Shown here: one piece after another, positions 1 to 64,000 of the stretch
Position numbering within the stretch: position 1 is the first letter of the stretch
Layout of the letters: each line of letters opens with the position of its first letter
Origin: Asterias rubens
Taxonomy: Eukaryota
NCBI RefSeq assembly: GCF_902459465.1
Contig: NC_047076.1
Location: 10,292,001 to 10,356,000 of the forward strand
DNA length: 64,000 nucleotides
Direction: 5' to 3'
Made by a program: the position numbers and the translations under genes
Notes under the pieces: model-generated
What the model saw: only the letters and a program-made list of their open reading frames with translations
Databases searched by the model: none
Told to the model about the DNA's origin: nothing

Positions 1-954
1 CCAGGGCGATAGGCTTCTCTTTGTTCATTGGACCATGGTTAACAAGGTGCTATGGTGTGATATGCAACCAATCAAACCAGGAACCCCAGGGCGATAGGCT
101 TCTCTTTGTTCATTGGACCATGGTTAACAAGGTGCTATGGTGTGATATGCAACCAATCAAACCAGGAACACCAGGGCGACAGGCTTCTCTTTGTTCATTG
201 GACCATGGTTTACAAGGTGCTGTGGTGTGATATGCAACCAATCAAACCAGGAACACCAGGGCGACAGGCTTCTCTTTGTTCATTGGCCCATGGTTTACAA
301 GGTGCTGTGGTGTGATATGCAACCAATCAAACCAGGAACACCAGGGCGACAGGCTTCTCTTTGTTCATTGGACCATGGTTAACAAGGTGCTGTGGTGTGA
401 TATGCAACCAATCAAACCAGGAACCCCAGGGCGATAGGCTTCTCTTTGTTCATTGGACCATGGTTAACAAGGTGCTGTGGTGTGATATGCAACCAATCAA
501 ACCAGGAACACCAGGGCGACAGGCTTCTCTTTGTTCATTGGACCATGGTTTACAAGGTGCTGTGGTGTGATATGCAACCAATCAAACCAGGAACACCAGG
601 GCGACAGGCTTCTCTTTGTTCATTGGCCCATGGTTTACAAGGTGCTGTGGTGTGATATGCAACCAATCAAACCAGGAACACCAGGGCGACAGGCTTCTCT
701 TTGTTCATTGGACCATGGTTAACAAGGTGCTGTGGTGTGATATGCAACCAATCAAACCAGGAACACCAGGGCGATAGGCTTCTCTTTGTTCATTGGACCA
801 TGGTTAACAAGGTGCTGTGGTGTGATATGCAACCAATCAAACCAGGAACACCAGGGCGACAGGCTTCTCTTTGTTCATTGGACCATGGTTTACAAGGTGC
901 TGTGGTATGATATGCAACCAATCAAACCAGGAACACCAGGGCGATAGGCTTCTC
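1..954. repeat. 85-bp tandem repeat (VNTR), ~11 copies in view, in BBS5 intron 5; continues past the left edge
   Basis: Unit CCAGGGCGAYAGGCTTCTCTTTGTTCATTGGACCATGGTTWACAAGGTGCTGTGGTGTGATATGCAACCAATCAAACCAGGAACA recurs every 85 nt; ORF-track copies start at 21,106,191,361,446,531,701. Confidence 0.95.
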
Positions 955-1340
955 ATTTTCCGTTGTGACATGACCTGGACTCGTTTGGACAAACCGGCGG
1001 TGCATTCAAGGCATCCTACCGTTATCCATATAGGACTCCTATATAATTTGTTTGGAACATTGTGGCAGTATGGCAAAATAAAGGATGACACATGATGCCT
1101 AATCCACCAATGAAATGACAGACGAGAATCTCTGTATGAGGTATATAAACATAATTTGTTACTGGCAGCTTGGTTAGAGTCAGCCTTATTCATTACATGC
1201 AAAAAGACTAGTTCATAAACACAGGAGACATCTTAGTTTTATTCTCTAAAAGTGAGGTGAACAATTGACCTTTATTCTCTTCTTAGAGATTGTTTGGAAC
1301 TGGTTGCCTGTAAATTGCCTCGTGTGCCATGGCACTTTAA

Positions 1341-1681
1341 AGCACTGGACACGTTTGGTAATTGTCAAAGACGAGTATTCTCAACATGCATAGAATAAAA
1401 AATCTGTGAAAAGTTTGACTTACAATGTAATTGGTCATCAAAGTTGCAAGACAATTATGAAAGAAACACTTGTTGCACAGGTTAGTTTGTTTTCAGAAGC
1501 TTAAAAAGGCTTCAGGCCTGAAGTCTTTTGATATTTGAGTGAGAAATTACATCTTTCTTAAAGACTGCGGGAGCCGTTTCTCACAATGTCTTATACTATC
1601 AACAGCTCTCCCTTGCTCATTACCAAGTAAGTTTTTATGCTAACAATTACCTTGAGTAATTACCAAAAGTTTCCAGTGCCT
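1341..1681. mobile_element. TTAA-flanked Kolobok-like MITE, family D (other copies 2557-2932, 25105-25303, 26650-27022 partial, 13558-13872 partial, 39779-40110 partial)
   Basis: TTAA|AG(G)CACTGGACAC..TTGGTAAT ... ATTACCAA..GTTTCCAGTGCCT|TTAA terminal inverted repeats; shared internal sequence among copies. Confidence 0.8.
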
Positions 1682-1732
1682 TTAAGTTATATATCATATA
1701 AGACAAACAGTCAGCCCTATTGTTTGACTTAC

Positions 1733-4700
1733 CTGTGTACTGACATGATAGTAGTGAACAGTCTAGGTGAGCCAGGTATAACACTAGTAAAGATGAATTC
1801 AAACCGTGTATTATTACATCTGGTTAGAATGTACAATGCTTCAGCCTGCCCTCGCAGTTTCTAAGAAAGGTACGAACATCAAATAGAAACTTGATTGTTT
1901 TTTTAGATTTAAGATTAAATACAACTAAAGCATAAAAGGAAACAATTTAAAATGCTCTAGATTTAAAATGTTCCAGATTGCACGGTAGAGCAACGACCTA
2001 GTGGTCAAGCGTATCGGACTCAAGCTCTGGGCCCAATTTTCTGCTAAGCAGAAAAGAGCAGGGTACCAGTCACAAATTGTACGTGTGACTTGGTAGTTTG
2101 GCTGGTAACCCTTTTGTGGTAAGCCTAATTTTGTTAAGCTTAGCTACTTTTTGAGCTTATAACCAGCTCTATGTTATTGGGCTCTGGTGTTTCTGTTCAG
2201 CAGAGTGTGGGTTCGGGTCCCAGTCATGACACATGACACATGTGTCATTAAAGCGAGACCCTTTGTCCTTCAGATGGGATGTATCTGTATCTGTCGAATA
2301 CTGCAAAATACTCCTTGTTTTGTTTTAGGGGTGCTTTGACCAAATTGGGTATAGAATGCGTCAGGCCTGGAATGCATCCCAGTTTTGGAAAAATCCTAGT
2401 GAGAAAGCCTGGACAAAATGTTTGACTTACAGAATGTGCACTGCGTACTGTGATGTTGATGATGCATGTATATCCAACAGCTGCAATTAATACAATCACA
2501 ATTAAGAGTTTAGTACATGAATCCAACTATTATTATGGTACATACTTAACTCTTAAAGGCACTGTACACTATTGGTAATTGTCAAAGACCAGTATTCTCA
2601 CTTGGTGTATCTCAACATACGCATGAAATAACAAACCTGTAAAAGTTTGGACTCAATAGGTCGTTAAAGTTGCGAGAGAACAATGGAAGATCAACACCCT
2701 TGACGCACAAGTTGTGTGCTTTCAGATGCCTTGAATTCGAGAACTAAGCTGAGGTCTTGAATTCAATTCAAATATTTTATTGAGAAATTACTTCATTCTC
2801 AAAAACTATGTACCTTCAGAGGACGTCGTTTCTCACAATGGTTTATACCATCAACAGCTCTTCATTACACATTACAAAGTAAGTTTTATGCTGATTTATA
2901 TTTTGAGTAACTGCCGAATGTGTCAAATGCCTTTAAGTAGGGTTTAAAACTTTGCAAGGTTGGAGTACAATCAGGTGACACCATGTAGATAAATCTCTTT
3001 TCTGTAGTGGTTATTCTAAAATCGCTAGTTCTTCTCAGAACAACCAATACTCTAAAGTGATATGTACATGTAACAAACTCTACCTGCTAAGTAAATACAC
3101 ACATGGGGGTTGTTCAGACGCAGTACTAAAGTCGGTTTAACTCATGGTTCAACCCCGATCGAGTTCAACTCTGTGTGTCTAAACGATACTAAAGTTAGAC
3201 CGAATCGAGTTCAACCCACAAAAGATAGACCGTCTAGTGAGGGGTTTATCTTTAGACCGCTTTTTTTTTTTTTTTTTACACTGTGTGTGGACAGAATAAA
3301 AAAGACCACATCTGGTTTTACTCAAAACAGACGACCCATTGACCTCTGTAATCATTACGTTAACACACGGTGACCAATGAACAGGGCTACAGGGTCGCGT
3401 TTGCTTTGACCTCTTAAAACCAAAGCTGTCTGAAAGCAAGGGGAACTAACTACCTCAAAAGTTAAACTGGTCCGCTGTCTGAACATGCCCATGGTGTTAC
3501 CGCAAGCCAAATATACATACTTACATAAGTTAACTCTCGGTAGGGATTGAGAATGCCATATGAGCCTCAGGTTAGTCACAATCAGACGACCTGTAATTAA
3601 TAATTATAATAATAATAATTCATTTCATTTGGAATCATAACCAATCATAATCATAAACTACATGAGACCTTGCATCATAATCAATCATAATCAATCATAA
3701 TCAACCATAATCAATCATAATCAATCATAATCAACCATAATCAATCATAATCAATCATGATCAATCATATCAATCATTATCAATCATAAACATTATAATC
3801 AATCATAATCAATCATTACCAATGATAATCAATCATATAAATCATTATCAATCATAATAAATCATAAACATTCATAATCAATCATAATCATGAGACATTG
3901 AGATGTACCCTATGCGCTGATGAAGGGAAAATAAACAGTTGTACAAAGTAAACAGACATTTGTTCACCAGGGTTTTTAATTGTTCTGATGTTTCAACCTG
4001 TTTAACAACCTCTGGAAGACTGTTCCATAACTGAATTGCTGCATGTTGGAAAGAGCGGGAACCATACGACTTAGTTTTTGGGGAGTCAGGAGGGTAGTAT
4101 GTGATGATAGCCAATCAAGGCATTCAATGATAATGATGAATGAAAACTAAAGGTTTAAAATCTATTCTAGCCTGTATTGGTAGCCAGGGGTCGAAATTGC
4201 CACTATCCCGCTAATTTTTCCAGTTTGTGCCGTGACTCAAAATCTCATCAGGGCTACCATGGAGGAAAAATGGCTTCTACAAATTCTGGGTTGCTACATT
4301 TTGTACTACCCCCACTGACCACCATGAAGACACACTTAATTTGGAATGGGTGTGATAATATCTGAGAAGTATACCTTTGTCTCCATTATTCCCCTTTGTG
4401 TCTTCCACTGAATCAAGAAGATCAATTATCCTCTCTCCTGATCTCATATTCATCTGCCTGTAGAAGGAAAACAAACATTCAGTAGTCAACTGCGGTGAAC
4501 ATAAGAGTAACTATAAATATGAATAGTTAACTTGCGGGTACAACCATTTGTAAAATCTCTTTTGAGGGGGTGTTGGCTCTGAAAAGATATTTGTAGCAAT
4601 GTGGTGTTTGCATTCTGAAGTTTTAAAGTTGACAAAGATTACTTTCAAAAGATTATTTTCTTAGAGGTCCAAAGTTTTTCTGGTTTGACTAGATATTTGC

Positions 4701-7700
4701 TGGTGGTCTGCAACTTGTTACTGGTGTTTTCTTTGCATTATGTGCACAAATTATTTATTTGTTACTGTGTAGCCTGGCTATAATTTATGTGGTTTATCAA
4801 TCGGAGTACGACCACAGACGACCACACCATGTGAAAATCAGCTCCTTGAAAATCAGCTAAAATTACCTTAATATCTCCTCCATTTCCACCAATAACCTCC
4901 AAACGTGAGTATAAACAACTTGTCATCACTTTCACAAACCATCGAAGTTAAAGTCAAGCAGTATGCCCCCCAAAAAAGACAAAACTAAGTCGGCATCCAC
5001 TTCGATATCATCAGAGTCAACTTACGCGCCACACTCATCAGGTGATCACCCCTGCTCGCCCATTGCGTCATCAGACAATGACATAATCACCTTGCGTCGG
5101 GAACTCCGGTCAATGGCGTCTGATCTCAGCAGCAAACTGGACACAGTGATCAACAAACAAGATTCCATTTTGAAAAGAATTCAAACCCTGGAAACAAAAC
5201 AACGTGGAATGGAGGAGGCCATTGAGTTCTCGTCAAAGTCCATCGAGGAAATCCAAAAAAAACAAAAGAACTTATCCGATGGCGTTTCCACCCTGACGAC
5301 GCAGCTCAATACGGCCATTACAAAGATTAAACACCTGGAGGACGACACACTTAACCTGGAGCGCCATTCCCGAAGCTTCAACCTCCGGCTTGGGGGAATC
5401 CCGGAAAACCCAAAAGAACCCACCACCTTCCCCTACGACACAGTCAAGAAGATCCTGACGGAGCGGTACAACATGCCGGAAGCTGAAGTTGAGGCTGCAC
5501 ATCGTACAGGAAGACCCCCACAATCCCCATCGGACAAGCCCCGCCACATCATCGCGAGATTTCTGTATCGGTCTGAGCGCCAGGCTGTCCTGTCGAGAGC
5601 CAAACATAGTCTTGCAAACACCGGGATGTTTATCCTGCAAGACCTTCCTGCCGCTGACGTTGCCAAAAAAAGATCCCTCCGAGATGTAATGAAGAAAGCG
5701 TACGACGCCGGCAATCGCCCCGTCTTCAAGAATGGCGAGCTCTACATCCAGGGCAGGAAGTATACACCCACCCCATCCAGCTAAGATTGTTACAGTATAA
5801 TAGTGCCGTTTATCATTCATAAAACCTGAGTTGATTTTCCTGGTTCAAGTAAATTAAAGTGTTTCCATCATGATATATTTATGTATTTGTTTATGTTTGT
5901 CCGTGTGTACAGGAGTAAGGCATTGCTATACAGTATGTGCTTATTATCAAAACTAAACTAACCACGATGCTCCTATGATTCCAAGCCTAGATCCAGATAC
6001 AAACTTTCAAGCTCCTGTCATAAATTGTGATTACTATGATCAAGATCAATTCCTGAATGCATTTAACAAGAAAAAATGTTCAAATATGAAATTATTACAT
6101 ATAAATGCACGCAGCTTGCCCCGAAATATTACTTGTATTAGGAACTATGTAAACCTCTTGGAAAACACATTTTCAATTATTGGGATATCCGAATCATGGT
6201 TGAAAGATACTCAAGATCCGCTAGTCCAAATGCATAATTTTTCTATGGAAGGCTTCTGTAGACAAAATAAACGAGGTGGTGGGGTAGCACTATATATTAG
6301 AGATGACATCGTTTACAAAACTCGTAACGATATATCAGTGAACAATTCAGATATAGAATCATGCTTTATTGAGCTTGTTAATAATCACAATAGCAACGTG
6401 GTTATTGGAGTTGTGTATAAATCACCAAGCGCCCCGTTAAATAATTTTATAGAACTAATTAATGACATATTGGCTTGTGTTAACAATGAAAACAAAAAGT
6501 GTTATATTATGGGTGACTTTAATATTGATTTATTGCAGTATGATACACACAATGGTGTACGTAATTTTATGGACACTTTGCAATCCCAATCTTTTTATTC
6601 CACTATTAACAAACCAACTAGAATTACTGCTGACACTGCAACAGTAATTGACAATATCTTGACAAATGATTTCAACAACCACCATGCCGGCGTTTTAGTT
6701 ACTGACATAAGCGATCATTTACCGGTATTCCTAGTTACTGATAATCTTAGGGAAAACCCGCAGAACGAACGAAGAAACAGTAAGCGTGACTTTAGCAGTA
6801 ACCATATTCATAATTTTGTCGACGAACTTAACCAAATTGACTGGAGTTTTATAACATCATTGAATAATTTGCATGAAATATATGGTAACTTTCAGGAGCA
6901 TGTTGTTAAACTGTATGATAAACATTTCCCCTTGCAAGAGGTGAAACGCAGATATGATTCTTGTAAATCACCCTGGCTATCTGATGGCGTTTACAATTCA
7001 ATAAGGAGGAAAAACCACTTGTATAAAAAATTTCTAAGAAATCCTAATAACCAAAATAAATCCATCTATACTCTGTATAAAAATAAATTGAATGCTTTGA
7101 TTAAAATATCAAAGAAAAATTACTTAAACAAGAAATTTGAACAGGAAAATGGCAATATCAAAGGAACTTGGAAGCTTATAAATTCTTTGCTAAATAAGGG
7201 TAAGCCGAATTCCAACCCGTCTTATGTTGTTAAGGAAGACTGTGTTAAACTAGAGGATAACAAAGAAATTGCAGATGCATTCAATGAATACTTCGTTAGC
7301 GTCGGTGCGAAGCTTACACGTAATCTACCATTATGTAATACTTCGTGTGAGTCTTTTCTTGCAGGAAGATGTTCACACTCTATCTTTTTAACTCCAGTTA
7401 CGCAAGAAGAAATTGCAGATTCTCTCAACAAACTTACATGTAGCAAGGCTCCTGGTTTTGATGGGTTAAGTCCGTTTGTAATTAAACAGGCTAGGTACAT
7501 TCTTGCTAAACCACTTGCTGAAATCTTCAACAGGTCCTTATCTTCTGGTATTTTCCCCGATGCGTTAAAAATAGGTAAGGTTATACCAATACATAAAGGG
7601 GGTAATAAACATGATATTGGAAATTTTAGACCTATCTCAGTTTTGTCCACGTTCTCAAAGGTTTTTGAAAGGATAGTTTATAATAGACTAATATCATTCA

Positions 7701-9519
7701 TTAATAAAAATAGCATTCTTGCTGAGTCGCAGTTTGGCTTTAGGGAAAACCGATCTACAGAGTTAGCAACCTCATACGTAGTAAATAAACTACTCAAGGC
7801 CATAGACGATAAAACGTTTTCCGTTGGTATATTCTTGGACCTTTCAAAGGCTTTCGATACCGTAAACCATGACATTTTAATTTCTAAATTGGAACATTAT
7901 GGTGTGCGTGGAATAGCATTAGCCTGGTTTAAAAGTTATTTATCTAATAGAAAACAATTTGTATTGTTTAAGTCAACGCTGTCTAAAGAACAATATATTT
8001 CCTGTGGAGTTCCACAGGGCTCTGTGTTGGGTCCTCTGTTATTTATTATTTATATAAACGACATATGTAATACTTCTGATACAATATCCTTCTCTTTATT
8101 TGCAGATGACACAAGTTTAGTGTACAGTCATAGTAACGTAGATACAGCTGTTAGTCACCTTAATTTTGAACTTTTAAAAATAAGCACTTGGCTGTTGGCA
8201 AATAAACTATGTATTAATGTACTGAAATCAAATTATATAATATTTTGTCCGAGACAGCAGAAATATACTCAAACGGTTCCTTTAATATTAAATGGTGTTA
8301 ACTTGCAAAAAGTAAAAAGTACAAAATTTCTAGGCATTTATATTGACGAAAATCTTAACTGGAAGAGTCACGTTGATGTAGTGTCAAGCAAAATATCAAA
8401 AACCATCGGTATAATGAATCGTTTGAGGTTTTTCTTACCAAAGAATATCTTAATAACTCTTTACAACTCATTAGTCCTCCCATATTTAAATTACTCAATT
8501 CTCACTTGGGGTGGCTCTTCATCCTGTGATAAACTTCTTATTTTACAAAAACGAGCTGTTCGAATAATTTTCAACGCTCATTATCGGGACCATACCTCTC
8601 CTTTGTTTGCCGAACTGAAACTACTACACTTTAATGATCTCTATAACCTCAACCTTGGAAAATTCATGTACAGGTATATAAATAATTTGTTACCTTCCTG
8701 TTTTAGTTCATGTTTTACTCTCACTTCAGATGTGCATTCTTATAACACTAGAAGCAGCTCGAACAAGAACATTTATGTTAGTTTTAACAGAACGTCAATG
8801 TTTAAAAATGGCCTCGTTCAACGAGGTACACATTTTTGGAATAGTCTACCCACCCCTCTTAAAACATCATTAAGTTTATCTACATTCACCAAACAACTAA
8901 AAACACAACTGCTCCAATCATATTCTTAATCTGTAATGGAAAAATTGTCATTTAGCAATAGCTCAATTATGCTCCTATATGTCTGTCATTGTCCTTTTTT
9001 CGTTTGTCATTTGCCAGTCTGTGTTTGTCTGTCAAGGGTACGGGTACAAAAGCTTTGCTTCACCCTTTGCCCAATGTTGTTATGTGAATAATGTTTAAAC
9101 TAAGCTTCGTTAAGTTAATATTGTTATAAATGATTATTTCGTCTTTTAAAATATGTTGTTATAATAGTGTTAACTTAATGGTGTATGTATTATGTATTAT
9201 CATAACAATGTTGAAATAAATGTTCTATGATTGATTGATTGTTTTAGTTTAAATTGTATTTTTTGAATTTTAAGTTTTTAGACTCGTAAATCCAAATGAA
9301 TTTCATTGTATATGTGTAATGTGTGACAATAAAGCAGACTATGACTCAATTCGAGACAACTGTGTCTTTGTAAGGAATCCCAATCTATTAGTGTTACATT
9401 TGTCAAGAACAGTTTGTAATGACGTTTTTATGTACTTACGCTGTACTTATATCAAAGCGTACATCTCTGTCTTCCCATAATGCATCATACACAACGGGGG
9501 GTTTACTTGTTACAGCCAT
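1733..9519 (-). CDS. BBS5: Bardet-Biedl syndrome 5 protein (BBSome subunit), coding exons 1-5; the rest lies left of the window
   Basis: GT-AG exons 9519-9440, 4457-4375, 3590-3525, 2480-2431, 1860-1733 splice in frame to [136 protein letters not shown], recognisably BBS5 ([31 protein letters not shown]). Confidence 0.96.
1975..2335 (+). mobile_element. tRNA-derived SINE interrupted by a small TIR element (2031-2182)
   Basis: A-box/B-box-like head (TAGTGGTCAAGC...GGGTTCGGGTCCC) matching the copy at 52851; insertion with GCCCAAT/ATTGGGC ends and duplicated TCTGG. Confidence 0.65.
3600..3890. repeat. (ATAATCAATC)n-like degenerate micro/minisatellite
   Basis: Direct inspection; directly abuts the 3' end of the LINE fragment at 3890-4120. 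Confidence 0.9.
3890..4120 (-). mobile_element. 5'-truncated L2/CR1-group LINE 3' fragment
   Basis: Translates to [21 protein letters not shown]..., the typical C-terminal motif of L2/CR1-type ORF2, followed by a repeat tail. Confidence 0.7.
4963..5784 (+). CDS. LINE ORF1 protein (coiled coil + L1-ORF1/transposase-22-like RRM and CTD)
   Basis: 273 aa; heptad-rich N-terminal half, then [38 protein letters not shown] motifs of L1-type ORF1p. Confidence 0.85.
   Translation: MPPKKDKTKSASTSISSESTYAPHSSGDHPCSPIASSDNDIITLRRELRSMASDLSSKLDTVINKQDSILKRIQTLETKQRGMEEAIEFSSKSIEEIQKKQKNLSDGVSTLTTQLNTAITKIKHLEDDTLNLERHSRSFNLRLGGIPENPKEPTTFPYDTVKKILTERYNMPEAEVEAAHRTGRPPQSPSDKPRHIIARFLYRSERQAVLSRAKHSLANTGMFILQDLPAADVAKKRSLRDVMKKAYDAGNRPVFKNGELYIQGRKYTPTPSS
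5975..8929 (+). CDS. LINE ORF2: APE endonuclease + reverse transcriptase
   Basis: 984 aa uninterrupted; APE motifs [29 protein letters not shown]; RT motifs [29 protein letters not shown]; C-terminal HSYNTR...WNSLP. Confidence 0.95.
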   Translation: MIPSLDPDTNFQAPVINCDYYDQDQFLNAFNKKKCSNMKLLHINARSLPRNITCIRNYVNLLENTFSIIGISESWLKDTQDPLVQMHNFSMEGFCRQNKRGGGVALYIRDDIVYKTRNDISVNNSDIESCFIELVNNHNSNVVIGVVYKSPSAPLNNFIELINDILACVNNENKKCYIMGDFNIDLLQYDTHNGVRNFMDTLQSQSFYSTINKPTRITADTATVIDNILTNDFNNHHAGVLVTDISDHLPVFLVTDNLRENPQNERRNSKRDFSSNHIHNFVDELNQIDWSFITSLNNLHEIYGNFQEHVVKLYDKHFPLQEVKRRYDSCKSPWLSDGVYNSIRRKNHLYKKFLRNPNNQNKSIYTLYKNKLNALIKISKKNYLNKKFEQENGNIKGTWKLINSLLNKGKPNSNPSYVVKEDCVKLEDNKEIADAFNEYFVSVGAKLTRNLPLCNTSCESFLAGRCSHSIFLTPVTQEEIADSLNKLTCSKAPGFDGLSPFVIKQARYILAKPLAEIFNRSLSSGIFPDALKIGKVIPIHKGGNKHDIGNFRPISVLSTFSKVFERIVYNRLISFINKNSILAESQFGFRENRSTELATSYVVNKLLKAIDDKTFSVGIFLDLSKAFDTVNHDILISKLEHYGVRGIALAWFKSYLSNRKQFVLFKSTLSKEQYISCGVPQGSVLGPLLFIIYINDICNTSDTISFSLFADDTSLVYSHSNVDTAVSHLNFELLKISTWLLANKLCINVLKSNYIIFCPRQQKYTQTVPLILNGVNLQKVKSTKFLGIYIDENLNWKSHVDVVSSKISKTIGIMNRLRFFLPKNILITLYNSLVLPYLNYSILTWGGSSSCDKLLILQKRAVRIIFNAHYRDHTSPLFAELKLLHFNDLYNLNLGKFMYRYINNLLPSCFSSCFTLTSDVHSYNTRSSSNKNIYVSFNRTSMFKNGLVQRGTHFWNSLPTPLKTSLSLSTFTKQLKTQLLQSYS

Positions 9520-9575
9520 CAATCAATCAATCAAACAATTAATCAATCAATCAATCGATCAATCAATCAATCAAA
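9518..9575. repeat. (ATCA)n/(TTGA)n microsatellite in the BBS5 5' UTR, abutting the ATG
   Basis: Minus strand reads ...TTGATTGATTGATGGCTGTA. Confidence 0.85.
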
Positions 9576-9715
9576 CTCTGCTGCTTCAGGTTGCAATCAC
9601 AAAACTGTAGTTTAAAAAAGAAAAAAAAAGAAAGAAAAAACATTTGTTGGAATTAAAGATACTCGCAGTAGACTGATAGTGATAGTGATAGTTAAGCCTA
9701 AGTCACAATATGACA

Positions 9716-9905
9716 GCAGCCGATTTCACAAAACGCTAGGATTAATCCTATCTCGAGTTAGGACGAGTAACCTATCCTAACTTAGGGTGGGTTCAAATTG
9801 CTTTATGTTCGGATAGGCCTACGGAACTGAACTCCTAAGGATAGGCCTACGGAACTGAACTCCTAAGTCCTAGGATTAGAAAAGTTAGCAAGAGTTTGGA
9901 GAAGT
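9716..9905. mobile_element. MITE family J (GATTTCACAAA termini); copies 19932-20083 and 32806-33135
   Basis: TIR-like (C)GATTTCACAAA..../TTTGTGAAATC and shared AGGACGAG/CCTAAG core. Confidence 0.6.
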
Positions 9906-10902
9906 TGACAGCAGGACAATGCCATTTGTTGTTAGTCAGGTCAGGGTGTACTGTTATAGTGTGATTAAATTGTATTTGGAGTTGGAAATGAGACAAATAC
10001 CACAACCACATTTGATTAATCTTGCATTCTTGGTTGCGTTGATGCTGTTGAAGGTTGATTGAGTCGGGTTTGAGCAATCTGCAGTTGCAGACTCTATGTG
10101 CAAAATAATGCACAAATCCTTTAATGTGGTCACTATAAATACTGACAACTCACAACCCCTCATCACAACTCACGACAACAATTTTTAAATGCACTTTAAC
10201 AGATCATTTCATAAGTCAACCGTAAATATATGCACAAGAGTCATATATGCACCTAAATCACTTTCAAACTTCTACAAAAATTGTATTTTTAATTGTAAAA
10301 AAGTGTCTAGTTACAAACAGAAATATGCGCCATGTTGTCTTTCGATGTACTTGGACGATTCCACTGCACCACAGGGGTAATTTCTGAGGGCTCAGTTGAA
10401 TTTTTTTATTTTTGGTTTTAGCTGCTGTTTTTTTCTTTCCTGTAAGTAACTAAGTCGCCACTGGAAATGGAAGTTACTACACAAGGGGAGATTTAAGTAT
10501 AATATTGTTTTCAACTCCATGAAAGGCACATCAAATGGTAATAATCATCTTGCATGTACCACCCCTGCGGTGTAATGGAATCGTCCAAGTCCATTGAAAG
10601 ACAACAAGGCGGATTTTTGCTAACCATGCAGTCTGGCAGTGGCGTAAGACATTTTCATTGGGGGGGGGGGGGTAAGTGGGGGAAAAGATTAAAATTGGGG
10701 GGGGGGGGGCAAAGAAGTGCAAGAATTAGAATGTTAACTGATCTGAGTGAATAGTTGATACTTGAACCATTCTTTCTACCTCTCCTCATAAGGTAAGGTT
10801 CATTTTTATTTGCAACCTGATATGGTTGGATTCATTATAAAAAAAATACTAAAACTTACAAAATACATTACAAAAACTTTAAATCATTAAACTATGTATT
10901 TA

Positions 10903-11724
10903 TCGTAGCGTCATACGTTATCGACCCTCATATGTTTTCGAACCCTAACTTTGATTCCCGTTTACCGCGAGATTGTGCAAGCTGTACCGGTGACAGAAGC
11001 TCTGCTGTTTACTCACGGTCTGTATTTTCATCAGGCTTAATCATACTGAGAATAAAGTTTCCTGTCGTTGGTTATGCTCAAAACATTCATAAAATGATTG
11101 ATTTTTGGTACAAATCACAAGTGCATTATTTTGGCAACATTAAAATGAGTAAAAGAAACATCATCCAACCTCGAAAGTTCAAAACAAAATTACTATCTGC
11201 TAGATTGAGTTTCATTCTGCTTTAGTCACTAGATGGATCACGCGAGGTGGTTACTATTTGGGATTCTATGGTGTGCCAATATGGGGAAAAAATTAAAATA
11301 TTTTAAGTGAAAATGACAAACAATTTTTTTTTTTGATTTACTGCACTGTAATAAATTCCGATAAGCGTAATAAATATTAAGTCTACAGTAAAGAGAAAAT
11401 ATCATAGATTGATTTCAGATTATCTCCTGAAACCAAACATTACTGGTCTAAAATGGGGGAAAACGGATTGTTATGAAGTGTGTGTGCTTCAAGTGTAAGG
11501 GGGGTGGGGTGTTTTACTTTCATGCCTTGCGATATCTCTGGATTCTATAAATATAGTAGCCATATATAATGCCTTAGGACAAAAATGTAATTAAATTGTT
11601 AAGTAGTAATTGAATAATATTTTTGATTTATTTTGCACGCCATACTAGCTTCTGAATACTCAATAAAATACCAACCAATGAAAGGTGTGAAAACATATGA
11701 CGTTGCTCCAATGTCGTGCATGCA
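10903..11724 (+). mobile_element. Dispersed ~1-kb repeat, family A (copies 28262-29271 minus, 59462-60497 plus, fragment ~31115-31560 minus)
   Basis: High identity among copies, all starting A|TCGTAGCGTCATACGTTATCGACCCTC; no TIR, no ORF. Confidence 0.85.
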
Positions 11725-11812
11725 AACCGAAATAGTCGTCTCCCGTTACGGGAGACGATAGCTGGACGAAACCGAAATAGTTCTAGGAGTAACCAGCGCT
11801 GTGCTCGCTGGT

Positions 11813-12170
11813 ATCAGTCGATGACCTCACGGCGCATAACCACCGATCGGTGCGCATGACAACCCAACGACGTGGGACAAACCATTGTGTGGAAGGGATG
11901 TTACAAGGCTACTACAACACAACGCATTGGACAAGTGTCAAATATAATGCACTGTTATGTGTGTACGTATGCGTGCGCTCTTCTCGAACGGCACAGCCAC
12001 ATGTGGTGAAACTACGAATTATATTTTGACACCTGTCCAACGCGTTGTGTTGTAGAAGCCTTGTAACTAGTCCTACTTGTAACACCCCTTCCACAGAATG
12101 GTTTGTCCCACCTCGTCGGGTTGTCATGCGCACCGATCGTTGGTCATGCGCCGTGAGGTCATCGATTGAC
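11813..12170. mobile_element. Foldback MITE with ~130-bp imperfect inverted arms
   Basis: TCGATGACCTCACGGCGCAT...GTGTCAAATATAAT mirrored by ATTATATTTTGACAC...ATGCGCCGTGAGGTCATCGA. Confidence 0.7.
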
Positions 12171-12339
12171 ACAGAACGTGTGCCGCGACAACGAAGCAAC
12201 GGAAAGCAATAGTAAGTACCGAGTAGAAAATTGCAACATAACTCAACAAAAGGGAAATACAAGCATTATGAATGTATATTGAGTAGGATGGGGAAAGCTT
12301 TAGGTGTACAGTACACAGGAAACTTCAGTTCTGGCTGGC

Positions 12340-13206
12340 TAACGGTCGTAAAACTTTCACCCATCAACGCTGATTTGAAAAATGTATATAGCGATACCCA
12401 ATCCGCGCTTCATATACAAATATACGGACACGCGTCTGGGAACTATTTTTCGTAGTTCCCAGACGCGTGTCCATAAGGTTTATCGCGAATAGCAAAATAT
12501 CAAGAGAGGGCGCTGTTGAACCCACACAAAGGTATAGGCGTTGCATGCGAGAGTCGTAGAAACTGCATAGAAACTGCCCCATATTCCTTCCCACAATGCA
12601 TTGCGTTTCTGAATCGCGATAAACCTTATATCTAGCACGGATTGGCACGGATTGGGGAACCATTCTTTGTAGTTCCCAGACACTTGCTTTATATTTGTAC
12701 ACGAAGCGCGGATTGGGTATCTTTTCTTCCCAGGACGAACGTGTGCAGATGGTTCTACAAGTTTGTCCTGGGAAAAAAATCTGCGCACGGTCGGGGGGCA
12801 ATCGGCATATCGGCATTAGCGGTAAAAGAGCGTTAGTTGAGAAAATTCACACGCAAAATTCACTTGATTTTTACTCGAAATCTGTGATACCTATTTGAAC
12901 AATTCGGATAACTTTCCGTATGGCGCCACCACTTTTTCACTCATTTTTACAAAAAGGGATATATCAATCAGGTAAATTAGATACTATATTATTTTATTTC
13001 GAATGAAAAAGTGGTGGCGCCATACGGAAACTTTTCCGAACAATTCCAAGTGTAGTGCTATCTGCAACTTCTGAAGCATTAGATGGGTAAGTGTCATGAT
13101 GCAGAACGTTGCAGAGGGTTTTCCAAGGAAGCGAAAGGTTTTGATATCATCAGTGGTGCTGTGGCCAAGGATACGGAGTGGATTTATTGGACCGATTTAT
13201 GGGGCT
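12340..13206. mobile_element. Family I element (partial, rearranged), related to 61967-62575, carrying a nested 132-bp MITE
   Basis: Shares the TTCCCAGGACGAACGTGTGCAGATGG core and the TTGGACCGATTTATGGGGCTA end with the 62-kb copy. Confidence 0.75.
12906..13037. mobile_element. 132-bp MULE-like MITE, family H (identical-length copies 16743-16874, 32912-33043, 61500-61631)
   Basis: TIR GGATAACTTTCCGTATGGCGCCACCACTTTTTCA / TGAAAAAGTGGTGGCGCCATACGGAAACTTTTCC; TSDs GAACAATTC (9), TTGACCAA, GGTCTGCA, ATTGGTTT (8). Confidence 0.9.
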
Positions 13207-13330
13207 AGACTCCAGCTAGCTCTAAGTGTAAGTGTGTAAATACTACCGAAGTGTACAATAACGAACAAATGAATAACAAAACAAAATCAATAGACTATTA
13301 ATGATGACCACTTTTAAGGAGTATACTTAC

Positions 13331-13446
13331 CTTTTGCCGACAAATCAAACATTCCGCACGCATCGATTGTGTAATATTGTCGTCGGTCCGTCGGGTCGGT
13401 CGGTGTTTTTGACGACTTACAAGAATGTCACCGGAAGATGGCGCCC
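13331..13446 (-). promoter_or_regulatory. Probable non-coding first exon/TSS region of BBS5 with overlapping YY1-like (GCCATCTT) and ETS-like (CTTCCGG) motifs
   Basis: Minus strand reads GGGCGCCATCTTCCGG...GGCAAAAG|GTAAGT (donor 13330); a strong polypyrimidine/CAG acceptor precedes 9604, upstream of the BBS5 ATG. Confidence 0.55.
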
Positions 13447-15436
13447 TACAGTTATGGCGGACTTATTTAAAAGCCCTTTTCGAAACCACGGCTTCGGCTT
13501 TTATTCGGTGCAGGCTCCTTCCTCTCGTCCGACCATGGTCCCCGACCACAGACATAAAGACCAGTGTTCTCACTTGGTGTATCCTATCATTTTAATAACA
13601 AACAAGCCTGTGAAAACTTTGGCTCAATATTGGTCATCGAAGTTGTGAGAAAAATTTTGAAAGAAAAAACACCCTTGTTGGACGAAATTGTGTGCTTTTA
13701 GAAGTCTTTTACTATTTTAGTGAGAAATTACCTCTCAAAAACTATGTTACTACAGAGGGAGTCGTTTCCCACACAATGTTTAAACTATCAACAGCTCTCC
13801 AATGCTCGTTACCAAGTCAGATTTTAACTTAATATTGTTTTGAGTAATTACCAACGTGTACCTTCCCTTTAAGTGATATATGGGAGGCTTCTGCCACAAA
13901 CACTACACAACCGAAAATAGCGATTTGATTCGCCATCTTTTACCAGTCCCACTGCACTGTGGGGACGACAGTGAGAGTGTGTGTGGGCATGGTGTGAGAT
14001 GGTGTGAGTGAGTCAGTGAAACGATCTCCCGCTCTCTAGCCTCGGCGTTGTGCACATCGAACGATAGCGGGCGCTGTTGAAAAACTTCAAGATTACCCAC
14101 CACAAATCGAAAATTTTAAGAAAAACATCAAAAACTGTAAACAAGTTAGGGGAGGCCACTCGTGCGTGATGTGTCCCGTTCCAGTGGCTTTTGATTCCAC
14201 GACGAAGGCCTTGAAAAAAGGCTTTATTCCCCAACTGGAATAATGATGATTTATGGCTTAAAGGTACTTGACTTGAGAAAAAGGGCCTGTTCAATCATAC
14301 AGCTAAAATGCTTTGGACCTTTTAAGGAGTCCTTTCTTTACTTTCATACAAAACATGCTACCTGCCCGTGACGGATGACCTTATTTATACAGACGAGTGA
14401 TTTTAACCCAAACAAAATTGCACCACTAATTGATTTGTAGTATATTGACCATTATCAAGTAATACTTTTGGTAATCGCATTTTTTTCAAAAAAGAAAATG
14501 TTCCTAATGAACCTGATGGAAAAAATAATGTTAGTTTCTTAAAGGACCGATGATGAAGGCCTACCAGTCCGATCGTAGTTCATCTATAACTTATAAGGGT
14601 ATAAACAGGAATCCCGTTATCTCCAATGCCAATGTACATCATGTTACCCTTGTGGCCTTGTCCATGACTTTCTTGTCAATAGCAGTTACCACATCCCAAA
14701 AGTTACTGTCCCACGGGACAGAGCCCAGCTACGAGTATACGTTAGGCACCCCGCTAGATGATGAAAATCCTTTATAATTGGATTGGGAATTGTATTTAAG
14801 TTAGTTTTTAAACGGATTTTTGGATTGGGAGATTTAGAAATGTACACGATATTATAGTTTAATAAAAAATGTGAGATTTAGTATGAAATTACGTAAAGGC
14901 CTACCATTATTTGTCTGAAGTCATTTGATTGTCAGCTATACGGCGTCTTAGGACATGGGACTGACCCAAACCAGTGCCCTCTTGTACGGAATATTAATGT
15001 TCTGCTGATTTGTGGGACTCTGAATATTACTTATATAAGTTTTGATGCTCTACGTTTTCTTCTGGTAGGATCTTTTGCCAAACAAAAGGGAAAGGCGTGT
15101 AATAGGCCTACCAAGAATTGTAATGTACAACATTATCTATTGTACAACTTAATCCGATCATGGAGGAAGGTTCCCCCATGATCCGATGATGACCGATGGA
15201 TCTAGACTACCTAAAAAAATAAAACAAATCAAAACTTGACTAATAAATGCACACAGTCAGCGAGAGCACATGAAGGGCCTAACGTAGTGGTAATGAGGAA
15301 TGTCTATTGGTTTTGCTTCGGAGGGGTATAATATTACTATTCTATTGTTCTTTCTCCATCATTGTGCACGTCCTACGCTATTAATTATAACCCCGTGTGT
15401 CAAAACTGATTACCATAATTAAGAACTAGGTCTGAT

Positions 15437-15694
15437 CAAAGATCATAGAGCGCCGCAAGGCACAAGATGCGGAACTCAAGCTGTATCTATTGTTGGAACG
15501 TGAAATACGCATGGGCGCCATTTCAGCAAGTGCATGTTTTGTTTCCCATTGATAGGAATGGTCATTGTCTGCTGTGATCTACACTGATCTACTTTTGTAT
15601 CAAAAAAAGTTACTTGCCGAAAAGGCGTCCAGTGGGATTTCACTTTTCAGCCCGAGTTCCGCATCTTGCGCCTTGCGGCGCTCTATAATCTTTG
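15437..15694. mobile_element. ~250-bp MITE upstream of the RETREG gene
   Basis: Inverted repeats CAAAGATYATAGAGCGCCGCAAGGCRCAAGATGCGGAACTC at both ends. Confidence 0.65.
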
Positions 15695-16101
15695 GTCTGA
15701 CATAATTATAGCCGGCCGGCCGGCCCAGACGAGCGAATGGCGGCAGCTACCGTGCGTCGGTTGGTTGGGCGACAGAGGGCGATATTACAGAGTGAATAAT
15801 TTTAACGTGACGTCGTTGAAAGAAGTTGGTTGTTCTATTTTAATATTAGGGGGAATCTAACGCAAGTATTTTTTTCATATAATGGCACAAATCCAATAAG
15901 TAAAAATCATTCATGTATAAAGCCTATTTTTAAGATTGAAAAAAATTACATATTTAATATTTAAATTTCGAATAAAACATGACCAATGAAACGATACTGT
16001 TCTATTGTGAAAGTTAGGCTACTTACCTGTTTTTCTCGTATAACCACAATTCCCTAAAAAAAATAGTACATGACGCAAAATCATAACATTACGTATTTAC
16101 A

Positions 16102-19100
16102 ATGGACGAAGAATTGGAGGAGAAAGCCAAAACTACCGTCAAAAAATACATTTCGGATAGTGAAATGAAGGCATTTGAGCGAGAAACGGAGGTCAGATTA
16201 CGAGAGAAGAAGTTGAGGGAGTTTCTTAGTCCCTTTGAGAGCTTTATTATGTCAGTGCAGAGCCTTCTTGTGTGGGAGAAACCCGTCCGAAGCGCAGTGA
16301 TGGTTCTCTGTGTCAATGGTTTGTTATGGTGAGCTTAGTTTTTAGTTAGTAGTTGGACGTTTATTTTGTTAGTGGAATTTATACTGCACTAGCCCACTAG
16401 GCTTGTTGAAGAAAGGGATAACCCCAGTACACTCCAATTTTTGTTTTAATGAATAATATGCTGTCATTATGTCAGTTCAAACAAACAATCAAGAGGTAGA
16501 AAACAAACAATATTAACAAGTGAGCAAATCGGTGTTTAAGTCATCATTGTCATAAGTAACAACTGGGGGATTTGTTTAAAATTGCAAATTTCTACCTGCC
16601 ACTGCCATGTGCAACTGCTTTACTTCCACTCAATACTCTATTCCTAAACTAGTCTTAGTTGTGTGGAATTTGCTCATTTGGGATTTTCCTCTAGTTTAAT
16701 AAACCGATCCATTAAAGCTCTGCCCCATTGCATATTGACCAAGGATAACTTTCTGTGTGGCGCCACCACTTTTTCACCCTTTTTTACAAAAAGAGATATC
16801 TCATTGAGGTAAATTAGATACTATATTATTTCATATCGAATGAAAAAGTGGTGGCGCCATATGGAAACTTTTCCTTGACCAATTACAACGCAACGAAGGT
16901 CCGACACTAAGGTCCAACATGCGTGCGTGTATTTTGGGGCGCACGGCAGAGTTGTGCAGAAAGGCAGTGGAGAGCCCCACGTGTTCTTGCTCACACGTGC
17001 CTCGTGGGCGGAGCCTACTGGATCGGTCTATTGCTTCATGCTCCAACATGTATGTATTGTAAATGTAATATAACCCAACATTTTAAACTGACATTTCCTT
17101 GTCATCTTCTCTTTACACAGACTGTGACCCAAGGCCTACTCCTTCCTAGAACTGAGATAGTTCTAGTAGGAGTACCCAAGGCCTATGGTTACCCTTGGCG
17201 TACTATTACATTAGTATAAGGGGAGATCCTAAAGCAGAATATTTTGAAAATTTTAAATTCACTTGTATTTCCACCAAAGGAAGGCTGAGAAGAATGAATT
17301 AAACTATCCTTCAAAATCACCAGGCATACTTTTGGTTTATTTCAATTGTTGCTTAGAAGTAAAAACTATGATGCATCCCTTTCCCCCGCATAGAACTTTT
17401 AACATGGGAGAGAGAGTGTGACAAAAGTTTCACACGCAAGGCTCCGGCAGTCTGAGGTGGGGTTCGAACCGGGGTCCACAGAGGTCAAAGACTGGGAAAC
17501 AACTGTACCAACCTGACCCCAATGCAGTGTAAGGATTATGCTATTTTTCCTTATATCATAAATAGGATGGCTGTTGCAACGAATTACAGGATCATCTTTG
17601 TGGCAGCTGTCTCAGGTATCGTCTTTGTTTCCATGGAGACCATTTGTACTCGAGTTTGGCCAGAAATAAGAGGTAAATTAGGAAGTGTAGCTTATTTGAG
17701 TATTGCTAGTTTTTGCTGATACATCTCATTAGTAAGCAGTGTTGCAGGCCTGTTCATCATTGTAAAATCTTTTAAAGTCAGAACAGACGAAACTTAAATT
17801 GAACAATAGATTGTCAAGATTCACTTTTTGAAATTGTTGGTGGTTGGCCTTCATGTATTCTTTATGCATGCACTGGCTGCCCACTCTGAATTCACCATGT
17901 AGCGTTGAACGACAAACTACATAGATACGTGTACTGGCACGGTACTAGGTATTTGATATACAGTACTTGATACCGAGGTTGAAAACCTTGAAAACCATGC
18001 TTCGACCCCACTGTATCAAGGATTGTTATGGACCGGCCAGTACATAGACTATGTATCTATGCAGTTAGTCGTCCAAAGCTACATGGTGAATTCAGAGCGG
18101 GCCCGTGCTTGCGTAAAGAGCCTTGTGGACAAGGCTATTCATGTATGTCATTTAAATGCAATGAGTTAATCTGTTTGACTTCCTCATTATTTATTTCTAG
18201 TCCAAAAGCCAGACGAAGACGAAGAGGGGTAAGTCTGTAACAGTAATAAATCAATTTTTTGTCCATCCAACAATCTCAAGATTCAGTCGCAATAAATTTT
18301 AAAGCCATTATACACTTTCGGTATAGAAAAGAAGAAAAAAAGTTCACAGATTTACAAATAACTTACAGGGTTTACAGAAGGTAATGGTGAAAGAAAGACT
18401 TTAAATATTATTCCATGAAAAGCTTGACTGTTTGAGAAATGATTAAAACAATGTCAATTCTCGATAGCGAGTATTACATATTTTTTAAAAGACTGTCATG
18501 ACACGGAGAAACGTGTGGAAACAAGAGTGGGTTTTCCCGTTATTTTCTCCTGACTCCGATGACCGATTGGGCCTAAATTTTCATGGGTTTGTTATTTTAT
18601 ATATAAGTTGTGATACACGAAGTGTGGGACTTGGACAATACTGTTTACCGAAAGTGTATAATGGCTTTAAAGGGAAAAGGAAAGTTGGGTTGTCTAATGA
18701 AAATAGAGACTGATAAAGGTACAATTTTTATGTTAAAACGTGCAACAGCTAGTTTAGGTTTCCCTTTATACCCAAAAAGTAGCCTTTGTGCACATGCGCC
18801 ATCAATAGTCATGAGTTAGAATACTAGCCTTTGACAGTTACCAAATTTGTCCAGTGCCTTCTATGGACTCTCAGTTTTTTATCTCTCATCAGTTGGACAC
18901 CTGTTCATCCCCATCTTCAAAGTCTTCCAGAGTTGTGTGAGCATATAGCCAAGCTGTGGGTTACCCTAGACAGGCTGAATATCAAACTATGGGGATTCCG
19001 CCAGGATTATCCCTCTAAGGTATTTAGTTATAATCCTTTGCAACTTTCAAACACATGGAGTCATTTTGTACAGAATTGGTTTTCTAAAAGGAAACATTGA

Positions 19101-22100
19101 TTTATATATTTTTTTTAAGTAATCATTTCAATACACATCATTTGAAGAAAAATATTAAGTTCAGCAAACATTATTTTGATGGAAGTTTGTTCTTCAATTT
19201 TTTAATTTTTTTTTATGAGTTTAAATTTGTTCATATAAATGTTGATAATCAAGAAAGAGAAAATTGGCCTAGGGAAATTTGCATGGAAATTGTTCATCTA
19301 GAGGATACTCATCAATATGATGTTATTTATATTATAGAGTCATGTAAATAATACAGTCATGATGTCTTTCTAGAGTCCACTAATCTTTGGATACTACAAC
19401 TCACACACAAGTTTGTATACACCTGCAACAGTGGAACTCCTCCCATTGTCCATCTTTTGTGAATACTAACTTTTTTGCAACAGAGCTCCCATTGGTTTTG
19501 TACACGTTTTCCAACTGTGGACTTAAATGTGTATTTGTCTTGCGAATTTACTTTTACTTTATGTAAACCAAATTTTTCCCCTACAGTTTTGCTTGTACGT
19601 GTGTGGTTTATGTTTAACACTAGCAGCCATCGGCCATCAGATCTCAGGAACTCTTATATCATTCATCATCGGTAAGTCTCTATCCTTACAGCTAGCTCAC
19701 CAATACAAACAGGATGTTGTAGCTCTATTGGTACATTACTACAGTGGTTCCACGTTTACACTTAAAGTGTGGACTGAAAAAACAAATAGAACTAAATTAA
19801 TCCAAAACAAAACTGATAGTTTGAATCTCAAATAAATTTTAGTACACATTTTCACAGGCTTGTTATTTAATGCATTTGTTGGGATACACCGAGTGAGAAT
19901 ACTGGTCTTTGACAATTACCAAACATGTAATTCTGGGGTCGATTTCACAAAGAGTTTGGACTAGTCTTACCTTAGGACTAGTCCTAGGAGATACCCAAAA
20001 TGTAAGGCTAGTCCTAAGTTAAGACAAACTCGTCCTAAGTCGAGAAAAGACTAGTTTTAACTCTTTGTGAAATCCACCCAGTGCCTCATCACCATTAGAT
20101 CAAAACTCAGCTAGAGGTATTTCATTATGTAAAACTACCATTATTTTGAGGATGTGATTATCCAATTCTTTATTAACCTGACAGTTGTGTACTGAGCTGA
20201 CATTGTTTTTGTAACCACTTTTCATTTCCTTTATGTTTGTTATAGTTACTGGTCTTTTGCTGTGGCCAGCTTTAGAATATCACAACATCAGTGGTCGTCT
20301 TTACCAGCGTATAGAACCTATACTACAGCAGTTGGATCACAGCATTGACAGCCCACGTAGAGAGAAAAAGCTCGGATGTAAGCACATTTTCCAAGTACAC
20401 ATGGACATGAATTCATTCTCTCAAGAGTGTTGCACACTTTCTCTGCTCACTTAACCTAAGAGTTAGTTCATATGATACAAGTTAATTTTGTCAGCGGTGA
20501 ATGTTTTGAAAGAGTTGAGCACATGTAAACTGATGCGAATTATTTGATGCAAATAATTTATGTGACGTCAAAATTCATTCGCATGAACGGGGCTTTACTG
20601 GTAGGTTGACATTAATTTCCTGATTGTTTTGTTCCTTCCAGCCCAACAGAGATCAGCAAGAGCTAGGGCTAATTCCAGCGATAACATCGATAGCAGTAGT
20701 GATAGTGACTTGGATGAATTCTGTCCCTCACCAGGCCCATCAGTAGATGCTGCATTAGCCCATGCTGCTACTGCAGGCAGATACACACCTAGATCATCTG
20801 GGATATTCAGTGGTCTCTCTAACATGTCGAAAGGCATGTCACTGGATTTAAACACGGATGATGGTAAGGCTTTAAGGCTAAAATAAATATTGTTTTGGGG
20901 TGAACAAAGCAAATTTGACTGGATCAGGACTTGAACAAACCTCCAGATTAAAGTACCAGCGCTCTACCAACTGAGCTATCCAGGCCTATGTTGGTTATAC
21001 CAATAAGCATCCATGAAGCACATGGGGTGACCTCTCATTCATAAAATGGTTGTGGATGGGTTGTGGTTTGTGTAATATGATCCCATTGTGGTCTGCAGTT
21101 CGGCGGCGCACAAGGCTCCCACTCCCACACAGGGGAGGTAATTGATACATTGTGTTACTTCTGAAGTGTCTGTGGGAGACCGCCTGGGCCTAAAGTGTTT
21201 GATGGTATTTTTTTCAATTGGGGAATCTTGGGGTTGGTTCTTGGACTTTATAAATTTTTTTTAAACAGCCCGTTGTGGTTGCAAGACTTCTCAATTAGGG
21301 AAGACATCGTGATACTTCATCAAAACCACGATATGCCGATAATTCGATTAATAAAAATCAAGACGATATGGTAATCGTTTAAGAAATGGTATCACGATTT
21401 TCGATTATATCGAGATATCGCCCAAGCTTACTGTCAAGTAGCCAGGGAGCATGTCAAAATTTATGATACAACCTGGGAAGCAGCAGCCAGGGATCGTATT
21501 AAGGGGATGCGACTTTATTTTTAAAGTACCAATCTGAGCTTGAACTTTTAGATTGTCTACCGTTATATATTTTAGATACAACAAAATACTGGAATGTAAG
21601 AGGCTCGAACACTGAAATCTATGTATTGGATTCCAGTTTGACTTTGACTAAACATGAAAAATTTACTCTGAAACTTACAGAATTTACGGACACTGAGCCT
21701 GCAAGCTACATGGGTGGTCTTTCACAAGTGCCGTCCTTTGACAACACAGCCTTTGATCAGAGTGCTGATGAACTTGAAATAGATCTACCTTATGATAATG
21801 AACCACCAGCTCCTTCAAAATCAAGTGTAGAAGAGGAGAACCTAACACCAGAGTCCTCCGAGTCCATCAAGTTTGATCCCACGCATTTCCGAGAGTCCAG
21901 TGAAATTGACAACGAGGAGCTCCTGGTGGGTGATTTAGAGTTCCCTGATGTTGAAGGCAGCTCTAGTGGACAGAGCTTAGAGGCAGACAAGCCATCCCCT
22001 GTGTCTCTTCCACCTGCAGCTGCCATGCTACTTTCTCATACAGTAAAGTCTCTAATGACAGATGCCCTGACCAAGCTTCAAGAGTTTGGGTCTCAGGATG

Positions 22101-22366
22101 ACGTCTCGTCAGCTTCAGAACCATCTCAAGAGTCACAACAGCAGCAAAGACAAGCATCTCATTACGCCTCAGGTACCAAGTCAGCTAAACGACCAAAACT
22201 TGTCACTATGGATTCTGATAGTGCCGAGTTTGAAATATTGGACAGGGAAGAATTGGAAGAAGGGAAGGTGTCCGGGGAGGAGAAAAAAGATGAAGGAAAG
22301 ACTAGAAGTAAAAGTGGTTATGGTATTGGCTTTCTTACATCTTGGCTCAGTGGTAAAAAGGAATAA
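16102..22366 (+). CDS. RETREG3: Reticulophagy regulator (FAM134/RETREG family; likely the single pre-duplication orthologue of RETREG1/2/3)
   Basis: Exons 16102-16328, 17566-17672, 18201-18228, 18893-19019, 19587-19671, 20246-20377, 20642-20863, 21681-22366 join in frame; reticulon-homology motifs (SVQSLLVWEKPVRSA, KFCLYVCGLCL), acidic C-tail with LIR DSDSAEFEIL. Confidence 0.9.
18303..18666. mobile_element. TTAA-flanked Kolobok-like MITE, family E (copies 25450-25772, 62858-63223)
   Basis: TTAA|AGCCATT.(T/G)AC.CTTTCG ... CGAAAG.GT..AATGGCT|TTAA. Confidence 0.8.
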
Positions 22367-24586
22367 AGATCCTGTTTTTATTTTGTATTTATCTGAATAT
22401 CACTTGGCATTTTGAAGTCAGCTTTGATAATTTAGATAACTTGAGGAATAATGATTTCACTTGTACTGGTTTTTAAGATTGTTAATGAATCCGCATGTGA
22501 AATCTCTTTCATGCAGAAAGAATCCCTCAACCCCCCTCCCCCCCAAAAAAAGAAAAACAAAATGCTAATAATTATAATAGAAAAAATTATATGTACAGTA
22601 TACATGTATAGATGAAACAATATGGTACATCAGTAGCATTGGAAACAAATATACTTTGGAATTGCTACCCCAAACTCAATTGACAGGAATGTACATACAG
22701 GTAATATGTTATCCCAGTGAGTTGAATAACTAGTATTGACTAATTATTCATCATTATATCATAAGTTGCCATTATGCGCTTCAAACCAACAAATCATGTA
22801 TTGACACTCTCATTGTACATTTTATAAAGATTAATTATCTGATGAACTTGTAATACTATAGGTTGAGGTATTTTCAAACTTGATATTACTGTAAATTTGA
22901 ATTAGAAGTAATTTTACAAGAATGGCGTTGCTTGTTTAACACATATTTTATTTTGTACAAATTGTTTTATTATTTTTATTTATTATTAGAAGAAAAAAAT
23001 CCTATGTTTTATATTATTATACTTCAATGTTTGGACTAACTGATGTATTTATGAAACTGTTTTTAAAAAGTATCAAATGAAATCACTCCAAAGTGCTGCC
23101 AAAAAAGTTGTCCGCTGGTTCAGGGAAATTTGTTGTGACAAAAATTGTTAAGCGGTTTTGGTATTTAAAACTTGTTTAACTCCTTTCTCAAAAACTACAG
23201 CACCTCAGCCAGTAATATTTTAAGCGAAGCTTTCTATCATTATGATGTTCAAACTGTGTATGTTTTTGATGTGAAAATTGTGTTTTGTGTTACAATAAGT
23301 ACCCAAACCCTTTAAACCTGATCTAAGCTCGTCATGAAATCAACCCCAGTTCTGGGGTCATTGCAAGGGTCGTTATAAGTTTTGCCAATTCAAAATCAAA
23401 GATCAAATCTTAGAAACATAGAATCCAGAATGTTGGCTGCTCTATATTCCGCCAACCCTATGTTTAAAAAAAAAACCTGAAGATTTACATGCTACGGGGC
23501 GTTGAAACATAGGTATGTCGGAGTAACCGTCCAGAATCATTGTCCGATATATTACTGTTGTAGATGAAGCTTTACACAACTTTAATCCCATTCCTAACCA
23601 CCTCACATTCAATGAGACTCTTTCCCTTATAAACAACTCCTGTAGTTTTGTACTTCTGAAGGCAAGCACATGCATGTTCAATTGTTGATTAAAGATTAGT
23701 TTAACTAACTTTGTTTTTTTCTAACCAAGATAACCTTATTTGGAAACAAGTTATTACTTTTGAGGCAATGTGAAGATTGACTCGCCTGAAACGTTGGGTA
23801 TTATCTAAATATTATATTAGAAGCCGATATAAGTGTTGAAATATTTATGTTGCGTTACATTTTGTGCATCTGTGAATCTGTTGTCTACAAATGATTGGTC
23901 CTGGAGTATCACGATTATATTAGGCCATTTTCAAGTTTGAATAATGTCTGGTACGACTTGCTTAGTCACAATGTACCGCTTACATTATTTGAATTCCTCA
24001 GATCATTATTTGAATTTCTCAGAGACAGATTGGCAGCCATGTCAAATGGTTCTGGCAAGCATTCTGCAAAACAACCTCCAGATGAGCTAACCTTGGTACC
24101 AATTACATCCATTCAGAATTGTGTATGGGTGTTCAACTGTCTCTCGTAAAACCTTGACCCTGATCATGTGACTGTCACGACAGTCTGTGGAATTCAAATT
24201 TAAGTGCTAAATTGTCCCCCTCCTCTTCCCCCACATTAGCGCTGCCTGTCAAGCAGCTTCTTATGGAGTACATGTAGTTGCCATTCTATGCCCCTACCTT
24301 TGAGTAACACAGACAAAAAAAAGAAGAAACAATTGACACCTATGTTTCGCTTCCCTCAAGATCAAACTGTTGATTTATTTCTTACAAATTTACAACCAAC
24401 TGATTTTTGCTGAACTTGACAATGAGTCTGGTTGACCTTAAGGGTTGCGCTGTGAACCACGTACAAATGGTTGGCCAGGCAGAGGTTGTTGAACAACATG
24501 ATGGTAGATCATCGGCTGTGAATCCCACATGAAAACTGCGTTGAGAATAATCCAGTTTATAAGTCCAATATTATTTATAACAAAGT

Positions 24587-29889
<5,303 letters not shown>

Positions 29890-29892
<3 letters not shown>

Positions 29893-29930
29893 TTTTAATA
29901 ACGAACCAAGATGGCAGAGAACGAAAGGAT
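29890..29930 (-). promoter_or_regulatory. RPL37A first exon with 5'-TOP-like pyrimidine tract and YY1-like site
   Basis: Minus strand CCTTTCGTTCTCTGCCATCTTGGTTCGTTATTAAAAATG|GTTAGT. Confidence 0.75.
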
Positions 29931-30258
29931 GATGGGTAATAATGTCATAGGTTAAGTGTAAGAAAAAAGATCCCTAACACATAATGGAGGATTCTGTGCT
30001 GTTGAAAAGTTCATCATTTTCTACTCTATGTAACTATGTATAACTATGTAAGGATCCATATACTAGATTTTTTGTGTGGATTATTTAACATTCACTGAAA
30101 ATGTTTCAAATCAAGATTATTTTGTACTAATTTTGGCTTTTAAATTTATAATTGGGTCTATACATTTAAAGAAGGGGTGTTAAAACGTGATTCTTCGTGA
30201 TGCGTGTGTGTGTACCTGCTGTGTGTGCACTGTGCGGATCCTGCCAACTTGAGTGTTA

Positions 30259-32509
30259 CAGTTGGGACGGCTAACCAACTAGTCTTGTCTCGTGCTAATT
30301 TATCACAATTTTCCCAACGTGGAGGGCGCTATCACTCATGAACAGCAAGCAGCACAGACCTTATCGCAAATACCAATGCGCAAGCGCAGACTGTTGAATG
30401 AGGTGCATTGTGGGATATATATGGATCAAATTTGGATACCAGCAAGACCACAATGCACCTAATTCCAAGCTTTACGCGCGCGCTCCTATGAGGGGCCGTT
30501 TATGACTAAATGAGCAAACCCATATATATATAGGAGCAAACCCATATATAAGAGCAAACCCATATATAAAGGAGCAAACCCGTATATAGGAGCAAAACCA
30601 ATAAGAGCAAACCAATATATTTAAGAGCAAAATAATAAATATATAATGATCAAAACAAATATATAGAAGACCACCGAAAATATACAAAGGATCAACGGCA
30701 AATATATATAAAGGACCAAAAACCTCAAATATAAATGACAAACACAAATATATTTAACAGCGCCCTCTATATTGGACGTAGTTTCATATATATAAGACAT
30801 GTGCACCCATATACAAGACATAAAGTCTCATACAAAGGACGTCAACAGCCGTCAAAGGTTAAAATCGGGAACGAAAATCACCGAGCCGTAAATTCAGCCT
30901 TTGTTTGGCACTTGGTAATCATTGCGCACGTTTCGCTGGGAAAGGGAGACGAGGGTGACCGACGCGTCGCGAAGGCGTGACTGACCGACGCTAGCACTCG
31001 GGCTAGCTGGAAATGGGCAGCCGATCCGATCTGATCAGTGTGCATGCTGCACGTACACCGACAGCGATTCCTCTCTTCAATTCTATCTCCATGATACTAT
31101 AGTGTAAAAACAAATTAGGAAAATTGTTCACAATCAAAAACTATAAATCAACTATCCAACCTTTTTACACCGTGTGTTCGAAATATTAAAAGTTTTGGTT
31201 TTACGCTGTGAGGTAATCTTCAAATTTTCTGAAACAGCACTTTAAAGGAAGAAGAAGAGAGATAGTCCGCCATTTACTTTGCTAATGTATGGACGACATT
31301 GGAGCAACGTCATATGTTTTCTTTACTTTCATTGGTTCTTATTCTTATTCTTTATTTGGCCATTAAACAATTACAAATACAAGTAGACAGTATGTCAAAT
31401 AGATAATATAAGTACATGTACAAAAGTAAAGCAAGAACAGTAAGGGCACAGGAAATTTTATAAACAACCCTAATATGATGGCCAGGATCAACAGGTATTT
31501 GATTGAATATTCAGAAGCTAGTATGCCGTGCAAAATAAATAAAAAATCTCATTCAATTATTAAACAAATTAATTACAATTAAAGTCACGCCGTCGCGACG
31601 TGTCGGTTCCCCTCTCCCTTTCCCATTCCCAGCGAAACGTGCGCAATGATTACCAAGTGCCAGACAAAGGCTGAATTTACGGCTCGGTGATTTTCGTTCC
31701 CGATTTTAACCTTTGACAGCCGTTGACGTCCTTTGTATGAGACTTTTATGTCTTTTATATAATATGGGTGCACATGTCTTATAATATGAAACTACGTCCA
31801 ATATAGAGGGCGATGTTAAATATTATTTGTGGTTGCCTTTTATTTGAGTTTGTGATCCTTTATATTTATTTTTGCATCGATTATATATTTGCCGTTGATC
31901 TTTCGGTGGTCTTTTATATATATTGTTTGCTCCTATATATATATGGTTTTGCTCTTATATACTTATATATATGGTTTTGCTCTTATATATTTGGTTTTGC
32001 TCCTATATATATATGGGTTTGCTCATATATATATGGTTTTGCTTCTATATATATGGTTTTGCTCTTATATATATGGTTTTGCTCTTATAATATGGTTTTG
32101 CTCCTATATATTTGGTTTTGCTCCTATATATATATATGGGTTTGCTCTTATATATATGGTTTTGCTCTTATATATTTGGTTTTGCTCCTATATATATGGG
32201 TTTGCTCATATATATATGGTTTTGCTTCTACATATATGGTTTTGCTCTTATATACATGGTTTTGCTCTTATAATATGGTTTTGCTCCTATATATATGGGT
32301 TTGCTCATTTAGTCATAAACGGCCCCTCATACGCCCCGGTATTTGCGAAAAGGTCTACGTTGAGCGGTCGTGTCGTGAGAGCGGTTCGTGAATTATAGCG
32401 CCCTTTACGTTGGAAAAATTGTGACAACTCAACACAAGAAGGTCTTCCATGTGGAAGACTAGTTGGTTACAGATCTCTGGACCCAACTATAGTTGGGCCG
32501 TCCCGACTG
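30259..32509. mobile_element. Foldback-type structure: two inverted ~0.7-0.9 kb arms (30259-30982, 31583-32509), each with an internal AT-rich minisatellite
   Basis: Arms alignable as reverse complements; minisatellite ATATATGGTTTTGCTC(T/C)T-like at ~30510-30720 and ~31920-32310; no TSD found. Confidence 0.75.
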
Positions 32510-33180
32510 AAAATTGCGATGAATCAATAATTATTGCACAACAGATGATTAGACATGACATGCACCACGTATGAAAATCAAGGCGACCTTAGCAGCGGAA
32601 AGTGTGAATTTGTTCAGCAATTTGACTAGTTTAGGACATTCCTAGGAAGCCCCTAAGCCGTGTATTGCATTGCCTACTTCGATACATCTTTTGGAACGAG
32701 GTAATACTAAATATAATCATATATTTATTCGGGTTTTTACTATTAAACTAAATAAAATGTTAATTTATGAGTTAATACCAAGATTTGTCTTTTCCACTTT
32801 CTGGATCTGGGGTCTATTTCACAAAGAGTTAAGACTCGTCTTTACTCTTATCTCGAGTTAGGACGAGTATTCTCGTCCTAACTTAGGATTAATCTAACTC
32901 TAAGGTCTGCAGGATAACTTTCCGTATGGCGCCACCACTTTTTCACTCATTTTTACAAAAAGGGATATATCAATCAGGTAAATTAGATACTATATTATTT
33001 TATTTCGAATGAAAAAGTGGTGGCGCCATACGGAAACTTTTCCGGTCTGCATGCTACAGTGCAGGGTTGGGACTTGGCCTAAGTCCTAAGATTAGTCTTA
33101 AGTTATTAGGAAGAGTTTTGTGAAATCGACGGCTGGATCGATACTGCTGCAATCAATCTCCCAAGGGATGTGTAGGTTGC

Positions 33181-36100
33181 CGGTCCTACTAATAAAAGCT
33201 GACATCTCGCCGACAACGCCGACAACTCGCCGCCAACAAGTTGCAGACACAAAAACAGCAAACTAACCAACAGTTTATTAAAACAATATGCACTTTTTTA
33301 TATTAACATAAATACAACGGCTTTACTTCACGAAAAGTCATAGTTTTTTACCGGAAAAAAAGCGAACTTCCGCGGAGCGCCGTTGGACGCCATCTTGGCC
33401 AACAACCCGTGTTGCGACCATTCCATTATGATACAGGGGTGACACAAGATCGGGGTGGGGGGGGGGGACCAGTGCGCGGACGGGTGAGGTTGGCATTGGA
33501 CCGGTTTTATGGTAACTAGATTTATCATCGCCTCATTCGTGACATGATTAAGATAGGGATGTTGATGTTTATTATTAACAATAAAAAAAACTTAGCCTGC
33601 ATCCAGTATGTGAAATTTATTTTATTAATTTTACATCCAATTTGTGAAATTTATGTTATTAATGTTATCAATTTCTCAGAGTCACAGAAAAATTATAGGA
33701 GACAAGAAAATTGCATGTGAAAGAGCAGCATAAAAACGGTAAACTTTATGATTACTGCTGATCTTCCGATAAAACTTCTGAAATACTTCAACTAACAGAG
33801 AAATATCCATCTTTTTAACAAAAAAAATACATAAAAATAAAATAAATAATGATGCTCGGTAAGGTAGACCACGTTGTTGAAAATTGCATGCACGTTTCCC
33901 AGCACAAGTAATTCAATATTTTTTTAACGTGAAAACATTCTTGTTGGTTTTACATATTTCACACAATGGAGGTATTAACACTTTTAAAATTATTTTAGGA
34001 TATTACCATTCGACGTATGTTTTGTCAACCCACATTGGTGTGTATTTTTCCGTTCCCTCACGGACCAAATACAACCTATGTCCTCCTATATTTACTCAAC
34101 TCACATTTCTTAAAAAGAACTCGCTATTGGCAGACTTCATCAGCTTTCCAGAAATGAATACCACAAGTCATGCACTAATTAATACCTTGTGGTTCCTAGT
34201 TTAATTTTAAAAAGTGAGGGACGGCAGTCACATAACCCCAAAACTTATATTAACGGGTCTTATAATAGTTGTAAAAATATCCAGCTTATACCTTTTTTTG
34301 CTATAATCTTGTTACTGTGACGTCCGTTCCTATAACTACTGACAAATATTTGATACAACTTTCAAGTTTGAACCCAATAATTAATATAAAAATGTAAAGA
34401 ACATATATTTCCAATTCATTGATGTCCGTTCCTCACGCATAAAGAAAGCCGTTTTAAAATCATTTGAAACTTAGCATTGGTGGAAATACGATATGCAAAG
34501 GTTTTCATGTAATGACTATAATAAATCTTATTTTAACTATGACTTGGATGACGCTTAAGACTTCAACCAGCTCAAATTAATATAAAACACTTCGAAATTT
34601 GAACATGAAGAAATCAGCGGGCCATTGACAGCTGTCAGAGTGGCATCAACATCATCTGTCCCGTCAATCATGATTAACTATAGGAGCTCATTGAAGCACT
34701 TTGATTGGCCGAAACCACTTTAGTGAACAAACTACGCCGTGTGACCATGAAGCCGACGTCAATCACTGCCCTTGAATAATTAAGATTCTTTCCCCAGGAT
34801 AGCTATTGATGATCTAAAGAAAACCTAATCGATAGCAATAAGCCAACAGTGCTCTTTCGCCCGGTGCAAAACAAAAAGTTTGTCTATAGGCCTAATTCTG
34901 TTTTAAATAATGGTAAACAAAATTTCTTAAAACCAAACTTTGTTATACAAATTCACCACGGTTTCAGATTAATTTATAAGTACACTGTATTCTTCATCGT
35001 TCTGTGCTTGCATTCGGGCGGTTCCAATATGATATGTTGTGTAGATTACTTCTCAAGTTGGCTAAATCAGAAATGCCAAAACTGTTTCTTTTTCTCACTA
35101 GACATGCCACGGGTCCTTGTGCATTGTCTTCAGCATTGAATGCTGTCAAAGAAAATAAATATTAACAATATTAACTATTTTATTTCAATCATTGCTAACT
35201 TATATGTACTACTATGTTTAAGGTTACTTCTCGAATTGTATTTAAATCTAATTCTGTGTGGAGTGAATTAATGAAAAAATCTAATTCCATAAACTTTTTC
35301 ATTTCAATTGTTGCCAACTTAGTTCTCGAAGTGGATTCATCTATCCTTTTATTTCACTTAGTTAACTTGTATATACTACGGGTATAATTTTTAAGATTAC
35401 TTCTCAAATTGGCTAAATCTAATTGTTGAATTTGATACGCTCCATGTAACTAATTTGCTTCTATTTTTGATTAGAAAAAAAAGATATTAAATTATAATAA
35501 AACAATTACAAAATTAATTTGAGTGGATTTTCAAGTGTATCTTGTATGTGCCCCCACCCCCACCAGCTTTGAAAGCCCTAAATCAAATAGCCGACGAATA
35601 AACAAAATAGTTTTAATACTATTAAAATAGTCTATAAACAACAAGGATCTCACCTGTTGGTAACTCTTTCCACAATTGTGAAAGCCCTTGAAATAAATCA
35701 AACAAAAATAGGTAATGTAAGTAATAAATAATCTTCAAATAAATCAACTGGGAAACAAGATTGGATTCTCCATCCACCCCATAGGCCATAGTCTTGTTTT
35801 GTTATCTAGTCATGTAAAACTGACAGTGCGAGACAGAAGCACTTTCTCAAGTTTTTGTCTTACCATAACAAGCACTCAGCTGGAAATGCCAAACTATTGA
35901 ATGCTGTCAAATCAAGTGGTAAAAAAGTAATATTTATTTAAACAATTTAAAAAAGTAAAATAAAAATGTAAAAATATTAATAGAATCTTTAAATAACTCA
36001 ACTGAGAAACAAATTGCATTCTCCACCTGGCCCACAAGTCTTATCCAGTTTAATTAAGGTATTTTCAAATCTTATCCCCCCCCCCAAATAAAAAAAATAA

Positions 36101-36635
36101 AAAAAAATAGATATAAAATATATAATAAAAAATAGATAGATGCACAGTTATGTTAAAGAAAAAAATATTCTGCACTGTTCTAGCTAGTCTAGGACTCTAG
36201 GGGATTAAATTAAACATTTAACTAATCAAGAATTTATGTATCAAAAATTGTCAGGTACTTACAAATCCACACACACTTACACACAACAATGTGCCATCTC
36301 TGAACTGCTGCGTGCACACACAGTGTGGTTTTCACAGGACGCCCGCCCTGTTGTTATGGAAGTGCTAATTCATCTCACCCCTGTATCATAATGGAATGGT
36401 CGCAACACGGGTTGGAGGCCAAGATGGCGTCCAACCGCGCTCTGCGTAAGTTTGTTTTTTTTCCGGGTAAAAAACTACGACTTTTCGTGAAGTAAAGCCG
36501 TTGTATTTATGTTAATATAAAATAGTGCACATTGTTTTAATAAACCGTTGGTTAGTTTGCTGTTGGCGGCGAGTTGTCGACGCTCTGGACGAGTTGTCGG
36601 CGTTGTCGGCGAGTTGTCGGCTTTTAGTAGGACCC
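33181..36635. mobile_element. 3.46-kb non-autonomous DNA transposon with ~260-bp TIRs and 8-bp TSD
   Basis: TIRs 33181-33442 and 36375-36635 ((C/G)GGTCCTACTA...); TAGGTTGC duplicated at 33173-33180 and 36636-36643; no long internal ORF. Confidence 0.8.
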
Positions 36636-36701
36636 TAGGTTGCAGGTGTGTGGTGCATGGGACTCTAATTTTTATAATGCGCTCTACGTCACTCAGTTCA
36701 G

Positions 36702-37457
36702 CAAATCGTCAGCAATTTCACGAAGGGCTAAAAAGTCCCCTGCAGCCAAAAATGTCTGTTTCGAAAAAAACGCGTTTTAAGTTTAGCTAATTTTGAAACT
36801 ACAAGTTGGTAGACTATTCGAAATTTAATCTTGGAATTTTTTACATGTCAGGGAAGAAGAGATCCTAAATCATACAAATCTGTTTCAATTTTGTCCCTAA
36901 CATGTTTAATTAATGAGTAATTATTTAATTAACAAAATGTTCTTTTCGTGAAAACGTTACAAAACATGGTCTGCGTGCAGCACGTCGTGTATAAACTTTT
37001 TGGCTGTTCGTGAAAACGCAAAAGCCGGAGCACCCACTTTTGGCACCTTGCCAAGGGATAATTACACGTGGTAGAGCAATACACTTTTCTGCACTTCGTG
37101 AAAACGCAATTCTGGGTGGTGCTTATTTTTTGTCCTTTTAAGTTTTTGGCTCGTCGTGAAAATGCAAAAGCCGGCGCGCTCATGATTGGCACTGTGCCAG
37201 CTTTACAATCAACGTGGTAAGGTATAACAAAAAATTCCAAAAAGGTTTTTGGCTCTTCGTGAAAACATAATTCCAGGTTCTTGAGGTTTTTGTCATTCAT
37301 CAAATTAGCGTAATTAGGAAACTACACAATTTTGAGACCTATAACTTTGTAAATAGTTAGATCCCGATCACAATAGTCAAATCCACCAAAAAAATCAAAA
37401 TCAGTTTTTTATCGAATTTTAAGGTTTTTGGCCCTTCGTGAAATTGGTGACGAAATG
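36702..37457. mobile_element. 756-bp MITE with 5-bp TSD immediately upstream of ZNF622
   Basis: TIR CAWWTCGTCASCAATTTCACGAAGGGCYAAAAA at both ends; TTCAG at 36697-36701 and 37458-37462; internal TTCGTGAAAA repeats. Confidence 0.75.
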
Positions 37458-37856
37458 TTCAGTGTTGTTTTCAGTAGTGGGTAGGGTAGGTAGTGTTACA
37501 TGACTCAGACTCCATAGACTTTACTTTGTAATAATTTTTTTTGGGCTGAGCAAAAGCAGAGAAAGTTGTGCAAAAGTAGTTTTTTTTCTTTCAATACTCA
37601 CTATTCTCTTGCAAAACTTTATTCACCAATTGCGCCCAAATTTTTACCTACTTAAACCATGGAGGTAGAATTGCTTAAACTACAGCAGGTTTGCTATTTT
37701 ATGTTTGGATCCGGCCGGATACACCAAAGTTAGCATGGTTAGTGAGTGCATGGAGGTAGGATTGAGTGAGAATACTGGTCTTTGGTGGACAACCACCAAA
37801 TGTTTCCAGTGCCTTTAGTTTAAAATGATTTTGTTTTGTTGTTGAAAGGTTGAACA

Positions 37857-40800
37857 ATGTCTTCTCCATCGTACACGTGTATTTCATGCCGCGTGGCATT
37901 CGCTAATGCTGACCTCCAGAGGGCGCACTACAAATCTGATTGGCACCGATACAACTTGAAACGCAAGCTGGCAGAGATGGTTGCCGTCACAGCTGAGGAG
38001 TTCAAACAGCGTGTCTTGGACAAACAGGCACAGACGACAGACGCCCCACAGGACTCATCCACAATCTGCAAGGTTTGCAGTAAACATTTCAACACAGGGA
38101 ATGCGTTTACTAATCACATGCAGTCCAAGAAACACAAGGAAACTGAGGCTCGTATTGCAAGGCAACTTCAGGCAGAGGTTTGTCAGTTCTTATTGTTCTG
38201 GTATTGGTGATAAAGTATTCTGAAATAATTGACATTGCTTTTTAATTTGGAAAAGCTTGCTAATTTATAAAGAAAAGTTGTTAATTGTTTCATTTGTCAA
38301 AATGATTGTGTTTACACAAAGTCAATGAGTTTTTTAAGGGCGCCAAGAGCAAGACTAAGTGGCACTGGGGGCCTAGGCCTCTGTGGTGCTTTCGGTTGTA
38401 CTACACAACCAAAACTTTCCAAGCCTGAATTATAAAAGGCCTACTATTTACTTGCTGATTTGCAATCTCAGACTGTCTGAAAATTGTTTTGGAGAACACT
38501 TACAAGCAATAGTGCATTTGTTTCTTTACCTTGTTGTAGGTTGAAAAGAGAAATGAGAAAAATCGTGAGAAAGGACTTGAAGATGAGTTAACCTCAAAAA
38601 CTGGAGAAACAGTTGCAGCTGGAGATAATAAAGTAGTTGGGCCCTCTGTTGACAAGAGCAAGAAGACAGAAGAAAAGTCCATTGGTGGAAAGATACAGAG
38701 TCAACCAATGGGTGCTAGCTCAAGTCAGGACGTGGGTAAGGATTGGTGCTGTAACCATTTGAATGGATGGGGTCGATATGCAACACTCAAGTTAATCCAG
38801 GAATATTTTGGTGCTAGTAGATTTCAAAATTAGTTAACCCTTTGGTGCACATTGGTGGTCGCTAGCGACCATCAAAAACACGTCAAATATACCGCCCTCA
38901 TGTTTGATTGTTTAGAGCAAGTGTTGAGCTTTCGTTTGGTGTGATGTTAAACCGGTGGTGCTATTGAAAACTATGGAGAAAAAACATGGTTGAATTTTTT
39001 AAATATTTTTTTATATTTTTTTAAATTAAATTGATCTGTGCACCAAAGGGTTAATACTTAAAAGGTACTTACGCTTTACAGTTCACAGTTTATAGAGAAA
39101 AAAACTTTACTTTCAGTATTATACAAATATTTAGGTCTTTATTGTTGTTTATTCCATGTTTTGGCCCTTAGGGTGTACCAATCATCAAGGCATCAAACAA
39201 ACAGTGTTTAAATATTTTAGCTACTACCCAATTACTCCATGGTACTCTGCAATGGCAAAATCATTTGACAAAGACTTATGTCCGTGGCCGCCTCGTCCTC
39301 AAATTGTAACAGGGCGCACTCCTGGAGTTGCCCCTATCACCTGGTCTCAATGCTGCTCTTCTTTAGCTCTCCTATGCTTTTATCACTCCACTTTGTGACA
39401 TTTTCTATCCAGCGCAATGTAGTTTAAACCTGCTGCTGACTTAAAGACAGGTAGAGCTGCTCAAGTAGAAGACTGCAATGATTGCTTGATTTTGTTTCTT
39501 ACCAATTCTGTATGTTCCTTTAATATTGAAGATTTTCTTTCTTCAGAAATGGCCGATGAGGAAGATGGAGAATGGGAGGAGATTGAAGGAGAACCAATCT
39601 CTGTCACAGATTGTCTATTTTGTAGTCACTCATCTAGGTCTGTTGTGAACAACTGCAAACACATGACACAGTCTCACAGTTTCTTCCTTCCCAACGTAGA
39701 GTTTTTGGTCGACCTAGAAGGATTACTTGCATATCTTGGTAAGTCTTCAATGGTAGAAACAACAGGTCTTTGTATTTAAAAGCACTGGACATAATTGGTA
39801 AATTTCTCAAAATAATTGCTAATAATAATAATAATAATAATAAGACTTGTAATGCGCACAAAAACATAAAAACTTGCTTTGTAACGAGCAAAGGAGAGCT
39901 GTTGATGGTGTATAAAACATTGTGAGAAACAGCTCCCTTTGGAGTAAAGTAATTTAAGAAAGAGGTAATTTTCACAGCAAGACAGTTCTCGAAAGAACAA
40001 ACTCTACCTGGCATGTAGACACACACACACATGGTGTTACCGCACACCAAATATACATGTACATGTATAGGTAATTTCTCACTGAAATATTTGAATCTGA
40101 AAAAGACTTCAGGCCAGAAAATGAGTTAAGTTAAGTTATTTGTAGTATCTTAGTAGATATCACATATACACCTAACGCCTTGAGAACGATAATTAGCCAT
40201 TTTCAACCGTAATCATACTTTTTATCTGGTGAGGCACATTTCAACAAAGGATGGTTCATCAGAGCACCATGCTAATGTAACCACATATAAACTGATGAGA
40301 TTGTTAAAGCAGTTTGATGAATGTTTGGATTGATTTTGATTTGCTACAGGTGAGAAGGTTGGCTGTGGTTTCATGTGTCTATGGTGTAATGAAAAGGGTC
40401 GCTCATTCTTCTCACTGGATGCAGTACAGAGACATATGAGAGATAAAGGTCATTGTAAGCTACAGTATGAGGGAGATATGATCTATGAATACGCAGAGTT
40501 CTTTGACTTCAGGTAAACATTGGTTTATTATATCGAAAATCTTATATCACACTATCTACCAACAAGGTACTCAAGGCGCTTAGTGTTCAGAAAGATAGGT
40601 TATTGAAGTTATGAATACTGAAACCCAATTGTGTAGCACCTTATAAGGGTTTACAAAGGCTAGGGTGCAATCAGCAGCCACTGCCAGGATCACAGGATGA
40701 ACCCCTTTCTCTTAGCGTTTTTCTGTAGAAAGACAAAAAAGTTAAACCCAATGGGGACGCACAGTAGACTGACATCCCTGTCAACTTACCGAAGCCAGTC

Positions 40801-43800
40801 ATTTACTTCCCGCGTGGTGGAAAAAGTCCAATGGAAACACCGCTTTACACATTAAATGTTGCTTTTTCCAAATTGTTTACAGAAAGAGCTACCCTGACAG
40901 TGCAGATCGTGTTACATCAGGTGATACAGAAGAAGCTGATAGTGACGATGAAGAAGTAGATGAAAGTGCATTGCAACTACAACAAGATGGATTTGAATTG
41001 GTCCTACCATCAGGTACACAAACTAAACTGTACTTAAAGTGCATTGCAACTACAACAAGATGGATTTGAATTAGTCCTACCATCAGGTACACAAACTAAA
41101 CTATACTTAAAGTGCATTGCAACTACAACAAGATGGATTTGAATTAGTCCTACCATCAGGTACACAAACTAAACTATACTTAAAGTGCATTGCAACTACA
41201 ACAAGATGGATTTGAATTAGTCCTACCATCAGGTACACAAACTAAACTATACTTAAAGTGCATTGCAACTACAACAAGATGGATTTGAATTAGTCCTACC
41301 ATCAGGTACACAAACTAAACTATACTTAAAGTGCATTGCAACTACAACAAGATGGATTTGAATTAGTCCTACCATCAGGTACACAAACTAAACTATACTT
41401 AAAGTGCATTGCAACTACAACAAGATGGATTTGAATTAGTCCTACCATCAGGTACACAAACTAAACTATACTTAAAGTGCATTGCAACTACAACAAGATG
41501 GATTTGAATTAGTCCTACCATCAGGTACACAAACTAAACTATACTTAAAGTGCATTGCAACTACAACAAGATGGATTTGAATTGGTCCTACCATCAGGTA
41601 CACAAACTAAACTATACATAAAGTGCATTGCAACTACAACAAGATGGATTTGAATTGGTCCTACCATCAGGTACACAAACTAAACTATACTTAAAGTGCA
41701 TTGCAACTCCAACAAGATGGATTTGAATTAGTCCTACCATCAGGTACACAAACTAAACTATACTTAAAGTGCATTGCAACTACAACAAGATGGATTTGAA
41801 TTAGTCCTACCATCAGGTACACAAACTAAACTATACTTAAAGTGCATTGCAACTACAACAAGATGGATTTGAATTAGTCCTACCATCAGGTACACAAACT
41901 AAACTATACTTAAAGTGCATTGCAACTCCAACAAGATGGATTTGAATTAGTCCTACCATCAGGTACACAAACTAAACTATACTTAAAGTGCATTGCAACT
42001 ACAACAAGATGGATTTGAATTAGTCCTACCATCAGGTACACAAACTAAACTATACTTAAAGTGCATTGCAACTACAACAAGATGGATTTGAATTAGTCCT
42101 ACCATCAGGTACACAAACTAAACTATACTTAAAGTGCATTGCAACTACAACAAGATGGATTTGAATTAGTCCTACCATCAGGTACACAAACTAAACTATA
42201 CATAAAGTGCATTGCAACTACAACAAGATGGATTTGAATTGGTCCTACCATCAGGTACACAAACTAAACTATACTTAAAGTGCATTGCAACTACAACAAG
42301 ATGGATTTGAATTAGTCCTACCATCAGGTACACAAACTAAACTATACTTAAAGTGCATTGCAACTACAACAAGATGGATTTGAATTAGTCCTACCATCAG
42401 GTACACAAACTAAACTATACTTAAAGTGCATTGCAACTACAACAAGATGGATTTGAATTAGTCCTACCATCAGGTACACAAACTAAACTATACTTAAACT
42501 GCATTGCAACTCCAACAAGATGGATTTGAATTGGTCCTACCATCAGGTACACAAACTAAACTATACTTAAACTGCATTGCAACTCCAACAAGATGGATTT
42601 GAATTAGTCCTACCATCAGGTACACAAACTAAACTATACTTAAAGTGCATTGCAACTACAACAAGATGGATTTGAATCTGTATCTGTTAGCTACTGTGCA
42701 AACTCCAATAGACTGGATATCTCGCACAGAATTGGTCCTACCATCAGGTACACAAACTAAACTGTACTTTAGAACTGAGCTGTAAAACACAATATAACAC
42801 AAGGTTGTCAGGGATGTGCTTGCTCCGATTTTAACCAGAAATCCATGCTGTTTGGGGAATTTACAATGCAACTGTATGGTATGAAGATCTGCATTGCTGA
42901 TTTCATGTTCACTTTTGAATGGTTCTCCTGTTGTGATATTGGTGACCAATTTGTTTGAATGATATGATAAGTTGACACAATTACTACTTTTTTTTTGATC
43001 ACCAGGTTCTCGTATCGGACACAGAGAACTCCAGCGCTACTTCAGACAGAATATTCCAGCCACTCGCCAGATAGTCAAGAGAAATAGTGAAGTGATTGGC
43101 AGAATAATGACGCAGTATAAAGCATTGGGATGGAGTGGAAATAAAGGTAAATAGTGGGTTCACCCTAAAGAACATCCAGGGGGGCTTGAATAATAATAAA
43201 GTAATGCGCACATACTCAAGGCGCAGTAAAACCAAAAAATAATATCATAGTCTTTATAGCCTACGTATCTGCCAACAATTTACTCAAGGTGCTTAATAGC
43301 ATATACATTTATACAGAAAGATAGGTTATTGAAGTTATGAAATCTGAGACCCAATTATGTAGCACCTTGTAAGGGTTACCAAGGTGCTACGGCACATGTA
43401 GCAGCCACAGCCAGGAACACCGCGGCGAACCCCTTCTCTTTTTGAGTTGAGCATTGAGTTCTTTTACATCCGTCACACAACAAATTTATTCATTATGCGC
43501 AAGTTTCATAAAAAATATGTTAAGATGGGTATTACAATAGTAAAAATACATGGTTTATTGGAAAGCTTTGTTTTATTTTGGTTCATTGAACTATGAATTA
43601 TTTGGAATGACCAGTGACATTTTTATATGTTCCTGCCAATTTGGACTTTTTTCTATTCAATGTATTTGCGTCAATCTAAAGTAAGCTCTTGAACAGAACA
43701 CTAGTTCTTGCACGAGAGTACCATTTGGGGTTGATAGAATTACTATTAGTTCAAAGCACTTACAAATGAATGATTGTTTTATCCTGACATTGGTTAATCT

Positions 43801-43950
43801 CCTTGATTGTATTTCCTCACAGGAGAAGCAGCAAGCAGAAGGATTCGAGATATGCGCTTTGTCCAGAAATACCGATCAAGAAAAGATCTTCATCTTGCTG
43901 TCAAAGCCAACAAGTTCCAGCCTCACCTTCGACCCCAAGTCATCTTCTAG
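37857..43950 (+). CDS. ZNF622: Cytoplasmic pre-60S maturation factor ZNF622 (Rei1 orthologue)
   Basis: Exons 37857-38177, 38540-38735, 39547-39738, 40350-40512, 40883-41013, 43006-43146, 43823-43950 in frame; motifs YTCISCRVAF..QRAHYKSDWHRYNLKRK, CLFC, CLWC..KGRSF.SLDAVQRHM.DKGHC, LVLPSGSRIGHR, C-terminal HLRPQVIF*. Confidence 0.96.
40967..42770 (+). repeat. 73-bp tandem array (~24 copies) made of the last 47 nt of a ZNF622 exon plus its splice donor
   Basis: Unit TGCATTGCAACTACAACAAGATGGATTTGAATTRGTCCTACCATCAG|GTACACAAACTAAACTRTACTTAAAG; first copy is the coding exon end. Confidence 0.95.
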
Positions 43951-44189
43951 ACACATGGTGCACTTTCTCTTTTGTCTCTCTTCTATTTTTTCCCATTTGA
44001 TTTGATAAATGTTTACACACGCGGTTCTTTAATCCCCTGTTGTACAATAGAAAAACATTGTCGGAAAGATATGATCATCCAAATGCTTCACATTTTTTTT
44101 GCAGGACTCTGTACATTATGAAATGTTCATAACAAATATTTCTTTATAAATAAAATATTCTTATATAGTCCATTTCACAATAACGTCTC

Positions 44190-44465
44190 AATGCGCTTTA
44201 CATTAGCACCCTGGTCATTGGGCCAACAACATCCCTTTAATCTTTCTCAGCTCCCTGGGGAGTTTACAGCCCGAGCTGCAGTGGCACTCCGAAGGACAGA
44301 ATCAACCTCCACCCTCGCTATACCCATTTATACCCTTGGGTGAAGAGAAGAAATTAGTGAAATTATAATAAAGCATCTTGCTCAGGGACACAAGTGTCAT
44401 GACCCGGATTCGAACCCGCACTCCAATGACTTAACCACCAGAACTTGAGTTTGATGCTCTAAACA
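44190..44465 (-). mobile_element. tRNA-derived SINE (same family as 52851-53575; fragment also ~51320-51400)
   Basis: Reverse complement carries GGGTTCGAATCCGGG head, GACACTTGTGTCCCTGAGCAAGA and CTCCCCAGGGAGCTGAGA segments. Confidence 0.7.
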
Positions 44466-45377
44466 ATTACTTTCTAAAGACATTTTCTTTCAAGCCAGTG
44501 AAGTAAAAATTTGTATTTGTTCCAGCTTTTCGCCCTCTTCAGCAAAGGTTAACAAGAAATATCTTTTGATATTAATGACAGTAATGATTTAAAGTTTATT
44601 TTTAAACAGAAACTCATGAAAAAATAACAAAAAATTATGAACAAAACAGGTTTAATAATAAACAGTACACAAAAACCCAAACTTCATGACTGCTTTGCAG
44701 CTCTGGTTTAATGAAATAATATAATAACGGTTCTTTCAACTGATTACAAATTAATGTAAGTAATATTTTGAATCTTGTTGCTGACTATCAAATCAGGCAA
44801 GTTAATCAATAACACTACATCAATAGTATCTGAATTGGCAGTAACAGAATGCTAGTACAGAATTACCTGAATAATGGGGAAAAAACGTTTAAAGTCTTCT
44901 GCCACCTAGAGTTCTAAAGTCTCCCATTGATACAAATCTTGCAAAACTTCAAACCATCAAGGTTCGATACTGGATTTTAAAGACAATATGGCTTCTGTGA
45001 TCCGTCATAAACATGATGACCATAGGATGGAACATTTTACATCTCAAATATTGTTCTTCATTTGATTTGATTTGATTTGATTTACTAGTTAACATCATGA
45101 GTAAATTGTCCTAAATAAACCCTTGACCACCATCAGAGTAAATCAAAATGAACAATTGTAGATTTTATGCATGGTCCGGTTATTTGTGTAAAACCTCATG
45201 GAAGTTGTACAATAAAACAATCTGATTGATAGAAATGCAATCAAAACAGTGTTCACCTTTTTGAGAATTAAAGACAGTGCTCAAGTTGTTATTAAGCCTG
45301 TATGCCTTCAGGTAGTTCTGTCAGCATGTTTATTTTACTCCTTTTCTTAAGCTAAACTTTTGTTTGCAGACAAGTTT

Positions 45378-48300
45378 CTATCGAGAGTGAATATTCTTCT
45401 GTCGTTTGGCTGGGGGCCCCTTCTCTGCAGCTCCCTCATAAATGTTAGGTTCAGTTAAGGGTTTCTTGGAGGCCCAAGGGGTGCTAAATAAGGTCTTGGA
45501 CTTCTTCAAAGGTACCACAGATGGAATGGAAGATGTTTTGATGTTGACTTCCTGCTTGGTTGTTGGTTTCTCCAAAGCACTCATCTCCTCTTGATTCTTT
45601 TTCTTTGTGGAGTCTTTTGCAGAGTTTAGATTATCAGATCCACCTTTAAGATCAGAGACTCTGGAGTCAATGGTTTCAGTCAACTCTTTGGTTGCAGATA
45701 TTGTTGCAGAATAAACCTTGTTCTCAGACTCTTGGGATTCCATGGCAACGAGACAAGCCAGGTCTTCTTGTTCAGACACGTTATCTTCCAGGAAGGACGT
45801 CTCGAAGAAGGACAGGAGGGTCTTCTGCCTCGGATCCTAAATAAGAAAGTTTGGAATAAATCAAGAAGTATTGAGATGAGAAAGAACACAGGTGTTGCTC
45901 AACAATGCAGGGATGTGATAGGCTGTTGAATTTTGTTTACATTCCTTTGCCAAAAAAAAAGAAGGGGCGGGAACGCTTACCATGTTTTTATTTTGATTTG
46001 GCCTTAGTACTATTGATTGACAGTAGTAGTCGGACACAGTTACTGCATCATTACAAACCTTAAATGCAGTGGTATCAGCTTCTGAGAAGTCATCCTTAGA
46101 CAGTCCAGCTTGACCCAACACTGAAAGCTTCTTTTGAACAAGCGGCCTGTCAAAAACATGAAGTAATCAATACTAATAGATGTTAGTTATGCCTCTGGAA
46201 GAATTCATTTTGTTTTAATCCTTACACTGATGTGTATTAAGCACCATACTTGGCAATGTCCTGAGTTATGATAGCAAATCCACAGGCAGAGACGGGCAGA
46301 ATCTTGGGTGGGATTCGAACCCACAACCTTTGCTCTGTTAATGTGAGGTTAGAGACTTATAAGTTTCTTTCCCGATTCATAAGGATTATCCTTGGTGGAT
46401 TTTTAAGGAATGAAATCCAACTCCTTACCATATGTAGTCATCAGCGGTTCCCTTTGCAATAAGGTATTTAATATTGACAGAATCCTGCTGGCCAATACGA
46501 TGTACACGGTCCTCTGCCTGCACAAGTATCTAGTATAGGGTTTCAAAACATGATAGATATTTAAACATCCATCTTTACACAAAACCTGATAACAATACTA
46601 CGGTACTGTATTTTTTTCTCGTGACCATTGATCCAAAACTTCCACAGGTTTGTCAGCTGATGTATATGGTGGATTACATAAAGTTCTTTTACTGCCAGCA
46701 ACTGTTTTGTTAGCAAAACCAACTCTGTAAACGTTCCTTTAATCACATTTTTTTAGATTTCTTGTAGGGCAAAAAAAAACAGAAACAGACTTTAGCAGGA
46801 AGAATATCATGCCTGCAGATCTTCATAATTGTAGCTGTTGATTGAACCAAACTTACCCCGGGATTCCAGAAGAGTTCAGCAAACACCACTGTGCTAGCTG
46901 AGGTCAATGTGAGACCAGCATTGGCTGCTGTGATAGACAGGATAGCAGCTCTGCAAGAATCCTCTTGCTGGAACTTGTCGCAGTTCGCCTTACGCTGTAA
47001 CGCTGAGGTACTACCATCGATACGGATGAAATCATACTTCTGTGAAACACAACAAGTTTGATTTGTATTCTCAATTAGAGCAGGATTAAATGAGCAGAAA
47101 TATGAAAGAAAATTGTAGTAAGAGACATCACAAGTACATTAAAACAAGCTAAATGAAGAATTAAAACAAGCTAAATGAAGAATTAAAACAAGCTAAATGA
47201 AGAATTAAAACAAGCTAAATGAAGAATTAAAACAAGCTAAATGAAGAATTAAAACAAGCTAAATGAAGAATTAAAACAAGCTAAATGAAGAATTAAAACA
47301 AGCTAAATGAAGAATTAAAACAAGCTAAATGAAGAATTAAAACAAGCTAAATGAAGAATTAAAACAAGCTAAATGAAGAATTAAAACAAGCTAAATGAAG
47401 AATTAAAACAAGCTAAATGAAGAATTAAAACAAGCTAAATGAAGAATTAAAACAAGCTAAATGAAGAATTAAAACAAGCTAAATGAAGAATTAAAACAAG
47501 CTAAATGAAGATGGGCTGGACACACTGCCCGAAGAAATGACAACAGATGGACAAAAATATACAGAGATTAAAAAATAAGAAAAAAACACTATTTCACATT
47601 ATTTAAGAAATAATTGATTAAGGAGAGACAAATATTTACAATGTATAAAATAAATTGTTCTGAAAGTTGCGGGGAAAAAAAACCTGGATAAAAAATATTG
47701 CTGGCACAGTCAAAGGGCGCATAAAAAGCTGCATTCTATTGCAATTCAGTTGTTAAAAAGGCGTGTGAGGTGAGGGAGAGGGCTCTTTCTATAGCGCTCT
47801 GTTCGGCATTTAAACTGACCCAGAAGTCCGGAGTTCCTAAGTTGGTACCCACTATCATACCTCTGTGGCAAGAGGCGCTTTAGGACTGATGAAGGGAGAG
47901 TTTTGGCAAAAGATTGGCACAAGTGGTTACGACGGCATACCAGTGTTTTAATACTGCACAATTGTAGAGCGTCTGAGTAGCGCACGTAGTCATTGCCAAG
48001 AATAATTCTGCATGCGCGCTTTTGCACCCTTTCCAGATCATTGCACTGCTTACTTGACAAAGCACCTGACCAGGCGGGTGCAGCGTACTCCAAAATTGGC
48101 CGCACAAAGGAGGTTTATATAGCAACAAGATCAGATATGCTTAGGTAATGATACTTCAATTTACGAAGCATGAAAAGGCGGGAATTTGCACGCTTGATCA
48201 TTGAGCCTACATGCGTGTCCCACCTTAAGTCGGCTTGAATAAAAACACCTAAAAGCTTAATAACTGCATATTGTGCAATAATTTTGTCATTTAGAGTCAA

Positions 48301-51300
48301 TGAGAGGGGATCTGGTTGGTTCCGCGAGAAACAAATGTCCATGGTGAAACACTTTTTCACGTTGAGTTGCATTTTGTTGTCCGACGACCTAACATCCAGA
48401 TCAGTTATTGCAGATGGGAGGTTGGATCCAACACTGGCATCACGGGTTTCAATGACAGTCATGTCATCAACATATTTGAAGTGTTTTATACGTGTATTGT
48501 TCTCTTTGAAACCGGCGTCATTGATAATTGCCAGGAAGATAATGGCACCGAGCTTAGTGCCTTGTGGGACACCTGCATTAGTATGGGTCCATTCCGAAAA
48601 GCAATCAAGGTATCTCACGCACTGTTCACGATTAGAGATGAAATCACCGATCCATGCGGCTAAATGTGGTGGAACTCCCAACTTGAGGAGCTTGGAGACT
48701 GGAATTGGGTGGTCGATGTGATCAAAAGCCTTAGAAAAGTCAGTGAGAAGAATGGACGATATAGACTTGGGTAGTTCAGCATTAGCATGGAGTGTGTGAA
48801 GAACATCAATCAAACAGTGCGTAGTGGATACGTTCTTGATGTTTCTGAACTGGGCGGGGTCGAGGTTGGGTTTAATCGACAACATTGTTTGTTGAGCAAT
48901 GAAGTGTTCTGTCACTTTGGCAAAGTGATCTGTGAGGGCAATGGGTCGCAAATTGTCTATGTTGGCTGGTGAAGTTTTGGGCACAGGGACGACAATTGCC
49001 CTCTTCCATTGTGCTGGGACGATAAGATGTGCAAACGAGGCGTTGATACACAATGTAATGTGAGTCAATGGCTTAGAAAGTTCATAAGAATACTGTCGTA
49101 TAAATCTAGCCAAAATATTATCGGGGCCACTCGCCTTTGTGCTGCTTATTCTCTGAAGTTGTTTGAGCACCTCCCAAGGTTGGACAAGAGGGATTGGTTT
49201 GGCTGGAAGGTAGGCTGGCAGTAAGGATGTATCCAAGGGGTCAAGGTCGTTACCGACTGCAGCGAACTTTTCACAAATAGCAGACGCTATGTCCTTGTAA
49301 GCTGTGGGGTCAATATTCCGCAACTGGATGTTGCGATTTGTGCTCGTGCCTGTTGTAATAAGTCGAACTTCACGAAACCATGAACTCGGATTAGATTTCT
49401 GAGTCGCTCGACCTTGGTTGTGTAGTGTGTTTTCTTGGCCAGTTTGATTTCACAATTGATCTTGTTCCTGAAATACCTCCACGCGATTGTTGGTTGCCAT
49501 TGAAGGCACGCTGACGCTTGACAACGAGTGATTTGATGTAGGGTGTCAGCCATGGTTTGTCAGTGGGGTGTTTTTTGACTGATTTCTTCGGAAAGTAAGT
49601 GTCTAGCACACAGTTGAGGGTTTCGTAGAACTCCGTGCATTTTGCAGTGACGTCATGCGTGCTGATTACTTCCAACCAATCATGGTCACTCAACCATGAA
49701 CCACATTCTCGCACGTCGCTGTCCTTCATGGGCCGTACCACTCGAGTCTTGCTAGTGTTGGTATTGCGGATGGGGCTTTTAGGTCTGACAATGACACAGC
49801 AGTGATCACTAAGACCAAGGGGGGAGCTGATTTCTACAGGATTGTAGAATGATGATAGGTTGGTGATGATCTTGTCTAAAATGGCATCTTCACGAGTTGG
49901 CTTGTCCACAATTTGAATAAAGTTATTTGACAAAAGAGGATCCAGTTCTAGCCGGTTAAAATCACCCATGACAATGCCGGAATCAGGCTGCCGAGTGAGA
50001 ATTTGATCAAGCAGAGGTTGAGCAATAATGCTTTTGGGAGGGTAGTAAACAGTTCCAATCACAATGTTTGAAATTGAACGTGGTAAGCGTGGAGGCCGAA
50101 CATTAACCCAGATTGCTTCGATGTCATCAGGAACCTCTATGTTATCAAGTAAGGTGGCATTCAAGCATTCTTTGGTGTAAAGAGCTACACCCCCTCCTCG
50201 TCGCTAAATTGATCCACAGGTTGGTCTGGTGAAAACCACGTCTCCGTGATAGCTCCAATGTCCACTTTGTTATTGTTCAAAATCAGGCTCAGTTCATCAA
50301 CTTTGTTATTGAGGGAACGAGGATTACATAACAAGGTAGTTGGTAGCTGATAATGGTACCTCGGTTGCTCAGTTGTTATGTTAATGAGGTTCCCAATTCC
50401 TCTCCTTTGTGTAGATTTCAAAATGGTGGACCTTTGCGACATTACTACTGGAATATGACGAAGTGTTGTAGATCCTCCTCTGCAACCTCGCTTATTAATT
50501 TTTGCTATGTTATTAGCTCTCAGAATATCCCACGTTCGTTGCGGTAGGTTGGTTTTTTGCAATTTCCTTCCTATGTCAGTGATACTCTTGGCAGAGTATT
50601 TCAGGACTGACGTCATCATTGCTTAGATTATATCACAACTGGTTAACGGTAGAGAGATGCCTGCAGTTCCACAAAATTACGAAAGCAGTTCAAAAATATA
50701 GTCACTTACTCGTGGGAGAGTTCATAGTTATTGAGAAGACTCACCAAGTTGTTAGGAAGGTCTATGTTGATCTTGCAGTCAGGAATATCAATTATTATGG
50801 ATAATGGAGAGATTTGGCAAGAATAAAATTTGACAGAGACAAAAAAGCCGTCCAGCTGCCTAGAGGCATTGACATCCGGGAAGAAATGGACAAGAAATAG
50901 GACAAGAATGGACAAGAAATAGAAATGAATGGCGTAACATGAAGAGGGCTACATCCTACACTGGACTCCTACACTGGATGAACACATAGCCAAAATGATA
51001 TATTCTCAACGATCTCATTAGAGCCAAACGAGAAGAGAGACATCAAACCACAGGAGACTGCATAATGGGACATCAAATAATTGGCAAGGATTCCTGACGT
51101 ACCTTGTTGGTTAGAGCCGTTGACAGAGCGTCCAAGACAGTCTGATGATGTGCAAAGACAAGAAACTTGTGACCGCCCTCCAAAAGATCAAGAATGTAGT
51201 CCCTTTAAGAGAAGAGAAAATGCAAGAAAATATTTACTTTTAAACTGCTTTCTTGTCTTAATAAAATTAATAATAGTGGCTTCTTAGATAGCGTTTCAAA

Positions 51301-54300
51301 TGCGTCACTCAGTGACACTCAGAAATTATTACCCCTGGTCACTGGGCCATTTCTTTCATTCCTTAAGCCATCTCAGCTCCCTGGGGAGTACTATGTATAT
51401 GGCTTGTATTGTTAAAGGGTGGCTGCAGTGTTTTTTTTATTCATTTAAACGATTAAACATGACTTTTTAAACCTGAAATATTTTTTTCTATTTTTAATTA
51501 AATGCGCAAGTATTTTAAAAATGGTTTTCAAGAGATTAGGGGAACCCACCCCGCCCTCTAACAGGGAGCCTTCATTTGCATAAGCGTGACGTCATGTCGG
51601 TAACCCGAGCCGTCAGGCCCCCTGGCTGTGTGCATATAGAGACGTGTGCACTGTGTGGCCTGGTACCTAGGCGCGTGTAGTTAGGGACCAGACTCTTTTT
51701 GCCGACGATATGTTTGAATTCCCGACGTGACGTTGATGGTAGGGGGCGGTAACAATCCACAAAAGGGGGGGCATGACTTATTCGCTAATTACGCAAGTCA
51801 AATATGTCGGGAATAAACAAAACACATTCTATTGATGTTAATTTTAATTCACTGCAGCAACAAAATTGTATTCCAATGTGAATTGTCAGCTTTCAATTGG
51901 ACATCTTGGGTTTATAAATGAAAGCAAACATTTAGTTACGTTGTTTGATGGAAGTATCATTTGTTTGCGACACAATGTACATGTACATGAAGAGTGCATA
52001 CCTTATGGCCGGTACCTTCACAAGTGCTGTCTCGGCAAAGTATTTCATAAGAAGTCCTCTGTCGTCAGATTTCTAAACCCAAGAAAGAATAAATTAGTTT
52101 AACCACCAAAATGCGATAAGACCTTTCATATGTGTTAAATTTGCATAAGGGATTAAGAATACTATTTTGTTTTACCAACGTCCTCCGAAACTAACTGGTT
52201 AACCAAATTAACAATTTTACTCACCGATTTATTTTTGCCCATTTCATCGGCTGCATTCTTCAGTGCTTTACTGTTAGTCTTGACCACTGAGGGATCCATG
52301 AGTACCTGTCAAATATCAAAGGATTTTATGCCAAACTGAAATGTGCTTATAAGCTTGACTGAGGTTTTTGGTTAAATATTGCTCCAGTCAATTTCTCTTT
52401 GTTCTACCCTCACATTGTTTAAAATCCACCCAGTCAGTTTCCCTTGTAGTTATTTATTTGTTATGTTTCCCTTATTACTTCACAAAAAGAGATAAGAGGA
52501 GACAGAATTTTTAAGCAATTGGAACTGGATTGATTTACAAGAGTCCAATGGACAACAGTCTCAACATTGTTTGATCATGATCAAAAGAACATGTCCTAAT
52601 ATAAAGCTCGTACTTTCGGTAAGCAACAATTACCTAACAGTAAGCGTAAGGATTGTCCCTAGTGGTCTCACCATTTGTCTAGTCTTGGATGGAAGCTCCG
52701 TCATTACATCCTGCTTCAACCTTCGGATCATGATGCACTCTTCTAAAAGAAGTTGTAGTTCAGTCATATTGGAAGAGCCCGAGTAATCCCAACCCCATTG
52801 ATTCTAAACAGCCAAAACAAATCAAATATTTGCATAGATAAATTATCGATGGGTGTTGCGGCTGAGTGGATAAGAGCATCGAACTCAAGCTCTGGTGTTT
52901 CTGCTCAGCACAGTGTGGGTTTGAGTCCCGGTTGTGACACTTGTGTCCCTAAGCAAGACGCTTAAAGGAACACATTGCCTTGGATCGGTCGAGTTGGTCT
53001 ATAAAAAGCGTTTGTAACCGTTTGTTATAAAATGCATGTGGGTAGAAAGATGTTGTAAAAGTAGAATACAATGATCCACACAAACATGTCTCGAAATTGC
53101 ACGGTTTTCCTTTTACCTCGTCGACTAACACGGTCGGCCATTTATGGGAGTCAAATTTTTGACGCCCATAAACGGCCGACCGTGTTAGTTCGCACAGTAA
53201 AAGGAAAACCACGCAATTTCGAGGCAAACTTGTGTGGATCATTGTATTCTACTTTTAAAACATCTTTCCAACCATATGCATTTTTATAAAAAACGGTTAC
53301 AGACGCTTTTTATAGACCAACTCGTCCGATCCAAGGCAACGTGTTCCTTTAACTATAATTGCTTCTCTCCACCCAGGGTTAAATGGGTACCTGTGTGGGC
53401 AGAGATGGTTCTTGTGATTGATTTAGTTTTAGTAGGGCATATTTGTTGCACAGGCCGTATACTCCCCAGGGAGCTGAGATGGCTTAAGGAATGGATGAAT
53501 GGCCCTGTGACCAGGGGTAAGAAAGCACTTTAACCATGAAGCATTGTATTAAAGCGATTGTTATTATTATTACTATCATGCATGGAAGTCATTACTATTT
53601 CAATACTTAATTCTTTTGACACAAATAAGCATTTTGGGGACTTGATTAACTCCGAAAAAGGATAATGTCAATTAAGGACTATGAGGTTGTCCCACAAGGG
53701 TGTGGTTATATGTCACCCTTGTATAGTTTCTACCCTTACCTGAGTTGCATTGCAGTATCTCAGACCAAACTCATGAAATGATGGGAAGAGTCTGGGTGTT
53801 ACACCAAGGATCTGAGTGTAGAGTTCTGAAGGCCTTGATAAAGCAGGTGTACCTGATAGTAAGATGACACGGGGTGCTGTCTAAAGTACAGGAGATATCA
53901 ATGTGAAATACAATAATAATAGGAGTCTGGGTGCTACACCTAGGATCTGAGTGTAGAGTTCTGAAGGCCTTGATAAAGCAGGTGTACCTAATAATAAGAT
54001 GACACGGGGTGCTGTCTATAGTACAGGAGATATCAATGTCAAAAACAATATTAATAAGGGAATAAAAGGGTAGCGACGAGTTCTTCAACGTACGTTTAAA
54101 GCCGGCAGGGTCGACCGCCGTGTGAGGCTGGGGCCTTTATCGCACGTTAACGACCCTGCAAGGTTTTAAACCGAAGTTGAAGAACAAGTCACTACTCTTT
54201 TATTTCCATTCATAAATGCCCTTTTGTTAAAAAACGTAAAAAAATACAGTTATAGACACTTTAACAACTGAAAATTCAAGGTTTGAAATATTTTTCAAAA

Positions 54301-57300
54301 CTTTGTGAAGAATCTGTTCGAGGCGCGAGGGTTGTGTGTACGCGTGTGCGCTTAGATTACGCTCTGATAGCTATGATTTGCGCGTTCTGCGTGATAATCT
54401 TGCACGCCCGACACGCAGAAGCCAGCTCAGTGTGCTTAAACAGAGCTCCAGTGTGCATTAACAAAAGGTTTATGCACACCCATGGACACAATCTCCCCCC
54501 TGTTAAATTTAGTTAAATTTAGGGATAAAGAATGACATTTGCATTTTACCTTTACACTGAAGTGTGTTTGGAAGACACGATATTTGCAAGTTTTTAGTGT
54601 GTATACAAAAAGTTGTTGGTTTGAATCCCGCTCTAGTCAATTTTTGTTTGTATTAGTAATTTCCTTAATGGATAGAAACGTGCAAGATAATTACCTTCAT
54701 CAGGGGTATAGCTGCTTTCGTTCTCGCTGTTTTTATATTCTTCAAGAAATGGCTCTCATCCTGAATGGTTTATCAAAAGAAGAAACAAAGATTATTATGA
54801 ACATGTCACAAAAGAAATACATCTGATCTAGCTAATCTAAGTTTCATTGACGTTGCATTGACGGTATAATTATTACTTGACTAATAAAGATTTCAGTAAT
54901 GTATAAACTATGTGCAGTGCGCGGGCCTAAAGGCCAAGTTACACTGCAGCGATAACGATAACGATCATGATGCAAAGAGAACGCTTTCTATTGGTTGAAT
55001 TGCTCCACGCAGAATACGCCCACGCTCATTCAACCAATGGAGGGCATGCATTTTGATCATTCTCGTTTTCGTTACCAGGGCCTGTGTGACCGGGCCTTAA
55101 AGATGCTATGTCAGATTTTTGGACGATTTGACCTAAAATTTTGATTTAAAATTCAATTGGTATTTTGATGGGGGTCAAGAAAGTTACAAGCTTTCATTTA
55201 AGCCATTGCTCGAAAAAGTTCGCCAATTATTAGTAGCAGTGAAATAAAGTGCTCAAAATTTGTTTTTGTCGGGATCCCGACAATATATCACGTGACCAAT
55301 TATTATGTGTTTTATAAGAATCGTTTTAAATTTTTGTCATGGTTCCTGACCATTAAAAGTAAAAGTTAAACATTTTTTCGTTAGAGTGGGTGATACTCTT
55401 TGAAATACCATTCACTCAAAAAAATATATTGTTTAATGTTTGGGGCCAAAAATCTTACAAAGCATCTTTAAGCTTGAGCCGTAGCCCAAGCCGAGGTTTG
55501 AGAAAGGTCCCAGGACTAGCTACATTATCAACCAAATAACTTACCATAATGATGACCTTGAATCTGAATTGTTTGAGTTCTTGTGCTTTACGATGCATCA
55601 AATCATAGCTGAGAATATTCACCTTGCCTGATGTTGCATTATGTTTACTGTTTACTACAACATTGATATCATCAGGGCTTAATGAAGGAATCCAGGTTTG
55701 GAAAGCCTACAGTTTAAAAGAAGAAAACAAACATTTGACTAAACTAACTCTCAATCTTAGAGACAGTAACAGACTCTTAAGCAATAATGTTTGGCATTGA
55801 AATGTTCATCAATCATATTATTAAGTAGTATTTGAAACTTTGCATTGTGGAAATACGATATAGAAAGGTTTGTGGTAACACCATGTAATGACTATCTCTA
55901 ATGAGTTGGGGTGGTTCTGAAAAGAACCGTTGGTTTCAACTCTAGTTGAAACCAACGGTTCTTTTCAGAACCACCCCAAGTCATTAGAGATAGTCATTAC
56001 ATGGTGCTACCGCAAACCTTTCTAAATCATATTATTGCTACTTCTGAAATAAAAACTACTGGGGAAATTGAAATTATCATTCTAATTTTCAGGCAAATAC
56101 TGACGGATTGACTAAGGGCTTTCGAGAAAACACTATACATGTACAGACAGATTTGCTATGGAGTATTCAGCGAAACCTTGAAAGACATTTTGGAGTTTTT
56201 TTGCATCATAATTTATTACAATTTCTTTCTCCACTGGGAGTACAGTGAGATAATAGAAGAAGGTAATGATGGGTAAAGTTGCACACATTAAGGATACAAG
56301 AGGGCAGTGAGGTGTAACGTTGGTCCACATTAAGGTTTAGAAAAGGGTAGCAAGGAATAAATTTGGTGACCAGTGAGGGGTAATGATGGGTAAAGTTGTA
56401 CCTCGGCCCATGAATATCTAACAGAGGATGGAGAGACGACCAGGACCGGCCACTCTGCACGATAGTAGCATGCTACACAGATTGCTTGTAGTGTCTTGCC
56501 TAATCCCATCTCATCTGCAATAAGAACTCGTCCCTCTCTGCTGATCGCAAAGCTTGAATAAAAGAAAAATTGATATGTAGCAAAACAACACAAGAATGTC
56601 AGAACAGGGCATAGAGCAAGTTCGAGTGCGAACATTTAGTTGACCCCTGATTGACCACTGACTAGCTTCCCAGTACATCTCAGAACTACTTAAAGTTTAC
56701 ACTCCGTCAAGGAATCTTTGATCAAGTTCCATGCTACTCCTCAATAAACCCAAGTCTCGACACTCCTGGGGGTGACAGATCTTTTTCTTCAGCTGCGCAG
56801 CGCATCTGGAACACTACACCAGTTAATCTTAGATCTTGTCTTTGTACCACAAAATGCAAATATCTTCTCAAAGGTTTTCAGTGACTAATACAGTAGAGTT
56901 TGTTTTTCTTCTGTTTGTTTTTGGTTTTACTGCACCTTGAACACCCAGCAGGGTGGATACCTGTGCTTTACAAACCTGTATTATTATTATTAACAATTCT
57001 TATTCAAGATGCTTAAAGGCAAGGTGCCCCAATCCTGTTAGAACAAATTCGATATGCAGGAAAAAAAAACACTGAGGGGAAAAAAAACATGCTGTTAGAT
57101 AAATCAAGCATAAATAACATAAAATGCTTACTTTACACCCTCGCGCTGAAAACCCATGAGTGCGTTGACTAGTGTACTATCCACACACTTAAGATTGGCT
57201 TCAGGTATAACACGGTTGCCTTCCTTGCCATGTCGCTGCCTACGGAATGCAGTGCATATGGTCTTAGGTAGAGGCTCTATCTCAACGGATGGTTGAAGGG

Positions 57301-58807
57301 GCTTCACTGCTTCAACTGCATAAAAAGATAACAAGTTTGTTCATTTCACTTCATTTCCTTTCATTTATTCTGATTGTGAAGAATAATAACACTAAGTTCT
57401 TATATCCTCTGCTCAATTTAATATGGAGAGTCACAGTATCTGTTGAGTTATTCACCCTACAAATAAAAACACCCCTAGGTAAGGGTAGAATCTATACATG
57501 TTGGCTGAAACAAATGATATACTTGTTTTGTTTCCAGTTTGTTTCCAGACTTTATGTACAGTCCACACAGAGCACAAAAACCATGATTTTTTTTATTTCG
57601 CAAAATTCAGCATTCACTGATCAATTTGTTGCATACTTACTCAGAGTATCATACTCAGACAATGCAAAAGACCATTTCTTTTCAACAGCATCTGAAATAA
57701 AATTCAATCAAATCAAACAATTACTAAGAAAATATAAAGCTAAAAAAGGTTTTGGAGCTTGTGTAGAATTTATTTCTCTAATGCTGTGCATCTGCTGAAA
57801 CGGAGTTATGTTATAATAATACTTACAATCTGCAGGGTAGTACTTCATCACGATGGACACATCAAAGATATTGTTTATGTTTTAATTAAAGGCACTGACC
57901 ACTATTGGTAACAAAACTTACCATAACTTTTACTTGGCAATTCTTTGAAAACTTCAATCAGCTTAGCGTGATAGCCAACATTCACTACAAATCTTTCCCT
58001 GGATATCAGCACGCAGACTCCAACTGTATTACCACCGCTGCTACCCTGCAAGTTCATCCCACGTTCATTTCCAAAAGTGGACTTATTTCCTTTTATGTTC
58101 TGATAGACGTCTTGACGCTTACTGGAAGCTTTCGGTGGGTCGTTGAAAGCCTGAAATCCAGACTTGTGAGAATTGGAGTGTGCATTCCCTTTCAAGAGCT
58201 GACCAGATAGGCTAGCCTGGCCACCAGATGCAGACTTAGGTTTCGTGGAATAAAAACTTGAAATTGTCTTTTGTCTGTTGAGAGAATTACTTGAGTTTGA
58301 TGATGACTCTCCATGCCCACCTATAACATGGCCCTCTGTTGTTGAGCTTGAATTTGAAACGGTTGATTTGCAATGAGCGCCATGTGCAGTATCAAGAATA
58401 GATTTCTCTTTGGCCGCCCCACCAGTCTGGTGTACACTACTGGCAATGGCACTGGTCTGCAATGTGCTGGGCTTTGTGATGCTTGATCTACTGGCAATGG
58501 CACTGGTCTGCAATGTGCTGGGCTTTGTGATGCTTGATGTCCATTTCTTAGCTGAGTCAATAGATGTTGAACTAGACCCACTAGGCCTATCCACATTACT
58601 TTTTCTCCCCGTAGTTACGTGTTGTTGGGTGTTGCCATATTTGGACGACGTGCCAACTTCCTGCCGAACATTAGAAGATGAGTTTCCAACCTGTTTGACA
58701 CCTTGATTATTGCCTTGGTTACGCTGAGCTCGAAGGAGAATTGCCCTCTTTTTATTTTCCTCCATTCGTCTTTTCTGTTCCTCTGTTAGACCTCCTGTCG
58801 TTGCCAT
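45378..58807 (-). CDS. SMARCAL1: SMARCAL1/HARP annealing helicase (SNF2 family), single HARP domain
   Basis: Exons 58807-57922, 57691-57641, 57315-57132, 56552-56402, 55706-55545, 54760-54695, 53880-53740, 52803-52672, 52305-52225, 52072-52002, 51202-51103, 47039-46857, 46529-46429, 46146-46059, 45836-45378; N-terminal RPA-binding [63 protein letters not shown]. Confidence 0.96.
47139..47510. repeat. 22-bp perfect tandem repeat, ~17 copies
   Basis: (TTAAAACAAGCTAAATGAAGAA)n. Confidence 0.95.
47520..50900 (-). mobile_element. Decayed single-ORF LINE, Rex1/Babar-like, in a SMARCAL1 intron, sense to the gene
   Basis: Frameshifted pieces 50619-50185 ([26 protein letters not shown]), 50164-49391 (GDFN, SDH), 49323-48115 ([21 protein letters not shown]), 48105-47746; ends approximate. 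Confidence 0.85.
52851..53575 (+). mobile_element. tRNA-derived SINE split by a Kolobok-like MITE
   Basis: GGCTGAGTGGATAAGAGC...GGGTTTGAGTCCC head, CCACCCAGGGTTAAATGGGTACC core, (TTA)n tail. Confidence 0.75.
52966..53348. mobile_element. TTAA-flanked Kolobok-like MITE, family F (partial copy 63770-64000)
   Basis: TTAA|AGGAACACATTGCCTTGGATCGG...CCGATCCAAGGCAACGTGTTCCT|TTAA. Confidence 0.85.
53790..54050 (-). repeat. 135-bp tandem duplication of a SMARCAL1 acceptor and exon 5' portion
   Basis: ATATCTCCTGTACT(A/T)TAG|ACAGCACCCCGTGTCATCTT... occurs at 54015 and 53880. Confidence 0.9.
54930..55096. mobile_element. PIF/Harbinger-like MITE
   Basis: Ends AGGCCAAGTTACAC / GTGTGACCGGGCCT with flanking TAA. 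Confidence 0.5.
55101..55467. mobile_element. TTAA-flanked Kolobok-like MITE, family G
   Basis: TTAA|AGATGCT ... AGCATCT|TTAA. Confidence 0.7.
55861..56024. repeat. 164-bp near-perfect palindrome (collapsed TA-flanked MITE)
   Basis: ~80-nt arms TAGAAAGGTTTGTGGTAACACCATG...TTTCAACT / AGTTGAAA...CATGGTGCTACCGCAAACCTTTCTA with 2-nt loop. Confidence 0.9.
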
Positions 58808-59286
58808 GGTGTTGGAAGACACTGTGCTTTAATTTAATCCAATATCTGTAGGGTTGAGACAATGATTATCAATGACACGACGTGAATGACACTCTTCTTA
58901 ATCTTAGTCTTTAAAATAGCAAAGCAAAGCACTAACCCCAAATTGATAATGATTGTATTACTCATGTACAGACATGACTGACACAAAACAGTGACAGACG
59001 TGACAAGTATACAGTCATAGTTGCAATTTAACATAAACCCTTCTCCCGACGGCGTGGAGGGTTACATTTGCAACTAGTAGTAGTACAGTCACTAGTCAGC
59101 AGTCAGTCCATAGTAGTCAGACATGTCAGATTGACTAGAACTTAGAAGTAGAACTTCTCAAACAATTCCACATTTTTGTTAAGTCACAAGGACAAATGGA
59201 CATTAAACATGTTAAACCATAGTTTTAAATAGCCCATGTAACCCCATGTTATGTTGGGACTCCTCGTTGGCACTGTCGTCCAGTAC

Positions 59287-59414
59287 CTAGCCCACCTTGT
59301 TGAGTGGCTCCGCTTTTAACATCGGTCTCATCACTGTCGCCATTACAGTAATGGCGACAGTGATGAGACCGATGTTAAAAGCGGAGCCATTAACAGCTCA
59401 ACAAGGTGGGCTAG
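59287..59414. repeat. 128-bp hairpin (60-bp stem, 1-nt loop, one 7-nt bulge) between SMARCAL1 and PSMC3IP
   Basis: CTAGCCCACCTTGTTGAG-TGGCTCCGC...GCCATTAC|A|GTAATGGC...GCGGAGCCA-ttaacag-CTCAACAAGGTGGGCTAG. Confidence 0.9.
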
Positions 59415-60659
59415 TCAGTGCTAGTCCAGCCAGTACCAAGCCGGCAGGGCCAAAGGTACTATCGTAGCGTCATACGTTATCGACCCTCATATATGTTTTC
59501 GGTCCCCAACTTTGATTCCCGTTTACCGCGAGATAGTGCAAGCTGCATCGGTGACAGAAGCTGTGCAGTTTACTCACGGCCTGTATTTTCATCAGGCTTA
59601 ATCATGCTGAGAATAAAGTTTCCTGTCGCTGGTTATGCTAAAATATTTATAAAATGATTGATTTTTGGTACAAATCTCTAGTGCATTATTATGCCAACAT
59701 TCAAATGAGTCAAAGAAACATCATCCAACCTCGAAAGTTCAAAACAAAATTACTATCTGCAAGATTGAGTTTCATTCTGTTTTAGTCACTAGATGGATCA
59801 CGTGAGGTGGTTACTATTTTGGATTCTTTGGTGTGCCAATATTAAAATATTTTAAGTGAAAATGACAACAACAAAATGTTTTGATTAACTGCATACTGTA
59901 ATAAATTCTTGTAAGCGTAAAAAATATTACGTCTATATTAAAGAGAATATATCATAGATTGGTTTCTTATCTCCTGAAACTAAACATAACTGCTGGTCTA
60001 AAATGGGGAAAACGGATTGTTATGAAGTGTGTGTGTTTTAAGGGGGGTGGGGTGTTTTACTACCATGCCTTATTTATGATATCTCTCGATTCTAATATAG
60101 TAGCCATAGTAATGCCTTGGGACAAAAATGTAATTAAATTTGTCAAGTAGTAATTGAATAATATGTTTTATTTATTTTGCACGCCATACTAGCTTCGAAA
60201 TATTCAATAAAATACCAACCAATGAAAGGTGTGAAAACATATGACGTTGCTCCAATGTCGACGTGCATGCATAAGCACTGTTAATGGCGGACTGTCTCTC
60301 GCAACGTAAAACCAAAACTTTAAAAACTTCAACACACCATGAAGTGTAAGTGTTATTATTAAAAAATTGGATAGATGATTTGAAAAAAAACATTCAGTTT
60401 TTGATTGTGAACAATTTTCCTGTTACGTTAGTGTTAACTGACCCTTATTTATTACTATTTATCCTACCTACTGAAAACACATGACACCAGGATATTATTA
60501 CGGAATACGTGGCTTAAAAAATAAAATTAACAATTATGTTACCTGTCACTGTCAGTGATCACACTGTGATGCTATGCAGCAATTGAATAATGGTCTTACA
60601 CCATTTGCTTACCATATGTTTATTCCAGGAACGTTGAGTAAATGACAGCGAAAAAGATT

Positions 60660-61030
60660 CATGGGCGCCGCCATCTTTAATCTGGATGAACTCTGGGTAA
60701 AATGGCCCTACAGATTTGAACCAATCACAATGGACGTTCTAACTTCAAACCAATGAAATTGTCTCTTATAAATGAACTCGGCAGTGCAATCTGCGCGCGC
60801 AACTAGAGCGGGGCAGTCCAAAAAAATAGTCGCTGTCGTTTTTGTGCATGTTGTTGTCAATGTCGTCCGTTCACGGAGTTTTTCCCCAATTATTCACATT
60901 CGAGCTGCGGAGTACAACGTGACTTTTGTAATGTCTTTGTAATGCCTGAAACTTTCGCAAGGAGAGTGAGTCTACTTTATTCGATTCCAGCATTGTTTTG
61001 AAGTTGTGTATGACCGGAAGTAACACAGTA
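60660..61030. promoter_or_regulatory. Probable PSMC3IP promoter: YY1-like GCCGCCATCTT, CCAAT boxes, ETS CCGGAAGT (61014-61021)
   Basis: Motifs read directly, within 400 nt of the ATG at 61039. Confidence 0.5.
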
Positions 61031-61038
61031 ACACTGGA

Positions 61039-62803
61039 ATGAGCAAGTCAAAAGATGGAGATGGTAAGTTTTCTTTTTAAAGTTTTATTTATTAATTTAC
61101 ACAATCAATAATAAGCAAAATTAATGTACCGCCATGGTCACTGATGATTGTGTACATGATGTAGATTTATGTAGGGGATCTTGCCAGTGTGACAGCAGTT
61201 TCTGTCCTCCCGAGAGTCTGTCCCATTTACACATGATACATAATTTTTAAAATTTAGTACTAAAATTACAGAAAACTGTGCTGTGTAACTGTAAAAGTTT
61301 CCTTCCTCCATGGTAAAACAAACAAGTCTGTCCTGATAAATAGTGATAGCGCCCTCTTTTGTTTGAATCAATAGACAATTATTAATTGTACTTATTTTGT
61401 AGTGGTCGTAGGCTGGTGTGGTGTGGGACACTATATACAGAATATACAGGAAGGCAGTGGTGACAGTTTTCCCTATTAATTTAGGCTAGACATTGGTTTG
61501 GATAACTTTCCGTATGGCGCCACCACCTTTTCACTCATTTTTACAAAAAGGGATATCTCATTGAGGTAAATTAGATACTATATTATTTCATATCGAATGA
61601 AAAAGTGGTGGCGCCATACGGAAACTTTTCCATTGGTTTAAAAGTCCAGCTCCATAAATTGGTCCAATCATAGAGTAAGGACAGGTCTGTCCTTACTCTA
61701 TGGTCCAATCTACTCCGTAAACCTTGGCCCCTGCAGCATTCATTGTTATCAGTATCACTTTCTTTCACTTTGTTGTAAATTTAATGACAATACCGTTCTG
61801 CAACGATCTGCATCATGAAGTGGGAACTTTTAAAAATATCTCAACGATCTTGACAACTTGACATTTTGCTTTAGTTGATCGAGGGGTTACTTTTTTGTTA
61901 ATTCCAGAATTAAGAAGTTTCCTGAAGAAATTCTAAAAATCTACCCCATGGCAATAGAATATAAAGTAGCCCCATAAATCGGTCCAATCCACTCCGTATC
62001 CTTGGCCCCAGCACCACTGATATCAAAACCTTTCGCTTCCTTGAAAAACCATCTGCAACGTTCTGCATCATGAAACTTACCCATCTAATACTTCAGAAGT
62101 TGCAGATAGCACTACACTTGGAATTGTTCAAATAGGTATCACAGATTTTGAGTAAAAATCAAGTGAATTTTGCGTGTGAATTTTCTCAACTAACGCTCTT
62201 TTACCGCTAATGCCGATATGCCGATTGTCCCCCGACCATGCGCAGATTTTTTTCCCAGGACAAACTTGTAGAACCATCTGCACACGTTCGTCCTGGGAAG
62301 AAAAGATACTCAATCCGCGCTTCGTGTACAAACATATGGACACGCGTCTGGGAACCACAAAGAATAGTTCCCAGACGCGTGTCCGTATATTTGTACATGA
62401 AGCGCGGATTGGTTATCTTTTCTTCCCAGGACGAACGTGTGCAGATGGTTCTACAAATTTGTCCTGGGAAAAAAATCTGCGCACAGTCGGGGGACAATCG
62501 ACATATCGGTAAAAGAGTGTTAGTTGAGAAAATTCACACGCAAAATTCACTTGATTGGACCGATTTATGGGGCTAAATATAAAGTAGACAAATTCTCAAG
62601 GACAAGAGAATACACATGGTGTTACCGCAAACCAAATATTATACCTCACAATGCAATGCCTCTAATCCCTAATGTAATACTGACTAAATAAGTTTTTGTT
62701 TTATAAAGTTGGGGTTGCGATAGAAGACTACCTCAATCGTGCGAACAGACCTTACAGTGCCATTGATGTATTCAACAACCTACACAAAGAGTTTGGAAAA
62801 ACA
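61039..62803 (+). CDS. PSMC3IP: Homologous-pairing protein 2 (HOP2/TBPIP), first two coding exons; continues right of the window
   Basis: Exons 61039-61063 and 62709-62803 give MSKSKDGDVGVAIEDYLNRANRPYSAIDVFNNLHKEFGKT, matching the HOP2 winged-helix motif YL...NRPYS..DVF.NL. Confidence 0.88.
61967..62575. mobile_element. Family I element with 9-bp TSD and internal ~200-bp foldback
   Basis: TIR TAGCCCCATAAATCGGTCCAAT / ATTGGACCGATTTATGGGGCTA; AATATAAAG on both flanks; inner arms ~62157-62356 and ~62368-62556. Confidence 0.8.
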
Positions 62804-64000
62804 GTAAGTATTTTGTAAATAAGGATTAAGATTATGGCTGGTCCTTTGATGGTTTAAAGCCATTGGACCCTTTCGTTACAGGAAAAAAAAAAAGTTCACA
62901 GATTTACAAATAACTTACAGGGTTTACAGAAGGTAGTGGTGAAAGACTTCTCTTGAAATATTATTCCATGAAATGCTTTACTTTTTTGAGAAAAGACTAA
63001 AAACAATACCAATTCTCGTTAGCGAGAATTACGGATTTATTTTAAACACATGTCATGACACGGCGAAACGCGCGGATACAAGGGTGGGTTTTCCCGTTGT
63101 TTTCTCTCGACTCCGATGACCAATTGAGCCTAAATTTTCACAGGTTTGTTATTTTATATATAAGTTGTGATACACGAAGTGTGGGCCTTGGAAAATACTG
63201 TTTACCGAAAGGGTCCAATGGCTTTAATTGGCATTTGGCCACCGGACCACTGTTTATGCCACTGTTTATGAAGAACAAAATGTTATTCTCCTGTCATGTT
63301 AGGAGTCAGTTACAACAATTTGTAAATATCAAATTCCTGCATTTATACGTTGTTCAAGTTTTCTTTGTTGTTCAAGAAAGTATGGAGATAAATGTGAGTT
63401 TGAATGTCTGAATGAATTAATTTCCTCTGCATCACAGTTTACAAACTGCAATGTTTCCTGCCACTCCCTAATATTATAATAAGAAACATTATGCATGATG
63501 CATCATCAAACGTACTCATTTGTTGCACTTTCCTTAAAATCCCCAAAAGTTGAATAAATCTCGTCTGTCTTAGAACTGAAGCCATAAGGTGTGGTTAACT
63601 TTAAGAAGCTTAAAGTCTTTTAAAACACTTCGGCAGAGGCTGTAGAATGTGTATCCAGAAGAGCTACACGTGTAGTCATGGTAGGAGTATGCTGCATATA
63701 ATTCCTGAATATGGGGAACTGTGGTTGTGCAAATTCCATCAGAACTTCACCTTCATGTACTCAATTACAAAGCATTGCTTTTGACCTTGGATCAGTCGAG
63801 TTGGTCTTTGAAAAGCGTTTGTTACCGTTTGTTATAAAATGCATATATAATATGGTTAGAAAGATGTTTGAAAAGTAGAATACAATGATCAACACACATT
63901 TGCCTCGAAATTGCGTGGTTTTCCTTTTACTTTGGGAATTAACATGGTCGGAGTCATATAAATATAAATAGCCGATCGTGTTTGTCGACGAGGTAAAAGG

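Follow-up and report, generated by a model that had tools for sequence, protein, structure and literature searches.

Vertebrate paralogons that descend from the two rounds of genome duplication (2R) and were thinned by reciprocal gene loss are well established, for example the Hox-linked regions of 2q, 7p, 12q and 17q, which carry IGFBP genes; 2R paralogons were reportedly described by Dehal and Boore in 2005, by Simakov in 2020 and by Nakatani in 2021. Conserved metazoan microsynteny blocks are likewise said to have been documented by Irimia et al. in 2012 and Simakov et al. in 2013. The neighbourhood of the starfish RETREG gene resembles both systems: as in 2R paralogons, a single invertebrate region has several vertebrate counterparts, each keeping a RETREG1-3 paralogue with complementary single-copy neighbours, and as in the metazoan blocks, unrelated genes have stayed tightly adjacent, in the same order and orientation, over very deep divergences. 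In classic regulatory blocks a developmental gene stays with bystanders harbouring its enhancers, whereas all genes of the RETREG block are housekeeping or broadly expressed. It illustrates a known process clearly, with no new mechanism, and many such blocks are known.

We analysed a window of 64,000 nucleotides of Asterias rubens chromosome C16 (NC_047076.1, positions 10,292,001 to 10,356,000), and Pfam profiles were run against its exon ORFs. The initial annotation had read the gene order BBS5-RETREG-RPL37A-ZNF622-SMARCAL1-PSMC3IP, and through Pfam domain and structure-database matches we confirmed six of six genes in this order, two of which exceed the window edges (BBS5 at the left and PSMC3IP at the right). 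The five genes from RETREG onward strictly alternate in orientation, with RETREG, ZNF622 and PSMC3IP on the plus strand and RPL37A and SMARCAL1 on the minus strand. Scanning of the 417.6-Mb A. rubens genome revealed a single locus each for the BBL5, TBPIP, HARP, Ribosomal_L37ae and RHD_RETREG families.

The RETREG gene (16102-22366, plus strand) is complete and encodes a FAM134-type ER-phagy receptor, identified by a Pfam RHD_RETREG1-3 match on the exon ORF at 16087-16329 (plus strand) and by its NCBI name, 'reticulophagy regulator 3-like [Asterias rubens]'. Eight GT-AG coding exons on the plus strand (16102-16328, 17566-17672, 18201-18228, 18893-19019, 19587-19671, 20246-20377, 20642-20863 and 21681-22366) rebuild the annotated protein P0008 (537 aa) exactly, and Pfam PF24456 spans four of them. 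The RETREG/FAM134 family has an N-terminal reticulon-homology domain, a disordered tail and an LC3-interacting motif at the end (PMC9126229). Judged from sequence, the Asterias protein appears to share this layout, with a LIR-like, putatively LC3-binding motif of the acidic F-x-x-L/I type predicted near the C-terminus (22226-22240). One RETREG locus was found in each echinoderm examined, and the gene is single-copy in this unduplicated outgroup, as expected for the outgroup of a 2R paralogon.

RPL37A (ribosomal protein eL43; 24590-27184, minus strand; Pfam Ribosomal_L37ae 4.7e-21) is located tail-to-tail with RETREG, 2.2 kb apart. Its coding exons were placed on the minus strand at 27050-27184 (Pfam-matched), 24851-24934 and 24590-24676, and no position was found for the one-codon first exon; the exons are 96% identical in Acanthaster and 91% in Strongylocentrotus purpuratus. 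A repeat-rich head-to-head spacer (27185-37856) follows, which is 10.7 kb long in Asterias versus ~1.2 kb in Acanthaster, and its 30500-31500 part has more than 100 copies across the genome. ZNF622 (REI1-type 60S maturation factor; 37857-43950, plus strand) was identified through structure match and tblastn, with approximate exons on the plus strand at 37857-38180, 38540-38746, 39596-39740, 40340-40513, 40866-41036, 43005-43148 and 43807-43950. It has the N-terminal paired C2H2 fingers of the REI1 type (Pfam zf-C2H2_jaz and zf-C2H2_2, 37854-38207, plus strand). The best solved structure for its exons was human ZNF622 (113 bits for one exon, 87 bits for another), above yeast REI1/REH1 (at most 66 bits for a ZNF622 exon), and the Acanthaster ZNF622 was matched exon by exon by tblastn.

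SMARCAL1 (45378-58849, minus strand; Pfam and RNA depth) is tail-to-tail with ZNF622, 1.4 kb apart, with start codon 58807, stop 45378 and RNA coverage up to ~58849. Successive exons on the minus strand contain Pfam HARP (57905-58828), SNF2 (SNF2-rel_dom, 56333-56635) and Helicase_C (46746-47138) matches; this succession of HARP, SNF2 ATPase and helicase C, with HARP unique in the genome, points to the annealing helicase SMARCAL1. The 5′ part of PSMC3IP (HOP2/TBPIP; 60902-64000, plus strand) was identified by a spliced GT-AG RNA joint (61063 to 62709), a Pfam TBPIP match (62684-62815, plus strand) and an exon matching the HOP2 structure. Exon 1, with start codon 61039, ends at 61063, and exon 2 is 62709-62804; the later exons (C16:10366046-10370101) lie 10-14 kb past the window end, beyond an intron longer than 11 kb. 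These two genes are arranged head-to-head around a spacer (58850-60838, from RNA depth and joints) holding repeat-like transcribed pieces, with transcript 5′ ends ~2 kb and start codons 2,232 bases apart.

The same run was found in other genomes. In Acanthaster planci, RETREG (plus), RPL37A (minus) and ZNF622 (plus) are followed by a 977-residue gene (minus), all within 14 kb; this last gene occupies the expected SMARCAL1 slot, and the examined stretch ends before the PSMC3IP position. In S. purpuratus, RPL37A (minus) is located 4.8 kb downstream of RETREG (plus). The ENA contig ERZ25069296 ctg21248 holds gamma-tubulin, RETREG, RPL37A, ZNF622, SMARCAL1 and PSMC3IP within ~32 kb, with the gene order and relative orientation of Asterias and gamma-tubulin preceding; 13 of the Asterias SMARCAL1 exon ORFs match the SMARCAL1 of this contig. 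By adjacency, RETREG-RPL37A-ZNF622-SMARCAL1-PSMC3IP is a conserved microsyntenic block, of which S. purpuratus contributes RETREG-RPL37A only. RPL37A was not found within 10 kb of RETREG in Diadema, Lytechinus variegatus, Holothuria and two further ENA contigs, which is weak evidence of breakage because genes are 3-5 times longer there.

The contig ctg21248 comes from a fast-evolving, divergent animal. Its RETREG groups outside the asteroid, echinoid and holothuroid sequences in a tree of echinoderm and ENA-contig sequences only. Its gamma-tubulin and the Asterias one share 69% identity over 72 residues; Asterias and the best-matching vertebrate chain share ~88% over 64 residues (counted from the alignment). 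Its conserved proteins are about equally far from Asterias and from the best-matching vertebrate chains, and the animal might derive from outside the deuterostomes, making the run from TUBG to PSMC3IP bilaterian or older; we consider this rather improbable. If true, order and orientation would have been retained over a span well above 550 million years; for housekeeping genes to stay in a run over such a time, active constraint, for instance through shared divergent promoters, would be the most plausible requirement.

In mammals, the order MARCH11-ZNF622-FAM134B-MYO10 is found on 5p (PMC11476383, PMC4319771), MARCH4-SMARCAL1-RPL37A-IGFBP2 in the cattle equivalent of 2q35 (PMC9172108), and COASY-MLX-PSMC3IP-RETREG3-TUBG1 in 17q21 or its ruminant equivalent (PMC12075139, PMC11213886). 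These published lists agree with the positions that the initial annotation had given, namely ZNF622 beside RETREG1, PSMC3IP beside RETREG3 and SMARCAL1 adjoining RPL37A. Deletions alone turn TUBG-RETREG-RPL37A-ZNF622-SMARCAL1-PSMC3IP into PSMC3IP-RETREG3-TUBG1, ZNF622-RETREG1 and SMARCAL1-RPL37A. As in paralogons, the vertebrate regions are spread over separate chromosomes, and each has its own selection of flanking genes from the ancestral neighbourhood; human RETREG2 is taken to lie on the same arm as the 2q35 RPL37A/SMARCAL1 pair, 2.7 Mb from RPL37A. MARCH4, the neighbour of SMARCAL1, and MARCH11, the neighbour of ZNF622, are presumably paralogues, as IGFBP2/5 and IGFBP4 would be, and one RINGv gene was found on C16, 1.8 Mb off the block.

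The earlier proposal, a pre-duplication block thinned complementarily on the vertebrate paralogons, is partly supported: Acanthaster, S. purpuratus, ctg21248 and the mammalian lists uphold the five-gene core, and the membership of BBS5 fell away. We consider it likely that a stable old core of five genes existed before 2R and lost different subsets in each copy, with gamma-tubulin as the most probable upstream gene. The block would then predate the two vertebrate genome duplications; one duplicated copy would have retained TUBG, RETREG3 and PSMC3IP (human 17q21), a second RETREG1 and ZNF622 (5p15.1), and a third RPL37A and SMARCAL1 (2q35), RETREG2 having since moved elsewhere on that arm. With one-to-three orthology assumed, we infer that 2R produced the vertebrate RETREG genes from one gene. 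In Asterias the block may have persisted mostly through passive retention, in a genome that is compact and slow to rearrange, and a rearrangement of the upstream side would have placed BBS5 next to RETREG.

The 5′ two-thirds of BBS5 (1-9522, minus strand) was identified through Pfam BBL5 and a whole-genome BBL5 scan. Its approximate exons on the minus strand are 9439-9520 (start codon), 4367-4459, 3556-3600 and 1726-1890, with Pfam BBL5 matches on exon ORFs at 4280-4510 and 3358-3603 (minus strand). Four 3′ exons found by the BBL5 scan are located outside the window (C16:10289039-10291370), reaching 2,961 bases beyond its left edge, and BBS5 in BBSome structures was matched by one 3′ exon. On its left side, BBS5 in Asterias has a shugoshin gene as its neighbour. 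BBS5 and RETREG stand head-to-head around a 6.6 kb spacer (9523-16101, from ORF lists).

Among the genomes examined, BBS5 adjoins RETREG in Asterias only. A stretch of 10 kb upstream of RETREG yielded no BBS5 exons in Acanthaster, S. purpuratus, Diadema and ctg21248, where the upstream neighbour is a CCHC/RS-rich gene, IPK, a Fringe-like gene and gamma-tubulin, respectively, that is, a different partner in each species examined. BBS5 is probably a later arrival, and the ancestral head-to-head neighbour of RETREG was most likely gamma-tubulin, which is the more parsimonious state because the ctg21248 arrangement agrees with mammals. One might suppose instead that the whole six-gene block was ancestral and that BBS5 was repeatedly lost from beside RETREG in other lineages. 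This would suit the head-to-head pair in Asterias and the human map, where BBS5, which we take to be at 2q31, shares the arm of SMARCAL1, RPL37A and RETREG2, and SGO2 (compare the Asterias shugoshin gene) is presumably on 2q as well; with BBS5 missing from this place in four genomes and the gamma-tubulin/RETREG arrangement shared with mammals, we regard it as quite unlikely.

At the chromosome scale, C16 also bears gamma-tubulin, COASY, DCAKD, ATG9 and PRPF40. Five of six a priori markers are on C16, which is 3.5% of the genome (P ~3e-7); neither Ku gene is on C16. Since C16 overall corresponds to the human regions concerned, near neighbours are to be expected more often, and the match to human neighbourhoods could be a coincidence on top of a shared ancestral linkage group. 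Shuffling of gene order, as the initial annotation had proposed, was done by analytic estimate and simulation, both whole-genome and within-chromosome (with an estimated ~760 genes on the chromosome), and the linkage exceeded chance: within the chromosome, two of six immediate human RETREG neighbours within four genes gave P ~0.0016, and RPL37A and SMARCAL1 within four genes as well gave P ~1e-4. Order and orientation were also found again independently in three further genomes, and gamma-tubulin beside RETREG in ctg21248, which lay outside the original hypothesis, fits the mammalian RETREG3 neighbour. Coincidence is already disfavoured by these results and appears highly improbable.

The 2q35 segment is tied to the classical Hox-linked paralogon because IGFBP2/5 lie beside RPL37A in cattle. 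Unlike that paralogon, three of the expected four regions were identified, the third being 5p15.1 and not 7p or 12q, and the starfish Hox cluster is on C3, not on C16 with the block, so the linkage group of the block is separate from Hox in the starfish lineage.

The suggestion that shared regulation preserved the block is speculation. Strict alternation of orientation produces three divergent pairs (TUBG/RETREG or BBS5/RETREG, RPL37A/ZNF622 and SMARCAL1/PSMC3IP), and if these had bidirectional promoters or interleaved regulatory elements, breaks would be selected against and function would hold the block. The spacers of 1-4 kb recall bidirectional-promoter pairs and are short in compact genomes (RPL37A/ZNF622 ~1.2 kb in Acanthaster, SMARCAL1/PSMC3IP ~2.3 kb in ctg21248); RETREG3 and TUBG1 are still neighbours in mammals, and order and orientation outlast a divergence that left RETREG 25-47% identical. 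However, vertebrates have RPL37A and ZNF622, and also SMARCAL1 and PSMC3IP, on different chromosomes, so these pairings are dispensable after duplication; two of three head-to-head and both tail-to-tail pairs are split there, which argues against an obligate link. The Asterias RPL37A/ZNF622 spacer has expanded to 10.7 kb of repeats, the SMARCAL1/PSMC3IP 5′ ends are ~2 kb apart and not less than 1 kb as in a classic bidirectional promoter, and the upstream partner of RETREG varies between all species examined. A functional hold on the block is doubtful on this balance, and passive retention is preferred.

The locus offers a compact worked example of reciprocal loss after duplication, in which one ancestral order gives three mammalian adjacencies by deletions alone. 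It backs the view that a single ancestral gene gave rise, through 2R, to all three RETREG ER-phagy receptors, links the segment at 5p15.1 with the regions 2q35 and 17q21, and could help, as a small set of markers, to assign chromosome segments in newly assembled deuterostome genomes.

Several repeats were found within the window. Intron 1 of BBS5 contains a non-LTR (LINE) retrotransposon (4915-8926, plus strand), with an ORF1-like frame (4915-5781) and a 990-aa ORF2 (5957-8926) matching Pfam RVT_1 (1.5e-36) and Exo_endo_phos. A broken LINE is located in a SMARCAL1 intron (47749-50622, minus strand; RVT_1 2e-22 on 48118-49449 and a weak endonuclease match on 49394-50203). Repeat-derived ORFs at 12364-12846 in the BBS5/RETREG spacer, of which the ORF 12367-12846 is without any Pfam match, were found again at 62131-62573. 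An intron of ZNF622 holds a 73-base tandem array (40967-42770, plus strand) whose units copy the end of the preceding exon, and more than 20 consecutive array ORFs match one Acanthaster exon (L012:21653-21721).

The six genes noted in the initial annotation were all confirmed in the window. Pfam matches on exon ORFs place RETREG, a ZNF622-like gene and PSMC3IP/HOP2 on the plus strand, and BBS5, RPL37A and SMARCAL1, the last with its HARP, SNF2 and helicase C domains, on the minus strand. In solved-structure searches, two ZNF622 exons had human ZNF622 as the best match, far above yeast REI1 and REH1, while BBS5 matched the BBSome subunit and PSMC3IP matched HOP2. The annotated 537-aa protein 'reticulophagy regulator 3-like' (P0008) was rebuilt letter for letter from eight exons at 16102-22366, all joined at canonical GT-AG sites. 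RNA reads showed expression of SMARCAL1 exon 1 and supported the PSMC3IP splice joint from 61063 to 62709. Six-frame scans of the whole Asterias rubens assembly (417.6 Mb, 150 contigs) with the BBL5, TBPIP, HARP, Ribosomal_L37ae and RHD_RETREG models each revealed a single locus, the one in the window; therefore the starfish contains no paralogues of these five families that could blur orthology.

The two outer genes extend past the window. The last four exons of BBS5 are found left of the window, as far as 2,961 bases out, and later exons of PSMC3IP lie 10-14 kb to the right, past an intron of more than 11 kb that holds a same-strand open frame of 593 aa with an immunoglobulin V-set domain (L006:4985-6763 in the right flank, C16:10360985-10362763). 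Further left, beyond BBS5, is a shugoshin gene with a Shugoshin_C domain (from L003:5623 to L004:1603, two flanking stretches), and further right, beyond PSMC3IP, is a RECK gene with FZ_RECK, EGF1_RECK and Kazal domains (flanking stretches L008-L009).

The mammalian gene orders were read off published gene lists arranged by chromosome position. Human 5p contains FBXL7-MARCH11-ZNF622-FAM134B-MYO10-BASP1, FAM134B being RETREG1, and the cattle order is the same (PMC11476383, PMC4319771). Cattle also contain XRCC5-MARCH4-SMARCAL1-RPL37A-IGFBP2-IGFBP5 (PMC9172108). COASY-MLX-PSMC3IP-RETREG3-TUBG1/2-PLEKHH3 was found in cattle and goat (PMC12075139, PMC11213886), with the same genes at human 17q21 (PMC4657880). 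We assumed an ancestral order TUBG-RETREG-RPL37A-ZNF622-SMARCAL1-PSMC3IP. Without its three middle genes this row becomes the 17q21 order; without RPL37A, RETREG1 comes to stand beside ZNF622; and without ZNF622, RPL37A comes to stand beside SMARCAL1. The human strands of these genes, as we take them to be, also agree with the derived orders. Human RETREG2 is presumably at 2q35, about 2.7 Mb from RPL37A, and a literature search for RETREG2 neighbours found nothing. The most economical reading is that an ancestral neighbourhood was copied in the genome duplications and underwent complementary gene loss afterwards, the same pattern as in classical paralogons. The phenomenon itself, an ancestral block with complementary loss, is already well known, and full-text literature searches found no account of this particular block or of RETREG family evolution or synteny.

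The most telling comparison locus is a 48.7-kb contig of ENA assembly ERZ25069296, whose gene order was read by walking along it: PRPF40-like, PSMC3IP, SMARCAL1, ZNF622, RPL37A, RETREG, gamma-tubulin and PARP-like. The five core genes, RETREG to PSMC3IP, are identical to those of Asterias in order and relative orientation. Gamma-tubulin was outside the original hypothesis, so its place beside RETREG here, as in mammals, counts as independent agreement. In the RETREG tree, the gene of this contig clusters with two other ENA sequences (support 100/99), and this ENA group falls in none of the groups formed by asteroids, echinoids and holothuroids. The tree is effectively unrooted, which leaves room for a brittle star, crinoid, hemichordate or a still more remote lineage. 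Over the gamma-tubulin C-terminus, the contig and Asterias share 69% identity, and Asterias gamma-tubulin reaches about 88% against the best-matching vertebrate chain (hand count of the alignment); for one ZNF622 exon, identity is 57% for the contig against Asterias and about 65% for Asterias against human (hand count). By these identities, the lineage is fast-evolving or an outgroup. SMARCAL1 of the contig also carries, antisense within one of its introns (L018:8266-9426), a 386-aa rhodopsin-type GPCR encoded by a single exon; Asterias has no such gene there.

The linkage in other echinoderms was recovered in part. In Acanthaster planci (crown-of-thorns starfish), RETREG (plus), RPL37A (minus) and ZNF622 (plus) were located inside 14 kb, followed by a minus-strand gene of 977 residues that is presumably SMARCAL1, and the block showed clear similarity to that of Asterias exon by exon. 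In Strongylocentrotus purpuratus (purple sea urchin), RPL37A (minus) is 4.8 kb downstream of RETREG (plus). Within 10 kb of RETREG, neither BBS5 nor RPL37A was found in Diadema, Holothuria, Lytechinus variegatus or two further ENA contigs, where the genes are 3-5 times longer. As RETREG spans 15-34 kb in Diadema, L. variegatus and Holothuria, compared with 6 kb in Asterias, these empty 10-kb flanks say little about breakage. A query with the last RETREG exon gave seven matches, all from echinoderms or without a species name, and protein searches with the full-length Acanthaster RETREG, a five-sequence profile and the Diadema core domain returned echinoderms or the query only.

BBS5, which the initial annotation had counted as a member of the block, is probably not an ancestral part of it: among the loci compared, it stands beside RETREG only in Asterias. 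The gene upstream of RETREG is a CCHC/RS-rich gene in Acanthaster, IPK in S. purpuratus, a Fringe-like gene in Diadema and gamma-tubulin in ERZ25069296. The upstream side of RETREG is evidently rearrangement-prone, and BBS5 probably came in later from another part of this linkage group.

Chromosome C16 of Asterias, which carries the block (window at C16:10292001-10356000), also holds gamma-tubulin (at 6.65 Mb), ATG9, PRPF40 and both CoaE-domain genes, COASY and DCAKD; we take human COASY and DCAKD both to be at 17q21 and human ATG9A at 2q35. Five of six preselected single- or dual-copy markers were located on C16, which makes up 3.5% of the genome (P ~3e-7), the exceptions being the Ku genes. 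A shuffle within the chromosome is therefore the appropriate null model. Even under this model, with approximately 760 genes assumed on C16, P is ~0.0016 for the presence of both immediate neighbours of human RETREG genes within four genes, and falls to ~1e-4 when RPL37A and SMARCAL1 are there as well.

In a check separate from the six markers, a location of the block on the Hox chromosome was ruled out, the Hox cluster being on C3; about twelve homeoboxes, presumably this cluster, run across 0.5 Mb (C3:1576272-2089678). For MyTH4 and RINGv, one of several loci each was found on C16, as domain-level matches short of an assignment to MYO10 or MARCH4/11. The RINGv matches at C30:102074-102211 and C16:12165889-12166026 have equal scores and equal open-frame lengths, and C30, a small contig, may represent a haplotype of part of C16 that was left uncollapsed. 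Fringe-like genes on C16 are at least 1 Mb from the block; three single-exon copies lie in tandem at C16:13214009-13222606, with more copies at 1.07, 11.30 and 11.51 Mb.

The genes of the window alternate in orientation (<BBS5 RETREG> <RPL37A ZNF622> <SMARCAL1 PSMC3IP>). The head-to-head spacers are 6.6 kb (BBS5/RETREG), 10.7 kb (RPL37A/ZNF622) and about 2 kb (SMARCAL1/PSMC3IP), and the tail-to-tail spacers are 2.2 kb (RETREG/RPL37A) and 1.4 kb (ZNF622/SMARCAL1). That shared divergent promoters hold the block together, as the suggestion of shared regulation would have it, is a less likely reading, and several points speak against an obligate link: RPL37A and ZNF622 are separated in vertebrates, as are SMARCAL1 and PSMC3IP; the RPL37A/ZNF622 spacer in Asterias took in about 10 kb of repeats; and the transcript 5' ends of SMARCAL1 and PSMC3IP are about 2 kb apart. 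Under duplication with complementary loss, the block would survive in starfish because its region is compact and slow to rearrange.

The RPL37A/ZNF622 spacer is largely filled by an interspersed repeat family (30500-31500 and 33583-34439) with more than 100 genomic copies, some as inverted pairs, and was enlarged by its insertion. A LINE retrotransposon lies on the plus strand in BBS5 intron 1 (4915-8926) with an unbroken 990-aa ORF2 containing endonuclease and reverse-transcriptase domains, and another on the minus strand in a SMARCAL1 intron (47749-50622) is split into three frames. At 61507-61673 and 62843-63000, RNA and contig signal is very deep with many loose ends, far exceeding the nearby genes; these pieces, in PSMC3IP introns, are probably repeats with either strong expression or a high copy number. 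Within a ZNF622 intron (40967-42770), a tandem array with a 73-base unit copies the end of the preceding exon and contains more than 20 consecutive ORFs, all matching one Acanthaster ZNF622 exon.
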